In this document: one piece after another, positions 1 to 64,000 of the stretch
Position numbering within the stretch: the first letter of the stretch is position 1
How the letters are laid out: each line of letters begins with the position of its first letter
IMG/VR virus record: IMGVR_UViG_3300032224_001676
Coordinates: 63,787 to 127,786 of that record
Source: a virus
Reading direction: 5' to 3' (one strand)
Length of the DNA stretch: 64,000 bases
Position numbers and translations under genes: made by a program
The notes under the pieces: generated by a model
The model's input: only the letters and a program-made list of their open reading frames with translations
What the model was told of the DNA's origin: nothing
Databases searched by the model: none

Positions 1-774
1 TACAATTGAAGCGTCTAAAAACATAGTTTCACCGTTTTTCATTTTCATTTTTGGTTGAGACATAATTGTCTCAGCTGGTGCAACCCAAATCTTGTTAATT
101 GCTACCATTGAATTAGTATAAGGTGATGTTTCTTTTCTTGATAATGGGAAACGTTGATTAATAAAATTACCAAACTGTTGTGACATTGCGCCTGCATTCC
201 ACATTGGGTTGTTTTTATTTGCTTCAACACTCATCTTACAAGGTATAGAACCAATTGAATCCCAGAAGAAACATAAATCATAAGGTAAATTACCTTTCTT
301 TTGTTCATCTAATAGATCAGCTATAAACCCTGCTACATCTTCAATCGTTCCTAATGAACTTCTATCAATGTATAAGAAAAATCCTTTATAGTCTATAACT
401 TCTCCAGTTGTTTCGTCAACTACATCTTCAACTTGAAAACCCATTTGTTTAGCGTGTTCCCAAGACCATTTCATCTCTGTAATGATAAAAACTGGCAAAA
501 TGCCCATTTTCTGGGCATTGATTGCTAGTTCTAGTAATGCAGTGGTTTTACCTGTATTACTGTGTCCTCTTAACAAAGTGATATGGCCTATAGGAGCTCC
601 AGGCACTGAGATTGATTCTTGTAGTGCTTTTGAAAACGGAATCCAAGTTTGTTCTTTAAACTTAACATTTGTGTTTAACAGCTTTTTCTCTTTGAATTTG
701 TCTAAGCTAAAATTAGCTTTCATTTCAGCGGAGACAGCAGCCGTCAACGATGTTGATTTTTTAGTTTTGGCCAT
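1..774 (-). CDS. RecA/UvsX-like recombinase (3' end runs off the window)
   Basis: Not in the ORF track; translated by hand from ATG at 774: MAKTKKSTSLTAAVSAEMKANFSLDKF...GHITLLRGHSNTGKTTALLE (Walker A)...LCFFWDSIGS (Walker B-like). Lies next to the SSB gene. Confidence 0.85.
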   Translation of the reverse strand, partial: MAKTKKSTSLTAAVSAEMKANFSLDKFKEKKLLNTNVKFKEQTWIPFSKALQESISVPGAPIGHITLLRGHSNTGKTTALLELAINAQKMGILPVFIITEMKWSWEHAKQMGFQVEDVVDETTGEVIDYKGFFLYIDRSSLGTIEDVAGFIADLLDEQKKGNLPYDLCFFWDSIGSIPCKMSVEANKNNPMWNAGAMSQQFGNFINQRFPLSRKETSPYTNSMVAINKIWVAPAETIMSQPKMKMKNGETMFLDASIV

Positions 775-788
775 AATTTATTTTTATT

Positions 789-1676
789 TTAGAATGGTGA
801 ACCTTCTCCTTCTTCTTCTTCGTCGTCAAATAAAGAGTCAAATTTATCAGCTTTACTCATAGGTTTAGCAGGAGTTTTAAGGCTGTAATTTGATTTTGGT
901 TCTGGTTTTGCTTTAGCTAGAATTGGATCTTCAGTTGGTGCTTCAGTTGGTGTTTCAACTGGTACGTCTTCTTCTTCCTCCTCCTCGTCAATATCATCTT
1001 CTGCTTCTTCAGGTGCTAACCAATTTTGTAGAATTTCTTTTAGAGCATCAAAATCCATTTTACGTTGTAACTCTAAAACACTTGGTTGTTCTGTTAGACA
1101 ATTTTTAACATAATCAGCGTCATCACTTAATTTTGATGTTTTAGGTTTAACACGAATTGATGATTTTAATCCTTGACGACCACCAATGTCACCTGTTACT
1201 ACATCAACTGTAAAGTCACGGCCCTCGTTAATGTCAGTGAAATCTCCATAATCCTCATCCTCTGCAATACCAAGTAATTGCATATAAATTTCTTTTCCAA
1301 ATTCCCAAAGGCGAACACCTTTCTCTTCTTCTCCTCTAACAACTACAGGAGCGAATACTCTCATTTTAGGATCTAATTTCTTAGCTAAGCTCCAATTTTC
1401 TTTGTCTTGTGTTCCACGAAGTTGTTTTGCGAATTCAACAATTGGGTCTTTTTCACCCCAGTTAGTTAAAGCATAGATTGGGAATTTTGAGAACCCGTAG
1501 TGAACGAACACTTCTTGAAATGGGTTACTTTTGTCTAAGATCGAAGGCACGATTCGGATTTGATATTTACCTTCTGATTTTGGTTTCCAAAGATGTTTGG
1601 AATAATCAACTTTTTCTTTCTTTTGCCCAGCTGATTGTAAGGCATTCAGTCTTTGTTTGATTGCTTTGATGTCCAT
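789..1676 (-). CDS. T4 gp32-like single-stranded DNA-binding protein
   Basis: WKPKSEGKYQIRIVP, DPIVEF, VRLWEFGKEIY, DFTDINEGRDFTV and a long acidic tail ending in PF; adjacent to the recombinase. Confidence 0.85.
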   Translation of the reverse strand: MDIKAIKQRLNALQSAGQKKEKVDYSKHLWKPKSEGKYQIRIVPSILDKSNPFQEVFVHYGFSKFPIYALTNWGEKDPIVEFAKQLRGTQDKENWSLAKKLDPKMRVFAPVVVRGEEEKGVRLWEFGKEIYMQLLGIAEDEDYGDFTDINEGRDFTVDVVTGDIGGRQGLKSSIRVKPKTSKLSDDADYVKNCLTEQPSVLELQRKMDFDALKEILQNWLAPEEAEDDIDEEEEEEDVPVETPTEAPTEDPILAKAKPEPKSNYSLKTPAKPMSKADKFDSLFDDEEEEGEGSPF

Positions 1677-1697
1677 AGCGTTTATTTATTTATTTAT

Positions 1698-1728
1698 TAA
1701 AGATACGAATTATATAAGAGAGGCCAAG
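1698..1728 (-). promoter_or_regulatory. Bacteroidota-like -33/-7 promoter (CTTG-N19-TATCTTTA) upstream of the SSB gene
   Basis: Plus strand taaagata at 1698-1705 and caag at 1725-1728; same architecture as six other sites in the window. Confidence 0.55.
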
Positions 1729-1784
1729 TTTAGCTATCGAAGCTTTTAAAATCCTCATAAGAAAATTCTTTTATGTAAGTACGC

Positions 1785-2249
1785 TTAAAGTTCTATTATG
1801 CTGTGTATTTTTGTGTTGAATTGTTTTATTTCATTGCTTTGTGTTAATAATATACAATTTTTATAATGGTGCCAATTTACTTTGTAAGATACATCTACAA
1901 CACCACCATTTAACTTTTTAATTAATTCGTTAAGAGCGTTTATTGTGTATAAAGTATTAGTTTCTTTTTTACGATGTACTAGAATAGTATTTAATGGAAT
2001 TTCGCTGATGTTAGATTCATCAACGTTATATGTTAAAACGTATTCATTTGTGCTTTTAATATATAGCACAAACAATTTGTTATACATAATTTTGTAAGAT
2101 GTGGTTATGTTTTGTACCAACCCATCAAGATCAACATCATCCGTAAAAGTACAAAACAACTTATTTGTCATATCTAGTGAAAAATCTATGAAATTACCAT
2201 TCATATCATAAATATTAGGGGATCTTTCAAAAGTTGTAATCATTTCCAT
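1785..2249 (-). CDS. Hypothetical phage protein (LVHRKKETNTLYTINALN)
   Basis: 154-aa ORF overlapping the end of the polymerase gene; true start may be a later Met. Confidence 0.7.
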   Translation of the reverse strand: MEMITTFERSPNIYDMNGNFIDFSLDMTNKLFCTFTDDVDLDGLVQNITTSYKIMYNKLFVLYIKSTNEYVLTYNVDESNISEIPLNTILVHRKKETNTLYTINALNELIKKLNGGVVDVSYKVNWHHYKNCILLTQSNEIKQFNTKIHSIIEL

Positions 2250-3483
2250 AACTTAATTTAACATTTAATTTTAATTTTTTGAATATAGATAATATTTCTT
2301 CCAACAACACATCTTCTTCATCTTTATCCATATCAAATAAAAACGAATCATAAGTATATAACACTATTTGACTTTTTTTACCAATTAATAACCTATGAAT
2401 TTTTAACAATATACCAACATTAGTTGATGTCTCCAAATTTTGAAGCATATAGTTAAATAATTTTTGAGGATTCATGTTAGGCAATTGATTATTAAAACAA
2501 TAACCTGAGATTGGTACAGTAACTTCGCCTAAGGTATTAAATATTTCCCAGTTATTATTTATAAACTCTGTTGTCTTTTGGAAGAATTCAAGATGTTTAT
2601 ACTCGTCAAATACACCTCCATATAACTGTTTAAACGTTAATTCTTTTGCTTTAGCATAATCTACCCCATACATTTCAGCAAAAGCAGCATGAATATCAGG
2701 TACATTAAAGTTGTAATTAACCAACTGTCCTGCAAGTGTTGGGTGATAAGCGGAGATATCGATTTCAATAAACTTATCATTTTTTGGTATAAAACTTTTA
2801 CGCGCCCCATTTTCTTTATTTAAAGCAGCGAAATTAACCCCATTAAAACGGTTTGAAGGTCTTCGTGTTGTAGTAAGTAGGTTATATTGGGTGTATACTG
2901 TGTTATCATGTATAGAATACTGGGGGTGTTTAAGGTCATAGAACGCATTGAATTCGTTAGGATTTATTTTTATACCGTTTTTTTCAATTCCAAAAAATGC
3001 TAATATTGTTTTATCTAAAAATTCATCTTTAGGTTGAATAGATATTTGTTTAAAATTTTCTTCATATGTTTCATAATGCTTGACTACAGGAATAATTCGG
3101 TTTATATCTTCTCTATCACCAAATTTATTATAGTAATACGAATGGATTTTAGAACTGCTTTGTAATTCAAATTCAATATTTAATTGAATACATTTTTTTA
3201 TTGGGAAATAATATAAAAACGATTTTTTATCTCTAACATAAATATTATCAAAAGATTGTAATATGGTATTTATATGTTTTTCATTTATAGAAAATGTTTC
3301 AGTATGGTTAACACATAACATATATCCTTTATTATCATCTAAAGATTTAATATATAATAAAGAAAGATGATTTATAGCAGGGTGAGTGTTGTTATTATAG
3401 GGAATAAGCTCTACAAATACATTTTTGTATTCTTTAGAGTAAAATTCCAATAACTGATCTTTATTTTCTATAAGCCAAAACAT
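2227..3483 (-). CDS. Compact family-A DNA polymerase-like protein
   Basis: TTRRPSN (TGRLSS-like), motif A EIDISAYHPT, motif B AKELTFKQLYG, motif C LYTYDSFLFD; only 418 aa. Confidence 0.75.
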   Translation of the reverse strand: MFWLIENKDQLLEFYSKEYKNVFVELIPYNNNTHPAINHLSLLYIKSLDDNKGYMLCVNHTETFSINEKHINTILQSFDNIYVRDKKSFLYYFPIKKCIQLNIEFELQSSSKIHSYYYNKFGDREDINRIIPVVKHYETYEENFKQISIQPKDEFLDKTILAFFGIEKNGIKINPNEFNAFYDLKHPQYSIHDNTVYTQYNLLTTTRRPSNRFNGVNFAALNKENGARKSFIPKNDKFIEIDISAYHPTLAGQLVNYNFNVPDIHAAFAEMYGVDYAKAKELTFKQLYGGVFDEYKHLEFFQKTTEFINNNWEIFNTLGEVTVPISGYCFNNQLPNMNPQKLFNYMLQNLETSTNVGILLKIHRLLIGKKSQIVLYTYDSFLFDMDKDEEDVLLEEILSIFKKLKLNVKLSYGNDYNF

Positions 3484-3498
3484 AACCTTTATTTATTG

Positions 3499-3529
3499 TA
3501 AATATAATAAAGATTATAATATAACCAAA
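3499..3529 (-). promoter_or_regulatory. Bacteroidota-like promoter TTTG-N19-TATATTTA upstream of the PolA-like gene
   Basis: Plus strand taaatata at 3499-3506 and caaa at 3526-3529. Confidence 0.5.
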
Positions 3530-4093
3530 TTATTTTTGAATTTGGGGTTTATAGTATTGAAGGTAATTTTCTTTTAAAAATATACCTAATCCTAAAACAT
3601 CATTAGTTTTTTCAACTAGTTTTGTTAATTCTAAATTAGACTTATATACTTCTTTTTCATTACCTGTTAATTTCCATTTTAAAGTTAAAGGTTGGTATAA
3701 ATAATTATGACGAGTTTGTTGTGGGCTAGAAGTTTGAGAAAATGATTGATATGTAGATTTATTTATTTCTTCAAATATTAATTGATTAACTCGTTTTGTA
3801 AAATATCTAGTGAAATATCCTCGTTTATAATCTTCATTAGTAGGAAAAATACCAAGAGCTGGGTTTTTAGCTAATTTTTCTTGTTTTATTCCGTTTCCGT
3901 CTGGGCCATAGTAGGGGAATATCCTGACACTGTTAGGGATGTCTCCACTAAATCGACCAGTGTATGCTTCTCCAGTATATAATTTATAATAATTCCCAGT
4001 GTAAAACCTGCCACTATCATTAGGACTTAAAGTATATTCATTTCCTGGAGTATGTAGGTTAGATTGGATTTTATTTTTAGGTATGTATGGCAT
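3530..4093 (-). CDS. Hypothetical protein, last gene of the baseplate cluster
   Basis: 187-aa Tyr-rich ORF starting 2 nt after the stop of the upstream gene. Confidence 0.65.
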   Translation of the reverse strand: MPYIPKNKIQSNLHTPGNEYTLSPNDSGRFYTGNYYKLYTGEAYTGRFSGDIPNSVRIFPYYGPDGNGIKQEKLAKNPALGIFPTNEDYKRGYFTRYFTKRVNQLIFEEINKSTYQSFSQTSSPQQTRHNYLYQPLTLKWKLTGNEKEVYKSNLELTKLVEKTNDVLGLGIFLKENYLQYYKPQIQK

Positions 4094-4095
4094 TA

Positions 4096-7000
4096 TTATA
4101 TAGTTATAGCAGTTAATGTCCCAGCTGTTACTTTTCTTTTAGCTGCGGCTTGGTTATTTCCTCCTTCTCCTCCACTACTCCAAGATATATGAAAATGAGG
4201 CCCTGTAGCTCCAGTTGATGGGAAATTATATTCGTTTAAGTATCTAAAATTATTATTTCCAGCTGTTAATGGATCTAGTACTTTACTTATAATGCTATCT
4301 ACATCAGCTTGAGTAAATTGGACTTGTTTGGTTTTACTTCCGTCCGCTGATGTCCATGTAAATCCGTTTCTTGGAGCAGATGGGTTTGTAACAGAGAAAT
4401 CAATAGCATTACCAGTTGAATGGTGAGGAGCGTTATGGAATGTATCATTCCCAGAATTAGATTCAATTTTAAATGTTGGGAAGTTAGTGTGTATAAGTTC
4501 AAATACTTTAGCTGCTGCTTTGTACATATTTTCAGTTATATCTGCTCTAGTATCATAATTTGCTCCAGATCCTCCTCCTGCTGCTGCTAAAGCAGTTCGA
4601 AGTTTAGTTGCCCAATATCCGGTTCCACCATTACCTCCGCCATTGCCACCACTGTTTCCTCCAGATGATAATTGTGTTGGTTTAGGTGGTTGTTTAACAG
4701 ATAAATTTTTATCTATAGGAGTACCAAGACTATTCAATGTAGTTGTCCAACCATTAATATCTATTTTATGAGATATACCTTTAACTAAAAATTGTAAATG
4801 TTTTCTATAATTTTCAGGTAGTAAAGTTTCATTAATAGTATATACTTCTAATAATCTAGGACCACTAATTCCATCCAAAGTTATTTGCATGTCTAAAGGT
4901 ATAAATCCTCTAGGGGGTATGTAATTTTTATTCACTAGATGACCTATATCATAACTATAAATGTCAGCAGTTGTATAAGATATAGCTGATATATCAGCAT
5001 CAGATACAACTCCATCATTTACTGATTTGTTAAATTTTCTTAATGCCGCTAAATTATTAATATATAAAGTTTCAACATCTGGGGCTGTGCTAGGTTTAGA
5101 ATTAAGATTTGTTTTGGTTGGTACTATTCTATCTTTTAAACCTGTATTCCATTTACTAAACGCCGTAGAGTCTTCTCCGACAACATTCCCATTAGCTTGA
5201 GCTCCTATACTAACCATAGTAGCAAAAGCATTTGAAAATTCAGTTTTAATAACTAAATCTTTAACAAAACTTCCATAATTACTATATAATAAATTAGGAT
5301 TTATTGGAGTTACAACTCCTGGGGTAACACCTGAAACTTTAAATAACTCAGGTATATTTGTGTTGTCTATAATTTTTAATAAATTTGTGTCTTCGTCATA
5401 TATTACCTCAAAATTATTAATATTCCCTAAAGCTGCTTGTACACCTTTCATTAAATTACTTAAAAACTCATATAATGATACAGCTCCTGTTTCAGCGTCT
5501 ATAAAATTTTCTAATACTCTAGCTATATAATCAATATTTAATAATATTCCCATAGTAAAACCAACATATGCACTTTTAGTAGATCTAAAACCATCTTTGT
5601 CAGTTTGGTCTAAATAATAATATATACCTGATGAGAGAGGAGGAACCCCACCACCTCCTAAAAAAGTAAAAGTTACTGTAGATACTGTTCGTTCACCCGC
5701 TACAGTATTATCTGAAGTAGTGTATGTGGCTCCATTTACTACACCATATATAGTTCCAAATACTCCGTTTATATAAGTATCTAAAACAGTAGGAAGACCC
5801 AGTATATCAAAAGTAGTTGTATTTACTACGTTAGCAAGAGGAGGTGTTTTATATGTTGTAGTAACGTGAGTTTCCCTATATTGAGGAGTAGAAGCAGCTG
5901 ATACTGTGTCTAGTGGTATTAGACAAACTGTAGGATCTGTGCTACATTGATTAGGTATAGTAAAACAATAATTATGATAAAAATCCCAATCAATTCCTAT
6001 TATTGGAGGATAACCTTCACCTTTATCTACTAATGGTATTGCATTTTTGTTGGTATCATAATATAATAAATAACTTTCTATTACTTTAAGTAGAGTACCA
6101 AGTTTTACATAGTACTGGGCTCCATACCAAGTACCTTGTTGTAGATTAGGGAATCCAGCCCCCAAACCTTCTAATATTGAATAAAATGGAAGACCAGTAT
6201 CTCTTTTAAAATTAGTTGAAAAACCAGTATTCGCTGATATTTGGTCAGTATTTGCTGGTCCATTTGGAGGAATCCCATCTATTATTTTAACGCTTCCTGC
6301 TCCTGATCCTCCTCCACTCCATAATTGATTAGAAAAGTAATTAAGTATAGTATTTAAGGTGGATTTATTTTGGTTTGTATAATATGTAGGATCATTTGAT
6401 CCTGAGGTTATAGCTGCTTGTACTTTAGGATAGTTGGTGTTGATTTTTAAAGATTCAATAACGTCCCCAGCAGATACTAAATTAAGAGTAATATCGTAAC
6501 CACCATCTTGCCTTAAGGTCCATGAGAAATTTTTTACAAATCCATAAAACCCATCATAATTTCCATCAGATTGTCTTCTTTGTTCTCGGATTTTAGTTAA
6601 TACAACATTTTCATTTAGATTAACTGATACTCCATTTAGTGTAGTTGAACCTGCTAAAAAATCATCTGATATGCTGTAACTTGTATTTTCAAGTAAATTA
6701 CCACTATTGTCAAAAAATATTGAATGACCCCACTCAAGTAACATGCTATATTTTAAACGCAAATATAAAGTTTCAATAACTTTAAATTGTTGTAAATTAT
6801 GACATATTATTTTAATGTCTGCAAATCGCAATGAACCTCGGTTAACAGATTTTATATCAGCTGATATTATACCTGGGGGTGGAACGTGTCCGTAATCAGA
6901 ATCAGATAAGAATCCATATGATGAATTATCATTATACCCAACTCCTTTAGTTATCGTTTTGCCACCGTTAAATTGAGCTCCAAATAATTGAAATTCTTTA

Positions 7001-7227
7001 GCTAGATTAGCCCCAGATCCATATGAGTATGAAGAATTAGAAAATACTTCAGCAAGTCTAGTTGCATCTACATCTATGCCAGATGTTAGCTTTAACCATG
7101 GGGTTTTAGAGTTCATGTATTTTAATACATCTTCACTTCTATTATTTGTCCCTAATTTTTCTTGACGAATTTGAATTTGACCTTGTACATACGGGTCAAA
7201 TGCTTGTCCTATTACTCCACTAGCCAT
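4096..7227 (-). CDS. Baseplate hub-like protein with a C-terminal M15/LAS-type zinc peptidase domain
   Basis: 1043 aa, positioned after the tape measure and LysM-like genes. Hub-like ITLDGISG...VKGISHKIDINGWTTTL, a Gly linker, then HHSTGNAIDF...GPHFHISW (H-x6-D...HxH). Confidence 0.65.
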   Translation of the reverse strand: MASGVIGQAFDPYVQGQIQIRQEKLGTNNRSEDVLKYMNSKTPWLKLTSGIDVDATRLAEVFSNSSYSYGSGANLAKEFQLFGAQFNGGKTITKGVGYNDNSSYGFLSDSDYGHVPPPGIISADIKSVNRGSLRFADIKIICHNLQQFKVIETLYLRLKYSMLLEWGHSIFFDNSGNLLENTSYSISDDFLAGSTTLNGVSVNLNENVVLTKIREQRRQSDGNYDGFYGFVKNFSWTLRQDGGYDITLNLVSAGDVIESLKINTNYPKVQAAITSGSNDPTYYTNQNKSTLNTILNYFSNQLWSGGGSGAGSVKIIDGIPPNGPANTDQISANTGFSTNFKRDTGLPFYSILEGLGAGFPNLQQGTWYGAQYYVKLGTLLKVIESYLLYYDTNKNAIPLVDKGEGYPPIIGIDWDFYHNYCFTIPNQCSTDPTVCLIPLDTVSAASTPQYRETHVTTTYKTPPLANVVNTTTFDILGLPTVLDTYINGVFGTIYGVVNGATYTTSDNTVAGERTVSTVTFTFLGGGGVPPLSSGIYYYLDQTDKDGFRSTKSAYVGFTMGILLNIDYIARVLENFIDAETGAVSLYEFLSNLMKGVQAALGNINNFEVIYDEDTNLLKIIDNTNIPELFKVSGVTPGVVTPINPNLLYSNYGSFVKDLVIKTEFSNAFATMVSIGAQANGNVVGEDSTAFSKWNTGLKDRIVPTKTNLNSKPSTAPDVETLYINNLAALRKFNKSVNDGVVSDADISAISYTTADIYSYDIGHLVNKNYIPPRGFIPLDMQITLDGISGPRLLEVYTINETLLPENYRKHLQFLVKGISHKIDINGWTTTLNSLGTPIDKNLSVKQPPKPTQLSSGGNSGGNGGGNGGTGYWATKLRTALAAAGGGSGANYDTRADITENMYKAAAKVFELIHTNFPTFKIESNSGNDTFHNAPHHSTGNAIDFSVTNPSAPRNGFTWTSADGSKTKQVQFTQADVDSIISKVLDPLTAGNNNFRYLNEYNFPSTGATGPHFHISWSSGGEGGNNQAAAKRKVTAGTLTAITI

Positions 7228-7233
7228 AACTTA

Positions 7234-7536
7234 TTAAATTTCATTTATAAAATTATACAAACGAACAACACCATTTGTATTAACAGGAATTCTTAATTGT
7301 GTTCCATCAGGTAAATATAATGAATCTTGAGGTAATTCATCATTTGCTGCTGAAATTATCCACCATAATGTAGCATCATTATAATACTGCTGTGCTAATA
7401 AATCTAATCTATCGCCAGATGTTGTGATTACATATATATCACTTAAACTCTTAGGGACAATAGGAAATTTTACATCTCTGTAATATTTAACTCCGTTTGA
7501 GTTATTTAAGGTAGCAACATTCTGGTTACGATTCAT
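7234..7536 (-). CDS. LysM-like baseplate protein (gp53/tail-X-like)
   Basis: GDRLDLLAQQYYNDATLWWIISAAN...GTQLRIP signature. Confidence 0.85.
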   Translation of the reverse strand: MNRNQNVATLNNSNGVKYYRDVKFPIVPKSLSDIYVITTSGDRLDLLAQQYYNDATLWWIISAANDELPQDSLYLPDGTQLRIPVNTNGVVRLYNFINEI

Positions 7537-7548
7537 ATTATTAATTTA

Positions 7549-9792
7549 TTAGAAACTTGGGATCCCATTTATAAGCTCAGGTCCATTAGTATATATAGAT
7601 TGAGGGGTAATAATATTAGGATCTTGGAACATTATTTCTCCAGGGTATTCATTTAAGAACGCTTCTGGGGTGTTTGGGTTTATAGGATCTAATGTAGTGT
7701 TAGGAAGTGCTACAACATTAGATGTGTTTTGGATAGATTGGTAGGAAGTTGTTTTTGATTTTTGGTCAAAAGCATCTCCTAAAATAGTAGTTGGATTGCT
7801 TCCTCCGTTATCAGTATAATCATTTCCTACAAGATTTCCATATGCGTCTTGTAATTCTCCTGTTAATAATTTACTATTACCTGGTGTTCCAACTCCTAAT
7901 ACACTTACTGTAGGTGTATTTCCATCTTCGTCTGGTATAATACGTTGGGTTGTATTCTTAGCCAAATTATTATGAATTCCTCTGATTCCTATATATGATT
8001 CCCCTAGTTTAGGTACATACTTGTGAACAGGAGTGAATGCTAAATTAATTTTAATAAGTTTAGGTAGTTGTCCTGTATAAAGAGCAGAATTTTTAAGGAT
8101 GTTAGTTCCATCTACGTTTCTATTAATATCCCACCCCGCTTCAAATACAGGTGTATATGTAAGTGTTTTAATTATGCCGGGTACCCCATTAAAATAATTT
8201 CCTAATGTCATTTTAACTAAGTTACCACGCATAAAACCAACGCTAGAATAATCAGGTGTAAGTAATGATCCTAAATAATTAAGTTTTCTAAAGTTATAAA
8301 GCATATCTGCTCTAGATAAAGCTACAACATTAAAGTTTATATTAAAATCTCTAGTATATCCTTTATATTTATAAAAATTTTCTCCTCTACCTACATATTT
8401 AAATGCTTCCCATTCACCATTGAAAGTATCTGTAAAGTCATCTATATAAGCTTTAAAATCTAATAAAACGTTACTTCCTCCATTTGATATAGAAGTAATA
8501 TTAAAATCAATTATGTCTTCTCCTAATACTCCTTTTTCAGTTTGGTCAGGAGAAATAGCTATATTAGGGTTAAGAACTCTAGCTCCATTTTTAAAATTTC
8601 CCTTATATGTTGTTATGCTAGTATCATAGGTTAATTCTCTATTAAATACTTTATATGAAGTAGAAGGAATACCATCACCTGTAGATGTAGCATTTATTTT
8701 ACCTCTAAAATCTGTGATCGCATTACTAGCTCCGTTTTTATGAGACACAGCGACCATACTTGTTGCTGAGCCTGAGGCTTGGACTTCACTTGGATTTAAT
8801 AATTGGGTATAATTAAATACGTAAACATTATTTTCTCCTTTGCTTGGTTTAGGTGGTAAAAAAGTATTAGTTTTTCCAAAACTAGGTTGGTTTAAATTAG
8901 CAACAGATGTAAGAGAATTTGATGTTATGTTTAATTTTTTAGTTTCATTGAAATATAAGAGACTAACCCCAGCTAACCCAGTATTTATAGTTCCAAGATT
9001 TAAATTATTATATACAGATGTACCTTTACTTATAATTATATTTCCATTAACTATAGCTGATTCTGTTTTAGATTTAGTATCAAAATTTCTTTGAGGTGTC
9101 CGAGCAGAATTAACTAAGCGTATTCTGGTTTTTCCAAACGGTACCCCTAAAGTACTAGGACCGCCAGCATATGATATTAATATCCCAGGTTGATTAGAGA
9201 TGTTAAATTCTACTTCAGATAATTCATTTCTATAATCAGTATTAATTTTAGAAGAATATAAACCTAATAGTCGATTTATATTTTGTTTATTAAGGTCACC
9301 AATAATATCATAATAACCACCTTTTCCACCTATATAATATGATCTTTCAAATGGGACTAAACCTTGTTTGTTTAAATGTCCACCAAATGCTGACACTCCA
9401 GTTTGGAGTATAGTACTAGTAGGACTATATATTCTTCTTTGGTATGTAGTTTTAGGATTTTGACGTTCTAGTAATAATTGTTTAGTAGTAAACAATAAAC
9501 CATTTGGTGATTTGGTATCAAATAAAAATTTAGAAATCCTACTAACGTCTTCTGCTGTATCTGCAGCTGTAAGAATGCCACCTCTAAGTAAAAAATCAGT
9601 GCTGTTTACTGTGTAATCATTAAGCCCAGGAATGTCTTTAACAATATAAGGTTGGTCACTCGACCCTCCTCCTTTTCTGTCATTCCCGTAATCTAATTTT
9701 TTAGCAGAGAAATTACCTAAACCCCCTAGTTGTCCTTTGGAGTTGTAATAGTAAAAGTTAGGTAGGTTAGTTACTAAATTTATTAATCCCAT
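7549..9792 (-). CDS. Baseplate / tail-tube initiator-like structural protein
   Basis: FKAYIDDFTDTFNGEWEAFKYVGRGENFYKYKGYTRDFNINF...LVKMTLGNYF; lies between the tape measure and LysM-like genes. Confidence 0.6.
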   Translation of the reverse strand: MGLINLVTNLPNFYYYNSKGQLGGLGNFSAKKLDYGNDRKGGGSSDQPYIVKDIPGLNDYTVNSTDFLLRGGILTAADTAEDVSRISKFLFDTKSPNGLLFTTKQLLLERQNPKTTYQRRIYSPTSTILQTGVSAFGGHLNKQGLVPFERSYYIGGKGGYYDIIGDLNKQNINRLLGLYSSKINTDYRNELSEVEFNISNQPGILISYAGGPSTLGVPFGKTRIRLVNSARTPQRNFDTKSKTESAIVNGNIIISKGTSVYNNLNLGTINTGLAGVSLLYFNETKKLNITSNSLTSVANLNQPSFGKTNTFLPPKPSKGENNVYVFNYTQLLNPSEVQASGSATSMVAVSHKNGASNAITDFRGKINATSTGDGIPSTSYKVFNRELTYDTSITTYKGNFKNGARVLNPNIAISPDQTEKGVLGEDIIDFNITSISNGGSNVLLDFKAYIDDFTDTFNGEWEAFKYVGRGENFYKYKGYTRDFNINFNVVALSRADMLYNFRKLNYLGSLLTPDYSSVGFMRGNLVKMTLGNYFNGVPGIIKTLTYTPVFEAGWDINRNVDGTNILKNSALYTGQLPKLIKINLAFTPVHKYVPKLGESYIGIRGIHNNLAKNTTQRIIPDEDGNTPTVSVLGVGTPGNSKLLTGELQDAYGNLVGNDYTDNGGSNPTTILGDAFDQKSKTTSYQSIQNTSNVVALPNTTLDPINPNTPEAFLNEYPGEIMFQDPNIITPQSIYTNGPELINGIPSF

Positions 9793-10142
9793 TATCCTGG
9801 TTGGTTATCTAAATATCTTGGAGGTGTTTGTCCTTCTAAGTCTAATATTGACCCAGGCAACGTCGTTGCTAAAAGCATACCAGTTTGTAATAATACTTGA
9901 TTTTGGTATGTTTGTGGTGTTTGACCATTATATCCATCTAATTGAGTTTGGGTCAATGATGTTGCTAATACAGTTGTATTAACGTTATATTGTGGTGGTG
10001 TAACCGCGTCTAAATCTAATTGAGACCCAGCTAGTGTAGCTGCGTTTAATACAGATACAGATTGGTTAAATCCTGGAGGTGTCTGGCCATCTTGTGCGGT
10101 GAGATTAGAGCCATTTTGCGCGAGTAAATCTAAAAGTCCCAT
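9792..10142 (-). CDS. Small virion protein with LD-x-x-G-x-TP-x-x-Y repeats
   Basis: Repeats AQDGQTPPGF, LDLDAVTPPQY, LDGYNGQTPQTY, LDLEGQTPPRY; preceded by the late-type motif. Confidence 0.6.
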   Translation of the reverse strand: MGLLDLLAQNGSNLTAQDGQTPPGFNQSVSVLNAATLAGSQLDLDAVTPPQYNVNTTVLATSLTQTQLDGYNGQTPQTYQNQVLLQTGMLLATTLPGSILDLEGQTPPRYLDNQPG

Positions 10143-10155
10143 ATGTGTGTTTTAT

Positions 10156-10163
10156 TATAAATA
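10156..10163 (-). promoter_or_regulatory. Late-type promoter motif (coding strand TATTTATA); one example of about 20 copies
   Basis: Plus-strand TATAAATA shortly upstream of minus-strand starts at 10156, 12636, 13707, 16405, 18908, 21503, 25399, 29537, 30849, 33203, 40447, 42394, 46707, 61714, 62939; variants at 14282, 16697, 36173, 44630, 45674, 63952. Confidence 0.7.
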
Positions 10164-10171
10164 TTAAAAAA

Positions 10172-12622
10172 TTAAGCCATGTTAGTATTATACATAACAT
10201 TATTAGTTGTATTTACAGCATTTGTAACTGTTCGGTTTTGGCCTATTTTTTCACCATCTAATTCTACCGATACATTCATTGATCTAATAGCTGCTACTAC
10301 ACTATCAAATTTAGCATTAAATGAGTCTATTAATTGTTTATTACTAACACCTCCTTCAGATGCAGCATTAACTTTATTTAAAGGTGTTATAGTAGCGCCT
10401 GGCCTTTCGGTTCTAATTTCAGGTCCATTTTCTCCTACCATCACTGCTCCTGCTCCTACAACTGTTCCTCCACTTGCTAAACCAGGTGTTGGTTTTGAGG
10501 TATTTGAAGATTTAAATGTATTTTTGATAGATTCAATATTTTGGCCTGATGCTGTATTTTTAAATTCGGTTCCCATTAAAGACTGAACTCCGGATACTAT
10601 CCAGTGAAGAGGATCAGCTAAAGCAACGATATTTAACAATAATTTAAGTAATTGTCCTACAAATCCTACTATAGGTCCTACAACTTTAAGAATACCAGCA
10701 AACGCGTCTACTATAGGCATAAGTGATTCCATTACTGATACTAAAATTTCTTTAAATTTTTCAGTTGTGTCATTCCATCTTTCTTGAGCTGATTGAGATT
10801 GGAATTGTTGTGCTAATTTTTCATCACCTAATTTTTTTATAGCTCCTTCGACACCATATTGCTTAACTAATTCATCATATTTCTTTTTAGCTTCTTCAGT
10901 ATTCTTTGCTCCTACATTTTTTAAAGCTTCTTGGTTCATCAACATTTCAGCCATTTCATCTTTTTGCATACCCATTGATTTGGCTATCGCATCTTGTTGA
11001 AGACGATTCATGTTTTGGAATTTAGAAGCTGTTATATTTTGAGCTGCTAATTCTCTAGCAAACCCAACCATATCATTATTTAAGTATGCTAATCTAGCAC
11101 CCTCTAAATTTAATTGTTCGCCTGTTAACAATTGAGCTTCTAATTCGGCAGATATTGAGTCTTCGAATTGTAATAATGATTCTCCGGCTTTTTCTAATTT
11201 ATCTAAAGATGTACCTAATTTAGCAGCTTCGTACCCCGCTTTCATAAATTCTTTAGGCATATTAGCGTAAGTAAGAAGTAATGTTTTTGAAGATTTCATT
11301 AAATCCTCAAATAATTTTTTCTCATTAATAGCTGTGTCATTTTGCATATTTAAAGCTACAGCTTGGCCTTGCATTAATGCTAAATTTTCAGATATATCTC
11401 CTTTAGTAGCTAGATTAATTCTAGAAAACTCATCCATAGCTTCCGCTGAGTATTTAGCTTGGTGGGTTATTTGAGCGTAATCGACATTCATTTCGGCAGA
11501 TAACATAGCATTAGTACCTAATACTTTATTTATAGCCATGTTAGCTTCTTGAATTTTCTTAGTACTAACAGAGGTAGCCATTGATAGATTAGCTTGAGTA
11601 TTCATCTCATCACTAAGACGAGCTGCTTCAGCGTAGCTAATACCAAATTCTCCAGCCATATCACCTATGGCTTTATCAACTTCCTTAAATGTTTTTTTAA
11701 GTTCTTCTATTACTTCTCCAATTTTCTCAATAGCCATCGCTAAAAGCATACCCTCAGGTCCTGCGGCTGATAGCATTGAGGACATTCCTCCGCCACCTCC
11801 GCCGCCTCCCATCATTCCACCAATTCCTCCACCTCCGCCTCCTGGGGGTGGGGGTGGTGTACCAGCACCACCTGGAGGGGTAAATGCTGATCCTTTATAT
11901 GAATTAGAACCCGCTAGTCGTTTGGTTATAGCTTGACCTATTTCTCCTTTTCCAAATAAGGCACTTAATGCTTTAAATTTACCTTCAAAAGCTCTGGTTC
12001 CTTTAGCAGCGTTATTTAATTCACCATCTATATCACCAATAAGTTCTTTTGACTCTTTTTCTTGATCAAGAAGAATTTTATTTTGAGTTTCGATATCTTT
12101 TTTAGTAGCTAAAATTTCTTGATATCGTTTTCTTTCTTCACCTGCAGTTTGGTTAAATTTTCTTCCGTTAAGGATACCTTTTAGTTCACTATCTAATCCT
12201 TGGGCTCTAAGTTGATTTAATCTTAATGAATCAGTTATACGTTGCTTATGTAAAGCCGCTTGTTTTTGAAGTTCTTTAATTTCTTGTCCGGAAAGATCAA
12301 TATCTCCTTTTTTAAATTTAATAAGATCTCTAGCTATGTCAGTTAATCCACGATATGCTTTAGATGTTTCTTTAATAGCATTTGGTCCTTTTTTTAACTC
12401 GGACATAGCGTCACGAAGGCCACTTAATGAATCACTTATTGACTCATTAAATTTATCATACTCTCTAGTAATATCTTTAAGACCAGCTGTTAATATAGCT
12501 ATAATTTCTTCTACTTTATTAGTATTGAAATTTCTAGCATTAAATGGGTTCTTTTTCCCTAAAGCATCATACTTTTCTTCTATCTGTTTTAACAGTTCGT
12601 CTATTTCTTTCTTACCAGCCAT
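10172..12622 (-). CDS. Tail tape measure protein
   Basis: 816-aa helical A/K/E-rich protein with a hydrophobic segment (VDAFAGILKVVGPIVGFVGQLLKLLL) and GLASGG...MVGENGPE near the C-terminus; follows the tube and chaperone genes. Confidence 0.8.
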   Translation of the reverse strand: MAGKKEIDELLKQIEEKYDALGKKNPFNARNFNTNKVEEIIAILTAGLKDITREYDKFNESISDSLSGLRDAMSELKKGPNAIKETSKAYRGLTDIARDLIKFKKGDIDLSGQEIKELQKQAALHKQRITDSLRLNQLRAQGLDSELKGILNGRKFNQTAGEERKRYQEILATKKDIETQNKILLDQEKESKELIGDIDGELNNAAKGTRAFEGKFKALSALFGKGEIGQAITKRLAGSNSYKGSAFTPPGGAGTPPPPPGGGGGGIGGMMGGGGGGGGMSSMLSAAGPEGMLLAMAIEKIGEVIEELKKTFKEVDKAIGDMAGEFGISYAEAARLSDEMNTQANLSMATSVSTKKIQEANMAINKVLGTNAMLSAEMNVDYAQITHQAKYSAEAMDEFSRINLATKGDISENLALMQGQAVALNMQNDTAINEKKLFEDLMKSSKTLLLTYANMPKEFMKAGYEAAKLGTSLDKLEKAGESLLQFEDSISAELEAQLLTGEQLNLEGARLAYLNNDMVGFARELAAQNITASKFQNMNRLQQDAIAKSMGMQKDEMAEMLMNQEALKNVGAKNTEEAKKKYDELVKQYGVEGAIKKLGDEKLAQQFQSQSAQERWNDTTEKFKEILVSVMESLMPIVDAFAGILKVVGPIVGFVGQLLKLLLNIVALADPLHWIVSGVQSLMGTEFKNTASGQNIESIKNTFKSSNTSKPTPGLASGGTVVGAGAVMVGENGPEIRTERPGATITPLNKVNAASEGGVSNKQLIDSFNAKFDSVVAAIRSMNVSVELDGEKIGQNRTVTNAVNTTNNVMYNTNMA

Positions 12623-12659
12623 AAAGTAGATTTGTTATAAATATTTAATTCTTAAATTT

Positions 12660-12974
12660 TTATTTATAACTTGGGGCTTTTTGAGGAGCAATTGGTTTAG
12701 GTATGCTATTTTTATCAACTAGAATATTACCCTGAGAGTCCATTACTGTTGTAGTATTGGGTTTATTTACTTTAGATACTCTATCCCGTTCATTATCATG
12801 GAATTTTTGGATTTCACTAAATGTGAAGTTTCTTAGCCAAACAGGCATATTATAGACTGTTTCCCATGAGTATCCACCATTACCATGAAATACTATTTCA
12901 TGTATTTGTTTAAAAACGTTAAATCGAGCTTCAGAAGTATTACTCGTAGTCAGGCCAAAAAAAGTTAAGTCCAA
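12660..12974 (-). CDS. gp51-like tail/baseplate assembly chaperone; possibly made only as a recoded fusion
   Basis: FHGNGGYSWETVYNMPVWLRNF; only a TTG start, overlapping the upstream gene in the +1 frame. Confidence 0.6.
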   Translation of the reverse strand: MDLTFFGLTTSNTSEARFNVFKQIHEIVFHGNGGYSWETVYNMPVWLRNFTFSEIQKFHDNERDRVSKVNKPNTTTVMDSQGNILVDKNSIPKPIAPQKAPSYK

Positions 12975-13674
12975 TTGGAATGGAAATCGATTCGTTACTT
13001 CCGAGGGGAAAAAAAGTTAGATCTACATCTGGTTGAATTGTTTTAATATGATCTCTTAATGCTCGAGAATCTCGAGCTAATAAAGCCGTATCGACATATT
13101 CTCGTATAGTTTTAGTATCTCTATCTCCGTTAACAGATGTAATAATATATTTCATGCGAGTAGATAACTCAGCTGAGATATTTGAGTTAATTTTCTTTAA
13201 ACCATTGATTTCTGCTTCAATTTTCTTTTCCTCATGTCCCGTTAATAATCTGAATGTGATTGGGGTTTGAGAAGCAGGTAATATATAAGAGAATTCATTA
13301 ACACCAGGTGTAAATAATGTTTCATCGATAATTTTATTATCTAGTGTAGACAAATCTACTTCATGATGTTCGTTGTTATATTTAAATTTATAGTCCTTGC
13401 CGTATCCTAAAACACGAGAAGCAACCATAACAGCGTTTTTATCGCCTACTATCAAGTCATCATAATTTATCTTAGATACAATGAGCGAAGTCATTAATTT
13501 ATCTAAAACAATTCCTTTTTGAATATATGATTGATTAGTTAGAATATCTTCTTCTTTAGCAGTCATATACTTCATTTCTATTTTACCGCTTGAAAGTGGG
13601 TTATCTTTAGGATACACTAAACCTTTAGAAGGCAATTCAACAATTTCTGTTGGGACGTTAATTTTATTTTCCAT
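12940..13674 (-). CDS. T4 gp26-like baseplate hub / tail assembly chaperone
   Basis: VELPSKG...MTAKEEDILT...IPIGLNFFWPD; lies between the tube and tape measure genes. Confidence 0.75.
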   Translation of the reverse strand: MENKINVPTEIVELPSKGLVYPKDNPLSSGKIEMKYMTAKEEDILTNQSYIQKGIVLDKLMTSLIVSKINYDDLIVGDKNAVMVASRVLGYGKDYKFKYNNEHHEVDLSTLDNKIIDETLFTPGVNEFSYILPASQTPITFRLLTGHEEKKIEAEINGLKKINSNISAELSTRMKYIITSVNGDRDTKTIREYVDTALLARDSRALRDHIKTIQPDVDLTFFPLGSNESISIPIGLNFFWPDYE

Positions 13675-13721
13675 GATCTTTATTTAATTATAACATTATT
13701 ATCATATATAAATATATAAAG

Positions 13722-13748
13722 AAAAAAAAAGCTCAACAAAAGTTGAGC
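13722..13748 (-). terminator. Intrinsic terminator after the tail tube gene
   Basis: Minus strand GCTCAAC-TTTT-GTTGAGC followed by T9. Confidence 0.8.
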
Positions 13749-13770
13749 CTCTTTTAAATTATTTTTACTA

Positions 13771-14259
13771 TTAGTAGTTCAATACGCAATAATCCATACC
13801 TACGACCATTGAGATATTTTGAGCTACAGATTCATTATCATAGTTGTAATCTCCAAAGTTAGCAGATTTAATAAATGCTCCTTTGATAATCCATTCACTC
13901 ACTACATCACCTACAGGACCTAGGATATCAATGGTTAAATCTTTTTTATAGAAATCTGAATACCCATCTCTACCTGTTACTGATTCGTGGTGTAGACGTA
14001 CCCATTCCATTACTGCCTGAGCACCTGATGGTGTTACTGGGTCGAATAATGTTAATGTGATATCGCTCCATTTTGATTTACCTTTTACTTTACGATAAAT
14101 GTTTATATGGTTTAAAACTACTTCATCAGCGGTATATTCAACACCTGTTACTCCTTTGATTATATAACTTGGAAAACCATCTACATAAAGGATAAATCTG
14201 TTCTGCTGTTTGGGTTCAAACGCTGTAAAAAATATTTCGTTTGCATCTAAAATTGCCAT
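13771..14259 (-). CDS. Tail tube protein (gp19-like)
   Basis: FEPKQQNRFIL...KWSDITLTLFDP...AVMEW...YKKDLTIDILGPVGDVVSEWIIKGAF; directly after the sheath gene. Confidence 0.9.
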   Translation of the reverse strand: MAILDANEIFFTAFEPKQQNRFILYVDGFPSYIIKGVTGVEYTADEVVLNHINIYRKVKGKSKWSDITLTLFDPVTPSGAQAVMEWVRLHHESVTGRDGYSDFYKKDLTIDILGPVGDVVSEWIIKGAFIKSANFGDYNYDNESVAQNISMVVGMDYCVLNY

Positions 14260-14305
14260 GTTTCTATTGTATTTTATTTATTATACATATTTATTTTTTC
14301 AACTC

Positions 14306-16381
14306 TTACGCTGGGAAAGTAGCTCCGGTTGGGGTAATGTTGAAATCTAAGTAAATAAATTCAGCGGTTTTAGTTGGTTGTAAATAAATTTGACCTACTA
14401 ATTGGTTTCTATCTACTACATCTGCTGTATTATTTGTATCATCCATCACTACTTTAAATGCATACAATCCTTGACGTTGTTGAACACTTTCTAAGTATGG
14501 GTTAACTACTGCTAAGAAGCTATTTCTTGTGGCTGCTGTGTTTTGTTCAAACACTAAGTTTTGGGCTACTTGAGAAATATAGGCTTTAAGAGCAATTAAC
14601 AAGCGACGAACATTTACACGATCTAAAGCTGATGCTCTTGTTTGTAATGTCTTTTGACCGTATACTACTACTCCAGTTGAAGGGAATGTAGCGATTGGGT
14701 TTACTTTTCCATTATATAAAGTATCACGATATGATTGTGGTAACTTTTGTTCAGCTCTTACTACTTGTAATCCACCACGATTGATACCTGCTGGTGCAAA
14801 CCAAGGTTCTGATATGTTATCTGTGTAAGCATATACTCCACCAATTACAGTTGAAGCTGGTACCCAAACCATGTCTCCGGTATCTGGGTCAAATACTAGA
14901 GTCCAAGGCCAGTATGTTGAAGCATATGAAGTATTTCTACTTGTAGCTTGAGCTACAACTGCGTTCACATTTGATCCGTAAGGAACCATATCTACTACAT
15001 AGATATTATCTCCTCTGTTTTGAGTATTTGTAATAATACTTGTTATTTGTGAAGAATGTAATGAATTAACTAAACCAGGGGTCATTAATACGTTAAATAT
15101 ATAATCATCTTGATTTGATAATAAGTTAATCATATTGTCATAATCAGATCCTACTAATCCTTGTGTATTAGTTGAATTGATATCACTATAGAAATTAGCT
15201 CCACCCATTATATGACCTAAAGCTCCACCAAATACTCCTTCAGAGTCTATTGGAAGATAATCAGCATATTGTGGTTTTGGTGAACCTGCGTTATCAAAAT
15301 AATTTGGTGTTAAATAATTAACAGCACTTACTCTTACATATTGAGATGCGTTAGAATAGAATCCAGTTAATTCAATTTGGTTAGTTGTTGGGTTATATAC
15401 TTCAACCTGGTCACCTAATACTTTAGCTACGAAGTTTCCTTGAGTTGGGTCTAATGATAAACCAGTCCAAGTTTCTAATACAATCTGATCATTAGTTGTA
15501 TCATCACCTCTTCTTATTAATAAGTCGAATGTTCCAGCGTCAACGTCTGAGTTTAAGATTTCCCATCTAACGTTGTTTGAAGATCCGCTAGCTAATGCTC
15601 CGTAAGCATCAATTGGACCATCACTATTCATAATTGTACCTTCAGAAAGTGTTTCTAATACGAATGGTACTGAACCAACTCCTGTAACTCCTCCTCCAAT
15701 TGTTAAAATATTTGAGAAAGTAGTTCCTGAACCTGAAAGAACAACTGTTCCATTGTATGCTGAGGATGATACTGATGAAGAGAAAATTAATCCGCCTGAT
15801 CCTGAAGTTACTGTGAAATAGTCACCTAAAGTTGTATTTAATACTGCTGCTAAGTTAGTTGCAGTTGCTGCAAGATTAGATCCGCTAGCAAAATAATATA
15901 ATTGTCCATCAACATCATCAGCTGGTGTTCCTAATGTAGCGGTAGAAATATATCTATATAAACCAAAACTTCCTGTTACTCTAACTTCTCCAGATCCGAT
16001 TGCTAAGTTATTAACTATATTCACATGGCCTGTAGCAAATGCTCCTGGGAGTGATGGTTCAGAGTTAATAATTCCAGAACTAGTTGCTGGGGAATAATTA
16101 CCGTTTACTACTCGAGCAACTAATAATGAAACTCCTCCATTGTTAAAATAATTGTAAGCTGCTATAGAAGTAAAGTAAGTATAAGTATCACTACCACTAA
16201 TCAATACGGTTCCAAATTTATTTTTGAAATCACTATATGAACTAACTAATGTAGGTATATTTACAGGTCCTTTAACTGTAGGGCCAATAATTGCGGCTCC
16301 AGCAGCAATAGGTTGGCGAGAAACAAATGAAGAATCATTTTCTCTCGCTAATACTCCTGGGGATATTAAGGTTTCTGCCAT
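14306..16381 (-). CDS. Contractile tail sheath protein (gp18-like)
   Basis: ISPGVLAREND at the N-terminus; PWFAPAGINRG, YGQKTLQ, LDRVNVRRLL, FEQN, QPTKTAEFI at the C-terminus. Confidence 0.95.
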   Translation of the reverse strand: MAETLISPGVLARENDSSFVSRQPIAAGAAIIGPTVKGPVNIPTLVSSYSDFKNKFGTVLISGSDTYTYFTSIAAYNYFNNGGVSLLVARVVNGNYSPATSSGIINSEPSLPGAFATGHVNIVNNLAIGSGEVRVTGSFGLYRYISTATLGTPADDVDGQLYYFASGSNLAATATNLAAVLNTTLGDYFTVTSGSGGLIFSSSVSSSAYNGTVVLSGSGTTFSNILTIGGGVTGVGSVPFVLETLSEGTIMNSDGPIDAYGALASGSSNNVRWEILNSDVDAGTFDLLIRRGDDTTNDQIVLETWTGLSLDPTQGNFVAKVLGDQVEVYNPTTNQIELTGFYSNASQYVRVSAVNYLTPNYFDNAGSPKPQYADYLPIDSEGVFGGALGHIMGGANFYSDINSTNTQGLVGSDYDNMINLLSNQDDYIFNVLMTPGLVNSLHSSQITSIITNTQNRGDNIYVVDMVPYGSNVNAVVAQATSRNTSYASTYWPWTLVFDPDTGDMVWVPASTVIGGVYAYTDNISEPWFAPAGINRGGLQVVRAEQKLPQSYRDTLYNGKVNPIATFPSTGVVVYGQKTLQTRASALDRVNVRRLLIALKAYISQVAQNLVFEQNTAATRNSFLAVVNPYLESVQQRQGLYAFKVVMDDTNNTADVVDRNQLVGQIYLQPTKTAEFIYLDFNITPTGATFPA

Positions 16382-16431
16382 GTGATGTTGTTATTTAATT
16401 TTGTTATAAATATCAAAGGAGGGTGTAAAAG

Positions 16432-16683
16432 TTAATTAGAACTAATAAATTCTCCTTTTTCTAAATCAATAGTTCCATCACCATATTTTTCTTGAAGTTG
16501 TTTTCCTAAACTAGATTCTGATTCTATTTGTTTTTGGATTTCAGCTTTAAGAGTTTGTTTGTCTAATTCTAACATTTGCATTTTATATTCTATAATGCCT
16601 AGATTTTGAATTAGTTCATTTTGTTTGGCTTGGATTGATTTTAATACTTCAATTTCTTCTGGGGTTAAAACTTTAGTTGTCAT
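16432..16683 (-). CDS. Small coiled-coil protein (possible fibre chaperone)
   Basis: 83-aa heptad-rich ORF ending KYGDGTIDLEKGEF. Confidence 0.6.
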   Translation of the reverse strand: MTTKVLTPEEIEVLKSIQAKQNELIQNLGIIEYKMQMLELDKQTLKAEIQKQIESESSLGKQLQEKYGDGTIDLEKGEFISSN

Positions 16684-16704
16684 AGATTTATTTTATCATA
16701 AATA

Positions 16705-18894
16705 TTAAGCTAGAGATGCAGATCTCCAAGCTCCTCCAATATAAGTGTATATGAAATATGATCCTCCATTTTTAGCGGGTACCATTTCTCCTTCTTTACC
16801 TGCCCATGTTGGTGCGGCGCTTTGAGTTGCTACTACAATAGAAGAACTTAATGTTACTTTAAAAGCATCTTTTCCACTACCTAATGCGGTTCCAAATCCT
16901 ACAATAAATGGGCTAGTAGTATCTCCAGGGGCGTTAAATGTACCTACTACAGTTTGATATGATCCAGACGCTATTGTACCTCTGCCTCCAGCATGAGAAT
17001 AAATACCTAACGCTATTGTATTAGAACCTTCAGCGTGTGAGTAATTACCTATAGCTGTAGTTCCTGATCCTTCAGTGTGTGATGAGATTCCTATAGCTGT
17101 TGTTTGAGTTCCTTCTGCGTGCGAGTATGAGTTTGACGCTATTGTTTGGTATCCTTCTGTGTGTGATCCAAATCCAATTGCTTGTGTTCTATAATTTTCA
17201 GCATGTGAATAATCACCAGAAGCTGTTACTTCAACACCTTCAGCGTGTGATGCTATTCCAATTGATAAAGTTCCTGAACCCTCAGCGTGTGAGTAAATAC
17301 CTTTTGCTGTTGTAGATGTTCCTTCAGTATGGGAGTGTGAGCCTGATGCTATTGTTTGGTATCCTTCAGCGTGTGAGTACGCTCCAATTGTTGTTGTCTG
17401 TCGACCTTCAGCATGTGACCATGATCCAGATGAGAGTGTGAAATAACCTTCAGCGTGTGATTTTTCACCTATAGATGTTGTTCCATTTCCTTCAGCATGA
17501 GAGTGCATACCTACAGCAACAGTATAATAACCTTCAGCATGTGATGCTATTCCAATTGCTTGTCCATAGTTTCCTTCAGCGTGTGAATAGTCACCTTTAG
17601 AAGTAGAGTTTTGACCTTCAGCATGTGAAGAATATCCTATAGCTTGTGTTCCTGTACCTTCGGTGTGTGAGAAAGAACCTGATGATTTAGTTTGGTTGCC
17701 CTCAGCATGTGAGTAATTTCCTATAGCGACTGTGATGTATCCTTCAGTGTGTGACCAATCCCCAAATGCTGTAGTTATGTATCCTTCAGTATGAGATGCT
17801 AAACCTAATGATATATTACCTTGTCCTTCAGTATGTGAATATGAACCTGAAGATATATTTTGTGAACCAGTAATATCATTATAAGATGATTGTAATGCTG
17901 GGGAAAGAGTGAATGTACTTCTATTGTTTCCAGCACTATATGAAATATTTGTTATTATAGGAAGGGTAGTATAATAATGAGTATTTACAACAAATGCATA
18001 TGATGGATTTTCTAAGTAAAGATATTCCATAGTGTATGGAACTGTATTACCTGAGTAGTCACCGGTTACTACTAATGTTGTTGTTGATAATGAAACTACA
18101 GGTCCTGCGTATTCCTCATATTCAATATTAGTAACTGAGGATGGGGTGATAGTGCCTGTTCCTATAATAAATGAAACACCTTCAACATGAGAATTAAATC
18201 CTTTTGATGTGGTAAAATAACCTTCAGCATGTGAACTAACGCCTATTGCTGTTGAATATTGACCTTCAGCATGAGATCCATTTGACGCTGCTTTTGTTTG
18301 TGAACCTTCAGCATGTGAGAATTGACCAACTGCTACAGTGTTATTTCCTTCAGCGTGTGAGTATTGACCTCCAGCAGTGCTAATATTACCTTCAGCATGT
18401 GAATATTGTCCTTGAGATACATTTGAATATCCTTCAGCGTGTGAATATGAACCAGATGTATTATTATTTAATCCTTGAGATAAACTTCCTGTAATTTGAG
18501 CGTTACCATTATGGGTTCCATCCCATTCTCCTGTCACTCCTGTTAATCCACTACCGTTTCCTATAAATGAACCTGTAAAAGACCCAGTGGCAATTCCACC
18601 AAATGATCCAGTTATGTTTCCTGCTCCTGTAAATGAACCTGTAAATGAACCTGTAAATGTTCCTACAGACCCAGTCATATTTAATCCTATTACTGAGGTT
18701 ACTTGTGTAAAATCTACTAATGAACCCGATAGAACTAATGAACCTGATATTGAGTTCTCAGGGCCTAAAAGAGTATTTGCTAAAAAGATTAAATTGTTAT
18801 CCATTTCACTAATGGATATTTTTGCTCCTTTTAAATATACATCATTAGGTAAATTTCCTGATATTGAGCCTTGTCTTAATGTTAATATAGCCAT
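16705..18894 (-). CDS. Fibre/adhesin with YadA-head-like SHAEG repeats
   Basis: About 30 copies of a 14-aa (G)xxSH(A/T)EG repeat, interrupted by a non-repeat insert of about 100 aa. Confidence 0.8.
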   Translation of the reverse strand: MAILTLRQGSISGNLPNDVYLKGAKISISEMDNNLIFLANTLLGPENSISGSLVLSGSLVDFTQVTSVIGLNMTGSVGTFTGSFTGSFTGAGNITGSFGGIATGSFTGSFIGNGSGLTGVTGEWDGTHNGNAQITGSLSQGLNNNTSGSYSHAEGYSNVSQGQYSHAEGNISTAGGQYSHAEGNNTVAVGQFSHAEGSQTKAASNGSHAEGQYSTAIGVSSHAEGYFTTSKGFNSHVEGVSFIIGTGTITPSSVTNIEYEEYAGPVVSLSTTTLVVTGDYSGNTVPYTMEYLYLENPSYAFVVNTHYYTTLPIITNISYSAGNNRSTFTLSPALQSSYNDITGSQNISSGSYSHTEGQGNISLGLASHTEGYITTAFGDWSHTEGYITVAIGNYSHAEGNQTKSSGSFSHTEGTGTQAIGYSSHAEGQNSTSKGDYSHAEGNYGQAIGIASHAEGYYTVAVGMHSHAEGNGTTSIGEKSHAEGYFTLSSGSWSHAEGRQTTTIGAYSHAEGYQTIASGSHSHTEGTSTTAKGIYSHAEGSGTLSIGIASHAEGVEVTASGDYSHAENYRTQAIGFGSHTEGYQTIASNSYSHAEGTQTTAIGISSHTEGSGTTAIGNYSHAEGSNTIALGIYSHAGGRGTIASGSYQTVVGTFNAPGDTTSPFIVGFGTALGSGKDAFKVTLSSSIVVATQSAAPTWAGKEGEMVPAKNGGSYFIYTYIGGAWRSASLA

Positions 18895-18916
18895 GTTATA
18901 TGTTTAGTATAAATAT

Positions 18917-19819
18917 TTAAATTTGAGCACCTGGGGGTAGAAAATTTACACTTTCTATTGATGAAACTGCTTCACCGGTAAACGTTAATATGTTTTTATT
19001 AGAATATTTTTTAATTGAATTAAGATCTTTTTGTAGAATTTCAGGAACTATATATCCATTTATTTTTATGGTGAATGTACTTTTAGCTATACGTTCTGTA
19101 CCTTCTGTCATTTCTATATTAGTACTAAAAGTATCAATCATAGTTTTAAATTTAAAACGAGATAGATCACCCCAGTAAGCATCTGATGCGTATTCTATGG
19201 CTTCTACTATTTTATTTAATTGTTCCATATAGTAGGTAAATACAGCACATTCGTAAGTTATTGTTACGTAATCTGGGACTACAGTGACGTAATATACTTT
19301 TTCGGGTCTAATGTTATTTTGAACATTAAATTTATCATAAGCATTTTGAGTAGAATATGATTTTTGAGTAATAGCATAATTGTATGGAATATTAGCGTCT
19401 AATTTATTAGCTACACTTCTATTTTTTTCAACACTTTCTCTTTTAAACATTAAAAGTGGAGCCATTATTCTACCATTAGCATCTCTATAATAACCATCTT
19501 TTTGAAATGATTTCCAACGCTCAGGTGAACCATATATTATAGGTACAGGAAGTCTTTGTCCATTTTGTACTACAGTTGGGCTTATAACATTTTCAAAATA
19601 ATACATTACAGCCCAGTCTATATCTTCTAACCCGACTGAAAAAGGTTTTGTAGTATCGTCTTTAAATGATACTTGTTCTCCTCTATTTAAACCCTCAGCT
19701 TTATTTGGGTTGCCAATAGCTTGAAAACCCTCAGCACCTGGAGGTGGCTGGTATGGTCTCTGTTGAGAAATACTTATTTCTCTTTGAGTTTTAGGTATAG
19801 GTTTTCTTATTTCAGTCAT
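18917..19819 (-). CDS. Tail terminator / sheath stabiliser (gp15-like)
   Basis: VPIIYGSPERW...VPDYVTITYE...LNKIVE; follows the neck genes. Confidence 0.7.
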   Translation of the reverse strand: MTEIRKPIPKTQREISISQQRPYQPPPGAEGFQAIGNPNKAEGLNRGEQVSFKDDTTKPFSVGLEDIDWAVMYYFENVISPTVVQNGQRLPVPIIYGSPERWKSFQKDGYYRDANGRIMAPLLMFKRESVEKNRSVANKLDANIPYNYAITQKSYSTQNAYDKFNVQNNIRPEKVYYVTVVPDYVTITYECAVFTYYMEQLNKIVEAIEYASDAYWGDLSRFKFKTMIDTFSTNIEMTEGTERIAKSTFTIKINGYIVPEILQKDLNSIKKYSNKNILTFTGEAVSSIESVNFLPPGAQI

Positions 19820-20328
19820 TATAATCTAGTTTTTATCAAGTTAAGTCTATCAGCAGGCACATAGTGAGTTTGACATACTATAGATACGTCCCATCCAAAA
19901 TTACTTAATCCTGGGTTTAATGGATTAGGATTATATGGGTAGTCTGGGTTTTTACCCGCAAAGTATTGGATTTCGTTTGTGTTGTCTATTTCAAAATAAC
20001 TTTCTTGATATAGAATTATATCTCCAACTTCAGGGTGAGCATTAGCTTGAACTAAATCGTCTCTTAAAAATGCTACATCAATGCTCCATCCAAAATCTGC
20101 TCCAAATTCATTTATTGGAGTTGTATTGTCTTTTACTGTTATCAAAGAATTTAATAATACAGGGCCGTCATAAAATTTACCCCCTGCTGCTTCTCCATAC
20201 ATGTTAACAGTAGTTTTATCTAAAATAAATTTGTACAAGGCACATTGTTGAGTGATAACATCCCACAATAACTCGCGGTTAACGTGCCTAAACATTGATA
20301 TATCTCTTGCCGAGCCAAATATTGCCAT
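19819..20328 (-). CDS. Neck / head-closure protein (gp14-like)
   Basis: NMYGEA...PEVGDIILY...YFEID; position between gp13-like and gp15-like genes. Confidence 0.65.
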   Translation of the reverse strand: MAIFGSARDISMFRHVNRELLWDVITQQCALYKFILDKTTVNMYGEAAGGKFYDGPVLLNSLITVKDNTTPINEFGADFGWSIDVAFLRDDLVQANAHPEVGDIILYQESYFEIDNTNEIQYFAGKNPDYPYNPNPLNPGLSNFGWDVSIVCQTHYVPADRLNLIKTRL

Positions 20329-21488
20329 TATCCTATATAAATTACCATTGGTACGTTCATAATTTCTTGTTTTCTAAAATCACTTTCTTGAGCACGTCTT
20401 TCAAGTAATGATTTTTGAGATGTATCATCAAAGTATAATCTTAATCTTTCTATTAACGCCGCTCTATCCGCGGTAGCTGAAGCTAATAAATCAGCTTGGT
20501 TAAGAGTCATATTTTGATCTGGGATAGGTACAGTGCTATATTTTCCACGTACGTATCCTAAAATTTCTTTAACTAAAGCTAAAGTGTATTCAAATATCCA
20601 TTGTCTTCCAACTGAATTGATTTGAGAATACACTGGGTTGCCATAAGGGGCGTTTGATGGATTTGTAACTCCTCCCGGGGTTACTAATCCATTATTTAGA
20701 CGTTCTGATGATTTGATATAATTAAACCAAATATAACCACCATGAGTTTCATTGTCAGTGAAAGGTATAGGGAATATTCGTAGTTTATTATTAATTAATT
20801 GGAATGAATAATTAGATAAACGAACTTGGTTACTCATTTCAATTGCTTGAAGAGTAGACATATCATATGATAATGGCATCATTAAATAACCAGTACCATA
20901 TCCACTACCTAACATTCCTCCACCATATATACCAGCTGATGGTACTCCTCCTAACCCTGCAAATCCACCGTATGGGGCATACATTTGATTAATAGCAGGT
21001 AATGGATAGTAAAATACTTGTTTAACCTCTATTCCTCCAGTGATTCCATTACTTGCTGCCCATTGTGCTAAATCATAATCTTGAATACTAGAAGTTAAAG
21101 CTACTGATCCACTGTAGTAATTCACGTTACCTCCTACTCCTGCTTCTTCACCATATTGTTGAGACAATCTAACAATATTAGACATATTAGGAGTGATAAG
21201 AGCGTTATTTAAATTTGATCCTGTAGAAGTTCCTTCTAAAGATAATAAATTATCTCTAACTTGGTAAGCGTATAATTCATTACCATAAGTTGTAATTGCT
21301 TCTTCAAAAGCAGCATAAAAGTTTACGTCTTGTAATTCAACCTCCATAATAGGATATCCCAATCTAAGAGCACAAAACGTAGTTACTTTATCAGCATCAA
21401 TTTGAAACTGGTAATCGTAGTCGTAAAATCCAAATGGGGTTAGCCCTGGGTAGAATGACGAACTGCCAGGATATATAGGGATATTCAT
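20328..21488 (-). CDS. Neck protein / head-tail adaptor (gp13-like)
   Basis: LRLGYPIMEVEL...WIFEYTLALVKEILGYVRGKY...MTLN motifs. Confidence 0.8.
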   Translation of the reverse strand: MNIPIYPGSSSFYPGLTPFGFYDYDYQFQIDADKVTTFCALRLGYPIMEVELQDVNFYAAFEEAITTYGNELYAYQVRDNLLSLEGTSTGSNLNNALITPNMSNIVRLSQQYGEEAGVGGNVNYYSGSVALTSSIQDYDLAQWAASNGITGGIEVKQVFYYPLPAINQMYAPYGGFAGLGGVPSAGIYGGGMLGSGYGTGYLMMPLSYDMSTLQAIEMSNQVRLSNYSFQLINNKLRIFPIPFTDNETHGGYIWFNYIKSSERLNNGLVTPGGVTNPSNAPYGNPVYSQINSVGRQWIFEYTLALVKEILGYVRGKYSTVPIPDQNMTLNQADLLASATADRAALIERLRLYFDDTSQKSLLERRAQESDFRKQEIMNVPMVIYIG

Positions 21489-21531
21489 ATGTTAGGTTTT
21501 GTTATAAATATGCAAAACTATATGAATCGTA

Positions 21532-21765
21532 TTATTCAGGAAGAGGGGGTTCTATAGTTGGGGGTTCAATAAGAGTATCTTCAGTTATGTTTTCTATTAT
21601 AGTAGGTTCCTGGTATTGTTGATTGTATGTTTCTAAAGCGATAATGAGTTCTTCTTTAGTATCATAAAAAAACAGAATTGGTTGACCTGTTGTTATTTCA
21701 TCACTATCTTCCATTGAACCATAATGGAAAACATCTATTTCATTTGTTGCTAAATACCATTTCAT
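21532..21765 (-). CDS. Small acidic hypothetical protein
   Basis: 77-aa ORF coupled to the stop of the upstream gene. Confidence 0.55.
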   Translation of the reverse strand: MKWYLATNEIDVFHYGSMEDSDEITTGQPILFFYDTKEELIIALETYNQQYQEPTIIENITEDTLIEPPTIEPPLPE

Positions 21766-23669
21766 TATATTTGTCCTCCATCTACTATTGTCCAGTTATT
21801 AGGTGCTGATACTAATTTCGCTCTTGAAGCTGATGCTGCTATTGTGTAGTTTATGTTGTTAAAGCTAATGGAAATATTGGGTTTAACAGGTCTAGAAGCC
21901 CATCCTATTAATAATGCGTCATAATTTGAAGATGAATAGTTCGTGTTTGATTTACCACCCATAAATGAGCCAGCTGCGGTTACATTGCCTATATTCCAGT
22001 TTGTTAAAGGTTGGTTAAAACCATAAGCATATTGGAACATAGTGTCTATAGTAGTAACGTTAGTTGTCACCCAATCTTTAATTGAATTACTATCTCCATT
22101 ATTAAATGAACTTGATTTTCTTGGAGGTGGTAATCCCTTAAACATTCCTTGGAAGTTTGTAGCCTTACTTAAATTCCAACTACCTAAATTAGAATTAAAA
22201 TCAGGTTGACCATTAAACATAAAAGATAAATTACTAGCACTAATTGGATTCCATGTACTTAAATTTTGGTTAAATACTCCATCTTCGTTATTTGGTGTGG
22301 TTGGTATATTAAGGAATTGTTGAAAATTTGTAACTTTAGATACATCCCAATTTCCAATAGGTTGATTAAAATTAGTTTGAACATTAAACATATAATACAT
22401 ACTATTAACATTAGATGTGTTCCAATTATTAATTGATGGGCTACCACCGTTGTTAAATGATCCTGTTCCATACCCACTATTCATACCAAACATACCAAGC
22501 ATAGTTGTCACTTTACTTGTATCCCAAGTACCTATGTTTTGATTAAAATAAGGTGACATAAAAAATACATAACTCATGTCAGTGACGTTAGAAGTATTCC
22601 AATTTTTAAGAGTATCAGCCCCACCATTATTAAATACTCCTGTTTTAATATTTGAACCTCCAAATAAACCATACATATTTCGTACTTTACTTACATCCCA
22701 TGATCCTACATCTTGGTTAAATGAATATGCTGAATAAAACATTTGAGTCATATCTACTGTATTAGAAGTATTCCAATTATTTAATGGTTGATTAAATAAA
22801 GAAGCTGAGTTAAACATGAATGACATACTTATTGCAGATACAGTATTCCAATTATTTAAAGGTTGGTTAAATGCTGTATCCATATAAAACATATAGTTAA
22901 AAATACTAGCACTGCTTACATTCCAACTTCCAATTGGTTGATTAAATTGGTCATTATATAAAAATATTTGACTAAAGTTTTGTACCTTACTTGTATCCCA
23001 ATTTTTAATAGAATCACTTCCTCCATTATTAAAAGCATGTTTAACCCCTAACAAACCACAAAATGTATTAGTCATATTAGTAACATTGCTAGTATTCCAA
23101 TTGCCTATATTTTGATTATATCTATATGTAGTATAAAAGGTTTGGGACATATTGTTTACTTTACTTGTATCCCATTCATTAGCTCTACTAATACTAACTA
23201 ATAAAGAACATGATCTAAAAGTAGCATTTAATACTGGGCCATAAGCAGTACTTGAAGAATACGGAGTGTAAAGATTAGGTGTATCTGATATGTTGTTTAA
23301 GGTTAAAGCATCACACCCATAAAATTGAGCAGGTAATGAGGTTAATTTTAATCCACCCCATTGAGATATATTAATTAGCTTTCGTCTATCTCCTGTATTG
23401 CTAAATTGAAATCCATTAATATATCCACTCATTGTGACATTATATGTCCCGGCAGTAGCATAAGAATGAGTTAAAGCGGATTGAAAAGAAGACGATATTG
23501 AACTACTAGTGTTATCACCCCAATACACCATAAAATTATATAATCCACTACCAGTTAAAGGTATTCTAATTTGGTTAGTAGCACTTGAATTTGAGGATGT
23601 ATTATCCGTCTTCCATGTTGACATGAAAGGTTTAGGTTTTGAGTTAATTATAGTTCTACCGCCTCTCAT
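21765..23669 (-). CDS. DUF285 / bacterial surface-repeat (about 25-aa) protein with a PKD-like N-terminus
   Basis: Repeats of FNQxIGxW(D/N)TSxVTxMxxMF; N-terminal YWGDNT...HSYATAGTYNV. Confidence 0.8.
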   Translation of the reverse strand: MRGGRTIINSKPKPFMSTWKTDNTSSNSSATNQIRIPLTGSGLYNFMVYWGDNTSSSISSSFQSALTHSYATAGTYNVTMSGYINGFQFSNTGDRRKLINISQWGGLKLTSLPAQFYGCDALTLNNISDTPNLYTPYSSSTAYGPVLNATFRSCSLLVSISRANEWDTSKVNNMSQTFYTTYRYNQNIGNWNTSNVTNMTNTFCGLLGVKHAFNNGGSDSIKNWDTSKVQNFSQIFLYNDQFNQPIGSWNVSSASIFNYMFYMDTAFNQPLNNWNTVSAISMSFMFNSASLFNQPLNNWNTSNTVDMTQMFYSAYSFNQDVGSWDVSKVRNMYGLFGGSNIKTGVFNNGGADTLKNWNTSNVTDMSYVFFMSPYFNQNIGTWDTSKVTTMLGMFGMNSGYGTGSFNNGGSPSINNWNTSNVNSMYYMFNVQTNFNQPIGNWDVSKVTNFQQFLNIPTTPNNEDGVFNQNLSTWNPISASNLSFMFNGQPDFNSNLGSWNLSKATNFQGMFKGLPPPRKSSSFNNGDSNSIKDWVTTNVTTIDTMFQYAYGFNQPLTNWNIGNVTAAGSFMGGKSNTNYSSSNYDALLIGWASRPVKPNISISFNNINYTIAASASRAKLVSAPNNWTIVDGGQI

Positions 23670-23670
23670 C

Positions 23671-24984
23671 TTATTGAGTTATCCAGTATTCTACTCTTGT
23701 TCCTTTAACCCATTCAGCATAAATTATATTTAGTGTATTTGGAACATAAACACCATTACTTACTACTACCCATCCTGCTGGGGTTGATGGAGCTACTGAG
23801 TTGTTATGGTATATTTTTTGTACTATTCCGGTTTTAGCTCCTGTTAAATTATCAGTTATATTCCCTGTCCCTGGTACATCCCATTCATTATAAACTTGGT
23901 TGGAAGTAAATGATACTACTGTTCCTGTTGTAGCAGAAGGAGTAGTTAATACTTGATTATTATTCCAATTAAATGAAGAACCTGTAGTATTAATTGATCC
24001 GGTTACAGTTATATTTTGGTTTAGTATATTTAAATAGGATGCTGTTAAGGCAAATGATGAACTTAATGCTTGGTTAGTGTAGGAGGATGTAGTTGTTAAT
24101 AAATCTTGATTTGGATTATATCTTAAACCTCCATCTACTTGAATACTGCCTGGTCCTGATGTATCAACAAATAAAACGTTGTGTTGTAAATTTTGTGTTG
24201 ATATACTAGTAGATACTGAAAGTGCCACAGATGATGTTAAGGCAAATGATGAACTTACTGCTTGTGATATATAAGAAGATGTTTGGGCTATAGTCACATA
24301 AGAAGCTGTTTGAGCAGTTACTATATAAGAAGCCGTTTGCGCGTTTTGTATAAATGAGGCTGTGGATGAGAATGAAGAACTTATTGCTTGTAATATATAA
24401 GAAGCTGTTTGAGCAGTTTGTACATAGGATGCTGTTTGCGCTATTGTAACATAAGACGCGGTCATTGCTTCTGATGCTTTTATAGCCCAACTTGATGTGC
24501 CTTGTAATGATCCTGTTATTGAAGGAGCATTCAAACTTCCAGTAATAATATAACCGTTCATATTTAAATTACCAGCAGCTGTTAAAGTACGAGATCCTGT
24601 TTCTATTCTCCATGCTGAAGTTAGCACATTACTGTCCCAACTAGTTACTAAATATAATCCAGCATTATCTACCCAAACATAGTTTTGACCATTATTAGAT
24701 CCCAATTTTGACCGCCCGTCAGGGCCAGCTGTCATGTCTATACTAGGACCAGTTGTAGTTATTGATGATCCACTATTAAAATATATATTACCCGATATGT
24801 TTAAAGAATTAGATATTAATAAACTACTTGTTGTAGACCAAATATCTCCATTTATGTTAGTAAATATAGAATCACCTTGAGGTCCTGGTTGTCCTTGAGG
24901 TCCTGGGGTAGATACTTGTATAACACGTGTTCCATCTTGTTGAACAGTGATAGTATTGGTGGATGTATTTACGTTTACTGACAT
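23671..24984 (-). CDS. Fibre-like virion protein with collagen-like and TASY repeats
   Basis: PGPQGQPGPQGD and repeated AQTASYV units. Confidence 0.65.
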   Translation of the reverse strand: MSVNVNTSTNTITVQQDGTRVIQVSTPGPQGQPGPQGDSIFTNINGDIWSTTSSLLISNSLNISGNIYFNSGSSITTTGPSIDMTAGPDGRSKLGSNNGQNYVWVDNAGLYLVTSWDSNVLTSAWRIETGSRTLTAAGNLNMNGYIITGSLNAPSITGSLQGTSSWAIKASEAMTASYVTIAQTASYVQTAQTASYILQAISSSFSSTASFIQNAQTASYIVTAQTASYVTIAQTSSYISQAVSSSFALTSSVALSVSTSISTQNLQHNVLFVDTSGPGSIQVDGGLRYNPNQDLLTTTSSYTNQALSSSFALTASYLNILNQNITVTGSINTTGSSFNWNNNQVLTTPSATTGTVVSFTSNQVYNEWDVPGTGNITDNLTGAKTGIVQKIYHNNSVAPSTPAGWVVVSNGVYVPNTLNIIYAEWVKGTRVEYWITQ

Positions 24985-25385
24985 TATAGTACTGTTACTT
25001 GATCACTTAAACTAACTTGGCCTTCTAATAATCTTACTGTATATGGACAATTACTACCAGAATATATTTCTAAATCATAATAAGCTGTACTAAAATTAAG
25101 CATTGAGGATGTACATGATGAAATATATATTCCAATAGAACCACTAGAGGGTGGTGTTGTACCATTACTCCCACTAAAATTTAAACCAGTGCCATCAGCA
25201 TTTAAAGAACTAGATAATGTAAGATATACTGTACGATTAGGAACAGAAGCATAGTTAGATGCTATTTGCATTTTACCTGAGTAATTAGCTAAATCAACAG
25301 GTGTACCTGATGAGTCTAGATATTGTACTTCAAAATTAGTAGTTGCTCCTTGTTCTATTACAAAAGAATATCTTCCTGCGGCCAT
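24984..25385 (-). CDS. Virion structural protein (BppU-N-like attachment domain)
   Basis: FVIEQGATT...PVDLANYSGKMQI...YYDLEI...RLLEGQV. Confidence 0.55.
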   Translation of the reverse strand: MAAGRYSFVIEQGATTNFEVQYLDSSGTPVDLANYSGKMQIASNYASVPNRTVYLTLSSSLNADGTGLNFSGSNGTTPPSSGSIGIYISSCTSSMLNFSTAYYDLEIYSGSNCPYTVRLLEGQVSLSDQVTVL

Positions 25386-25454
25386 GTTAATGTTTAACTA
25401 TAAATATTAGAAAGTTTTAAATTAATTTAAAAATACTAAATAAACTAATTATTT

Positions 25455-26378
25455 TTACCAACTTGCTATTATAACTAAACCACCACCACCATCACCACCG
25501 GCACCACCTGGGGTTCCACCACCACCTCCGCCACCACCAGATCCTATACCACCATTACCTCCTTTACTTCCAGTACCAGTAGTACTACTATTTCCTCCAC
25601 TTCCACCCCAAGATAAAAATGGTTTAAATATATTATTTCCATTAACTCCACTTCCAGAAGTTAATTGAGCAGGTAATAAACCATCTGGTAAATCTAAAGG
25701 AAGAGACAAAGAAGCAGAGCCTGGTGTACCTTGTACTCCTGCTGCTACTCCTGCACCGCCCCCACCTCCGGTTACAGATGTAGTAGATGCAATAGTATTT
25801 CCTGCTCCACCACTAGTTGAACCGTTTCCACCTCCGTTACCTCCAACATATTTTGTTTGGGATACAAAAGAATAATGACCTATATTGGCATCAGAATTAA
25901 CTCCAACTGCTCCACCAGAACCTCCAGCACTTGCCAACCCAACAAGACCACCTCCACCAGCATTAGCATATATTATAACATTAGGTATAGTGAAATAATC
26001 ACTTAATCCTACACTTGCATATACAAAACTATCTGATCCACCACTTCCACCTCCACTTGTTCCTCCTTTTCCTGTATTTCCTACAATTATTGAGAGTTTA
26101 TCGGGTAAAAACATAGCTGGGATTAGTATTGATTGTTGGGCACCACTTGCTCCACCACCTCCACCACCATTATTACCTCCTAAGGCTGATGTAAAACCAG
26201 CAGCTCCTCCTCCTCCACCTCCTATAGCCCATATAGCTACCATCTGTACGCCAGGAGGTTTATTCCATATGTATGGACTTTGTATAGTACCTATCCCAAA
26301 ACTTGGGGTAGAAAATATTTGAACATCTCCACTAAACTGTGGAGGTAAAAAACTATAATCTCTAGAATTCCCGTACAT
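25455..26378 (-). CDS. Glycine-rich fibre protein (paralog A)
   Basis: WNKPPGVQMVAIWAIGGGGGG...GGDGGGGLVIIASW. Confidence 0.7.
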   Translation of the reverse strand: MYGNSRDYSFLPPQFSGDVQIFSTPSFGIGTIQSPYIWNKPPGVQMVAIWAIGGGGGGAAGFTSALGGNNGGGGGGASGAQQSILIPAMFLPDKLSIIVGNTGKGGTSGGGSGGSDSFVYASVGLSDYFTIPNVIIYANAGGGGLVGLASAGGSGGAVGVNSDANIGHYSFVSQTKYVGGNGGGNGSTSGGAGNTIASTTSVTGGGGGAGVAAGVQGTPGSASLSLPLDLPDGLLPAQLTSGSGVNGNNIFKPFLSWGGSGGNSSTTGTGSKGGNGGIGSGGGGGGGGTPGGAGGDGGGGLVIIASW

Positions 26379-26382
26379 AATA

Positions 26383-27348
26383 TTACCAACTTGCTATTAT
26401 AACTAAACCATCTCCACCATTTCCACCTGTACCACCTGTGGTTCCAGCTCCTCCACCTCCACCCCCACTTCCAATACCACCTTTTCCTCCTCTTCCTCCC
26501 GCTCCTGTATCAAAACTTCCTCCACCTGTACCACCAAAAGACATAAATGGTTTGAATCTTGTTATACCATCTATACCATTACCACCATTTGTTGTACCAC
26601 CTGCTATATATGAAACAACAGGAGTTAAAGCAAAATCTGGGCCGTCAAATGCTGCATTTAAAGATATTGCGCCCCCAGCAATTGGAGTTGTAGTAGCTAT
26701 TCCTCCCCCTCCTGTTCCTTGGCCTGTAGAGTTAAGTATAAATTGGTTAGTAATAGCACCAGCAGCACCTCCAAGTTGAGAACCACCTGCTAATCCAACT
26801 AATCCAACTTGGAATTTATAGAATATAGATGAAAAATAAAAATGTCCAACACTAGCTGCTGTAGTAATAGTGGGTACGGTTCCTGCTATACCAGCAGCTG
26901 TTCCTGATCCAGCACCTCCTCCTCCAGGTTGGGCAATATTTGATTGTAATATTAAGTTGGGGATCGAGGTTCCGGCTGTTAAACCTACACCTGAAGCAAC
27001 ATAAGAATTTATCCCGGCTGCTCCAGCATTGTTAGCTATACCTCCAGCACCGCCTGCTCCTACAGAAACACGAAGTACATCTGGTAAATGGTGGGCAAAG
27101 AATAAAGCTGAGGCTGCACCTGATGATGCTCCACTTCCTCCACCTCCACCAGCCGCTCCTGATGCTCGAGTGAAGCCACCGCCACCACCACCTCCACCTC
27201 CTACGCACCACATATAAACCATAGTAGCACCAGAGGGTTTGTTCCATGTTTGCCATTGGGTGTTTGTTGTACCCATAGAAAAAAACATTTGAACATCTCC
27301 TGTGAATTGAGGAGGTAAAAAACCATAATCTCTTGAACTTCCGTACAT
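26383..27348 (-). CDS. Glycine-rich fibre protein (paralog B)
   Basis: Shares the MYGxSRDYxFLPPQF start and GLVIIASW end with paralog A. Confidence 0.7.
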   Translation of the reverse strand: MYGSSRDYGFLPPQFTGDVQMFFSMGTTNTQWQTWNKPSGATMVYMWCVGGGGGGGGGFTRASGAAGGGGGSGASSGAASALFFAHHLPDVLRVSVGAGGAGGIANNAGAAGINSYVASGVGLTAGTSIPNLILQSNIAQPGGGGAGSGTAAGIAGTVPTITTAASVGHFYFSSIFYKFQVGLVGLAGGSQLGGAAGAITNQFILNSTGQGTGGGGIATTTPIAGGAISLNAAFDGPDFALTPVVSYIAGGTTNGGNGIDGITRFKPFMSFGGTGGGSFDTGAGGRGGKGGIGSGGGGGGAGTTGGTGGNGGDGLVIIASW

Positions 27349-27368
27349 AACTTTATATAGTTAAAGAA

Positions 27369-27827
27369 TTAATAATCACCTCCAAATACTGTTGCTTGCC
27401 ACTGTTGGTTAGTTGTTTGTGCTACATGTTGTGACACTAGAATATACCTAGAGGCAGGAACAGCAATGTTAAGTGGGATTTCATAGTAGTTAGTAGCGGC
27501 TGTACTGTTGGCTGTTGAAATTGCCGGTACTGAGATTTCCGCTAATAAAGATGTATTAGTAGATGTTGGTGTTCCTGATCCTGTAGAACTTAAAAATACG
27601 CGTAATGTAGTCGCTACAGAATTGACTCCAGCGGCTGATGCTACTGTGTTGAAACGAACACGTTGTATAAAACTTCCGCTTGCGCCTGAGGTAAATACTA
27701 AAAATTGATCTGTACCAATAGCATTAGTTGCTCCTCCATCTGATCTTGGATTTGTTGCGGTGGTTGTTATCTTTCCAGAACCTACATTTGGGGTTAAAGT
27801 GTAAATTGGGTTAAAATTTTGAGCCAT
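27369..27827 (-). CDS. Hypothetical virion protein
   Basis: 152-aa S/T-rich ORF inside the fibre cluster, ending FGGDY. Confidence 0.55.
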   Translation of the reverse strand: MAQNFNPIYTLTPNVGSGKITTTATNPRSDGGATNAIGTDQFLVFTSGASGSFIQRVRFNTVASAAGVNSVATTLRVFLSSTGSGTPTSTNTSLLAEISVPAISTANSTAATNYYEIPLNIAVPASRYILVSQHVAQTTNQQWQATVFGGDY

Positions 27828-27855
27828 ATTTTTTATTTTATTATAATTATATTGT

Positions 27856-29529
27856 TTAAAAACCTGAAAATAGTGTGTTTACTTTTGCTAATGCTACAAC
27901 TTGGCCTTGGATATTAGATACACTACTACCTCCACCTCCACCATTCATAGCATAAGATGCTGTTAAAGCGTAAGATGCAGAACCTTGTAGTGAACCAGTA
28001 ATACTACCATTTACTCTTAATGAACCTGTAATTTGAAATTGAGATCCTGATGCAAAAACTAGGTTTGATCTAGCTGAAGTGCTAGTACCATTTCCTATTA
28101 TAAAAGCGTTTTGAGCTGATGAGGATTGGTTGAGTAAACCTTGAACATGTTGGCCATCACCGTTTGCTATTGTATAGTACCCTTCAGCGTGTGAATATTG
28201 TCCGTTTGCTGTTGTATATAATCCTTCAGCATGTGAGTATGGACCATTTGTTATTGTGAGATATCCTTCAGCATGTGAATTTTGTGCATTTGCTGTTGTA
28301 TAATATCCTTCAGCATGAGAACCTATTCCTGATACTGCTGTTGTTGTTGTGAGCATTCCTTCAGCGTGTGAAGCATCACCGTATGCTGTTCCTCCAGGAA
28401 CAATTACTTCACCATCACTATCATAAGTATATCCTCCTTCTGCGTGGGAGCCTAATCCTTGAGCTAATGTGGAAACTCCTTCAGCATGTGAGTAATATCC
28501 ATTTGCCACAGTAACATAACCTTCAGCATGTGAAGCAAAACCACCTACTATTGTGAAATTTCCTTCAGCATGTGAATACTGCCCATTTGCTGTTGTATAT
28601 ACTCCTTCAGTATGAGAAGTAAAACCATTTGCTATTGTATAGTATCCTTCAGCATGTGAGTAGTATCCATTTGTTGTTGTAGTACTACCAACTCCCTCAG
28701 CATGTGAATAATCTCCTCTTGCTATTGTACTGTTTCCTTCAGTGTGTGAATATTGTCCGTTTGCTATTGTGAAATATCCTTCAGCATGTGAATATGATCC
28801 TGATGCTTTATTTAATTGCCCTTCAGCATGTGAATAAATTCCTGATGCTGTATTTTGGAATCCTTGAACATGAGAAAATAAACCTGATGCAAGTGATGCT
28901 GAGGCTTGATTAAATATTCCTTGAATTGAAGTAGAACCAGATACATTTAATGAACCAGTTATAATATTTGTTCCAATTATAGTTTTACTTCCAGAAATAA
29001 ATACGGAACCTGTAATTGTTTTAGTTCCTATTAAGGTATTTGAACCTGTTATTATAAGCGACCCTGATATAATTTCATTTCCTATAAATGTGTTTGAACC
29101 TGTTGTGGCAAAAGATCCTGTTTGAGTATTAGTTACAAATGAACTTGTAGCACTATTTAAAACATAGTTTGGAGCTAAAGACGCAGTAGCAGCATAAGAA
29201 GCACTTAATACTGTTCCTACAATAGCAGAAGCAGTTACATATGACGCGGTTTGAGCATAAGATGCTGTTCCTTGTAATGAACCTGTAAACCCAAGAGTAG
29301 AAGTTGTAGAACCAGTTATTATTAATGATCCTGTTATAATTGCAGAACCGGTATATGGAAATGCTGCCCCACTTCCTCCTCCAGAACCTGTAAATTCTTT
29401 TACAATGTTACCTGATCCACTACCATAAAATAGTTTTCCATCTTTAGTATTGATGGCTAATTCACCCTGCTGTAATGAAGAGGGAATCACTCCTGATCCG
29501 GTACTATTTTTTATTATTATTGTAGCCAT
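27856..29529 (-). CDS. Second SHAEG-repeat fibre/adhesin
   Basis: Fibre N-terminal motif IIIKNS...LQQGELAINTKDGKLFYG, ITGS repeats, then about 15 SHAEG repeats. Confidence 0.8.
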   Translation of the reverse strand: MATIIIKNSTGSGVIPSSLQQGELAINTKDGKLFYGSGSGNIVKEFTGSGGGSGAAFPYTGSAIITGSLIITGSTTSTLGFTGSLQGTASYAQTASYVTASAIVGTVLSASYAATASLAPNYVLNSATSSFVTNTQTGSFATTGSNTFIGNEIISGSLIITGSNTLIGTKTITGSVFISGSKTIIGTNIITGSLNVSGSTSIQGIFNQASASLASGLFSHVQGFQNTASGIYSHAEGQLNKASGSYSHAEGYFTIANGQYSHTEGNSTIARGDYSHAEGVGSTTTTNGYYSHAEGYYTIANGFTSHTEGVYTTANGQYSHAEGNFTIVGGFASHAEGYVTVANGYYSHAEGVSTLAQGLGSHAEGGYTYDSDGEVIVPGGTAYGDASHAEGMLTTTTAVSGIGSHAEGYYTTANAQNSHAEGYLTITNGPYSHAEGLYTTANGQYSHAEGYYTIANGDGQHVQGLLNQSSSAQNAFIIGNGTSTSARSNLVFASGSQFQITGSLRVNGSITGSLQGSASYALTASYAMNGGGGGSSVSNIQGQVVALAKVNTLFSGF

Positions 29530-29544
29530 TCTTTATTATAAATA

Positions 29545-29718
29545 TTAAAAAGTTCCTCCATCTATGGTAAGGCCATTACCATTCCCTGAGAATGAGCCTG
29601 TAAAGTTAAGTATTGCAAGTGATCCGGTACCATTATAGACATCGCTTCCATCCGACTGCAAAACGCGTTGGTAGCTGTCCTCAATATTTTGACCTGTGAA
29701 ATCAAATGGTCCAGGCAT
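29545..29718 (-). CDS. 57-aa virion peptide ending IDGGTF (not in the ORF track)
   Basis: Hand translation: MPGPFDFTGQNIEDSYQRVLQSDGSDVYNGTGSLAILNFTGSFSGNGNGLTIDGGTF*; fills the intergenic gap. Confidence 0.7.
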   Translation of the reverse strand: MPGPFDFTGQNIEDSYQRVLQSDGSDVYNGTGSLAILNFTGSFSGNGNGLTIDGGTF

Positions 29719-29731
29719 AACTTTTATTTAA

Positions 29732-30289
29732 TTATTTAGATAGTTTATCAACTATCCCGTTTATAATGTCTTGAACATAATTTTGTTCAATTTTATTTTC
29801 TTGTAAGTAAGTACCAATTATATTATTTACTTTATTTTTCTTAATAGTTAAATTTTTAATGTTAATATCTTCTTTAATTAACATCCCAACTATTTTAATA
29901 ATATGCTCAGTTACAGGGTCAAATTCTTGAACCCCAGTAATTTGAATTTTAGGAGTAGACTCTTTTATCACTTCAGCGTCATTTGATTTGACTTCTACAG
30001 TTACTTTACGAGATGCTTCTACTATAAAATCTGATTTCCAAGGGATAAAATACGTATCCTCTGCTATGACTTCAAGTTTTATTTGACCTGAGGTACTATT
30101 TTCTAATAATCCTTTTAATTTTTTAATAGGAATAGAGCATTTTCCATCTTTATTGATAGTTCCATTAAATAAAAAGCTTACATCTTTTGATTCGATGATT
30201 AATCGAGCCGAACTGTTTTTTAATGAAGCACCTTCAAGTTTAATATTACACTCAAATACTTCGGGTTTGTCAGTAAATAATTTATACAT
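29732..30289 (-). CDS. Hypothetical protein
   Basis: 185-aa ORF translationally coupled to its neighbour. Confidence 0.6.
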   Translation of the reverse strand: MYKLFTDKPEVFECNIKLEGASLKNSSARLIIESKDVSFLFNGTINKDGKCSIPIKKLKGLLENSTSGQIKLEVIAEDTYFIPWKSDFIVEASRKVTVEVKSNDAEVIKESTPKIQITGVQEFDPVTEHIIKIVGMLIKEDINIKNLTIKKNKVNNIIGTYLQENKIEQNYVQDIINGIVDKLSK

Positions 30290-30609
30290 TATAATTCTAC
30301 TTTTATGTTTACTCCCAATACTTCTTTAGCGACTAGGGATACGTCCGATATACGTATTTTACGCTCTAGTATTTCTTTCGTTTCTTTGTATTCTTTACCT
30401 TCTACTTTACAAAGTAGTTTAATAAAACGTTTCTTTTTTTCCTTATCTTTAAAATAATCATCAGGTGCTTTACCAGCAGCCATTGCTTCTAGTAAATCTG
30501 TTATTAACGCACAATCATCCCATGTAAATGGATTTTTACTTTGATTAGGGAATGGGTTTGTATTCCATGCAAAATTTGCGTCTCCCCATTTAAATGGTAT
30601 CCTAGCCAT
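30289..30609 (-). CDS. Hypothetical protein
   Basis: 106-aa ORF with a Trp-rich N-terminus and stop/start overlaps. Confidence 0.6.
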   Translation of the reverse strand: MARIPFKWGDANFAWNTNPFPNQSKNPFTWDDCALITDLLEAMAAGKAPDDYFKDKEKKKRFIKLLCKVEGKEYKETKEILERKIRISDVSLVAKEVLGVNIKVEL

Positions 30610-30830
30610 TAAAACGTTCCCCCATTAATATATGATGATGTATATGAAAAAGAAGCAGTAGTAGCAAATGAAGCACTAGCTATTTTTCCTATAATAAAAG
30701 AGGCAGTCGCAGCAAATGAAGCAGTAGTAGAAAAAGATGACACAGAAGCATAAGAAGCACTAATAGCACTGTTAGCACTTTGGGCTTGCAAAGCTGATTT
30801 AGCAAATTGGCTTTGTCTAACTGTAGTCAT
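30609..30830 (-). CDS. Small Ala/Ser-rich virion peptide ending INGGTF
   Basis: ASFA repeats; preceded by the late-type motif at 30849. Confidence 0.55.
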   Translation of the reverse strand: MTTVRQSQFAKSALQAQSANSAISASYASVSSFSTTASFAATASFIIGKIASASFATTASFSYTSSYINGGTF

Positions 30831-30856
30831 ATTGGATTAATTATCTGTTATAAATA

Positions 30857-31543
30857 TTAATCTCTATATTCTTGGTAAAGTTTTAAAATAGGTTCAACTA
30901 TTTCATGGCGATGATTAGTTTTTAAAGTGATTACTTTTACTCCTTTAATTTCAGATTCTAAACGAGTAAAAAACCCAATACCACTATCTTTCTTTTGTTT
31001 TAAGTCGGTTTGAGTTATGTCTCCACAAAATACCATTTTCCCACCTTTACCTAAACGACCTAACATCATTTCAGTTTGACCATGGGTAATATTTTGACAT
31101 TCATCTACAATCACAAAACAATTAGGGAATGTTCTACCTCGCATAAACGCAAAAGGTACAATTTCAATTTGATTTTCAGCTACCATTTTGTCTACTTTAT
31201 CTTTATCATAAAGCAAATGTAAGTTAGCATATATAGGAGCTAACCAAGGATCCATTTTTTCTTTTAGATCGCCTGGTAAGAATCCAATATCTTCTTTAGC
31301 CACAGTAGGTCGTGTGATTACAATTTTTTCAACTTCTCTTTTAAAAACCATGTCTAATGCTATTTGACATGCAACTAATGTTTTACCTGATCCTGCCATT
31401 CCTTTTATTAAGGTAACAGGATTTTCTAGAATTAATTGTTTTGCTTCTTTTTGCTCATTATTAAGTTCTATTTTAAATTTAATAGGATTTTTAGGTTTTC
31501 TTTTGTTTTGAAATACCTCATCATTGTAATCGTTTGAAGCCAT
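30857..31543 (-). CDS. phoH: PhoH-family ATPase
   Basis: GMAGSGKT, ITRP, IGFLPGDLKEKMDPW, FMRGRTF, DECQN, GDITQTD, HRH. Confidence 0.95.
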   Translation of the reverse strand: MASNDYNDEVFQNKRKPKNPIKFKIELNNEQKEAKQLILENPVTLIKGMAGSGKTLVACQIALDMVFKREVEKIVITRPTVAKEDIGFLPGDLKEKMDPWLAPIYANLHLLYDKDKVDKMVAENQIEIVPFAFMRGRTFPNCFVIVDECQNITHGQTEMMLGRLGKGGKMVFCGDITQTDLKQKKDSGIGFFTRLESEIKGVKVITLKTNHRHEIVEPILKLYQEYRD

Positions 31544-31544
31544 A

Positions 31545-32264
31545 TTATTTGTATATTAGTTTAACTAACGTGTCTATCCCCGCTTCTACGTGAGTTGTGT
31601 CGGGATGTATTAATTCAAAGTTATAACGCTCATCTAACGGTAATACCAAATCTACTTGACTGCCCCAACGTATTAAACTAAATCTTTCATTTTGGGTTAG
31701 ATAAGTATTTTGATATTTAACAAATGGAGCTATAACATCTACGTCTTCATCTGCTATTTGTATTAAATAGTAAGAGTAATCTAATGAAGGCGAATAAATT
31801 TCATTAAACATTCGCTCATTATTTTTTAAATAATCTAAATTATTAGGGTTAATAGCTTTATTTAAAATATCTTTTTCAAGTGCTAACATAGGTTTGTTAG
31901 TTGACTCTATACTTTCAATTGGATCATATTTTAATATACCCGAATATGGTATTCTATTAATATGAACATCATAAAATGACATAAATACACCAATTACAAG
32001 AGACGGAGTATCATATGTTGGATCGCACATCACATCTTGTAATGTATAATTTACACCTTTAATTTCTACAACTGGGTCTTTTGGGTTAGTTATAAACTTT
32101 TGGTATAAAATAGTTCCATCAGCTGGTGAAAAAAAGTATTCATTATTGATAAAATTGGTACGAGGTGGATCTCTAAAGAAAAAAGTATTTGAAAGATCAC
32201 CTGTAGGTAATTTAAGTAGTTCTTTTACATCACTGTCTAACCACTCTTCTAATGTTTTAGCCAT
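31545..32264 (-). CDS. Phosphatidylserine-decarboxylase-like pyruvoyl proenzyme with no membrane anchor
   Basis: FFRDPPR, SPADG, FMSFYDVHINRIP, NERM and IRWGS|QVDL self-cleavage motif. Confidence 0.8.
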   Translation of the reverse strand: MAKTLEEWLDSDVKELLKLPTGDLSNTFFFRDPPRTNFINNEYFFSPADGTILYQKFITNPKDPVVEIKGVNYTLQDVMCDPTYDTPSLVIGVFMSFYDVHINRIPYSGILKYDPIESIESTNKPMLALEKDILNKAINPNNLDYLKNNERMFNEIYSPSLDYSYYLIQIADEDVDVIAPFVKYQNTYLTQNERFSLIRWGSQVDLVLPLDERYNFELIHPDTTHVEAGIDTLVKLIYK

Positions 32265-32270
32265 AACTTA

Positions 32271-33185
32271 TTATAAAAGGATTTTATTTTGATCTACTCT
32301 GTTTAAGTGCATAACCATGCAACTTAAAGCAGCGCCACTTTTAGCGTACTCACTAATGTTAAAAAATACAGGTTCTAAACCTAATTTGTAACATATTTTC
32401 TCCATAAAGTCAATTTTTGCTTTCTCACCATCATACCATTCATGACCTTTATCTAATTCATGAATAAATGAACTACCTAAAACCATATTACCATACCGTA
32501 CAGCATTTGTAACATCATAATAATGAATATGTTCAGGTACGTCTATAATGTTAGTATACTGTTCTATTAACTTAATTTCTTCGGGTTCGTAGAAGTCGGT
32601 GCAAATTAATGTGTCTTCGCTTGTTAACGGGAATATAGAGCAATCTAAATGATATAAATAATCATCTACCATTTCTACTTTGATAATATTCATATCAAAG
32701 TTTTTCTCCATCCACTCATATGCTTTAATATCTGAGCGAATACCGTAACCACCGATGTAAACATTATCATGTAGGTATTTTAAATCTGCTTCACCTTCCC
32801 ATTTGTGTGGGCTAATGTAAGTATCATAACCCATCATATTAAAGAATTTTTCACCTACATATTCTTCACCTTGTCTTGGCTCTGAAGTATAATTAGATAG
32901 TAAAATAGTGTTTTTATCTGTGATATGGGGTAATTGTAGTCCTAAATTTGCTACATATACTTGATCTTGGAAATTGCCTTCATTAGGCAATAGATATACT
33001 AAGGCACCTGCAGATATAAAGTTATAAACATCCATAAACTGTTTATATGCTTTTCTTTTATCTACTTTTAATTCTTCGGGGCTTAGTTCTTGCATCCAAA
33101 TATTATTTGGATTAGATGTGTCTAATGTAAAAGGAAAATTCATTACATAAGACGGAACATTTAGTTGTGACGGGGTTTCTTTCAT
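32271..33185 (-). CDS. Amidinotransferase / arginine-dihydrolase-like (pentein) enzyme
   Basis: DQVYVANLG, RQGEE, WEGEAD, YHLDCSIFPL, EYAKSGAALSCM (Asp/His/Cys triad). Confidence 0.85.
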   Translation of the reverse strand: MKETPSQLNVPSYVMNFPFTLDTSNPNNIWMQELSPEELKVDKRKAYKQFMDVYNFISAGALVYLLPNEGNFQDQVYVANLGLQLPHITDKNTILLSNYTSEPRQGEEYVGEKFFNMMGYDTYISPHKWEGEADLKYLHDNVYIGGYGIRSDIKAYEWMEKNFDMNIIKVEMVDDYLYHLDCSIFPLTSEDTLICTDFYEPEEIKLIEQYTNIIDVPEHIHYYDVTNAVRYGNMVLGSSFIHELDKGHEWYDGEKAKIDFMEKICYKLGLEPVFFNISEYAKSGAALSCMVMHLNRVDQNKILL

Positions 33186-33252
33186 TATATACTTTATTTT
33201 AATATAAATATAAGTAAAGACCTACTAAATATAAAACATATATAAGAAAAAT

Positions 33253-33279
33253 AAAAAAAGGCCGGATAAAATCCGGCCT
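33253..33279 (-). terminator. Intrinsic terminator after the major capsid gene
   Basis: Minus strand AGGCCGGAT-TTT-ATCCGGCCT followed by a T-run. Confidence 0.85.
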
Positions 33280-33301
33280 CTTTTAAATTATAATACTAAG
33301 A

Positions 33302-34999
33302 TTATAGAGCGTTCAATCCGCTAACATAGATCTTACCATAGAATTCAGGACGTAACATCTTCTTAGCAAAGCGAGTCAATAAACCTTTACGTGGAGTGAA
33401 GGTGTTTGGATCGTACACTAGAGGAGTCATGATCAATGGAATGTATGGAGCGAATACAGCACCTGCTTCTAAGAACTGAGTTCCACGGAATCCTAATAAG
33501 ATTGTGTTTTCAGTCATATAAGGGTTTTTGTAAACTTTATAGCGACCGTTTAATTGGCCAGCTTTTTGTACACCAAACGCATATTCCATTTGAGCCACAT
33601 CACCATTGTTGCTAGAAGCAAATCCTGGGATTGATTCTAAAATTGTAGCTACAGTTGGAGAACATACTAAGAAATTTGCTCCACCACGCATTGTCAACTG
33701 GTGAATTTTGTTACTTAACTTTTGGATCTTAGTACCAAGAGTTTGGAACCATTGACCTTGAGTGTTGTAATATCCGTTTTGAGTAGTTGAAGTTGGGAAA
33801 TCAAATCCGTTTGTGTTTGCTGGGTTATAAACACCGTTGTTCAATACTGTCCAGTACTCAGTACCTGCAGCTGCGTCTTCGATCAACATATCTAAGATTT
33901 CAAGGTCAATCTCTAAAGAGATATACTCGCTCATAATGTTAGTCAATTCTGCTTCAGCATCCAAGTTTTGGTAAGCATTTAAATCTTGAGCAAACTCAGG
34001 AGTCCAAACTGCTTTTAACTTTTTAGTCTTAGCTGTGATAGCTTGTGACTGCATGCTAACGTTAATCTCTGGGATAACGATAGTAGAGTTACTTTCAACG
34101 TTAGGTGTTGAGTAAGAAACTGCTGGAGTATCTTCGAAATCACCACGCTTATTATCAGATGTTAACTTGTTATACTCAACAACGTAAGATCCAGTACCGC
34201 TTTGGAAGAAATCGTTTGCAGTTGAACCAGTTACATAGAAAGTAATTGTGTTGTTAGTGTAATCATAAGTTGTAAACGCTGGTAAGTTTTTAGAAGTGTT
34301 ATTACTAGAGTAAGAACCAGATACTACTACGAAACCACGAACAGCATCGATATCGAAGTTAGCTAAAGTTGTAGTAGCGCTAGTTACAACAAGTTGAATG
34401 ATTTGGCTAGCAGCAGCAGAAGCTGATAAAGATGAATCGAAGTTCACGTTAGACCAAGACGCTACACGTGCAGTTGCAGATGAACCAGAAAGTACAGTTA
34501 CAGACTGAGAGAATTGGTTGGTAGAATATGTGAAACGACCAGCACCATACAAACCACCAACTGGGTTAGGAGTTGCGAATGGATATTGGCTTCCAGTAGT
34601 ACCATATACAGATCCGTTTTTGTTAAATGGGTTCTTATCGGTACCATATTGGAAATCTAAATAGAATACAAGACCAGAAGGTAAGTTCATTGGTTGAACG
34701 CTAACGAATTCTTTCGCTGCGATTTGTCCAAATACCTTACGTACTAATGGCAATGCGATTCCAGCCCACTGCTCACCTTGTCCTACTGTGAAAGTAGCAC
34801 CGGTTCCAGTTTGAGAGCTTTCGATTACTAATTGTTTTGCTTGGTTTTCAAGCATAAGGGCCATGTTATTTTTGTTAGTTTCGTTGTCGATACCTTCTAA
34901 CAAACCTGTTTTGGTCCATTTGTTTGCTAACTTGGCTGAATCACTTTGAAGTGACTTCCATGGATTAGCAGACTCTAATAGGGATTGAATTGAGTTCAT
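33302..34999 (-). CDS. Major capsid protein (T4 gp23-like)
   Basis: LPLVRKVF, VSVQPMNLPSGLVF, AKTKKLKAVWTPEFAQDL, YAPY-like FAPYIPL, FTPRKGLLTRF. Confidence 0.97.
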   Translation of the reverse strand: MNSIQSLLESANPWKSLQSDSAKLANKWTKTGLLEGIDNETNKNNMALMLENQAKQLVIESSQTGTGATFTVGQGEQWAGIALPLVRKVFGQIAAKEFVSVQPMNLPSGLVFYLDFQYGTDKNPFNKNGSVYGTTGSQYPFATPNPVGGLYGAGRFTYSTNQFSQSVTVLSGSSATARVASWSNVNFDSSLSASAAASQIIQLVVTSATTTLANFDIDAVRGFVVVSGSYSSNNTSKNLPAFTTYDYTNNTITFYVTGSTANDFFQSGTGSYVVEYNKLTSDNKRGDFEDTPAVSYSTPNVESNSTIVIPEINVSMQSQAITAKTKKLKAVWTPEFAQDLNAYQNLDAEAELTNIMSEYISLEIDLEILDMLIEDAAAGTEYWTVLNNGVYNPANTNGFDFPTSTTQNGYYNTQGQWFQTLGTKIQKLSNKIHQLTMRGGANFLVCSPTVATILESIPGFASSNNGDVAQMEYAFGVQKAGQLNGRYKVYKNPYMTENTILLGFRGTQFLEAGAVFAPYIPLIMTPLVYDPNTFTPRKGLLTRFAKKMLRPEFYGKIYVSGLNAL

Positions 35000-35027
35000 T
35001 TGTTTATTAATTTGGTTTTGTTTTTAA

Positions 35028-36071
35028 TTAGTTAATTCCAGCTAATCTTTGCATACGAGCAAATACTTCGTTGGATTCAATTATTGGTTTTTTAGGGGCC
35101 ATACCCATTGCTTTTGAAGCTGAACCTAATGACTCTTTAATTGGGGATTTTTTCTCAATTGAGGTATTTAATCCTTCAGATAAAGTTTCATATACTAGTT
35201 TAACTTCTTTTACAGAACTCGCTTTATCAAATGTTGATAATACTTTTATTTTTTGTGTTTCAGATAAGTTTTTAGCTTTGAAAATCTTATTAGTGTAAAG
35301 TAATTTAGCATTTAATAAATTAACTTCATCTAATTCGTTTTTCAATTCATTTAATGAATCCATAGCTTCTTGAAGATCTTTTTTCAACTTTTTAGATTCT
35401 TTGTCTTCTTCATCTTTCTCTTTTTCTTCTTTATCTTTCATAGCTTTTTTCTTGTTTTTCTTTTCTAAAAGCTCGATTTCAGCAAGAAGTTCGTTAAGAT
35501 CGATTTCGTCAACAACCTCTGTTTCAGTTTCCTCTTCTTCTTCTTCACCCATGTCATCATCACCCATCTCCATTTCATCATCACCAGCTTCTTTAGATTT
35601 TAATTTAGCAGCTTCTTCAGCTGAAGTTAAACCTAAATCAACCATGATATCAACTACAAGCTCTTTAAGATCTTCAGCTGATAAGTCTTCAATATCAAAA
35701 TCTTCTTCAGATTCTTCTTTATCTTCGTTTTCGTAGAGACCTTCAGTTTCTTCTTCTTCTTCTAATGCTTCATCGGCTTCTTCGTCGATTTTATTTGAAT
35801 TTTCAGATTCTTCTAGTTCAGCTAACTCACGTAAGATTTCTTCAAGATCCATCTCTGTAGCGTCATTTTGAGTTTCATCCTGCATTTCGTCTTTCATTTC
35901 GTCCTCTTCTAAATAATCTTCGTTTTCAGCTAGTGTTTCTAACTTTGCAGCGAACATTGATTTAAGATGTGGAGTAAATGCTTCTTCGAGTGCAGCTTTT
36001 GCGCTTTCTATAGCTGTTTCTTTAACGGCTCTAGCGTCAGCGATTGCTTCTTTAAACAAGGTTTTACTCAT
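35028..36071 (-). CDS. Prohead core / scaffolding protein (gp22-like)
   Basis: Highly acidic coiled coil directly upstream of the capsid gene, with many L-x-E sites; ends FARMQRLAGIN. Confidence 0.8.
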   Translation of the reverse strand: MSKTLFKEAIADARAVKETAIESAKAALEEAFTPHLKSMFAAKLETLAENEDYLEEDEMKDEMQDETQNDATEMDLEEILRELAELEESENSNKIDEEADEALEEEEETEGLYENEDKEESEEDFDIEDLSAEDLKELVVDIMVDLGLTSAEEAAKLKSKEAGDDEMEMGDDDMGEEEEEETETEVVDEIDLNELLAEIELLEKKNKKKAMKDKEEKEKDEEDKESKKLKKDLQEAMDSLNELKNELDEVNLLNAKLLYTNKIFKAKNLSETQKIKVLSTFDKASSVKEVKLVYETLSEGLNTSIEKKSPIKESLGSASKAMGMAPKKPIIESNEVFARMQRLAGIN

Positions 36072-36211
36072 TTGTTTTTCTCCTCAATTAATTTGTTTTG
36101 GAAATACGTTTATTAAGAAACGTAATAGATAATTAGTTAATAGATACTGCATAGACGAGCAGTATATTCTAATATACATATATGAGGATTCTTTAAAATT
36201 GCACATGGATG

Positions 36212-36241
36212 AAAAAGAAATGCCTCTCTTTCGAGAGGCAT
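36212..36241 (-). terminator. GAAA-tetraloop intrinsic terminator
   Basis: Minus strand ATGCCTCTC-GAAA-GAGAGGCAT followed by TTCTTTTT. Confidence 0.8.
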
Positions 36242-36269
36242 CAATCCTAAAATACTATTTTAGGAGAGG

Positions 36270-36731
36270 TTATCTATCCATTTCTTGTTGATGTCTTAAC
36301 CATTTAAATAAATATTTTTGTTTATCAAGTGGTAGTAGTTTAAAACCAGGTTCATCTTCTAAACCTTCTATATAAGCTGGTCCGTTTTCTGGGTTGTATT
36401 TAGCGAATAATTCATCATAGGTTAATATTTTTTTAGACTCTGTGTCTTCAGATTCTGTAACGTTTTTAGATTTATCCATCCAAAAGTTTTCTTCTTCGAT
36501 ACCACTATTAAGTTTACTAATGTATGATTTTAATACATTTATAAATGATTCAAGTCTTTTAATTCTTTCCTCAGAAGTAATTTTTTTACTTAATCTAAGA
36601 TCTTTAGCTAGATAAGAATCATAAAAATCATTTAATGCTGATTCAATTGAAGCAAATTCTGGGGTTGAAGTTTCTTTTAAAACTTTTTTTAATTCTTCTT
36701 TGATGATTTGTTTTAGTCGTAATTTATTCAT
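36270..36731 (-). CDS. Hypothetical head-associated protein (LKQIIKEEL leader)
   Basis: 153-aa ORF between the protease and scaffold genes. Confidence 0.6.
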   Translation of the reverse strand: MNKLRLKQIIKEELKKVLKETSTPEFASIESALNDFYDSYLAKDLRLSKKITSEERIKRLESFINVLKSYISKLNSGIEEENFWMDKSKNVTESEDTESKKILTYDELFAKYNPENGPAYIEGLEDEPGFKLLPLDKQKYLFKWLRHQQEMDR

Positions 36732-36735
36732 AATT

Positions 36736-37350
36736 TTACCAAACAGGACAAGTACCTTGTGAACAAAGTATGTCGGTTATTAATGAGTTAACTTTAGAGT
36801 ATTTATTAAAAGATTTAGCATTTAAACCCTCATTCATCATTCCTCCAGTTGGAGCCATATATGAGCCGGGGTTTGATGGTGTTGAAACAAAATCCCAACA
36901 TAATAATTCAAAATCATCTTGTACTTCCATCAATTCACCCATTTGTTTTAGTGAACCCATACCGCGAGATGAAACACCTACAGGTATATTATTTTGAAAT
37001 AATGATGTTAATATGTTACCAGATGGAGTAGGTAATAGTTCAATCATTCCTATTACATTATCACCATCCCACCATATGTCTTTTATATTATGAGATACAT
37101 TTTTTAAATTGATAATAGATGAATCTGGGTGGTCTAACTCGCCTAATGCTCGGTTAGTTTTAACATTTTCCATGTATTTACCAATTTCACGTTCCCATAA
37201 ATCTTTTGAATAGTAACGACCGTTACCATTTTTAACTTCAGCTGTAGCTAAGATACCCTTAACAAGCAAGTTCCCACTCTTACTTTTACCTTCAGCAAGT
37301 TGTACAGGTGTAGCTGTAAATGTTTGGGTTTCAATTAGTACTTGTTTCAT
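36736..37350 (-). CDS. Prohead core protease (T4 gp21-like)
   Basis: NGNGRYY, ALGELDHP, VSH, GVSSRGMGSL, WDFVSTPS. Confidence 0.95.
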   Translation of the reverse strand: MKQVLIETQTFTATPVQLAEGKSKSGNLLVKGILATAEVKNGNGRYYSKDLWEREIGKYMENVKTNRALGELDHPDSSIINLKNVSHNIKDIWWDGDNVIGMIELLPTPSGNILTSLFQNNIPVGVSSRGMGSLKQMGELMEVQDDFELLCWDFVSTPSNPGSYMAPTGGMMNEGLNAKSFNKYSKVNSLITDILCSQGTCPVW

Positions 37351-39068
37351 TATACTGATCTAGCGTCTTTAGTTCCTGGTATTTCTGTTGCTCCGCTTTT
37401 CTTTAAGGCAGATACGCTTGCATTACTAGAAGCTACTACTGGGGCTGCGTTTGGGTCTTTTGGTTTAAATAAAGATTCATCCATTTCTTTGTCTTTCTTT
37501 TCACCACCTAGTTTCTTTTTAGCTGTTTCTAATTTTTCAATTTCTTTTTTTAATTCTTTTACTTTTTTAGGGTTAACAGAATCTTCTTCAAGTTCAGTTA
37601 AAGTGGTTAATGCTTTAAGTTTTTTCTTACGCATGTTTATTTCTTTATCAATTTTAACACGCATTGCTTTATTTTTAGCATCCTCACCAGCTTCTTCAAT
37701 ATGTTTCATATCAAGTTCTTCTTTGATAAGATAAGAAACTATTGAACGAAATTTTTGCTCATACATGCTTGGATTAGCACCTAAATCTCTTAGGTCTGGG
37801 TTTTCGTCATCCCATTGGTAACTTTGATTATACATGTCATCATCGTAGTTATCTAAGTCATTAGCAAACTCATCATCCATAAACATGTCTTCACGGTTAT
37901 TAATTTCTTCACCGTTTTCGTAACTACATACTGTGGTGTCACTATCATACCAATCAGATATTTCGTATCCGTTATCGGTTTTATTTACATGCTGAGTGTA
38001 TCCTTCTTTAGAATTTTCTTGTGCTTCTTTTTTAGCTGCTTCTAAATCGTTCATGTTAGATTCAGTTAATCCAGCTGCGAATGGAGTTGTTATTTTATAG
38101 TCTCCGTTTCCTACTTTAGCTATAGGTAAATTTACCTTATGCATTGGTTCTCCATTTACTACAACAGTTTTATTATCAAAATTATTTTTAATTAAATTAA
38201 TAATTTCATTTGATAATTTGTCTTGTACTTTTTTAAGCATTGGAGGTAAATTACGAACGTCTTGACGACCTCTATGTATAGCAGCAAATACCGGTGGTAA
38301 TTTAGCTGAGATATACATTTCTATACCTGCTGGTGAATTAACCATTTTGATAAGACCTGGAAAGGCGTTAGCTGCTTCTTTAGGAAGCATATAGAATGAA
38401 GGAATAAATCGTTTTCCACCACTACCTTTTTGTGGGAGGATATGGATAATTTCTTCTAATTCATCATTCATAGACTCTTTTAGTTTAACAGGTTCCATTC
38501 CAGATGATTTATATTTACCTTTTGCTTCTTTTGGAGTACCTAAAGCTGGTGCTTCAGTTGTGTATCCTAATCCCTTAGTTCCAAATTGACCATCTTTAAC
38601 ATAATGTTGGTTATCTTTAGCTAAATTTTTAGCTACAATAGCTTTTAACTCATCAACACTTTTATCTTTGTTTTTAGGATCTTTCATTTCATCATAATAT
38701 CCAATTAAAAACTCTTGTCCGTAAACATTATCAATATTTTTAGGATCTTTATAATCGAAACCACGTGTTTCCATATCGGTTACATCTTTAGTAGGTTTCT
38801 TTTCTTCAGCTTTTGCTTCTTTTTCTTCTTTAAGAGTATTTATATTTTCACTAAAAATAGAAAACCAATCTGGTGTTCTACCTTTAGTAACAACACCACC
38901 AATTCCTTCGCTGATAACGCTTTTGCTTTTTAGAATATTGATGGCGTCATTATATGATGTATATTGGTTAACATATTCAGGAAATAAGTTACGAACAGAC
39001 TTCATAAAAACGTCTTTGTTACCTTTACCTTCTTTAAGTAGGTTGTATTGTTCTTGTATTGTTTTCAT
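37350..39068 (-). CDS. Large modular head-associated protein
   Basis: 572 aa in the head operon, with many (L/I/M)-x-E sites (LKE, ISE, LTE, MYE, IKEE). Confidence 0.6.
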   Translation of the reverse strand: MKTIQEQYNLLKEGKGNKDVFMKSVRNLFPEYVNQYTSYNDAINILKSKSVISEGIGGVVTKGRTPDWFSIFSENINTLKEEKEAKAEEKKPTKDVTDMETRGFDYKDPKNIDNVYGQEFLIGYYDEMKDPKNKDKSVDELKAIVAKNLAKDNQHYVKDGQFGTKGLGYTTEAPALGTPKEAKGKYKSSGMEPVKLKESMNDELEEIIHILPQKGSGGKRFIPSFYMLPKEAANAFPGLIKMVNSPAGIEMYISAKLPPVFAAIHRGRQDVRNLPPMLKKVQDKLSNEIINLIKNNFDNKTVVVNGEPMHKVNLPIAKVGNGDYKITTPFAAGLTESNMNDLEAAKKEAQENSKEGYTQHVNKTDNGYEISDWYDSDTTVCSYENGEEINNREDMFMDDEFANDLDNYDDDMYNQSYQWDDENPDLRDLGANPSMYEQKFRSIVSYLIKEELDMKHIEEAGEDAKNKAMRVKIDKEINMRKKKLKALTTLTELEEDSVNPKKVKELKKEIEKLETAKKKLGGEKKDKEMDESLFKPKDPNAAPVVASSNASVSALKKSGATEIPGTKDARSV

Positions 39069-39577
39069 TTTTGTTTAGGTTGGAAAAGTTCAATTAAATC
39101 ATCTAAATATTCTTTAGCAGTGCTAGTACTATATTTTATATCGTATGATGGGTTTTCTTTATAATAATTTATAGTGTCATATTTAGCTTTAACTAATAAG
39201 TCTTTTAAATTGTTTAGTTGGGCTTCTATTTGATCATAATCTCCAATTTTCCCAGCTATATGTTTTTTAAGTTTTTCATCTTCAATATTTAAACTATTAA
39301 CATAGTCGTCTATATTGAATTTAGCATCTGACCCTTCTTCATTTACCCACAATTTTTTAGTATCAACAGCTTTAGAATTTTTAGCTAATTTTTCTGAGTT
39401 AACTAATTTATAACCTGCTTTAAAATATTGGTTAGCGTTTTTAGCTGTGTTTTTCTTTTTAACAATAGGTGTAGCAGTAGCAATCCCAGACCCAGGAGTG
39501 TAAGAGGCACCAGTGCCTGTGGCACTCATCTCTTTCACTACAGATCGTATTACTGCTTTTAGTTTTTCACTTAACAT
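39065..39577 (-). CDS. Hypothetical head-associated protein
   Basis: 170 aa; LKAVIRSVVKEMS leader. Confidence 0.6.
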   Translation of the reverse strand: MLSEKLKAVIRSVVKEMSATGTGASYTPGSGIATATPIVKKKNTAKNANQYFKAGYKLVNSEKLAKNSKAVDTKKLWVNEEGSDAKFNIDDYVNSLNIEDEKLKKHIAGKIGDYDQIEAQLNNLKDLLVKAKYDTINYYKENPSYDIKYSTSTAKEYLDDLIELFQPKQK

Positions 39578-39578
39578 A

Positions 39579-40433
39579 TTAATTAACTTTTTTTAATTCT
39601 TCCAATAATTCATAATATTGGAGTAAATTAACCATATGATCATTAGTTACATTAGATGTTTTATCTAATTCTTTTAAAAGTGAAAAAACTTCGTCTAATT
39701 TTATTTTAGTTACTTTATCTGATACTGTAATTTTCAACATAGATAATTCGTTTTTTATCTCGTTTATCTTTTGGTTGTAAAATATTTTTAATTTTGGGGT
39801 TGAATCAGTTGAGTTAATAAACTCTTTTAAAACTAATTTTTGATTAGAATTTAAACTATCATATTTAGTATTAAATTTCTCTAAAAGAATTTTATATGTT
39901 AAAATACGTATGTCTTTATCGTGTGAATTAAATTCTTCTATCACTTCGCTTTCTACATTCTTTTTATCTAAATTAGAAGATGTTAAATACTCTAAAAGAG
40001 TTATTTTATTATCTATAATTTGGTTCAAATTAGGTGAACTATTTTGGGTATAGTTTTCTAATAAAATATATATAGAAGCTTGAGCTTTATAATTAGGCAA
40101 TTTTGTTTTAAAAAATTCATCTATATTATAATACTGTTTTATTTCTTTAATTAAATTATACTTTTGTCTTTTTAGTATAGATTGATTAAGGTGTTTAGCA
40201 GATTCTAAAACAGTATTTGTTATCATATCTGCTTTACCTTCACTTAAATTAGTATTTTTTAGTAAAGTCTCATATAACTTGTATTCTCTCCCTAATTCTG
40301 TTTTAACAAAATGTTTTTTGAGGATACCAGTAGCCTTTGAGTCTTTATTTGACAAAGTATCTGATGTAATTTGTCTAACGAGTAACTCAAAAAGAATACC
40401 CGTATTTTTATATTTGGAATGTTTAATTTCCAT
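39579..40433 (-). CDS. Hypothetical protein downstream of the portal gene
   Basis: 284-aa helical ORF starting KHSKYKNTGILFELLVRQIT; late-type motif at 40447. Confidence 0.65.
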   Translation of the reverse strand: MEIKHSKYKNTGILFELLVRQITSDTLSNKDSKATGILKKHFVKTELGREYKLYETLLKNTNLSEGKADMITNTVLESAKHLNQSILKRQKYNLIKEIKQYYNIDEFFKTKLPNYKAQASIYILLENYTQNSSPNLNQIIDNKITLLEYLTSSNLDKKNVESEVIEEFNSHDKDIRILTYKILLEKFNTKYDSLNSNQKLVLKEFINSTDSTPKLKIFYNQKINEIKNELSMLKITVSDKVTKIKLDEVFSLLKELDKTSNVTNDHMVNLLQYYELLEELKKVN

Positions 40434-40465
40434 TAAGAATTTTTATTATAAATATGACGAGACCC

Positions 40466-42382
40466 TTATTCCTTTATATTAGATTCATCTAATAACGATT
40501 TCTCTTCAGGTTGATGTGTAAATACTATTTTCTTTTCTAAACTTTCAAACAATTGTTTATTTTTTAGAAATGAAACTTGAGCATTTTCTAATGCTAAAGG
40601 TGAATTACCTTTAAAATTATACCCTACATTTTTATCTTCGCCTGTGTCGTCTCCTTTTTTCATACCTACATTTCCTAATCTATCTGTACCTAAAGCATTA
40701 TCTTGAGTACCTATATCAGATGCTCTTTCTTTAGGGCGACCTAGTGTTAAATCTTCGCCATACCCAGCTGGTACTCCTCCGTCCATACCTGCATATCTGC
40801 CTTTACCGTATAAATAAGCTAAATCATGAGGTGTACCATATGATTTACCTGATTCTACTGGGTCATTACCTTCGTTTTCTATTTGTTTTAATCTAAATGT
40901 GCGTTTTTGGTCTTGTGTAATCAAGTCTCTGTATTCATCATATTGATCTTCACTTAAGTGGAATATATTATCGTAAATCCAATCAGTAGGTAATAATTTA
41001 GTTTCCATCATTTGGCGAGCTAAATCTACTTTTTCTTTCATTAATGCTATTCTTTCTTGATCGTATATGATAGAAGGAGTAGTTAATGTTAGATCAAAAT
41101 TAGTTAAGTTTTCGCTTTTATACCCTTGAGTATATAAGTGAACTAAAGCTATTTTATATAGTTCTGATAGTATAATACGTTGAATACGATCAATTGTACG
41201 AGCAAAACGAATATCCTCGGCTGCTAATGTTGCTTTACCAGTTAAGTCTTTTTCGTAACCCATAAATGCTTTAGGTACTTTTAAAGCAGCAAATAATTTA
41301 TCTCTTAAATAAACTACGTCTGTAATACCATCGTATTCCATACCTTTTGTAGGTTCAATACGAGTTGTTTGGTCATTACCTCTAATAGGAATATAAAAAT
41401 CTTCTAACATATTTTGCATGTTATATTTTAAGTTATATTCACCAGTTTGAGGATCCATAAGAGGTGTTCTTTTCATAGAAGAAATAGTCTTCTGCATAAA
41501 GTTTTCAACTTCATTTGGAGGAATAGAACCAACATTCACATAAAAAATACGTTTTTCTGGGGCGCGGGCAATTCTATGAATAAGCATAGCATCTTCCATT
41601 AAAACATATTGTTTAAATAATTTACGAGCAGGCTCTAAATATGATCTACCATATGGGAGATAGTTAACATCAGTCATTAAGCGAAAATGAGCCATTTCAT
41701 AATTATCAAAGTAGATAGAATTATCATCTTTGTTATTATTATATGAACCATAAGCGTTTGGAGTACCATAATACCCACTTCCTCCCGCGTATCCATCTGG
41801 GCTATATTTAAATCTTACCGCTGCTGGTGCTGCTTTATCATATCCTTCTTCTCTCATGATATGGTAGGCGGTGTATGGTATAACATTATACACACCAAAT
41901 TTTTCAGTGATTTCAAGTTTTAAGAAAAAATCACCATATTTGCACATTTGGCGAACCCAAGACCATAAATTAAATTCAATATTTAATACATCATAAAATA
42001 AGTTGTATAATATTTTTTGAATATCTTCATCACTACTTCTAATTTGAAGTACTTCACCTAAGTCATTTTTTAATGTACTTTCATCTGCTATAATATCTAA
42101 AGCTGAAGCAATAATAGCATCGGTATCCATAGAGTCATAATCAGAATATAATTGAGGGCGAAGATACTGGTAGTTAAGGTTTAATTGAGCTCCGTAAAGT
42201 GATGTACTATTAGTTGAATATATACGATTAAATCTATCCATTAAAGAATTATTTGCGTATTCTCCACTAGTTTGGATAGAGTTAACATCCATTACTTTTA
42301 ACTCGTTTCCTCCGGCGTTACGAATTATTACATCAGTTGAGAATAATCGTCTTAGTCGGGTAAAAATGTTAGTATCTGCCAT
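40466..42382 (-). CDS. Portal protein (T4 gp20-like)
   Basis: LMEDAMLIHRIARAPEKRIFYVNVG, MLEDFYIP, LFAALKVP, DIRFARTIDRIQ. Confidence 0.95.
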   Translation of the reverse strand: MADTNIFTRLRRLFSTDVIIRNAGGNELKVMDVNSIQTSGEYANNSLMDRFNRIYSTNSTSLYGAQLNLNYQYLRPQLYSDYDSMDTDAIIASALDIIADESTLKNDLGEVLQIRSSDEDIQKILYNLFYDVLNIEFNLWSWVRQMCKYGDFFLKLEITEKFGVYNVIPYTAYHIMREEGYDKAAPAAVRFKYSPDGYAGGSGYYGTPNAYGSYNNNKDDNSIYFDNYEMAHFRLMTDVNYLPYGRSYLEPARKLFKQYVLMEDAMLIHRIARAPEKRIFYVNVGSIPPNEVENFMQKTISSMKRTPLMDPQTGEYNLKYNMQNMLEDFYIPIRGNDQTTRIEPTKGMEYDGITDVVYLRDKLFAALKVPKAFMGYEKDLTGKATLAAEDIRFARTIDRIQRIILSELYKIALVHLYTQGYKSENLTNFDLTLTTPSIIYDQERIALMKEKVDLARQMMETKLLPTDWIYDNIFHLSEDQYDEYRDLITQDQKRTFRLKQIENEGNDPVESGKSYGTPHDLAYLYGKGRYAGMDGGVPAGYGEDLTLGRPKERASDIGTQDNALGTDRLGNVGMKKGDDTGEDKNVGYNFKGNSPLALENAQVSFLKNKQLFESLEKKIVFTHQPEEKSLLDESNIKE

Positions 42383-42401
42383 TTGTTTTTATTTATAAAT
42401 A

Positions 42402-43982
42402 TTAAAATAACCAATTTAAATCCTCGTGTTGTCCATTAACATTAAAATTATATGGATTATTTGGACTAGCTGTATTATACGCACCTAAAGGAGAATTCCT
42501 AGTTGAAGTGATATTATTTAACATATTTCGCGTAAGATCTAAACTTTGTTGTCTAAATTTCAAAGATGTGTCTCTTAAATACATAGCAATACCAAAACTC
42601 ATTACTAAATCGTCGTTATAACCCGACTGAGCTTCAGGTCGACCATTTTTCCATATAAACACTTTCATTTCCTCTAATAACCGTTTAGACTGTATAGTAA
42701 CGCTTTTATCGCCGATGTACTCCCTAAATTTATTAATTACTAGTGGTCTTGTTCTCATAGACATTGTAAAACCAGGAACGATGTTGTCTGGGTTTTCAAA
42801 CTTATTAAAATATGTTTCAGCTGTGATATTAGTGTCAGATTTAGGAGAAAAATATAGATTTCTATATTCTCTTTCTTGTATGGCGTCTAATGTAGCCCAC
42901 CCTATGTTAGCGTTTTCAACTGCTAATAATGCTTGATTATATTCTGTAGCTATAGCTACTAAAAAGTAACCAAATTCTTTAGGCGATAATTGTCCTTTAT
43001 ATTCTGCTACTTGAGTGTTAGTTGCTATATCTATAACATGAAATGCTGAAAAGTCTTTACTGTCTCCACGAGCGACGTCGGCTGTAACTAAATAATCTCG
43101 TGTATAATCAGCTGGTTCCCAGATCCATAAATTTTGGTCTGCTCCTCTTCTTTCTAATGGTTCTTTAATAGTAGTTTGACCAATAAATTCTAACCATTCA
43201 CTATAAAATACTATATCTCCAGAAGTACTAAAATCACAATCACATTCTTGGGCTGCTATTCTAGGATCACCTAATAATTCATCTTGTTTTTTCCTCCATT
43301 CCTCATTTCTTTCGGGGTGAACAAACCAAGGTAATTTAATAGGTAAAAAATCATTTTCTTGAGATTCTGCTCTAACCCATGTTTGATGAAACCAATTACC
43401 CGTACCATAAGGAGTAGACAATACAATTGCTCCACCACCAGTTGCTAAGGTTTGTTGAGCTGATGCCCATATTTCACCAATTCCTTCGATAAATGCAGCC
43501 TCATCGACCAATAGCAAAGATACTGCTTCTGATCGACCTGCATCACTACTCGCAGATGTAGCTTTAATTTGTGATCCGTTATTTAAACGTAATGATAGTT
43601 TATTATTTTCGTCTGCTGGTATTTTTAACCATGAAGGGAGGTTATCAAACATGAATTTAACCTTTGTAACCATGTTACGAGCAGTTTCTTGCTTAGTAGC
43701 TATACATAATACGTTTTTATCTTTATGGAACAACATAAGCCATAAAGAATAACCAGCAGCTAATGTTGATATACCTAATTGACGTGATTTTAATACTATA
43801 CTATATGGGTTATCTCTCCATAAATGTAATACTTTACTTTGGAATGGATAAAGATTAAAGTGTATTCTACCTCTTTGTGGGTGTTGAATAAAACAGTATT
43901 TGTTCATAAAGTGCGCCGGATCAGTGGCGCACTTTACAAACTCTTCACGAATTATCTCCCTAATATTTGGGGATTCACTCAT
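42402..43982 (-). CDS. Terminase large subunit (T4 gp17-like)
   Basis: LKSRQLGIST (Walker A), LLLVDEAAF (Walker B), STPYG, ADVARG, NDDLVMS nuclease motifs. Confidence 0.95.
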   Translation of the reverse strand: MSESPNIREIIREEFVKCATDPAHFMNKYCFIQHPQRGRIHFNLYPFQSKVLHLWRDNPYSIVLKSRQLGISTLAAGYSLWLMLFHKDKNVLCIATKQETARNMVTKVKFMFDNLPSWLKIPADENNKLSLRLNNGSQIKATSASSDAGRSEAVSLLLVDEAAFIEGIGEIWASAQQTLATGGGAIVLSTPYGTGNWFHQTWVRAESQENDFLPIKLPWFVHPERNEEWRKKQDELLGDPRIAAQECDCDFSTSGDIVFYSEWLEFIGQTTIKEPLERRGADQNLWIWEPADYTRDYLVTADVARGDSKDFSAFHVIDIATNTQVAEYKGQLSPKEFGYFLVAIATEYNQALLAVENANIGWATLDAIQEREYRNLYFSPKSDTNITAETYFNKFENPDNIVPGFTMSMRTRPLVINKFREYIGDKSVTIQSKRLLEEMKVFIWKNGRPEAQSGYNDDLVMSFGIAMYLRDTSLKFRQQSLDLTRNMLNNITSTRNSPLGAYNTASPNNPYNFNVNGQHEDLNWLF

Positions 43983-43998
43983 AACTATTTTTTTAAAA

Positions 43999-44604
43999 TT
44001 ATTTTTTAGCCATATTAGAAAGATTCATAATATATGCTTTTTCCTCGTCTGTAAAATCAGTAATTCCTTTTGCGAATTTAGCTGCGATTTTTTCTCCCAT
44101 TGATTTTACACCCGGATCTACAACTCTTGGACGACCTTTAGCACCTGGGTTTTCTGATTTTGCTTTAGTTTTGAATTCATAGTCACCTACAATATCTCCA
44201 GTTTCGTCGTCTGCTTGAACATACCCAGATGATGGTTCTAGTATTCCAAATTTTGTTAATGCTTTAAAAGCTTGAGCTAAACCAGCTGTGTCACCAACTC
44301 CTGTTGGGCTAGTTAAATTAGCTACTTTTTGTTTAGTCATCATTCCTTTTGAGGAACCGTCTTTTTCAGACATAGCTTTTACAATACCTCTAACAGGTCC
44401 TAAAAGTTCACCTTTTTTACCATATATTTTAGCTTTTAATATAGCATCTTCTGGAGATTCAGGATTAACAGTTGCTAGATCTGCTAATTTTTCTTTCCAT
44501 CCGTCTACTAAAGCTATACCTTTAGCAGGTTTTGCCATTTCATCTATTTCCATTTCCTCAATGGTTTCTCTGATGATTTGTCTTAATAAGTTAAGTTGTT
44601 TCAT
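43999..44604 (-). CDS. Hypothetical protein with LRQIIRETIEE leader
   Basis: Start moved to ATG 44604 (MKQLNLLRQ), downstream of the late-type motif at 44630. Confidence 0.6.
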   Translation of the reverse strand: MKQLNLLRQIIRETIEEMEIDEMAKPAKGIALVDGWKEKLADLATVNPESPEDAILKAKIYGKKGELLGPVRGIVKAMSEKDGSSKGMMTKQKVANLTSPTGVGDTAGLAQAFKALTKFGILEPSSGYVQADDETGDIVGDYEFKTKAKSENPGAKGRPRVVDPGVKSMGEKIAAKFAKGITDFTDEEKAYIMNLSNMAKK

Positions 44605-44639
44605 TGTTCTTAAGGGTTTAAATTTTGATGATAAATATG

Positions 44640-45170
44640 TCAAAATCCTAAATAAGATTTAATTTGTCTAATTCTTTCTTCAGTAGTACCAGCAATAATA
44701 CCAAAGTTTTGAATATGAATTAGATTTTCATTAATAACACCTTTAATAGTCATATCAATTAACTTACGATAATAGGCATCTGTTTCTCTTACACCATTAT
44801 CTTCAATATCAACTCCAATAGGTGACACATAAAATATATAATCATATTCTTCAATTAATGGAGCAGCATAAGTAGTAAATGCTACTTTATCTTTATCACG
44901 AATTGAATGAGCACATTTAGCAAATGACATTACATCAATAATTGTTCTATCAGTAATAACATTTTCACGCATTAATTCAGAACAACGTTCAGCTAAAAAT
45001 ATTGTTTGTCCTTTTAATGTGCTATCAGTATTTAATGGGATACCTAAATCACGTAAGTATTTACTACGTTCAGTAGCAAAATAATAATCTTTAAATTCAG
45101 GTAATTCTTTTAATGCATTTACTAATGTAGATTTACCTACACTCATTGTTCCACAAAATCCTATTTTCAT
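44640..45170 (-). CDS. NadR/AAA_28-like P-loop nucleotide kinase
   Basis: MKIGFCGTMSVGKST, ITDRTIID, DNGVRETD; start moved to 45170 because the promoter element lies at 45185-45216. Confidence 0.7.
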   Translation of the reverse strand: MKIGFCGTMSVGKSTLVNALKELPEFKDYYFATERSKYLRDLGIPLNTDSTLKGQTIFLAERCSELMRENVITDRTIIDVMSFAKCAHSIRDKDKVAFTTYAAPLIEEYDYIFYVSPIGVDIEDNGVRETDAYYRKLIDMTIKGVINENLIHIQNFGIIAGTTEERIRQIKSYLGF

Positions 45171-45184
45171 AACGATTGTTTTTA

Positions 45185-45216
45185 TAAAGATAATAAAAAA
45201 TGGCCCGAAGGCCAAA
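45185..45216 (-). promoter_or_regulatory. Fused terminator hairpin and -33/-7 promoter (copy 1)
   Basis: Minus strand TTTGGCC-TTCG-GGCCATTTTTTAT-TATCTTTA; 20 bp between TTTG and TATCTTTA. Confidence 0.7.
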
Positions 45217-45240
45217 TTTATTTAATATGTTTTTTTGAGA

Positions 45241-45648
45241 TTATGATCCTAACCAATCTGAAACAGCATCTACTACTTCATCAAAAGTTAAATGTTCTCC
45301 AAAATCAAGACTAGGATCGTTTGAGTCAATTACCCATGAATTAAAATTCTCATCATCTGTATCCTGGTATACATCATCTGCTCCAATTGCTATTTCTTGT
45401 TTTCCTTTTTTGTAGACCAACATATCCATATCTCCATCTTCTGCTGATACTCTTGGTAGCCAAGAGATTGCGCGGTATGGTTTTATTTGGCCGTGAACTC
45501 CGGTGCCTTGAAATATATAATCCATTAAATCATTGATGGCTTCATATGCTGGTGGAGTGTAGTCATCGTTTTCTTTTAGTTTGTTTTTCATTTGGCTTTC
45601 AGTAATCAAACCAGCCAATTTTTGCATTTTTAAGAATTCTTTATTCAT
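45241..45648 (-). CDS. Acidic protein with KMQKLAG leader (candidate internal head protein)
   Basis: Starts MNKEFLKMQKLAGLITES; late-type motif upstream. Confidence 0.6.
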   Translation of the reverse strand: MNKEFLKMQKLAGLITESQMKNKLKENDDYTPPAYEAINDLMDYIFQGTGVHGQIKPYRAISWLPRVSAEDGDMDMLVYKKGKQEIAIGADDVYQDTDDENFNSWVIDSNDPSLDFGEHLTFDEVVDAVSDWLGS

Positions 45649-45692
45649 TATCTTGTTTTTTTAGTATGTTTACAATAAATATTCAAAGAAAA

Positions 45693-45929
45693 TTAAAATC
45701 GCTGTTTTGCGACGCCTGATTTGTACCATGGTAAACCGACTCCGTCTTTTCTAGCTTTTTTATGGCTATCTTTAGTGTGTTGAGTACCATTGATATAATA
45801 CTCTTCTTTACCCTCAGGTGTGATTAATGCTGGGCCTTCCCAGTTGTGTAATTTACCATCTTTAATATAACGAACTGTGCCGTCAGGTGATGTAAACTTT
45901 TTTGTTTGTAATGTTGGATCAATACTCAT
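45693..45929 (-). CDS. Small protein with a MORN-variant-like repeat
   Basis: GKLHNWEGPALITPEGKEEYYING. Confidence 0.6.
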   Translation of the reverse strand: MSIDPTLQTKKFTSPDGTVRYIKDGKLHNWEGPALITPEGKEEYYINGTQHTKDSHKKARKDGVGLPWYKSGVAKQRF

Positions 45930-45951
45930 AACTTTTATTTTTTATTTACTA

Positions 45952-45982
45952 TAAAGATAACGTCTATAGATAAAAAGCCAAA
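45952..45982 (-). promoter_or_regulatory. -33/-7 promoter TTTG-N19-TATCTTTA
   Basis: Plus strand taaagata at 45952-45959 and caaa at 45979-45982. Confidence 0.6.
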
Positions 45983-45988
45983 CATAGG

Positions 45989-46228
45989 TTATATATTTTC
46001 CAAATATTCTAAAAAGTCTTTAAATACTTGTTTATGTTCTGTTGTTGAGTTATTAATAACTTCTGTTAGTAAGATTTTAGGATCTGTATTAGATTCTGTT
46101 AGTAGTGTTTTGAAATTACCTAAAACATATTCTGCTAGTATTATATCTTCAATTTCATCTCCATAATCATTTAGATCATTGAGATAAAGTTTAATGCATT
46201 CGTTTATGTTATTTTTTAAAGATTTCAT
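45989..46228 (-). CDS. Hypothetical acidic protein
   Basis: 79-aa ORF containing LLTE twice. Confidence 0.5.
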   Translation of the reverse strand: MKSLKNNINECIKLYLNDLNDYGDEIEDIILAEYVLGNFKTLLTESNTDPKILLTEVINNSTTEHKQVFKDFLEYLENI

Positions 46229-46691
46229 TTAAAATATTTTTAATTTTTAATACTACTTCTTTTACATTTTGGATTTGAGAATTTAACCAACTTAAACGTT
46301 GACCAAAACGTTTACCTTCCATCGGTTTAGATACATGATCAGAAGGAATATATTTTAATAATGGTTTAAGATATTCGTTACCTGTTAAAAATATAAAATT
46401 ATCATTTTTAAGATCAATCCCAGATGATTTCATCTGTTTTGCTACTTCTTCACCCCAAGCTTCTTTTTCATCTGCTGGCATTTCTTTCAATGTTTTATCA
46501 TATGGTGCTAACTTTTTATTTAGGGGTACTAAATGATGTTTAGCAGATAATATATACATTTTGTCTGGTTTGAGAGACTTACCGTATTCTAATGTTTTTT
46601 TAAACATTGGGGAGGCTGAGTATAGTTCTTGTGCTGGAGCAGCGTGGTCTAATTTGGATTTAGAACAACTTAAAAGTACTATATTAGCCAT
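46209..46691 (-). CDS. DUF6884 / YaaA-like protein
   Basis: VLLSCSKSK...PAQELYSASPMF...ILSAKHHLV...PYDKTL. Confidence 0.6.
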   Translation of the reverse strand: MANIVLLSCSKSKLDHAAPAQELYSASPMFKKTLEYGKSLKPDKMYILSAKHHLVPLNKKLAPYDKTLKEMPADEKEAWGEEVAKQMKSSGIDLKNDNFIFLTGNEYLKPLLKYIPSDHVSKPMEGKRFGQRLSWLNSQIQNVKEVVLKIKNILNEIFKK

Positions 46692-46714
46692 TGAGTATTA
46701 TTTACATATAAATA

Positions 46715-47818
46715 TTAATGAAGAATTATTTCTTTAATAAGATTTGATTTTGAGATTATATTGATATGATATACTAAACAAGGCATTAAATTAGGTAATA
46801 GTTCAGGACATTTCTCTCCAAAAAATGATAACAAATGATCAAATGTAGGTGTACCATATCGTGTAGATGTACGAATATTTAATGAAGATTTATCTAGTAT
46901 TTTTTGAACTATTTTATAATTCTTATTCATAGTTGATTTCCGTAGTTCAGGAAATATGTTGTATAAAGCCACAATATATGGTTTAGAGGCGTCAAACTCA
47001 CAATTAGCGATAATTTCCTTAGCCATCTCATAGTTACTAGTATCAGTACTATTAAGCATATTATATAAGTTTTGAAATACTCCAGAATCAATAATTAATC
47101 CTTTATTAATTTCATTATTTACTGATGAATCTAATACTACTTTGGTTTTGTAAGAGGATATATTGTTAGCAAAATCTAATAAAAAATCACAAGCATCAGT
47201 TAATGGTTTAGACCCATGTTCTTTTTCTAATACTTGTCCTCTTATAACCTCTCCTAACATTTTTAACTCAGTAAATGCTGGGTTGGTATTTATCATTTCT
47301 TGGAACTCGTTTTCTCTTATTATGAAATGAGTACATTTAGGAGATTCAATAGTATAATCTAATGCATCAAGTGGCCTTTGGTTGAATGCGATATGCTGTT
47401 TAATTTTATTATTATCTAATAATGCCTCTGTTGGGATGACTACAAGTTCTTCCATCCCATCTTTTACATATTGATTTAATCTCCAATCCCATCTTGTTTT
47501 TTCAAAAAATTGGTTGATAAATATTTCGTCAATGATAACAGTGTCTATTTTTTCCCATTTTCTAGCTGTTTTAATATCTAATTTATTATCAGTTATGTAA
47601 CTTTTTAGTTTATATGGGGGTAATGTAGATAATGATGAACGATACACTATCGAGTTGTCAGTTAGTTTATTATCTTTAGCATTTTGAATTATACCATATA
47701 TTTCTTTTTTAATATTTTCAGGTATAATATGAGTATATTGTTTCCAAGATAAAAGAGTTCGTTTTCCACTATGGGTAGTAGCATTAGATATTTGTAAATC
47801 TTTATATACTTTATTCAT
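46715..47818 (-). CDS. Hypothetical protein, third gene of the VWA/AAA operon
   Basis: 367-aa ORF starting 4 nt after the AAA gene stop. Confidence 0.6.
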   Translation of the reverse strand: MNKVYKDLQISNATTHSGKRTLLSWKQYTHIIPENIKKEIYGIIQNAKDNKLTDNSIVYRSSLSTLPPYKLKSYITDNKLDIKTARKWEKIDTVIIDEIFINQFFEKTRWDWRLNQYVKDGMEELVVIPTEALLDNNKIKQHIAFNQRPLDALDYTIESPKCTHFIIRENEFQEMINTNPAFTELKMLGEVIRGQVLEKEHGSKPLTDACDFLLDFANNISSYKTKVVLDSSVNNEINKGLIIDSGVFQNLYNMLNSTDTSNYEMAKEIIANCEFDASKPYIVALYNIFPELRKSTMNKNYKIVQKILDKSSLNIRTSTRYGTPTFDHLLSFFGEKCPELLPNLMPCLVYHINIISKSNLIKEIILH

Positions 47819-47822
47819 AATA

Positions 47823-49016
47823 TTATTTCATTAAAAATGTAACTAAAGTTTTATTTAACATTAATGACTTAAATGATGATGTATCACCATTATAGATTGA
47901 TTTAACTACTTTATATTTTAAATCAGTTGCTAATAGTTCTTCATTCATTAAAAACGCTAAACGATCAATATATGACTTTTCAATTTTATTATTTTTAGAA
48001 TAAAATAAGCTAAAGTTAATTAAACGTGTTGATATAATTGAAGCTAAATCTGCTCTATATTTATCATCTTTACCAATAATACCTTTTAAAGTATTTAAAA
48101 CATATTCATTACTTTCGTGAGTCATAATTGTTTCTGGTGAGATGATCTTATCTAGTTTATTGTTAATAAACATTGTAAACATAGTTGTGAACTCAGACCC
48201 AACACTACCCTCACCAATCATTTGAATCAATCCTAATTCATTATCAAATGAATTTAACGACGAAATTGAATTAAAAAATGTTGTGATACTTCTTGAGTTG
48301 GTATTAGTTGATACTAATTCTGGGTGTTTTAGTAAGAAATTAATACATCTATTATCTACTGTAGCGTTTTCAGCCCACTCACTCCAACAGTTAATATCAA
48401 ATTTTAAATTAACTGAGATAAATCGTGTTTTTTGTGCGCTATCGATACTATTAACCAAATAGTCTCCATTATCAGGATTACTTGTTAAAATAATATGCCA
48501 ATCTTTAGGCAATGTCCAACTAATATACTGCTGTCTATCAATTAATTCCATAACAGCTTGAATAAATCTTACATCAGCGCGATTCCAATCATCTAATAAT
48601 AGAATACCGCCATTTGTTTTACCACTAATCCATTCAGGTGGGCAATAACTCATACGATTTAAACCTGTAAATTTGTATCCTTGTTTGGTGTATTCTTCTA
48701 CAGCGTGTTCATCAATCCATAAACAATCATTGTCAGTTTTGCATACTTCAAACTGGCGAATTGGAAAACCTACTAAGTCACCTAACTCTTCAATTTGAGC
48801 TAAATTTAACTTAACAAAATTTAAATCTGTTTCTTTTGCTAATTGTAAAATTGTTGATGTTTTACCAATACCAGAGTCACCAACTACCTCAACTGCTACA
48901 GGTGGCTTACCATTTTCTTGTAGGAAGCGATTGTTGTTAATAATGTGTTTTAGGAATTGTTTTGCCTCTTTAATGTTTAGAGACACTTCAGCGTGTTTTG
49001 TTTTTTGTTTTGCCAT
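47823..49016 (-). CDS. MoxR-like AAA+ ATPase
   Basis: GDSGIGKT (Walker A), GDLVGFP, ILLLDDWNRAD (Walker B), TSNP, DSAQKTRF (arginine finger). Confidence 0.85.
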   Translation of the reverse strand: MAKQKTKHAEVSLNIKEAKQFLKHIINNNRFLQENGKPPVAVEVVGDSGIGKTSTILQLAKETDLNFVKLNLAQIEELGDLVGFPIRQFEVCKTDNDCLWIDEHAVEEYTKQGYKFTGLNRMSYCPPEWISGKTNGGILLLDDWNRADVRFIQAVMELIDRQQYISWTLPKDWHIILTSNPDNGDYLVNSIDSAQKTRFISVNLKFDINCWSEWAENATVDNRCINFLLKHPELVSTNTNSRSITTFFNSISSLNSFDNELGLIQMIGEGSVGSEFTTMFTMFINNKLDKIISPETIMTHESNEYVLNTLKGIIGKDDKYRADLASIISTRLINFSLFYSKNNKIEKSYIDRLAFLMNEELLATDLKYKVVKSIYNGDTSSFKSLMLNKTLVTFLMK

Positions 49017-49029
49017 AACCTTTTTTTTA

Positions 49030-49061
49030 TAAAGATAACATTGTTTTTTTAAGAAGCCAAA
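49030..49061 (-). promoter_or_regulatory. -33/-7 promoter TTTG-N20-TATCTTTA
   Basis: Plus strand taaagata at 49030-49037 and caaa at 49058-49061. Confidence 0.6.
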
Positions 49062-50242
49062 CCTATTTTAATTGTATGACCCCATCCATTTTCTTTTACT
49101 GATTCTACATCATCGCCACTTGAACATATAACCATCATCATTGGCTTAAATGTTTTAACTTCATTTATGCCTATATGGCCATCAGTTAATATAATAAGAC
49201 TATTAAACTCTTTATGATCGTTAAAATATGCAATAAATGGATTCATATCAGTACCACCTCTACCTGTTATTTTATCAGGTATGTCACCTTTATATTCATA
49301 TATATTAGTGATATCGGCGTCACCTTCAGCTATAGTGATCGACACGCCAGTTTTATGCATATGATTAATCTCATTAAAAAACTCAATTAAATCTTCATTA
49401 CCAACTGAACCTGATGTATCAACTCCTACTAATATTTTCTTTTTAGTTTTGATTTTTAATGCTGGGTTTTCTTGGAAGCGTTTGTTTAGTTTACGTCTTG
49501 TTTTTTTAGTGTACGTTTTTGATGATGTACCACAAAATCGTCTAAAATATGTTTTCCAATCGTATGATGGTTCTGAGTCTTCAAGCATTCCGTCAATCCA
49601 ACTTTGTAATTCTGCTGGTATAAATCCTCTATCTTTTTGTGAACTAACAATATCTTTAATTTGATGTTCAATTTGTGCTTTAGCTAATTTAACATCAGCT
49701 TCACTCATTCCATCAAATTCTTTCCATGTTGGGTGTAAACCATCAAATTCCCCAGGTCCTGTTAAAGCATCCATTAAACCCTGTAATAATGGACTTGTAC
49801 CTTCATCTAATGCTTTTTGCAGTAGGTTGTAATATACTTTGGTGCCTGCTTTTTCAGGTAAATCTAACTCAGGAAATGACGATAATAATATAATACCTTC
49901 TGTTGGGTAATATTCTGGTGTTAGATACTGGTTGATTTCTAAGTCTGCTGCTATGTTATGTAATTCTTGGTTTGGAAACCATTCTCTGTCTTCTAAATGA
50001 TTAAAACAGATATGCAGTAATTCATGTTTTAATAACCCAATTTTCTTTTTATCATTGTCTAATGAGTCCCAAAAATCTTTATTAACTGCTAATTGGTAGT
50101 TAATGTTTTGTTTACATACACCAGCAGTGGGCACATCTTTTCTTTCAACTTTATTAAGTGTTGATAAAAATAAACCATAAAATGGTTCACTAAACATTAA
50201 CTGTTTACCTATTCGTGATAAGTCTTCTTGTAAATTTGTCAT
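49049..50242 (-). CDS. DUF2201-type metallopeptidase plus VWA domain protein
   Basis: HELLH zinc motif, NIAADLEIN, MIDAS DTSGS, GRGGTD, LTDG. Confidence 0.85.
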   Translation of the reverse strand: MTNLQEDLSRIGKQLMFSEPFYGLFLSTLNKVERKDVPTAGVCKQNINYQLAVNKDFWDSLDNDKKKIGLLKHELLHICFNHLEDREWFPNQELHNIAADLEINQYLTPEYYPTEGIILLSSFPELDLPEKAGTKVYYNLLQKALDEGTSPLLQGLMDALTGPGEFDGLHPTWKEFDGMSEADVKLAKAQIEHQIKDIVSSQKDRGFIPAELQSWIDGMLEDSEPSYDWKTYFRRFCGTSSKTYTKKTRRKLNKRFQENPALKIKTKKKILVGVDTSGSVGNEDLIEFFNEINHMHKTGVSITIAEGDADITNIYEYKGDIPDKITGRGGTDMNPFIAYFNDHKEFNSLIILTDGHIGINEVKTFKPMMMVICSSGDDVESVKENGWGHTIKIGLAS

Positions 50243-50255
50243 AACCTTTTTTTTG

Positions 50256-50287
50256 TAAAAATAATAAAAAATGGCCCGAAGGCCAAA
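50256..50287 (-). promoter_or_regulatory. Fused terminator hairpin and -33/-7 promoter (copy 2)
   Basis: Minus strand TTTGGCCTTCGGGCCATTTTTTAT-TATTTTTA; 20-bp spacer. Confidence 0.7.
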
Positions 50288-50289
50288 TT

Positions 50290-51336
50290 TTATTTTTGAA
50301 TTTTTTCTTTTATAACTTTTAATACATCTTCTTTTGAGACAGGATGTAATACTTCTTCGTATTTAATACTTTCTCTAGGATGATTTTTATTATATATTCT
50401 AGTAATATTTTCTGTTGGTTCATGATATGGAGGAGTGAAATCACTAATTAAAAATACATGAGAGCCACATCCCCACGCTAACCATGATAAGCCTGATGAG
50501 TTACCGACAAAAAATTCAGATTCGGCTAAATCTTTAATGCGATCTTCTAGTGGATAATCACCTGATTTGTTAGTAACATTTTTTAAATATGAGTATTCTT
50601 TACTAATTACTACAACTTCGTATCCATATTCATTGAATAAATCAACGATAGCTTGCCATCCTCCTATAATATTCCATTCTTTAGTTTTTAAACTAGCATA
50701 CTCACTAATACAAACTTTTTTCTTGCGTGGAATATTAGGATAGTTAATTTTTGGTTTAGATTCTTTATATTCTAATCCTAAAATATCAGAAGCAATTTTT
50801 TGTAATGGGTTATTTAAATATAAACTAGGTTGATACACTTTATTAGGACTGTTATTAGTACCTATATAATATTGAGCAGCAACATTAGTGATTTTAGTGT
50901 TAGGAGCTACAAACATTATGTTTGGGTATATTTGTTCAAATAATTCGTTAAAAAACGTAGAACATATTACATGACATTTATGTTTAATTCTAAATTGGTC
51001 TACATAATCAATCCATGCTAAATTATCACCTAATGCTCTAGCATCCATTTTAATGAACACTACTTTATTTTCTAAATCTAAAGTATAAGTTCCTAATATG
51101 TTGCTTTCTAAATCTTTAAAAATCAATTTCCATTTAGTGTAATACTGTCTAAACCCAGGAACTGGTTTATTGTCTAGTTTAACTAACCTAAAGTCTACTA
51201 GTTTATTAGTTTCATCATCTATAAATTCTACTATTATAGATGAATTTATTTCACTTTCAACTTCAGGGGAAGCTGTAATGATTGGTGTTCCTACCTCTAA
51301 TGGTAAGTTAGTTGAAAAATCGATTTTTATATTCAT
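50290..51336 (-). CDS. TibC/AAH-like (GT9-related) protein O-heptosyltransferase
   Basis: ALGDNLAW..YVDQFRIKHKC.VIC, PLQKIASDILGL, K.WN...GWQ, FVGNSSGLSWLAW...VFLISDFT. Confidence 0.75.
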   Translation of the reverse strand: MNIKIDFSTNLPLEVGTPIITASPEVESEINSSIIVEFIDDETNKLVDFRLVKLDNKPVPGFRQYYTKWKLIFKDLESNILGTYTLDLENKVVFIKMDARALGDNLAWIDYVDQFRIKHKCHVICSTFFNELFEQIYPNIMFVAPNTKITNVAAQYYIGTNNSPNKVYQPSLYLNNPLQKIASDILGLEYKESKPKINYPNIPRKKKVCISEYASLKTKEWNIIGGWQAIVDLFNEYGYEVVVISKEYSYLKNVTNKSGDYPLEDRIKDLAESEFFVGNSSGLSWLAWGCGSHVFLISDFTPPYHEPTENITRIYNKNHPRESIKYEEVLHPVSKEDVLKVIKEKIQK

Positions 51337-52622
51337 AATAAATTTTCTGCTACGTAAATTCCATGTGCGCCACTAACTGTTATACCTCTAGCACTCAAAG
51401 CATCTCCTACAAAATGTACATTAGGATAATTAGTTAAAGCTAAATTAGTATAATCAACTAGTGGTTCAGGACTTAAATATTTTACTTCAGGTATATACAT
51501 TCCCCAATCATTTCCAAATTCAAATACTTTATTCATTTGATCAATAAAGTTAATAATGTAATCAGCGTATTCACCCATTACTTCTTTAAATTGATTTAAA
51601 TTAAAAATTTGAACTGTGTTAACATTTTCGCCTTCAGATGTTTGTGATGGTGTACGAGATGGACTATAATATAATCCAATATTCCTAAATTGTAGTTTAC
51701 TTACTATTTCACGTGACCATTCAAATGGATTTTCAATACCTTTAATTTCCATTAAAATACCAAAATTAGTCATATCATTTCTAAATTCTTCACCTTTTTT
51801 AGCGTGACCATTATAAGTAATATCACCATATGTTTCCTCTACTGCTACATATGCTGCGTTATTGTTAGTACAGAACGAACGTAATGATACATTGTCAAAC
51901 TTTTGATATAGTTTAAAATCATAACTAACATCAATTAACTTTTGGAAATATTTTTGTGGTGCCTCAAAACGTACTCCAATTTGTACTGATTTTGGTTCAG
52001 TTGGTAGATTATATTGGTTAGATACTTTTTGGGCAAAGTCAATACCTGATTTGCCTACAGCAAATATAAGAGTATCATACATTATTGCTTCGTTTTCTCC
52101 ATACCCATCAATATAATTAACCCAATTGTTAGCTAAATTTAAATTAGTAACTTCTATCCCCCACATAAAATTAACACCATTGTCAATTAAATATTGATAC
52201 CATGTTTTAGCAATTTCATGTAGATAATTTGAACCAATATGCCATACAGGGAACAAACGTAATCCAAAATACGGTTTAATAAAATCAGGTTCTGCTTGTG
52301 GGTCAGAGCAAAATATTTCCTCTGGTTTAGGATGGAAACGTCTAAAGTTGTTAATGACTTGATCCATTAACCCCATTGCTTTTTCTTCACCACAATACTT
52401 TGATAATACACCTCCGATAGCAGTATGGTATGTTAATTTACCATCTGACCATCCACCTGCTCCTAACATTCCTGTCATTACCTCTTCAGGTAAACGATTA
52501 TGTGGGTCATTTCCTTTGTCTATGATTGTAATTAATTCACCTGGGTAACCATTATCGATTAATTTTGTAGCTGCGTTTATGCCTGCTACACCAGCGCCTA
52601 CTATAACTATTTTTTTATTCAT
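51333..52622 (-). CDS. FAD-dependent oxidoreductase (COG2509-like)
   Basis: IVGAGVAG, GAGGWSDGKL, IGVRFE, VGDALSARGIT. Confidence 0.8.
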   Translation of the reverse strand: MNKKIVIVGAGVAGINAATKLIDNGYPGELITIIDKGNDPHNRLPEEVMTGMLGAGGWSDGKLTYHTAIGGVLSKYCGEEKAMGLMDQVINNFRRFHPKPEEIFCSDPQAEPDFIKPYFGLRLFPVWHIGSNYLHEIAKTWYQYLIDNGVNFMWGIEVTNLNLANNWVNYIDGYGENEAIMYDTLIFAVGKSGIDFAQKVSNQYNLPTEPKSVQIGVRFEAPQKYFQKLIDVSYDFKLYQKFDNVSLRSFCTNNNAAYVAVEETYGDITYNGHAKKGEEFRNDMTNFGILMEIKGIENPFEWSREIVSKLQFRNIGLYYSPSRTPSQTSEGENVNTVQIFNLNQFKEVMGEYADYIINFIDQMNKVFEFGNDWGMYIPEVKYLSPEPLVDYTNLALTNYPNVHFVGDALSARGITVSGAHGIYVAENLL

Positions 52623-52628
52623 ATGCTA

Positions 52629-52660
52629 TAAAAATAATAAAGAATGGCCCGAAGGCCAAA
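52629..52660 (-). promoter_or_regulatory. Fused terminator hairpin and -33/-7 promoter (copy 3)
   Basis: Minus strand TTTGGCCTTCGGGCCATTCTTTAT-TATTTTTA; 20-bp spacer. Confidence 0.7.
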
Positions 52661-52684
52661 CTTTATTTTAAAATTTCAAATATA

Positions 52685-55465
52685 TTACTTAATTATGCCT
52701 GCTAATTTTTGCATTCTTGTAAATGACTCTTTTATAGGTTGTGTTGGTTTATTTTGAGTTGCTTTTTCATTTCTATCAGCAGCTGTCTCAGTGTTAGTAA
52801 GTTCATTAGCAGCCGCAACAATTGCTCCTCTAATTTGTGATTTATTCTTTAAGAACTCTGGGCTGAGGAATGGTATTATTTCGCGTAAAATAACTTGTAT
52901 AGCTTCTTCAGCACTGTCGATATTTTTAAAACGAGTTACTAAAGTAGGATTTTTAAGAATGTTTTGGATAGCAGTAGAAGCATCTTTTTCTTCTTCTGTA
53001 ATCCTGTTTCTCATTCCGTACATTAAACTTCGTAGTTTTGTCTTGTCTTGAATTAATTTTGGGTTAAATATACCTATAAGACCAGTAACAAGATCTTTAA
53101 GTTCATCTTTTTTGTTAATTAATTTAAGGTATCGTTGTATATCTTTTCTTTTCCCAATTTCTGCTCCCACTTTATCCGCGTCTGGTTGAGCTTTAGTACT
53201 TTTAGAATTTCTATCAAAATCACCAGTTCGTATTTGTTGTGCTGTGTCACCAGGTTTCATATAAACATAATTTCCTCCAGCTTGGGGTGCAAACCCCATA
53301 CCTTGGAGTTCTTTTTGTTCTTGTTTAGAAAGTTTTGAAGGATCTACAATACTAACATCTGTATTTCCGTCTGCAGCATACATGCTTCCTAATAATGCTA
53401 TAATAGCTACTCTGTTAGCTTTAATTTCTTCAGGTGTTATTCCTAATTCACTGAATAAATCATCAATAGCAGCCTCTTGTAAGTAAATTTGGGCTTCAGT
53501 TACTTGTGTAATTGGAGCTTGTGTATTAGCTCCAGGTTTAGTAGCAACTGCTTTAGCTCTTGGAGCTAACTCAATACCAGTAAGAGCAGATACTTTTTTC
53601 AGAAATGAATCTGGTGATTTTCTAAGATTTGGGATAAGTTTAGCTAATTTTTTAGCTGTTTCTGAAGCGTTACTGTCTTGAATTTTTTTAAAGTCGTTGT
53701 CTGAAAGACTAGTTATAGTGTTTTTACCTAATTGTGTAAAAATATTAAGTTTAGGACTCATGCGAGATAAAACCATCGCTATTTGTCCATTTCTATTTAA
53801 TTTAGATAAATTAGTAACGTCTTGTTTAGCTTGAGCAGGTCTAATAGGAGCAGCCTTTTTATCAGATACATCTAATGGTGGAAGTACTACACCAGTTTTA
53901 TCAGATTTATTTGATGATGTTTTTGGTGTTTCTTCATCAGATGGTTTTTCTTTTTCTGATGGTTTTTCTTTTTTACCACCGTATGTGTCAAAAAGAGGAT
54001 CATATCCTAATAAAGTTGTAGGATTAGGAGGTGTTACTGGGGCGTCTTTTTCTCCAACTTCACCTACTCTAATAGCAGATTGGGTGGCTGTGTCATCGGT
54101 TCTATCAATTTGGGTTAATTTATCAATGTCGTTTCCCCCACCAATTTTTAACTCATATGTCCCTCCATCTTCTAGCTCAATTGTGTTTCCACTTCTAGTA
54201 TATTTTATACCATCTTCTTTTAATTGAGATTCAATATCATCAATAGCTGCCTCAGCAGTGTTATTAGCTCTATTAACATTTAAGTCTCCTCCTTGTGCAT
54301 CTACATTAGAGTTATTAGCAGAGTGACTTGATGCTCCTAAAATTGTTTCAGAATAGTTTTGACCATTCTTTAAGAATTTAATAATATCAGCATTTTCCTG
54401 GCTAATTTTCTTTAAATCGTCTTGGTCTAATTGGCTAGAACCATTTTTAAATTTAATAAAGTTAACAGTTTGATTATCATCACTATCAATATCTAATCCT
54501 TGTTTTTTAGCATCTGCTAAATCTGGGTTATCTGTCTCTAAATCTCCTAAATCGTCTGATGAGTCGTCAGCATCGTCGCCTCCATCATCACCTCCATTGT
54601 CATCGGGAGATTGTCCATTATCATCTAAAGCAGCACCAGATTGCCCACCAGCATCTGCTGAAGATTCCCCATTTAAAAAGCTGTTAATTTGATCATTAGA
54701 GAAACCTGCTTTAGCAAGTTGTCTAATAGTTTCTTGAGAAGCAGCATCGCTTCCATCCATATCAATATCTGTTACTGCATCTACGGCATTTCCTATATCG
54801 TCAGCTAACCCAACATAAGCTGTACCTAAAAACATTGCGCCTGAAAGAAGTTTACCTATAAGCGTATCAGTAAAAAATTTATTGAGAGAAGATATTACTC
54901 CTTTATTTTCAGTTTTACCTGCTTTATTAAGTTTACTTCCAACTGATTTCCATGTGTCTTTAGTAATAAATATTTCTTTTGTTTGGTCGCCTTCTTCGTC
55001 TGTAGGTTGATCAAAATAATAACCTTCTACACCATTAACTGTAACCCATTTTGGTTCCTCAGCCTTTGCTTCATTTAATGATTTGTTTTTTATAATACTA
55101 ATTGCAGCTGCTACTTCTTCTTTATTTTTAAGATCTATTCCTGCGTTACGTAATGCACTTAATGCTGCTAATGCTTCAGCTGGTTTTTTAGTAGATGTTA
55201 ATGATTTGAGAAACTTATCTAATTTTGGGAGTTGTTTTTTAGAAAAATTATCCTTTACAACTGAGAAGAATTTTTTAAGTTTGTTTTCCGTTAACTGGCT
55301 TTCTAATAGTGTAGATCTGCGAGTTAATAAATGTTCTTTAATGAGAAAATTAAGTAGAACATTATGGTTTTTAGTGTATGTTATTTTATTATGATTTTTA
55401 TTAGTAGGTTGAGCACCCGCTAATTTTTGCATACGAGCGAACTGCTCGTTAAGAGGTTGTATCAT
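52685..55465 (-). CDS. 926-aa protein with RMQKLAG at both ends, a hydrophobic segment and an OmpA-like domain
   Basis: N-terminal LNEQFARMQKLAG, C-terminal IKESFTRMQKLAGIIK; LIGKLLSGAMFLGTAYVGLA; IKFKNGSSQL...ILGASS...LNVNRA. Confidence 0.6.
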   Translation of the reverse strand: MIQPLNEQFARMQKLAGAQPTNKNHNKITYTKNHNVLLNFLIKEHLLTRRSTLLESQLTENKLKKFFSVVKDNFSKKQLPKLDKFLKSLTSTKKPAEALAALSALRNAGIDLKNKEEVAAAISIIKNKSLNEAKAEEPKWVTVNGVEGYYFDQPTDEEGDQTKEIFITKDTWKSVGSKLNKAGKTENKGVISSLNKFFTDTLIGKLLSGAMFLGTAYVGLADDIGNAVDAVTDIDMDGSDAASQETIRQLAKAGFSNDQINSFLNGESSADAGGQSGAALDDNGQSPDDNGGDDGGDDADDSSDDLGDLETDNPDLADAKKQGLDIDSDDNQTVNFIKFKNGSSQLDQDDLKKISQENADIIKFLKNGQNYSETILGASSHSANNSNVDAQGGDLNVNRANNTAEAAIDDIESQLKEDGIKYTRSGNTIELEDGGTYELKIGGGNDIDKLTQIDRTDDTATQSAIRVGEVGEKDAPVTPPNPTTLLGYDPLFDTYGGKKEKPSEKEKPSDEETPKTSSNKSDKTGVVLPPLDVSDKKAAPIRPAQAKQDVTNLSKLNRNGQIAMVLSRMSPKLNIFTQLGKNTITSLSDNDFKKIQDSNASETAKKLAKLIPNLRKSPDSFLKKVSALTGIELAPRAKAVATKPGANTQAPITQVTEAQIYLQEAAIDDLFSELGITPEEIKANRVAIIALLGSMYAADGNTDVSIVDPSKLSKQEQKELQGMGFAPQAGGNYVYMKPGDTAQQIRTGDFDRNSKSTKAQPDADKVGAEIGKRKDIQRYLKLINKKDELKDLVTGLIGIFNPKLIQDKTKLRSLMYGMRNRITEEEKDASTAIQNILKNPTLVTRFKNIDSAEEAIQVILREIIPFLSPEFLKNKSQIRGAIVAAANELTNTETAADRNEKATQNKPTQPIKESFTRMQKLAGIIK

Positions 55466-55722
55466 GATTTATAAATTTTCAATTTTAAAGTGCCAGTTCC
55501 TTTTATAACACGATGCCACTCATGTTTAGGAATAAATATTGGAGAATCCATAGAAGTTGGTAACTGATTTTCAAGTTGTATTTTCCAATCAGTTTCTCCT
55601 ATAATTTCTACAGTGCGATGCTCATTATCTCTATGCCACATCAATTCAATAGGATCTATATTTTCGCTAAATTCACGAATAATATACTTATCTGTAACTT
55701 CTATATCTATGTAAGGTCTCAT
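55462..55722 (-). CDS. Small cupin-like protein
   Basis: LMWHRDNE...IFIPKHEWHRVIKG. Confidence 0.6.
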   Translation of the reverse strand: MRPYIDIEVTDKYIIREFSENIDPIELMWHRDNEHRTVEIIGETDWKIQLENQLPTSMDSPIFIPKHEWHRVIKGTGTLKLKIYKS

Positions 55723-55970
55723 TCTGCTTTAGGCAAGAACCAATTAGAACACCACATTGATGGATCTTTTATCTGCTCATTAGTTATAGGATCTATTAAT
55801 TCATTAGTACCCATATAATTTTGGTAATTTTTATTACCACAGTAGTGTTTATCCTCTTGCATGCTGTAAAATCTACAAACATGACATCCAAATCCATCAT
55901 GTGAATACATGTATGGTGGGTATTTTTTCTCTGTTTGAGTTTCGCTTAATAAGTCAATTAGTTTAATCAT
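55719..55970 (-). CDS. Cys-rich small protein with MIKLIDLLSE leader
   Basis: CHVC...C...CSNW. Confidence 0.55.
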   Translation of the reverse strand: MIKLIDLLSETQTEKKYPPYMYSHDGFGCHVCRFYSMQEDKHYCGNKNYQNYMGTNELIDPITNEQIKDPSMWCSNWFLPKAE

Positions 55971-55974
55971 TTTA

Positions 55975-56403
55975 TTATAGACCTTTTAGTTCAATATCGC
56001 CAATTTGTTTAAAATAGTTTACACCGTCTATTCTACGGATATCACCTATGATGCCTTTAACATCTTCTTTTCCAAATCCACCTTTACCTATATAAGGATG
56101 AGGGTCAACTTTAATACTTAATACAGATTCATCAGTTTGAGGAGTTATATTTTCTCCTTCAGCTGGTTTAGTAGACACAATTGTAACACCAGTTAAAGAA
56201 CGAATATCTGATAGTACTTCTTCTTTGTTGCGTTTATTGGTATTTACTGATAAAAGGCCTTTAAATTTATATACAGTAGATTTTGTCACAGCTTCGGCCA
56301 TATTGCCACTTTTAGGGCGGATATGAGCTATTTCATCTAGTATTTCTCTTATTGTTTGTTTGATTTTATGTTGGTTCATATTAATTATTTTGTTTTTCCC
56401 CAT
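55975..56403 (-). CDS. Hypothetical protein (IKQTIREIL leader)
   Basis: 142-aa ORF; true start probably the second Met. Confidence 0.55.
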   Translation of the reverse strand: MGKNKIINMNQHKIKQTIREILDEIAHIRPKSGNMAEAVTKSTVYKFKGLLSVNTNKRNKEEVLSDIRSLTGVTIVSTKPAEGENITPQTDESVLSIKVDPHPYIGKGGFGKEDVKGIIGDIRRIDGVNYFKQIGDIELKGL

Positions 56404-57266
56404 TTTTTACCCTTACCTTTAGTTTTACATTGGGCGGGTGTAGGCCGACATGATGGGTATTTAGCGCGGTTTTCGCCTTTTTTGCGACCACAAGACTTAC
56501 ACTTACCATCACGGCATGTGTTACAGTCTACCCAACCGCCTTCTTTACCAGGTGTCCCTTTACGTTTAAACCATTTATGTAATGATTCATCTTCTGAGAT
56601 AAGTTCATATTTCCATTTTTGAATTGATTCTAAATAACTACGAGCCGCGGATTTGTCTTTAGTAAAAGATAGTAATTTACCTTGATCCTTTTTTAAGATT
56701 ATTTGTCTTAATTTATTTTTAAAATTATTTGTGTTAATTTTTTTATTTTCTATTGAATTTATATCAATATTTAATCCTGTGTTATTGGTATAGTATATAT
56801 ATTCAAAAGAAAAATTAGGATCTAAACGAGCTATAACTTCCTTTTCATGCTTAAACGTGCTATATAAGTTATTGTATAATTCATTATCTTGATTATCTTC
56901 TAAAAATTTATCTAAATCAATATACTCTGTATTTTGTTTTATAATAACAATTAAAGGATTTAAATCTAAAACTCTATATATTTCTCCTTTATTAGTATAT
57001 CCGTTCCTTTTAAGGTAAAGAAATATAGATTCTGGGAATTTATCTGGTCTTTTAAAATCCGCAGTATTTATCCAAGACCCAAGAAATTTAGGTATATTTA
57101 ATTCTTCTTTTAAATTTTTCCAGATTTTACCTTGACGACATCTAACAATAGCCCCAGATTTGTAAGCAGATGGTTTATCGTACTTACGATCAGCAATGCG
57201 TTTACAACGATCCGCTTTTTTCTTCTTTTCTTCAAGAAGTTGTCTTAGTATCTCTGTAATTTTCAT
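56385..57266 (-). CDS. Modular protein with basic Cys-rich terminal modules flanking an AT-rich central domain
   Basis: N-terminal DRCKRIADRKYDKPSAYKSGAIVRCR; C-terminal WVDCNTC...CGRKKGE..KYPSCRP. Confidence 0.6.
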   Translation of the reverse strand: MKITEILRQLLEEKKKKADRCKRIADRKYDKPSAYKSGAIVRCRQGKIWKNLKEELNIPKFLGSWINTADFKRPDKFPESIFLYLKRNGYTNKGEIYRVLDLNPLIVIIKQNTEYIDLDKFLEDNQDNELYNNLYSTFKHEKEVIARLDPNFSFEYIYYTNNTGLNIDINSIENKKINTNNFKNKLRQIILKKDQGKLLSFTKDKSAARSYLESIQKWKYELISEDESLHKWFKRKGTPGKEGGWVDCNTCRDGKCKSCGRKKGENRAKYPSCRPTPAQCKTKGKGKKWGKTK

Positions 57267-57267
57267 A

Positions 57268-57981
57268 TTACCAGTATCCTGAAAATGTTGTTTTGATTCC
57301 TAATAATTTAGCGTAGCGGGGTAAACGGCATGACCAATATGAAGCTTTTGTCTTATCTTTCTTTTGAGGACAATTATGACGTTTAGAGAACGCTTGGCGC
57401 GCTTTAGGGTTATTTAGTTTAGCATGTAATCCACCTCCGGCCATACCAAATGATACTTTTTTAATACGTTTGGTTTTAGGATCTCTAACATAAACGTAGA
57501 ATTTTTTAGAACCCCCACGATGAGGTTTATTAAGAGGTGGAGTTTTCTTTTTACCATCTTCAGATATAGGCTCATCAGATATGGTATTAATATCAGCTGC
57601 TTCTGAGTCTTCTGCTTCCATAATTGGGAAGTCAAGAGGAACTATTTTGTTCTCGAATACACCCACAACACCTAAATCTGTTTTCTCAAATAGTTCTTTA
57701 TCAGTACCTTGTAATTCTATAATGCCTTGTTTCCACAAATTTCTAGCTTCAATAACTAGATTGATATGAGATGTTGATGCGGCGCGGAAAACACTTTCGT
57801 TAATCGCGATTTTATTGGTTATATGATACCTTAAATTCTCAGAAATAGGAGCATCGTATTGTTTAGATTCATTTAATATAGGCGCTTTATTGCAGTTGCG
57901 AGAACATCCACAATCACACTTTTTTTTAGATTTTAATCTAATTAATGCTTCTTTAAGTATTTTATCTTCTAAACTTTTCAT
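57268..57981 (-). CDS. Modular protein with a basic C-terminal domain typical of large phages
   Basis: LNKPHRGGSKKFYVYV...KKVSFG...ARQAFSKRHNC...YWSC. Confidence 0.6.
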   Translation of the reverse strand: MKSLEDKILKEALIRLKSKKKCDCGCSRNCNKAPILNESKQYDAPISENLRYHITNKIAINESVFRAASTSHINLVIEARNLWKQGIIELQGTDKELFEKTDLGVVGVFENKIVPLDFPIMEAEDSEAADINTISDEPISEDGKKKTPPLNKPHRGGSKKFYVYVRDPKTKRIKKVSFGMAGGGLHAKLNNPKARQAFSKRHNCPQKKDKTKASYWSCRLPRYAKLLGIKTTFSGYW

Positions 57982-58625
57982 AATAATTCTATTTGGGTTA
58001 TAAATCTAATTCTAACTTTATCTCCTATTTTAAAAGATTTAGTTGATTTCAAATTATGTCCGGTTTTCATTAAATTATCTAACAGTGGGTAAAAATCCAT
58101 TAAACTTAAACCTTCTTTTAGTTGGTTTTCTAATGTAAGGGAGTTACCTGTAGCAGATAACTCACGAGTAATGGTATCACCTAATGATAAATAGTATAAA
58201 ATTTCACTAGATATCATCCTTAATGTTAAATCAGGAGATGAAGTGTTAGTTACAAAACAATAAAATTTATTAGAGACGTTAGATGCGAAAGAGGTTTGAA
58301 GATGAGACTGGATAGTGTTGTCTCTAGATGATTTAATTTCTATTTGGTTATTACCTATTAATATATCATCATGTCCTCTTTCTGAGAATACTCCTTTAGA
58401 TAAAGAATAGTTGACTAAGACTTGCTCGATTTCTTTGCCTATATTACTGTGAGTCCCAGTTGAATGTTGTTTCCAATTAGGTATAACATACATAGGAGTA
58501 GGGAATACTATGTTAATAGGATCTAAGTCTCTATTATTATTATAAGTAAATCGAGCTAGTTCATTGAAGTACTCTACTCGAGTTTGGTTTAAACTCTGGG
58601 TAGGTATTGAATCAAATGTAACCAT
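57978..58625 (-). CDS. Possible PD-(D/E)xK nuclease
   Basis: GKEIEQ...GHDDILIGNNQIEIKSS. Confidence 0.4.
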   Translation of the reverse strand: MVTFDSIPTQSLNQTRVEYFNELARFTYNNNRDLDPINIVFPTPMYVIPNWKQHSTGTHSNIGKEIEQVLVNYSLSKGVFSERGHDDILIGNNQIEIKSSRDNTIQSHLQTSFASNVSNKFYCFVTNTSSPDLTLRMISSEILYYLSLGDTITRELSATGNSLTLENQLKEGLSLMDFYPLLDNLMKTGHNLKSTKSFKIGDKVRIRFITQIELL

Positions 58626-58633
58626 AGAATAAC

Positions 58634-59482
58634 TTATTTGGTTATTATCTTTATGAGCTCTTCTTTAATGATTTGTTTTAGTTGGTCTTTAGATAATGCT
58701 TGTTCAGTTAAACTTTTAAATTCTCTATAATTAAGTTGTGGGAAATCTTTTAGTATATCCTTTTTTAGAATTTCAACTGTGCTTTTATATTTTTGTGGTG
58801 CTGATACAGGGGCAGTAGTTGTAGCGTATTTTTGAGAAGCGGCTGTTGGTTTATATAAGTTAGAACTTATAAGAAGTCCTACTATGTTAGCTGCTCCTTT
58901 AGTACCAAATGAAGCTACCTTTTTTTCAAATTCTATATTATTATCTCTAAGAATGTCTTGTATTTTTTCAAAGTTCTCTTTTCCACCAAAATTATGAATA
59001 AATACTCTTAATTTTTTATCAAGACGAGGTCTTGTGTTATCATCATTTTCTTCATTAATCATTTTAGTATCAATTTTAATAAGATTTTTTAAACTTTTTC
59101 TATATGTTTGTAACCCATTTAATGTTACAAATACATTAACTCCGTCTGGGGAGATATTTTTAACATAATATATTTTAGGGTCATTTTTAAATTCAACTTG
59201 TGAATTTGTTTTTAACATTTGTTTAATTCTACCTAAATCTGCCTCATTTAATGGAACTTCATCGTATATGTTATTATTACGTTCTATATATAAGATATCC
59301 ATGTATGTCTCAATATCATCTTCAGACAATCCTTTTTCACTTAATATATCACGTATAATGTCTTCTAATTCAAGACTTTCGTCACTATTAGCTGGAGAGT
59401 TAACAAATTCCTTCCTTAATGTAGGATTTAATTTTATGTTAGCTACAACTGATGGTGATATTTCTTTAATATTCTTTTTCAT
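58634..59482 (-). CDS. Hypothetical modular protein ending LKQIIKEEL
   Basis: 282 aa with LNE, INE and LTE sites. Confidence 0.55.
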   Translation of the reverse strand: MKKNIKEISPSVVANIKLNPTLRKEFVNSPANSDESLELEDIIRDILSEKGLSEDDIETYMDILYIERNNNIYDEVPLNEADLGRIKQMLKTNSQVEFKNDPKIYYVKNISPDGVNVFVTLNGLQTYRKSLKNLIKIDTKMINEENDDNTRPRLDKKLRVFIHNFGGKENFEKIQDILRDNNIEFEKKVASFGTKGAANIVGLLISSNLYKPTAASQKYATTTAPVSAPQKYKSTVEILKKDILKDFPQLNYREFKSLTEQALSKDQLKQIIKEELIKIITK

Positions 59483-60006
59483 TATACTTCAGCTGGTATT
59501 TCTTCTTCTGGTTTTGGAGCCTCTTCTTCAGGTTCAGGTGTTTCTTCCGCAGGTGGGGGTGTTTCTTCTCCACCTTCAGGTTCTTTTTCTGGCTCTGAGG
59601 CCCAAGCATATGATAATATACGTGCTATAGATTCAGCAGCACGCTCTTCTTCAGGAAGGTTTAGTAAATAATATTGTTTGCCTTCTACTTTAGCGATCCA
59701 AGATTTAGCAGTATGGGTAAGATAAAAACTTTGCCCATTGTTTAATATAATCTTAAGAGTAGTAGGTCTAGGAGCAGTCCATTGAATTTCTTCTATAAAT
59801 GACTCATATTGATCTGTTAGTAAATCTATCAAAATACCTTTTAAAGGTGGAAATTTAGTTAAGATAGGAAATCTCCCAGCATCAAATGATATAGGAGGAG
59901 TAACAGTATCTAAATTTATTTCTTGAGACGAAGCTGATGATTTGCTTGAATCAGAAACTTGTTTGATGACAGTTTTAATTTTTTCTATTAATTCTTTCTT
60001 GGTCAT
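59482..60006 (-). CDS. Hypothetical protein with an acidic Pro/Glu tail
   Basis: 174-aa coupled ORF. Confidence 0.55.
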   Translation of the reverse strand: MTKKELIEKIKTVIKQVSDSSKSSASSQEINLDTVTPPISFDAGRFPILTKFPPLKGILIDLLTDQYESFIEEIQWTAPRPTTLKIILNNGQSFYLTHTAKSWIAKVEGKQYYLLNLPEEERAAESIARILSYAWASEPEKEPEGGEETPPPAEETPEPEEEAPKPEEEIPAEV

Positions 60007-60707
60007 TTGGTTTCATTCATTAAAAAATCAAATACTTGATCTATATCTTCTTTAGCAGCAGTCATATGATCATCTGCCCAGTCATGTCCGTTTTGGAGTA
60101 TAGAGTCTATTACCATAGGGTCCATCTCCATTAATATTTCAATTTGGCGTTTCATTTGTTTTAAATTACTAAAAAACATATAATTCTCAACTTCTCCGTT
60201 TCCTCCTTCTCCTAAAGATTCTTTATTATATTTTTTGTTTTTAGTTGCTTTAACAGCATCTTTTTTACTCTTGCCAGATGCTACCATACGAGATATCATA
60301 ACGTCCGCAAAGTCATTATCTCCGTCACCATCTTGGTCTTTTTTAGATTTACTGTTATTTAAAACGTCTTTTATTATTTCTTTAAGTTTACTTTTATTCA
60401 TCTTATTAAGTTTATTTTTAGCCCTATCTACCGCACTATAGTACGCTACTTGGTCTGCTTTAGGCCCATAGTTCTTAAATAACTCTTTATGATTTTTACC
60501 AACCATACTTTGATAATAATAGTTGATTAAATCTGTTTCTTTGTCTGATAAATTAGATGGGGTAGTTTTATCATTTAAATACTCTTTGATTTCAGAAGAG
60601 TATAATGCTTTCATGTATTTTTTAGCTTTTTCAACAGATGAAGAGCATCCTTTTCTCTTCCCGGTTTCTTTATTATAAACACATTTTCCTTTTCTAATAT
60701 ACGGCAT
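60003..60707 (-). CDS. Modular protein with an EF-hand-like DxDxDGD motif
   Basis: DQDGDGDNDFAD; LKEIIK; GHDWADDH. Confidence 0.55.
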   Translation of the reverse strand: MPYIRKGKCVYNKETGKRKGCSSSVEKAKKYMKALYSSEIKEYLNDKTTPSNLSDKETDLINYYYQSMVGKNHKELFKNYGPKADQVAYYSAVDRAKNKLNKMNKSKLKEIIKDVLNNSKSKKDQDGDGDNDFADVMISRMVASGKSKKDAVKATKNKKYNKESLGEGGNGEVENYMFFSNLKQMKRQIEILMEMDPMVIDSILQNGHDWADDHMTAAKEDIDQVFDFLMNETK

Positions 60708-60728
60708 GACGTTTATTTTTATAAAGAT

Positions 60729-60750
60729 GGGGGGTATTTTACACCCCCCT
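60729..60750 (-). terminator. G/C hairpin, probable terminator
   Basis: Minus strand GGGGGTG-TAAAAT-ACCCCCC followed by ATCTTT; lies downstream of the Hc1-like gene. Confidence 0.5.
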
Positions 60751-60771
60751 TATCTTTTAGTTTAGGTATAC

Positions 60772-60942
60772 TTATTTAGTTTTACCTTCAGCAACTGATG
60801 CTTTATTATAAGCTGCAATTACTTTTTTTAGGTTACTAGCTGCTTTTCTAGCGCGACCTGCTGCTGCTTTTGTAGTTTCGTTATGGTTTTCCACTAGCTC
60901 ATTCCACAAAGTTTGCATTTGTTCAAATAACTCTTGTTTCAT
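60772..60942 (-). CDS. Histone-H1-like Hc1-family protein, 56 aa (not in the ORF track)
   Basis: MKQELFEQMQTLWNELVENHNETTKAAAGRARKAASNLKKVIAAYNKASVAEGKTK*; KAAxxRARKA...KAS pattern. Confidence 0.7.
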   Translation of the reverse strand: MKQELFEQMQTLWNELVENHNETTKAAAGRARKAASNLKKVIAAYNKASVAEGKTK

Positions 60943-60960
60943 ATATTTTATTTTTAGGGG

Positions 60961-61698
60961 TTATACTTCTTCAGTAGAGATTTGCTGTCTTGTGAAATAA
61001 GTAAGAGCGTTACCAATTTGTCTTACAAGTTTTTTATCTCCTAATTGTTTAGCTGAGTTTAACGCAGCTGTTAAATCTTTTTGTACTTCATCAGTTGATC
61101 CGCCTCCACTTGTAGAATCATCAGTTGTATCATCAGCTGTATCTTTAGTATCAGTGTCTTCAGCATCTAAAGTTATTTCTTCTTCTTCGTCCTCATCTTT
61201 TTTAGCTTCTTCTAAATCTATTCCGTCTTCAGTTAAAGCAGCCATAATTTCTTTACGAATAGCTTCTTTTAACTCAGTTTTAGACATTTTCTTATTTTTA
61301 GGTTTTTTAGACTCAGCGAAAGTATCTTCATCAGTATCAAATGGAAAATCTTCCATTTCACCATTATAGTTGTAAATATCGTCTGTATATGAATTAATAT
61401 TACTACTATCAAAACCAGTTATATATGAAAGTAAAGATTGCTTTATACTTTTTACCATATCTTCTGGTAGTTCGCCCAATGATAAGCCTAAGAATTGGGT
61501 AGCGTCTCCATCGTCTGTTAATGGTTCAATGAGCATTTCTTTAGTACCACGGTCTAATGAGTCCCATGTTTCTTCAAATTTAGCTTCATCACTACTAAAA
61601 TTCATTTCATTTATTTTACTAACATATTGCGACTCAGTAATTACTCCTGCAAGTTTTTGCATTTTAATAAACTGTTCATTGATTAATGTTTTGGCCAT
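60961..61698 (-). CDS. Acidic protein with KMQKLAG leader (candidate internal head protein)
   Basis: Start moved to ATG 61698 (MAKTLINEQFIKMQKLAGVITES), just after the late-type motif at 61714. Confidence 0.65.
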   Translation of the reverse strand: MAKTLINEQFIKMQKLAGVITESQYVSKINEMNFSSDEAKFEETWDSLDRGTKEMLIEPLTDDGDATQFLGLSLGELPEDMVKSIKQSLLSYITGFDSSNINSYTDDIYNYNGEMEDFPFDTDEDTFAESKKPKNKKMSKTELKEAIRKEIMAALTEDGIDLEEAKKDEDEEEEITLDAEDTDTKDTADDTTDDSTSGGGSTDEVQKDLTAALNSAKQLGDKKLVRQIGNALTYFTRQQISTEEV

Positions 61699-61723
61699 TG
61701 TGTATTGTTTTATTATAAATATA

Positions 61724-61873
61724 TTATTTTTTAGGAGTGTTATCATGTCCACATTTATGGCATATGAATAAGTCGTCTCCTCCGTCTTTTATTTTCCATG
61801 ACCACCCACATTTATCACAAATGATTTTAGAATTAGCAATCATTTCTTGTATTATATCTGTTAGTTTGATCAT
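61724..61873 (-). CDS. 49-aa zinc-ribbon protein (not in the ORF track)
   Basis: MIKLTDIIQEMIANSKIICDKCGWSWKIKDGGDDLFICHKCGHDNTPKK*; ATGA overlap with the upstream stop. Confidence 0.7.
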   Translation of the reverse strand: MIKLTDIIQEMIANSKIICDKCGWSWKIKDGGDDLFICHKCGHDNTPKK

Positions 61874-62166
61874 TTTTTATTTTTGATAGGAACACAATTT
61901 GGAACTTGTTTGCCATTTTTTTCTTTCATCCCTACTTGTTTATATCCTTTCCAACATGCTTTTTTCTCAGATAATACTTTTTCTACTATTTCTTTAAGAC
62001 TTGGCACACCATTTTGACGATGTAAATCGTTTTGCATTTCAATATATAATCTATGCAAAGCTTCTTCAGCTTGTTTGCCTTTAGCATTAACATATATAGA
62101 TGGTTTATAACCATCAGATTGAAGTAAAGTATTAATAGTCTCTATATAGAATTTATAGTCTGGCAT
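61870..62166 (-). CDS. Small protein with a CWKGY...VPNCV module
   Basis: LKEIVEKVLSE followed by KKACWKGYKQVGMKEKNGKQVPNCVP. Confidence 0.6.
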   Translation of the reverse strand: MPDYKFYIETINTLLQSDGYKPSIYVNAKGKQAEEALHRLYIEMQNDLHRQNGVPSLKEIVEKVLSEKKACWKGYKQVGMKEKNGKQVPNCVPIKNKK

Positions 62167-62534
62167 TATTTTAGGAATTGGAGTTTATATGCTGTTGATT
62201 CTACTAACTCTACTATAGTATCAATTTGGTTTTGGATGTATGAATCTTGGGATACTCCTTGGCGTAATTTTTCAATAGTATTATTTAATCCTTGAAAGTA
62301 TGCTATCACTTCTTCACAACTAGTATATTCTAGTAAGTTAAAGTTAGAATACCCAGTTATGATACCATTTCTACCTTGATATGATTCTACTAATCCATCT
62401 ATTAACTCAACTATTTCATCATAATATGTGTTTAAAGCCATATGTTCAGCAAATGATTTTGTTTGCCAATGAAATATATGAGTTTGGGTTCTTGAATGTA
62501 ATAAAAACGATATTAATTTTGGAAGTTCATTCAT
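62166..62534 (-). CDS. Ferritin/Dps-like four-helix protein
   Basis: HIFHWQT..FAEHMAL..YYDEI....DGLVESYQG. Confidence 0.65.
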   Translation of the reverse strand: MNELPKLISFLLHSRTQTHIFHWQTKSFAEHMALNTYYDEIVELIDGLVESYQGRNGIITGYSNFNLLEYTSCEEVIAYFQGLNNTIEKLRQGVSQDSYIQNQIDTIVELVESTAYKLQFLK

Positions 62535-62539
62535 AATAT

Positions 62540-62926
62540 TTAGTCTAATTTTGGATTTTTAGTTGTTTTATCCATATATCCCATATAATCTGTTTGAGAT
62601 ATATCTTTGATTTTCACTTTATCAAACCATATAGCTGAAGGATCGATAGTGACTTGAGTGTCTTTGTCCCAATTTTCTTTCCAGTCTATTAGGTCACGAT
62701 TTTTAATGATGCTTCGATATACTCCTTTAGTTTTTGTAGGTAGAGCTAAATCTTTAACATCATCAAAGGTTAATGATTCTATTGTTTTAGTAACTACTTC
62801 TTCAGTAAGAAAATTTTTAATTTCTTCTTTAACTACATTTTTAAGATGAGCAATTTCATCAGCTAACTCAATTTCTTTGTTATACTGGTCGTTTCTCCAT
62901 TTGGTTACATCAAATTTTCTATCCAT
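62540..62926 (-). CDS. Hypothetical protein
   Basis: 128 aa; LKNVVKEEIKNFLTE motif. Confidence 0.55.
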   Translation of the reverse strand: MDRKFDVTKWRNDQYNKEIELADEIAHLKNVVKEEIKNFLTEEVVTKTIESLTFDDVKDLALPTKTKGVYRSIIKNRDLIDWKENWDKDTQVTIDPSAIWFDKVKIKDISQTDYMGYMDKTTKNPKLD

Positions 62927-62950
62927 GTTGATTTTATGTATAAATATTTG

Positions 62951-63520
62951 TTACTTTTTCAAGCTCTCAAGATATTTAATTGTTTCTTCTTTGTTTTGTA
63001 CTAGTTTTTGTTTTGAAGAACCTACCCATCTTTCAACCTCCCCATCTTCTGTAATGTATGAGGTGTTAGTCTCATTCATTTCTTCGTCTATCCAGATTGT
63101 AAACTCATTTATTAATCCGTCTATATCTGAGTTTATGATATGTTTTTCATAATCGTCCCAAAGTCCTTTGATTCTTAGTTCAGTTTCAAAGTCAACTTGG
63201 CAATTAAAACATCTTCTATATTGCATATAGAAAGGTTTATCATATTTATTTTTCATCAACTTATTACAACATGAACAGAAAAGAGGCATATTTATAGCTT
63301 CTTTTGCTTTATCTAATTTAGTGATATTTTGCCTAACACCGTTTTTAATAGTCCATTGGCGACCATCTTCTTCCCATACATCACCTTCATCATAGAATTC
63401 ATATTGTTTAGTATAACCTACACCAACTGTTGTCTTATCACCGTATTTACCAGTCATAAGATTACGAAGACGTTGAACATCTTTTTGTTGGAACTGCTTT
63501 TTTAGAACATTATCAGACAT
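62951..63520 (-). CDS. Hypothetical protein with a CxxC...CxxC zinc site
   Basis: EGDVWEEDGRQWTIKNG; CSCC...CFNC. Confidence 0.6.
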   Translation of the reverse strand: MSDNVLKKQFQQKDVQRLRNLMTGKYGDKTTVGVGYTKQYEFYDEGDVWEEDGRQWTIKNGVRQNITKLDKAKEAINMPLFCSCCNKLMKNKYDKPFYMQYRRCFNCQVDFETELRIKGLWDDYEKHIINSDIDGLINEFTIWIDEEMNETNTSYITEDGEVERWVGSSKQKLVQNKEETIKYLESLKK

Positions 63521-63523
63521 AAT

Positions 63524-63937
63524 TTATTTTTTATCTTCTTTTTTCTTTTTGCCTTTCATTTGGGCTAATTTTTCAGCTGCTTCTTTTCTTCTAAGTTCTA
63601 ACTCTTTCTTTTGAGCTCTTACTTCTTCCATAGTACTTTCTAATTCTTGCAGTTGAGAACTATATTCTTGAGTAAGTTTTTTAGCTTCACGAGTAGCTTC
63701 AGCTTGAGATTCATACACACCATGTGTGTCTTCCATTAATACCTCATCGAATACATTAGCTTTACGAACTGAGCTTTCATGATTTTCAGGGGTAGGTTTT
63801 GTTACTACGTAAAAATCTTTGATATTATTGACGCCTTCAAATTTCATTGGCTCATCAATATTTTCTTGAGGCATAGATGCTAAATTATCTTCTTGTATAG
63901 CTTCTAAAATTAAATTTTTTAACTGAGAAAGTTTCAT
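63524..63937 (-). CDS. Coiled-coil protein with MKLSQLKNLILE leader
   Basis: 137 aa; late-type motif at about 63952. Confidence 0.6.
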   Translation of the reverse strand: MKLSQLKNLILEAIQEDNLASMPQENIDEPMKFEGVNNIKDFYVVTKPTPENHESSVRKANVFDEVLMEDTHGVYESQAEATREAKKLTQEYSSQLQELESTMEEVRAQKKELELRRKEAAEKLAQMKGKKKKEDKK

Positions 63938-64000
63938 ATGTGTTTATTTTTAATAAATATTAGTTATTTGTTCTTTAGCGAGTTTTCCCATTCTCTTAAA

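Follow-up and report, generated by a model that had tools for sequence, protein, structure and literature searches.

A candidate arginine-to-putrescine gene pair, composed of a pentein and a soluble decarboxylase of the phosphatidylserine decarboxylase family, in an uncultured T4-like phage

Phages need polyamines in order to replicate, and polyamines neutralise the DNA in the virion. A catalogue of polyamine enzymes encoded by viruses (Li et al. 2023, PNAS, PMC9992855) includes decarboxylases of ornithine and arginine which use a pyruvoyl cofactor and are descended from AdoMetDC/SpeD. The gene pair treated here, which is located in the genome of an uncultured, T4-like phage, resembles these enzymes in its predicted function, a pyruvoyl-dependent diamine synthesis from ornithine or arginine by which a phage would top up polyamines. 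The decarboxylases of that study have the AdoMetDC fold, whereas the phage protein described here has the fold of phosphatidylserine decarboxylase (PSD). The terms phosphatidylserine, Campylobacter, Bacteroides, amidinotransferase and dihydrolase are all absent from the main text of PMC9992855, and the pair is not among its catalogued enzymes; nor was a paper describing the pair found among the main texts of open-access papers.

The closest described relatives of the first protein of the pair are the arginine dihydrolases ArgZ of Synechocystis (Sll1336) and AgrE of Anabaena (Alr4995), with structures in PDB entries 6JUY-6JV1 and 6LRF-6LRH. Their N-terminal pentein domain matches the phage pentein, and the two share the motifs D-x-V-F/Y-x-A-N-x-G, R-x-G-E, F/W-E-G, G-Y-G-x-R-S and Y-H-L-D together with a C-terminal catalytic cysteine. 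The phage pentein is a stand-alone protein of 304 amino acids with no second domain, whereas ArgZ and AgrE comprise about 700 amino acids with a further C-terminal part, and its pairing with a PSD-fold decarboxylase is not known for ArgZ/AgrE.

For the second protein two kinds of relatives have to be considered. The short type of phosphatidylserine or archaetidylserine decarboxylase (PSD/ASD; E. coli PSD structures 6L06, 7CNW-7CNZ) has the same fold and the same self-cleavage set as the phage protein (D49, H101-x-N-R and G201-S202 in phage numbering); the phage protein differs from it by the missing membrane segment, by residues D172, D231, E130 and H225, and by being tied to a pentein. Ao-ADC1 of Aspergillus oryzae and PsiD of Psilocybe are soluble PSD-fold decarboxylases of free amino acids with a pyruvoyl group, and the phage protein is likewise soluble and has the corresponding serine (Ser202). 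These two enzymes are fungal and have 350-480 amino acids, their identity with the phage protein is no more than 11-14%, and a pentein partner is not known for either. PsiD acts on tryptophan and Ao-ADC1 on arginine; Ao-ADC1 (PDB 9JER/9JF5) has been described as a soluble PSD-fold arginine decarboxylase since 2024 (PMC12904898).

Layout of the cassette

The pair was found in a window of 64,000 nucleotides, the whole stretch of DNA that was analysed, and its features are collected in Table 1. The two open reading frames are separated by 6 nt, and the stop codon of the second is followed after 1 nt by the start of a PhoH-like gene. Their positions, their close spacing and their place downstream of the terminator of the capsid gene, as proposed in the earlier note, were borne out by the open reading frame coordinates, by Pfam and by the stem of the terminator. 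The transcription unit that precedes the cassette is that of the capsid gene.

Table 1. Features of the cassette and its surroundings, with positions in the window
Feature	Position	Strand	Evidence or remark
Major capsid protein gene (gp23-like)	33302..34999	-	Pfam Gp23 2.5e-76; PHROG major head protein 5.6e-73
Intrinsic terminator of the capsid gene	33254..33284	-	14-pair stem with 6 G-C pairs, 3-nt loop, T run
Late-promoter-like motif ATATTTATA	33203..33211	-	17 nt upstream of the pentein ATG
Pentein, ArgZ/AgrE-like, predicted arginine dihydrolase, 304 aa	32271..33185	-	PDB ArgZ/AgrE matches; PHROG 12759 2e-62
Soluble pyruvoyl proenzyme of the PSD family, 239 aa, predicted to decarboxylate an amino acid (ornithine or arginine)	31545..32264	-	Pfam PF02666
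PhoH-like ATPase, third gene of the tightly packed pentein/PSD-like unit	30857..31543	-	Pfam PhoH 8.8e-63
Next ATATTTATA motif	30849..30857	-	18 nt upstream of the start of ORF 30609-30830

The cassette is preceded by a late-type promoter motif of its own. The sequence ATATTTATA occurs 17 times in the whole window against 5.9 +/- 2.5 expected copies, a number which was reached in none of 100 shuffles. Fifteen of the 17 copies are on the coding strand, and 14 of these are located 7-32 nt upstream of a start codon, with the sheath and portal genes among those preceded in this way. The late-type motif which had been noticed ahead of the pair is an enriched one. The next copy of the motif marks where the following unit starts, and so the cassette probably ends there.

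Family and residues of the two proteins

The motifs YHLDC and KSGAALSC of the pentein correspond to residues 178-182 and 282-289, and the catalytic triad is present, with C289, H179 and D181 aligning with the ArgZ/AgrE motifs. In 150 relatives of the pentein these three residues are kept in 147, 149 and 150 sequences, respectively; R104 is found in all 150, R150 in 147, D74 in 149 and N80 in 148. The scores for named families stay below the respective cut-offs. The NCBIfam dimethylargininase model gives 6e-23 and 81 bits (cut-off 300), and the Pfam DDAH_eukar model gives 20.9 bits (cut-off 23). The NCBIfam models for arginine dihydrolase (Arg_dihydro; 8.5e-21, 74 bits, cut-off 450) and for bifunctional arginine dihydrolase (72 bits, cut-off 1025) behave in the same way. 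ArgZ and AgrE are the only solved structures matched by the pentein, with 2e-15 in a sequence search and 4e-26 in a profile search. No amidinotransferase model of Pfam or NCBIfam matched at E values up to 0.1; annotated phage records are the sole source of the name amidinotransferase. A model calculated from the single sequence reached a pLDDT of 32 and proved to be unusable.

The roles of the ArgZ residues were deduced in part from variant sequences in the PDB; at the asparagine position of the A-N-x-G motif DDAH has an aspartate. N80 of the pentein aligns with this asparagine of ArgZ, which is a serine in PDB entry 6JUZ. The proposal that the enzyme is an arginine-dihydrolase-like pentein is upheld by ArgZ/AgrE being its nearest relatives and by the retained catalytic cysteine and asparagine, and a placement of the protein nearest to these arginine dihydrolases is supported by the sequence comparisons.

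R150 and D74 of the pentein presumably correspond to Arg145 and Asp73 of human DDAH1, as judged from a motif alignment. In human DDAH1, Arg145 holds the alpha-carboxyl group and Asp73 the alpha-amino group of the substrate (PMC10958460). The conservation of two residues which presumably match these binders argues for an alpha-amino acid as the substrate, that is, for arginine and not agmatine.

The second protein shows the motifs FFRDP (residues 29-33), DVHINRIP (99-106) and WGS (200-202). It belongs to the Pfam family PS_Dcarbxylase (PF02666), the model of which covers residues 27-217 with 73 bits (gathering score 22), and stays far below the cut-offs of all 13 NCBIfam PSD/ASD equivalog models, the best of which gives 71 bits against a required 183. 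Residues D49, H101, N103, R104, G201 and S202 are common to 21 of 21 ordinary short PSDs. The cleavage site G201-S202 and the Asp and His of the processing triad (D49, H101) are each found in between 61 and 70 of the 71 members of the PSD-like family, and self-cleavage is predicted to occur at G201/S202. Four positions set the family apart. D172 is a glycine in 18 and D231 a threonine in 19 of the 21 ordinary enzymes, E130 is contained in an insertion missing from 13 of them, and position 225 is a histidine here as compared to an arginine or lysine in 16. The added acidic residues and the loss of the basic residue at position 225 shift the charge in a way that is better matched to a cationic substrate than to a phospholipid.

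A membrane anchor is absent. The highest mean Kyte-Doolittle hydropathy over 19 residues is 0.94 and is located inside the catalytic core (residues 87-105), in agreement with the remark in the earlier note that no hydrophobic segment precedes FFRDP. Among 29 ordinary short PSDs encoded in bacterial loci, 25 have values of at least 1.6, in most cases immediately ahead of the catalytic domain, as compared to 9 of the 71 members of the PSD-like family. With the missing anchor and the family-specific residues, the view of the protein as a soluble PSD-like proenzyme and not an ordinary lipid PSD gains support.

The predicted model of this protein has a pLDDT of 95.5. In a Foldseek search with it the E. 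coli PSD was the best structural match (4.5e-6), followed by PsiD (8X4Q and 8ZIA, 5e-5 and 9e-5) and Ao-ADC1 (9JER and 9JF5, 4e-3 and 5e-3), with TM scores of 0.52-0.55 for these fungal enzymes; a search of the ESM Atlas returned only PSD-family clusters. When the family profile was compared to the PDB, PSD was found at 1.9e-12, PsiD only at 0.003-0.004, and Ao-ADC1 gave no match at E values up to 1. With 11-14% identity in the structural alignments the kinship to PsiD and Ao-ADC1 is too low to transfer their substrates to the phage protein. Tryptophan and arginine are also the only substrates known for soluble enzymes of this fold, which counts against ornithine as the substrate of the phage protein.

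Linkage of the two genes in viruses and bacteria

The pair occurs in abundant environmental T4-like phages, in gut Bacteroides phages, in Campylobacter phages and in many bacteria, and a protein collection clustered at 90% identity holds about 1,900 and 2,000 relatives of the two families at E values up to 1e-5. In 76 of 80 related IMG/VR loci the end of the pentein gene is located at most 12 bases from the start of the PSD-like gene, and in the remaining four the sequence begins at the PSD-like gene; PhoH follows the pair in 78 of the 80. Among the matches listed, the two genes are adjacent in three of three Bacteroides phages. Campylobacter phages of the genus Fletchervirus have both genes, about 43 kb apart; at least 40 records match both proteins, the 40 listed for the pentein being identical to those listed for the PSD-like protein.

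Bacterial contigs were searched with an alignment of 11 PSD-like sequences. A pentein was found within 2 kb of 33 of 34 close bacterial homologues of the PSD-like gene (42-53% identity) and beside none of 46 other PSD-type loci. The linkage in related genomes, on which the proposal had been made to depend beforehand, is therefore present in 76 of the 80 viral and 33 of the 34 bacterial loci, and the pentein and the PSD-like gene constitute a genuine module, the linkage of which is conserved across many genomes.

This coupling bears on the simplest reading of the second gene, an ordinary phosphatidylserine decarboxylase which boosts phosphatidylethanolamine next to a functionally unrelated pentein. 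The Pfam PSD domain, the complete set of self-processing residues, the top rank of the E. coli enzyme among the structural matches and the database annotation of the protein as a PSD all agree with such a role. It is nevertheless extremely improbable, as the hydrophobic anchor of most ordinary short PSDs is missing, the score is far below every NCBIfam PSD/ASD cut-off, the acidic pattern is specific for the family, and none of the 46 other PSD loci has a pentein beside it.

A bound rather than a free substrate has also been considered, for example a modification which carries serine or arginine on DNA, a sugar or a protein and is tied to the 7-deazaguanine or nonulosonic-acid genes of the phage. 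FolE, QueD, QueE and QueC accompany the pair both in the phage genome and in Campylobacter Fletchervirus, a NeuB-type sugar cluster is present in the phage genome, and the native chemistry of PSD is the decarboxylation of an O-linked serine. Bacteroides phage SJC03, however, has the pair without QueC, and the bacterial modules adjoin exporters and polyamine genes and not genes of DNA or glycan modification, with one exception located in a polysaccharide cluster (L090), which makes this alternative very improbable. A link of the pair to 7-deazaguanine DNA modification was rejected, because SJC03 lacks QueC and because DpdL, for which the decarboxylation of deazaguanine has been proposed, is a paralogue of QueD (PMC10516641).

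The neighbours of 30 bacterial modules were scanned with crude open reading frame calls, by which an exporter adjoins 22 of them (12 MatE, 10 ABC) and was not seen in 8, and arginine or polyamine genes are located near 8 and were not seen in 22. Neighbours of the latter kind are a spermidine-synthase-like gene directly after the pentein together with argB (L091), two agmatine-deiminase-type genes after the module (L104), PotD/PotF-like binding proteins (L105, L112), ArgA and ArgE (L101), an aminobutyraldehyde dehydrogenase with a GABA transaminase (L120), and pyridoxal phosphate-dependent decarboxylases of the Orn/Arg/DAP family (L113, L119). The occurrence of polyamine and arginine genes beside bacterial copies fits the polyamine function suggested earlier. 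The carriers include the natural-product producers Streptoalloteichus, Kutzneria, Saccharothrix, Nocardia and Xenorhabdus, and no NRPS or PKS core genes were seen beside the scanned modules. Among relatives of the PSD-like protein, fusions to the anti-CBASS nuclease Acb1 (one), to an ADP-ribosyltransferase (one) and to inteins were observed, which may be artefacts of gene calling.

The pair can be read in two further ways. The order of the steps may be reversed, with a PSD-fold arginine decarboxylase forming agmatine and the pentein acting as an agmatine dihydrolase which yields putrescine. By taking away the guanidino carbon together with its two nitrogens, such an agmatine dihydrolase alone would replace both agmatine deiminase and N-carbamoylputrescine amidohydrolase. 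In Campylobacter and Bacteroides putrescine is formed via agmatine, which counts for this order, as do the agmatine-deiminase-type genes in L104, the family-specific acidic residues, which would accommodate a guanidinium group no less than an amine, and the existence of Ao-ADC1 as a pyruvoyl-dependent arginine decarboxylase of the PSD fold (Foldseek 4e-3, TM 0.52). Against it stand the near-invariant R104, R150 and D74 of the pentein, of which the two arginines would not be needed by an enzyme acting on agmatine if the assumed mapping to the alpha-carboxyl and alpha-amino binders of DDAH1 is right, the use of free arginine by the closest characterised pentein relatives, and the likeness to Ao-ADC1, which is confined to the level of the fold (11% identity). 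We regard the reversed order as unlikely.

Alternatively, the pentein may be an amidinotransferase or a single-step hydrolase, the pair making another small cationic metabolite. Candidates are guanidino or ureido amines such as homoagmatine, N-carbamoylputrescine or a guanidinylated diamine, which bacteria might export as a signal, toxin or protectant and which a phage might use, among other purposes, in counter-defence. Amidinotransferases have the same Cys-His-Asp centre. MatE and fused ABC transporters, which are of a multidrug or secondary-metabolite export type, recur most constantly as neighbours, many carriers are natural-product producers, the Campylobacter phage protein is annotated as an amidinotransferase in databases, and the fusions to Acb1 and ADP-ribosyltransferase would also suit such a role. 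This explanation appears quite unlikely in view of the pentein's best matches, which are hydrolases (ArgZ/AgrE and DDAH) and not amidinotransferase models of Pfam or NCBIfam, and of the conserved asparagine characteristic of ArgZ; moreover the scanned modules show no NRPS or PKS genes, the fusions may be artefacts, and polyamine and arginine neighbours fit putrescine better.

A possible route from arginine to putrescine

The reading that is tentatively preferred on the basis of these comparisons is that the cassette, expressed late from its own promoter, encodes two soluble enzymes which by themselves convert L-arginine to putrescine. In a first step the pentein would act as an ArgZ-type dihydrolase with Cys289, His179 and Asp181 as catalytic centre and would hydrolyse the guanidino group twice, yielding ornithine, CO2 and two NH3. 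In a second step the PSD-family protein would cut itself between Gly201 and Ser202 into a beta chain of about 201 residues and an alpha chain of 38 residues with an N-terminal pyruvoyl group. Ornithine would be bound to this group through its alpha-amino nitrogen as a Schiff base, and loss of the carboxyl group would give putrescine. In the infected cell the diamine might be made during DNA packaging, where it could act as counter-ion or be converted to spermidine.

In keeping with a self-contained route, neither AdoMetDC, spermidine synthase, a pyridoxal phosphate-dependent ornithine or arginine decarboxylase nor a CN-hydrolase was found in the phage record, which is 78% complete according to CheckV, so that other polyamine genes may be located outside it.

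The earlier note had spoken of a new activity for the PSD fold. This part of the proposal would stand for ornithine only, for which no report as a substrate of the PSD fold was found in the literature searched; the arginine-to-agmatine route would not be new, as Ao-ADC1 is already known as an arginine decarboxylase of this fold. If the preferred reading from arginine via ornithine to putrescine is true, it would be a new route to putrescine bypassing three host enzymes and would add a new substrate class to the PSD fold in prokaryotes. It would also correct thousands of annotations as phosphatidylserine decarboxylase, amidinotransferase or DDAH, which are now taken as lipid or creatine metabolism in studies of auxiliary metabolic genes.

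A more far-reaching form of this reading, which is somewhat less probable, is that a PSD-fold ornithine decarboxylase represents a further independent origin of this activity, in a pathway which at least six bacterial phyla share with phages of Campylobacter, of gut Bacteroides and of the abundant aquatic T4-like kind, and which would supply late packaging counter-ions in the phages and be coupled to exporters in the bacteria. As an efflux pump adjoins the bacterial pair, its product is probably exported there. For a housekeeping polyamine synthesis it is unusual that exporters should be the most frequent neighbours in bacteria, and a secreted or toxic product fits these neighbours at least as well as polyamine synthesis.

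Cassette and late motif

The window makes up the second half of one virus record of 127,786 bases, which is 78% complete by the CheckV estimate. Its GC content is about 32%, and nearly all genes are carried by the minus strand. The virus belongs to the T4-like myoviruses, as judged by its predicted genes for a gp23-like capsid protein, a gp20-like portal, a sheath protein, a prohead protease and a T4-type terminase. Every peptide motif that the earlier note had quoted for the pentein, an enzyme resembling the arginine dihydrolases ArgZ and AgrE, and for the phosphatidylserine decarboxylase (PSD)-like protein was found in the respective reading frames.

Features of the cassette and of the remaining genome (G000:C1, the virus record's own contig; all other positions are those of the window)
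Feature	Position	Strand	Remark
Capsid gene (gp23-like)	33302-34999	minus	cassette lies downstream
Strong intrinsic terminator	33284-33254	minus	directly after capsid gene
Late-type motif ATATTTATA	33203-33211	minus	between terminator and pentein gene
Pentein	32271-33185	minus	304 aa
PSD-family protein	31545-32264	minus	239 aa; 6 nt past pentein gene
PhoH	30857-31543	minus	1 nt past PSD-like gene
Next ATATTTATA copy	30849-30857	minus	immediately behind PhoH
Fibre-like protein, repeat-rich	27856-29529		557 aa; many SHAEG-type repeats
Fibre-like protein, repeat-rich	21765-23669		634 aa; six DUF285 repeats
Fibre-like protein, repeat-rich	16705-18894		729 aa; YadA-head repeats
7-Deazaguanine gene set	G000:C1:50211-54604		MazG-like pyrophosphohydrolase, GTP cyclohydrolase I, HPRT-like phosphoribosyltransferase, thioredoxin, QueE-like radical SAM enzyme, QueD, QueC
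Family-B DNA polymerase	G000:C1:41259-43676		ORF of only 585 aa; NUMOD1 homing-endonuclease gene directly after
GroEL-like chaperonin	G000:C1:36766-38382		Cpn60_TCP1, 1.6e-69
Nonulosonic-acid-type sugar cluster	G000:C1:about 18600-29500		NeuB, CMP-sugar transferase, PseB-like dehydratase, class-III aminotransferase, GNAT, GFO/IDH oxidoreductase, three glycosyltransferases

Within the window ATATTTATA is present in 17 copies as compared to 5.9 +/- 2.5 expected, and none of 100 shuffles reached 17. The coding (minus) strand carries fifteen of the 17 (e.g. 16405-16413, 42394-42402 and 33203-33211), and 14 of the 15 are located 7-32 nt ahead of start codons, including those of sheath, portal and fibre genes, so that the motif behaves like a late promoter element. 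Since copies of it precede the pentein gene and come right after PhoH, the cassette looks like a single late transcription unit of three genes. A second upstream motif, roughly TTTGG followed after 15-20 nt by TTATCTTTATAGT, recurs in the first half of G000:C1, where it stands ahead of many small early-region genes and resembles a host-type two-box promoter.

Linkage of the two genes in phages and bacteria

The linkage of the two genes in related genomes, on which the earlier note had made its reading depend, was found in viral as well as in bacterial loci. A scan of IMG/VR yielded 193 confirmed relatives, of which 80 were kept. In 76 of these 80 loci a pentein match ends at most 12 bases from the start of the PSD-like gene, the remaining four starting at the PSD-like gene itself. 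PhoH follows the pair in 78 loci, three times behind an insert of about 0.57 kb, and the other two loci stop too early; the capsid gene is upstream in 75 of the 80. In the cultured-phage collection the PSD-like gene was found in 45 records and the pentein in 47, the matches listed for the two queries being the same 40 records. The pair is adjacent in all three Bacteroides phages among these listed matches, and in Campylobacter Fletchervirus both genes are retained about 43 kb apart.

A survey of one genome per prokaryotic species revealed close, full-length decarboxylase homologues (42-53% identity) at 34 bacterial loci, in Streptoalloteichus, Kutzneria, Allokutzneria, Saccharothrix, Nocardia, Longimycelium and Xenorhabdus and in metagenome-assembled genomes labelled Verrucomicrobia, Acidobacteria, Gammaproteobacteria, Latescibacterota and others. 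A pentein match lies within 2 kb in 33 of these 34 loci (30 full-length, three cut by the contig end), L094 being the only one without, and at none of 46 other loci, which comprise 45 ordinary PSD types (at most 38% identity) and one contig-end fragment. The pentein and the PSD-like gene are one module.

Properties of the two enzymes

In Pfam the decarboxylase scores above the cut-off of the PSD model (73 versus 22 bits), and in NCBIfam it stays far under all 13 curated cut-offs for PSD and archaetidylserine decarboxylase (best 71 versus 183). An AlphaFold model calculated from 71 relatives was confident (pLDDT 95.5, pTM 0.92), and Foldseek matched it in descending order to E. coli PSD (4.5e-6), to PsiD, a soluble enzyme that decarboxylates tryptophan (5e-5), and to Ao-ADC1, the arginine decarboxylase of Aspergillus oryzae (4e-3), with TM about 0.5 throughout. 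The lack of a hydrophobic segment described in the earlier note was borne out by a peak 19-residue hydropathy of 0.94; values of at least 1.6 are reached by 25 of 29 ordinary short PSDs from bacterial loci, mostly right ahead of the catalytic domain, and likewise by 9 of 71 members of the decarboxylase family.

When 21 ordinary short PSDs were aligned to the 71 family members, both groups proved to have the processing and catalytic set D49, H101-x-N103-R104, N149, R151 and G201-S202 in common. At other positions the two groups differ: D172 is glycine in 18 of the 21 ordinary PSDs, D231 is threonine in 19, E130 is located inside an insertion absent from 13, and the histidine at position 225 is arginine or lysine in 16. 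By this alignment D172, D231, E130 and H225 represent a shift from basic to acidic, which would fit a substrate in which a cationic side chain takes the place of the phosphodiester of phosphatidylserine. As judged from sequence and predicted fold, the protein is a soluble, altered PSD. That it is a true lipid PSD is very unlikely in view of the NCBIfam scores, the pentein linkage, the missing hydrophobic stretch and the family-specific residues.

By Pfam scan, the metagenomic PSD-like relatives P0243 and P0360 contain an intein that includes a LAGLIDADG endonuclease. In the sequence of P0243 this intein interrupts precisely the catalytic motif D-(V/C)-H, separating the aspartate from the residue ahead of the histidine. 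P0249 (390 aa) joins the PSD-like domain to an anti-CBASS Acb1 domain and P0247 (1114 aa) to VapB-like and ADP-ribosyltransferase domains; either could be a genuine fusion or an artefact of gene calling.

The pentein, like the decarboxylase, falls in a PHROG family of unknown function, and its matches to the NCBIfam dimethylargininase and arginine dihydrolase models (1e-20 to 1e-23) are far under the curated cut-offs. Its sole relatives with a solved structure are ArgZ and AgrE (2e-15 by single sequence, 4e-26 by a 14-sequence profile). The catalytic cysteine of ArgZ aligns with C289, and the asparagine which is serine in PDB entry 6JUZ aligns with N80. Among 150 relatives (120 viral, 30 bacterial) D74 is conserved in 149, N80 in 148, R104 in 150, R150 in 147, H179 in 149, D181 in 150 and C289 in 147. 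By the motifs D-x-x-F-x-E-D and G-x-S-x-R-T of DDAH, D74, R150 and R104 would correspond to Asp73, Arg145 and Arg98 of human DDAH1. In the latter enzyme Asp73 holds the alpha-amino group and Arg145 the alpha-carboxyl group of the substrate, with Arg98 nearby (excerpt of PMC10958460).

A candidate polyamine route and further genome features

Most plausibly, the module would turn arginine into a small cationic amine, in the simplest case putrescine. The pentein would act as a dihydrolase, converting arginine to ornithine, from which the PSD-like enzyme would then remove the carboxyl group to yield putrescine. We favour this order because the nearest characterised pentein relatives act on free arginine, and because D74, R104 and R150 are retained, while an enzyme acting on agmatine would need no carboxylate binders. 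The reverse order, from arginine via agmatine to putrescine, is a serious rival, since A. oryzae provides a precedent for arginine decarboxylation by the PSD fold (excerpt of PMC12904898). In the phage record, at its 78% completeness, no AdoMetDC, spermidine synthase, PLP-dependent ornithine or arginine decarboxylase or CN-hydrolase was found; a two-gene route must therefore be self-complete, which is possible with a dihydrolase and impossible with a plain deiminase. Polyamines classically serve as counter-ions of packaged T4 DNA. This role and the late timing after the capsid gene fit the idea of the earlier note that putrescine, and not phosphatidylethanolamine, is made at packaging time, without proving it.

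Bacterial neighbours were scanned with Pfam on crude ORF calls in 31 of the 34 loci, 30 of which contain the pair. An efflux transporter adjoins the pair in 22 of these 30 modules and was not seen in eight; arginine or polyamine genes are close by in eight and were not seen in 22.

Genes near the pair in bacterial modules
Gene	Modules
MatE, adjoining the pair	12: L093, L097, L098, L100, L101, L105, L106, L108, L110, L112, L115, L116
Fused ABC exporter, adjoining the pair	10: L089, L091, L096, L104, L111, L113, L114, L119, L120, L121
Spermidine-synthase-like gene straight after pentein; argB	L091
Two agmatine-deiminase-type genes	L104
PotD/PotF-like binding proteins	L105, L112
ArgA, ArgE	L101
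Aminobutyraldehyde dehydrogenase, GABA transaminase (each over its curated cut-off)	L120
PLP decarboxylases, Orn/Arg/DAP family	L113, L119

The readings that the pentein is an amidinotransferase or that the pair makes another product keep some probability, given that exporters are the neighbours most constantly seen in bacteria and that many carriers produce natural products. That the enzymes act on bound substrates, for instance DNA or sugars, is unlikely: Bacteroides phage SJC03 has the pair but lacks QueC, DpdL is QueD-like (PMC10516641), and the bacterial gene contexts speak otherwise.

Pyruvoyl-dependent decarboxylases of ornithine and arginine are among the polyamine enzymes already described from viruses (PMC9992855); these decarboxylases have the AdoMetDC fold, whereas the phage protein described here belongs to the PSD family. 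The words phosphatidylserine, dihydrolase, Campylobacter and Bacteroides are absent from the main text of that paper, and searches among the main texts in PMC, about 1.7 million articles of which lay outside their range, found no publication on the pair. We rate the pair as a putative polyamine route of phages and bacteria that draws on two repurposed enzyme families.

Outside the window, the 7-deazaguanine genes suggest that guanine in the phage DNA is replaced, as in Campylobacter Fletchervirus, and the phosphoribosyltransferase among them hints at a nucleotide-level route. The NUMOD1 endonuclease may have split the family-B polymerase gene, and the phage also encodes the GroEL-like chaperonin and the sugar cluster.

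What the first reader, a model, noticed from the sequence alone, without database searches (positions are those of the whole stretch)
35028..61698. Scaffold C-terminal peptide (R/K)MQ(K/R)LAG reused as a tag on unrelated proteins: candidate capsid-cargo address code
Seen: the scaffold ends IIESNEVFARMQRLAGIN (about 35037-35057). The same motif occurs at the N-terminus of 45241-45648 (EFLKMQKLAGLITES) and 60961-61698 (INEQFIKMQKLAGVITES), and at both termini of 52685-55465 (LNEQFARMQKLAG; IKESFTRMQKLAGIIK). The rest of these proteins share no obvious similarity, and the motif is always flanked by (I/L)-x-E. Established: scaffold C-termini bind coat protein in several dsDNA phages (e.g. P22), T4 gp21 cleaves after (L/I)-x-E, and T4 internal proteins carry a cleavable capsid-targeting sequence. 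Inference: cargo proteins mimic the scaffold's coat-binding tip to be co-assembled into the prohead, then are released by the protease. This would be a portable protein-packaging signal different from the T4 one.
Basis: partly seen in the sequence, partly recalled or inferred. Interest (0 to 1): 0.85.

Follow-up and report, generated by a model that had tools for sequence, protein, structure and literature searches.

The report
Phage capsid-targeting tag copies scaffold tail
A T4-like aquatic phage carries the short peptide that ends its head-scaffold protein on the ends of many unrelated small proteins, most likely as a removable address label that loads them into the capsid.

Summary
[RK]MQ[KR]LAG occurs 5 times in the 127.8-kb virus record. 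All 5 are in frame and at protein termini: the scaffold C-terminus, p135 and p245 N-termini, and both ends of p926. Shuffles give 0.

The phage is T4-like (Gp23 capsid protein, Peptidase_S77 protease, T4-type portal). Its closest isolate is Flavobacterium phage immuto.

A variant of the peptide ends the scaffold-like protein in 78 of 78 related loci examined, and also in immuto, Mel-JY01 and RM378. It follows a PI(V/I)E site.

In IMG/VR the exact 9-mer is terminal in 104 of 113 distinct contexts. Non-C-terminal copies are followed by (L/I/V/M)xE in 80 of 81. They sit on mostly unrelated ORFans. A tag profile finds 1,234 cluster representatives. Reversed-pattern and cellular-genome controls are near chance.

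Best reading: a cleavable prohead-targeting propeptide, analogous to the T4 capsid targeting sequence but unrelated in sequence and identical to the scaffold's own tail. That tail looks like a helix-and-hook coat-binding motif.

Packaging, cleavage and the receptor (capsid protein or core) are inferred, not shown. I rate it a new variant of a known kind. No paper in the searched library contains the motif.

The parts
35028..36071 (-). Scaffold-like protein (347 aa, pI 4.26), encoded between the protease and the major capsid protein
   Evidence: Gene order and composition. No Pfam or PHROG family. AF2 model: long helices, then a disordered linker at 307-334, then a short terminal helix. Only a 14-column weak match to T4 gp22 (hhalign probability 4%).
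35031..35075 (-). Scaffold tail SNEVFARMQRLAGIN, directly after PIIE (35076-35087)
   Evidence: A tail variant is present in 78 of 78 related loci that had an upstream ORF. R, L and A are invariant in 61 aligned tails. Modelled as helix 335-343 plus a non-helical end.
45241..45648 (-). p135, a tagged ORFan; mature part pI 4.07
   Evidence: No Pfam or PHROG family. Six full-length homologs keep the tag. No fold match.
45598..45648 (-). N-terminal tag MNKEFLKMQKLAGLITE on p135, ending in ITE
   Evidence: The same leader is almost letter for letter on 116 of 120 listed database proteins. AF2 places residues 3-11 in a helix separate from the globular domain.
52685..55465 (-). p926, a large poorly structured protein tagged at both ends
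   Evidence: Homolog P0136 (29% identity, E 4e-84) keeps both tags. P0134, P0136 and P0137 each have a second tag near the C-terminus.
55412..55465 (-). N-terminal tag MIQPLNEQFARMQKLAGA on p926
   Evidence: No [LI]xE directly after it; the next sites end at residues 44 and 55.
52688..52726 (-). C-terminal tag SFTRMQKLAGIIK on p926, directly after IKE (52727-52735)
60961..61698 (-). p245, a tagged acidic protein (mature part pI 4.11), taking the ATG at 61698 as start
   Evidence: The promoter-like box ATATTTATAATAAAA begins at about 61721, 23 nt upstream of this ATG. The ORF listing extends the frame to a GTG at 61752.
61633..61698 (-). N-terminal tag MAKTLINEQFIKMQKLAGVITE on p245
36736..37350 (-). 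Prohead protease, T4 gp21 family; the presumed enzyme that removes the tags
   Evidence: Pfam Peptidase_S77, E 4.1e-30, 105 bits against a cut-off of 27. phrog_207.
33302..34999 (-). Major capsid protein (Gp23 family); candidate receptor of the tail and tag
   Evidence: Pfam Gp23, E 2.5e-76. 57% identity to the immuto capsid protein. Conserved LLE and GLLE sites end at residues 9 and 35.
40466..42382 (-). Portal protein (T4 gp20 type); context of the head module
   Evidence: Pfam Portal_T4, E 2.2e-67.

Best explanation
The roughly 20-residue peptide (L-[NS]-E-x-F-x-[RK]-M-Q-K-L-A-G-[IL]-I-x-E) is most likely a detachable prohead-targeting signal. Its original copy is the C-terminal tail of the scaffold protein: a short amphipathic helix (FxRMQKLA) ending at Gly, followed by a hydrophobic/basic hook (I-I-K), held on a disordered linker. 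During head assembly this tail would dock the scaffold to a receptor inside the prohead. The receptor is most likely the inner face of the gp23-type capsid protein and less likely another core component. Other proteins that carry the same peptide at an N-terminus, a C-terminus or both would use the same receptor and be co-assembled into the prohead. The gp21-family (S77) protease would then cut at the (L/I/V)xE sites that bracket the peptide, freeing scaffold and passengers from the shell. Scaffold fragments and tags would leave, and the mature passengers would stay with the DNA and probably be ejected into the host. What is shown: the tag's sequence, position, conservation and distribution, its bracketing sites, and its co-occurrence with the protease family. 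What is inferred: binding, packaging, cleavage and ejection.
For: 1) Non-random occurrence. There are 5 of 5 terminal copies in the record, with 0.00 expected in shuffles.
2) Collection-wide counts. The reversed control pattern gives 1 locus.
3) Terminal position. Of 113 distinct contexts, 72 are N-terminal, 32 C-terminal and 9 internal or other. The RWQKLAGI variant gives 93 C-terminal, 6 N-terminal and 0 internal of 99.
4) Bracketing sites. [LIVM]xE starts 0-2 residues after LAG in 80 of 81 non-C-terminal copies. It lies at -7 or -6 before the Phe in 29 of 32 C-terminal copies.
5) Scaffold tail. It is present in 78 of 78 MCP-linked loci and in immuto, Mel-JY01 and RM378.
6) Protease. Peptidase_S77 is in the window. 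It is in 14 of 30 motif-bearing records, including 3 of 3 that are at least 90% complete.
7) Passengers are mostly unrelated. 78 mature parts fall into 52 BLAST clusters. None of 54 reaches a Pfam cut-off. A tag profile finds 1,234 50%-identity representatives at E<=1e-3, and 148 of the best 150 have the tag at the N-terminus.
8) Protein-level selection. Leu, Ala, Gly and Phe codons inside the tag vary freely.
9) Likely late expression. 45 of 72 tagged genes have TAT[TG]TAT[AT] just upstream, against 6.5-19% of ORFs of at least 100 aa. In the window that box precedes the portal gene, several other long ORFs and p245.
10) Shape. AF2 models give a helix plus a non-helical end on a disordered linker in the scaffold, and a separate tag helix in p135.
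11) Precedents read in papers. T4 internal-protein propeptides of 10-19 aa target proteins to the core and are removed by gp21, and Alt is processed at both termini (passages of PMC9026906 and PMC5694885). The 80alpha scaffold and SaPI1 CpmB share a C-terminal helix-and-hook (RIIK) that binds the capsid protein (passages of PMC5644958).
12) Cellular genomes. The same 9-mer occurs 26 times in 596 Gb, against about 17 expected by my own estimate. Only 1 is phage-like, and the others are not terminal tags.
Against: No experimental or proteomic datum places any tagged protein in a virion, and I found none in print for immuto or Mel-JY01.

The protease's specificity is assumed from T4.

The mature passengers are acidic: median pI 4.4, and 38 of 52 are below 5. 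T4 IPs are described as basic.

Tagged passengers are not universal in the clade. G007, G031 and Mel-JY01 have only the scaffold tail. Ten other large records gave no MQKLAG at all and at most one WQxLAG each.

The N-terminal tag of p926 has no cleavage-type site directly after it.

In N-terminal tags the hook is followed by more protein and is not a free C-terminus, so the binding mode could differ.

The tagged genes lie outside the head module, among nucleotide-metabolism and unknown genes.

T4 literature places CTS affinity on the core, not the shell.
Confidence: 0.65

Rival explanations
1. The address function is the same but the receptor differs. The peptide binds the scaffold/core (itself or another core protein), as described for the T4 CTS, and not the capsid protein. 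The scaffold tail would then drive core polymerisation, and passengers would co-polymerise with the core.
For: [quoted passage not shown] The head module is T4-like. Passengers are acidic like the scaffold.
Against: Scaffold C-termini that have been resolved bind the capsid protein (80alpha helix-and-hook). The tail here has the same helix-plus-I-I-K layout on a flexible linker. A cleavage-type site just before the tail makes sense for releasing the scaffold from the shell. The T4 gp22 C-terminus has no such peptide, so T4 is not a direct guide.
Confidence: 0.25
2. The tagged proteins are not delivered cargo. They are accessory scaffold or core components (fillers or size/shape modifiers, comparable to CpmB) that are degraded and expelled during maturation.
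For: Mature parts are acidic like the scaffold. p245 has 9 and p926 has 10 [LI]xE sites. CpmB shows that a second protein sharing a scaffold tail can act in assembly.
Against: The tag sits on 52 mostly unrelated clusters among 78 mature parts, and a tag profile finds 1,234 cluster representatives; that breadth is hard to reconcile with a structural role. The number per genome varies from 0 to 4. p135 has only two sites, both in the leader, and a compact predicted domain, which suggests a stable product.
Confidence: 0.2
3. The peptide has nothing to do with head assembly. It would be a general interaction helix, for example for a chaperonin, clamp, protease adaptor or host factor, that happens to be shared by the scaffold and other proteins.
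For: There is no direct evidence of packaging. The tagged genes are scattered among non-structural genes. immuto encodes GroES/GroEL.
Against: This does not explain the bracketing (L/I/V)xE sites. It does not explain the restriction to a clade with an S77 protease. It does not explain why the universal copy is the scaffold's extreme C-terminus next to the capsid gene, or the shared promoter-like box. In cellular genomes the 9-mer is at chance level and not terminal.
Confidence: 0.07
4. The repeats are a by-product of recombination (shuffled gene starts) or of chance, and have no function of their own.
For: Tagged genes often lie in tandem (L019, L042, L045, L059 and L099). The leader is nearly identical on different proteins, as expected if cassettes recombine at the leader.
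Against: Synonymous codons vary while the residues are invariant. p926 homologs at 29% identity keep both tags. C-terminal and internal copies exist. The controls are near zero.
Confidence: 0.03

Closest known systems
T4 capsid targeting sequence (CTS) of internal proteins IPI/IPII/IPIII and the propeptides of Alt
   Same: Both are short terminal propeptides on diverse, poorly conserved proteins of a T4-type phage. Both end at a gp21-type (L/I)xE site, and the genes lie outside the head module. Alt, like p926, has propeptides at both ends (passages of PMC9026906 and PMC5694885). T4 IPII and IPIII both start MKTYQEFIAE, read from the T4 record.
   Different: The sequence is unrelated and about twice as long. 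Here the tag equals the scaffold's own C-terminal tail, whereas T4 gp22 ends ...VYAKVASRF. The tag is also used C-terminally and internally. The passengers are mostly acidic, not basic. The clade differs: aquatic phages near Flavobacterium phage immuto.
Helix-and-hook C-terminal motif (RIIK) shared by the phage 80alpha scaffolding protein and SaPI1 CpmB
   Same: Both are C-terminal amphipathic helices followed by a short I-I-K-type hook on a flexible linker. In both cases a second, otherwise different protein carries the same motif and uses the scaffold's binding site (passages of PMC5644958).
   Different: 80alpha is a siphovirus with a different capsid and protease system. The motif there is always C-terminal. 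CpmB is a satellite's size-determination factor, not cargo. Binding to the capsid protein is shown there by cryo-EM and genetics and is only inferred here.
P1 DarB N-terminal packaging signal
   Same: An N-terminal stretch of about 30 residues is sufficient to send a reporter into the capsid of a myovirus, and the passenger is an anti-restriction protein delivered with the DNA (abstract and passages of PMC9024508).
   Different: It is a single protein in a stepwise Dar assembly. No relation to a scaffold tail and no shared consensus across many proteins is described in the passages I read.
Engineered P22 virus-like-particle loading by fusion to the scaffold's coat-binding C-terminal part; encapsulin cargo-loading peptides
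   Same: The logic is the same: a short piece that binds the inside of an HK97-fold shell is fused to arbitrary cargo. For P22 I saw only the search listing and abstracts. Encapsulin peptides are recalled knowledge and were not checked here.
   Different: The P22 case is man-made. Encapsulin peptides are not removed by a protease, and encapsulins are not virions. There is no sequence relation.

Membership tests
T4-type capsid targeting sequence (CTS) propeptide | Short propeptide at a protein terminus | tested here: met
   104 of 113 distinct contexts are terminal. 148 of the best 150 profile hits have the tag at the N-terminus.
T4-type capsid targeting sequence (CTS) propeptide | Ends at a gp21-type (L/I)xE cleavage site | tested here: met
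   [LIVM]xE starts 0-2 residues after LAG in 80 of 81 non-C-terminal copies. It lies at -7/-6 in 29 of 32 C-terminal copies. This is sequence only; cleavage itself was not observed.
T4-type capsid targeting sequence (CTS) propeptide | The phage encodes a gp21-family prohead protease | tested here: met
   Peptidase_S77, E 4.1e-30. Found in 3 of 3 motif-bearing records that are at least 90% complete.
T4-type capsid targeting sequence (CTS) propeptide | Sequence similarity to the T4 CTS (MKTYQEFIAE) | tested here: not met
   The tag consensus has no resemblance to the T4 IPII/IPIII leader read. A different protein of the window, p572, does start MKTIQEQYNLLKE.
T4-type capsid targeting sequence (CTS) propeptide | Sufficient to package a foreign protein; the mature protein is present in virions | not testable with these tools
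   This needs fusion and packaging experiments and virion proteomics. No such data were found in print.
Scaffold C-terminal helix-and-hook coat-binding motif (80alpha SP/CpmB type) | Amphipathic helix plus a short hook at the extreme C-terminus, on a flexible linker | tested here: met
   AF2 model: helix 335-343, a non-helical end, no secondary structure at 307-334, and pLDDT below 50 at 313-324. The consensus tail is FxRMQKLAG-I-I-K. This is a prediction, not a structure.
Scaffold C-terminal helix-and-hook coat-binding motif (80alpha SP/CpmB type) | Binds the capsid protein N-arm and the A/P cleft | not testable with these tools
   No binding or structural data exist for this clade. It needs cryo-EM of proheads or peptide-binding assays.
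Scaffold C-terminal helix-and-hook coat-binding motif (80alpha SP/CpmB type) | Sequence homology to the RIIK motif | tested here: inconclusive
   Only the I-I-K end resembles RIIK. The stretch is too short for a statistical test, and the 80alpha sequence itself was not fetched.
T4 gp22 scaffold family | Profile similarity to gp22 | tested here: inconclusive
   hhalign of 34 scaffold-like proteins against T4 gp22 gives one 14-column match (KNLSETQKIKVLS / KDLTESQKEKVSA) at probability 4%. Gene position and acidic coiled-coil character agree.

The most novel reading that the evidence does not exclude
Nature uses scaffold-tail mimicry as a general, orientation-independent cargo-loading code. Any protein that acquires the scaffold's roughly 15-residue coat-binding helix-and-hook, bracketed by protease sites, becomes a capsid passenger. 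In one abundant clade of aquatic T4-like phages this has produced more than a thousand families of packaged proteins, probably ejected and probably anti-defence. This would be the phage counterpart of encapsulin cargo-loading peptides, and a ready-made tag for loading proteins into Bacteroidota phage heads.
Probability: 0.4. Interest if true: 0.85.

Novelty: new variant of a known kind. Interest (0 to 1): 0.72.

Why it matters
If correct, it gives three things.

First, it offers a mechanistic clue that T4 never gave: the address label is the scaffold's own docking peptide. That makes the long-open question of what a capsid targeting sequence binds directly testable.

Second, it gives a sequence rule that flags candidate internal or ejected proteins in uncultured aquatic phages. 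A tag profile finds 1,234 cluster representatives, and those tagged proteins scanned against Pfam matched no family of known function. This is a pool in which early-acting anti-defence factors can be sought.

Third, it supplies a short natural tag, usable at either end of a protein, for loading proteins into heads of phages of Flavobacteria.

It also links T4-type propeptide targeting with the scaffold-tail sharing seen in 80alpha/SaPI1.

Tried and rejected
1) Complex prediction of the capsid protein (alignment A1) with the last 45 residues of the scaffold (alignment A2). The job was accepted after many queue-full answers. The result was 'no answer' (score 0.00, controls not run). It says nothing for or against binding.

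2) Mutual information between the tail class (M/W/F) and capsid-protein columns in 61 paired sequences. The top columns include N-terminal positions, but the W-type tails form one lineage. The signal is therefore confounded by relatedness, and I draw nothing from it.

3) Function of the passengers.
- Pfam gave nothing above cut-off for 54 tagged proteins (54 of the 55 references, the 32-aa L043 fragment left out).
- Two DUFs (DUF6576, DUF7438) appeared among 8 database hits.
- 12 longer tagged proteins have no precomputed Pfam domain.
- The p135 AF2 model (pLDDT 77) has no Foldseek PDB match at E<=0.001.
- The ESM Atlas had nothing usable for p926.

4) Homology of the scaffold-like protein to T4 gp22: hhalign probability 4%.

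5) Print. 'MQKLAG' appears in 0 papers. 21 papers hold 'capsid targeting sequence', and none of the 18 listed deals with this clade. No virion proteome turned up for immuto or Mel-JY01. Supplements were not opened.

7) Tags in W-type genomes. Ten large records without MQKLAG have at most one WQxLAG each, 7 of them exactly one. A tag HMM on two of them found one divergent tag (MLKLAG) in G032 and none in G031.

Full report
**What is there**

The window is the right half of a 127,786-bp IMG/VR virus record, 78% complete by CheckV and 32% G+C. All long ORFs lie on the - strand.

The region 33-44 kb is a T4-type head module:
- major capsid protein, 33302-34999 (Pfam Gp23, E 2.5e-76)
- an acidic 347-aa protein in the gp22 position, 35028-36071
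- prohead protease, 36736-37350 (Peptidase_S77, E 4.1e-30)
- portal, 40466-42382 (Portal_T4)
- large terminase, 42402-43982

The nearest isolates by capsid protein are Flavobacterium phage vB_FspM_immuto (57% identity), Microcystis phage Mel-JY01 (49%) and Rhodothermus phage RM378 (35%).

[RK]MQ[KR]LAG occurs exactly five times in all six frames of the whole record. Each copy is in frame at a protein end: the scaffold C-terminus, the p135 and p245 N-termini, and both ends of p926. Shuffles give 0.00 matches for a DNA version that covers three of the five copies. Outside the tag the four proteins are unrelated (best E 0.5).

**The scaffold tail is the universal copy**

I examined 80 loci related by capsid protein, the best of at least 599 in IMG/VR. 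78 had an ORF ending just before the capsid gene. All 78 end in R-[MWF]-x-x-L-A-[GFN] plus 1-8 residues, mostly preceded by P-I-[VIM]-E. In 61 aligned tails, R, L and A are invariant (I used 60 of the 64 complete locus pairs and left out four near-duplicates).

Related isolates show the same tail:
- immuto ends ...SRWQKLAGIIK
- Mel-JY01 ends ...ERMKKLAGIVK
- the acidic RM378 protein before its capsid gene ends ...ERIKRLAGL
- T4 gp22 ends ...VYAKVASRF and has no such tail

An AF2 model of the scaffold (34-sequence alignment, pLDDT 70.7) shows long helices and a small confident helical domain. A linker without secondary structure follows at 307-334 and holds both IKE and IIE. It ends in helix 335-343 (VFARMQRLA) and a non-helical terminus.

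**The tag on other proteins**

The reversed pattern returned 1. Of 113 distinct contexts, 72 are N-terminal (the Phe lies 3-9 residues after a Met), 32 are C-terminal (scaffold tails) and 9 are internal or other.

The internal ones mostly follow an acidic N-terminal stretch and read ...LNE-SFLKMQKLAGVITE-AQY, so they have sites on both sides. After LAG, [LIVM]xE begins within 0-2 residues in 80 of 81 copies. Before the C-terminal copies it lies at -7/-6 in 29 of 32. The W variant (RWQKLAGI) gave 93 C-terminal, 6 N-terminal and 0 internal of 99.

Position-by-position consensus:
- N-terminal: M-K-K-Q-I-L-[NS]-E-E-F-x-R-M-Q-K-L-A-G-[IL]-I-T-E
- C-terminal: K-[KQ]-P-I-[VI]-E-S-N-x-A-F-x-R-M-Q-K-L-A-G-I-I-K-stop

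**Who carries it**

- 78 mature parts of at least 30 aa (of 81) fall into 52 BLAST clusters, the largest with 14 members.
- None of 54 full-length tagged proteins reaches a Pfam cut-off.
- A word-based search with residues 1-40 of p135 found 157 proteins of 74-237 aa. Of the 120 listed, 116 start with the tag, and 4 have it after an upstream extension that ends in a Met. Their mature parts form 32 clusters.
- Only 12 longer proteins were found, none with a Pfam domain.
- A profile of 50 N-terminal tags (47 of the 55 references, plus 3 from the window) was searched against 1.84 billion 50%-identity representatives. It found 1,234 at E<=1e-3 and 88 at E<=1e-10. 148 of the best 150 have the tag at the N-terminus. 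Three large proteins also have one near the C-terminus.
- p926 is 29% identical to one of those, P0136 (E 4e-84), and both tags are kept.
- Mature parts are acidic: median pI 4.4, and 38 of 52 are below 5.

**Where it occurs**

All motif-bearing contigs look like fragments of genomes of about 160 kb. S77 protease was found in 14 of the 30 largest motif-bearing records, including 3 of 3 that are at least 90% complete.

Tags per genome, by a tag HMM on eight records:

| Record | Tagged proteins besides the scaffold |
|---|---|
| G000 (this record) | 3 proteins, 4 tags |
| immuto | 2 (gp083; gp230 with MQFLAG) |
| G010 | 3 |
| G013 | 4 |
| G001 (fragment) | 1 |
| G032 | 1 (MLKLAG) |
| G007 | 0 |
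| G031 | 0 |

The scaffold tail is present in seven of the eight; the G001 fragment yielded none. Ten other large records had no MQKLAG at all; seven of them have exactly one WQxLAG and three have none. Mel-JY01 has only the tail.

In 596 Gb of prokaryotic genomes the 9-mer pattern occurs 26 times, against roughly 17 expected by my own estimate. Only one looks like the phage motif: a scaffold tail on a 22.5-kb contig binned with a Flavobacteriaceae MAG. The others are not terminal tags.

**Selection acts on the protein, and expression is probably late**

Inside the tag, Leu uses five codons, Ala four, Gly four and Phe two, while the residues are invariant.

45 of 72 N-terminally tagged genes have TAT[TG]TAT[AT] within about 80 nt upstream of the tag. 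Among ORFs of at least 100 aa in six genomes, 6.5-19% have it within 60 nt. In the window the fuller box ATATTTATAA[TC]AAAA sits 15-31 nt before the ATG of the portal gene, the gene after it, several other long ORFs, and p245. That this box is a late promoter is my inference.

**Mechanism**

The layout matches two documented systems.

In T4, 10-19-residue N-terminal propeptides target internal proteins to the prohead core and are removed by gp21. Alt is processed at both ends, and the internal proteins differ between related phages while keeping CTS-like leaders (passages of PMC9026906 and PMC5694885).

In 80alpha, the last 16-21 residues of the scaffold form an amphipathic helix plus an RIIK hook that binds the capsid protein N-arm and A/P cleft. 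SaPI1 CpmB carries the same motif and uses the same site (passages of PMC5644958).

The peptide here combines both. It is the scaffold's helix-plus-I-I-K tail, and it is also a leader on many other proteins, bracketed by gp21-type sites. I therefore read it as a prohead address label that works by copying the scaffold's docking peptide and is cut off at maturation.

The receptor is open. I favour the capsid protein by analogy with 80alpha. By recalled knowledge, herpesvirus scaffolds have a C-terminal capsid-binding peptide that is likewise cut off by the related protease. The T4 literature points to the core.

Whether the passengers are ejected effectors or expendable core components is also open. 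Their number, diversity and patchy distribution favour effectors. Their acidity and, in p245 and p926, their many cleavage-type sites favour the second.

**Comparison and novelty**

This works like a T4 CTS, but it fails the one sequence criterion for being the T4 CTS. It differs from T4 in being identical to the scaffold tail and in being usable at either end.

I found no paper containing the motif. None of the 18 listed papers among the 21 that mention capsid targeting sequences concerns this clade. Searches cover only the held library, and supplements were not opened.

I rate it a new variant of a known kind with strong comparative support and no experimental support.

Noticed in passing
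window 37350-39068 (-), p572, directly upstream of the protease: It starts MKTIQEQYNLLKE-G. Orthologs in five relatives start MK[TS]LQxxYNLIKEGKG. T4 IPII and IPIII start MKTYQEFIAE-A. A T4-like CTS may survive on this core-position protein, so the phage could use two address codes.
   Followed up: partly
window, - strand; box starts at about 61721, 46714, 42401, 40454, 33210, 30856, 29544, 21510, 16412, 14289, 12643 and 10163: The conserved box ATATTTATAA[TC]AAAA lies 15-31 nt upstream of ATGs (portal, p284, p304, p557, several other long ORFs, p245). There are 17 hits on the coding strand against 7 on the other. It is probably the phage's late promoter.
   Followed up: partly
window 36072-36269 (-), the gap between p153 and the scaffold gene: A G+C-rich hairpin followed by a T-run (GATGCCTCTCGAAAGAGAGGCATTTCTTTTT), then a TATGTATAT box. 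The scaffold and capsid genes look like a separate transcription unit.
   Followed up: no
P0133 (database protein, 47 aa): Two tandem copies of the tag in one short ORF.
   Followed up: no
G010:C1:43225-43851 (+): A homolog of the C-terminal domain of p245 carries a degenerate internal tag, IEKLTWQKKAGIISE-TQY. Homologs in G013 and G031 seem untagged. Tags appear to be gained, to decay and to be lost on one protein family.
   Followed up: partly
L019, L042, L045, L059/L060, L099 (IMG/VR loci): Two differently tagged genes lie next to each other in one locus. This recalls the variable internal-protein loci of T-even phages; that comparison is from recalled knowledge.
   Followed up: no
L382 (contig of a Flavobacteriaceae MAG, 22.5 kb): A scaffold tail ...KQPIVESNDVFARMQKLAGLI-stop on a contig binned with a Flavobacteriaceae genome. 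It is a hint at the host group, in line with immuto's host.
   Followed up: no
window 30857-31543, 31545-32264, 44640-45215 (-): Auxiliary genes sit next to the head module: PhoH-like ATPase, a phosphatidylserine-decarboxylase-family protein (Pfam E 3.4e-20) and thymidylate kinase.
   Followed up: no
window 47823-50242 (-) and RM378 locus L238 4753-7188: An ATPase (phrog_1297) plus HNH endonuclease (phrog_1314) gene pair lies in the window. A pair annotated ATPase and HNH endonuclease lies next to the capsid gene of RM378. Their homology was not tested.
   Followed up: no
window 33302-34999 (-), capsid protein N-terminus: Conserved LLE-S (ends at residue 9) and GLLE-G (ends at residue 35) in 61 sequences. 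These are likely maturation cleavage sites of the capsid protein.
   Followed up: no
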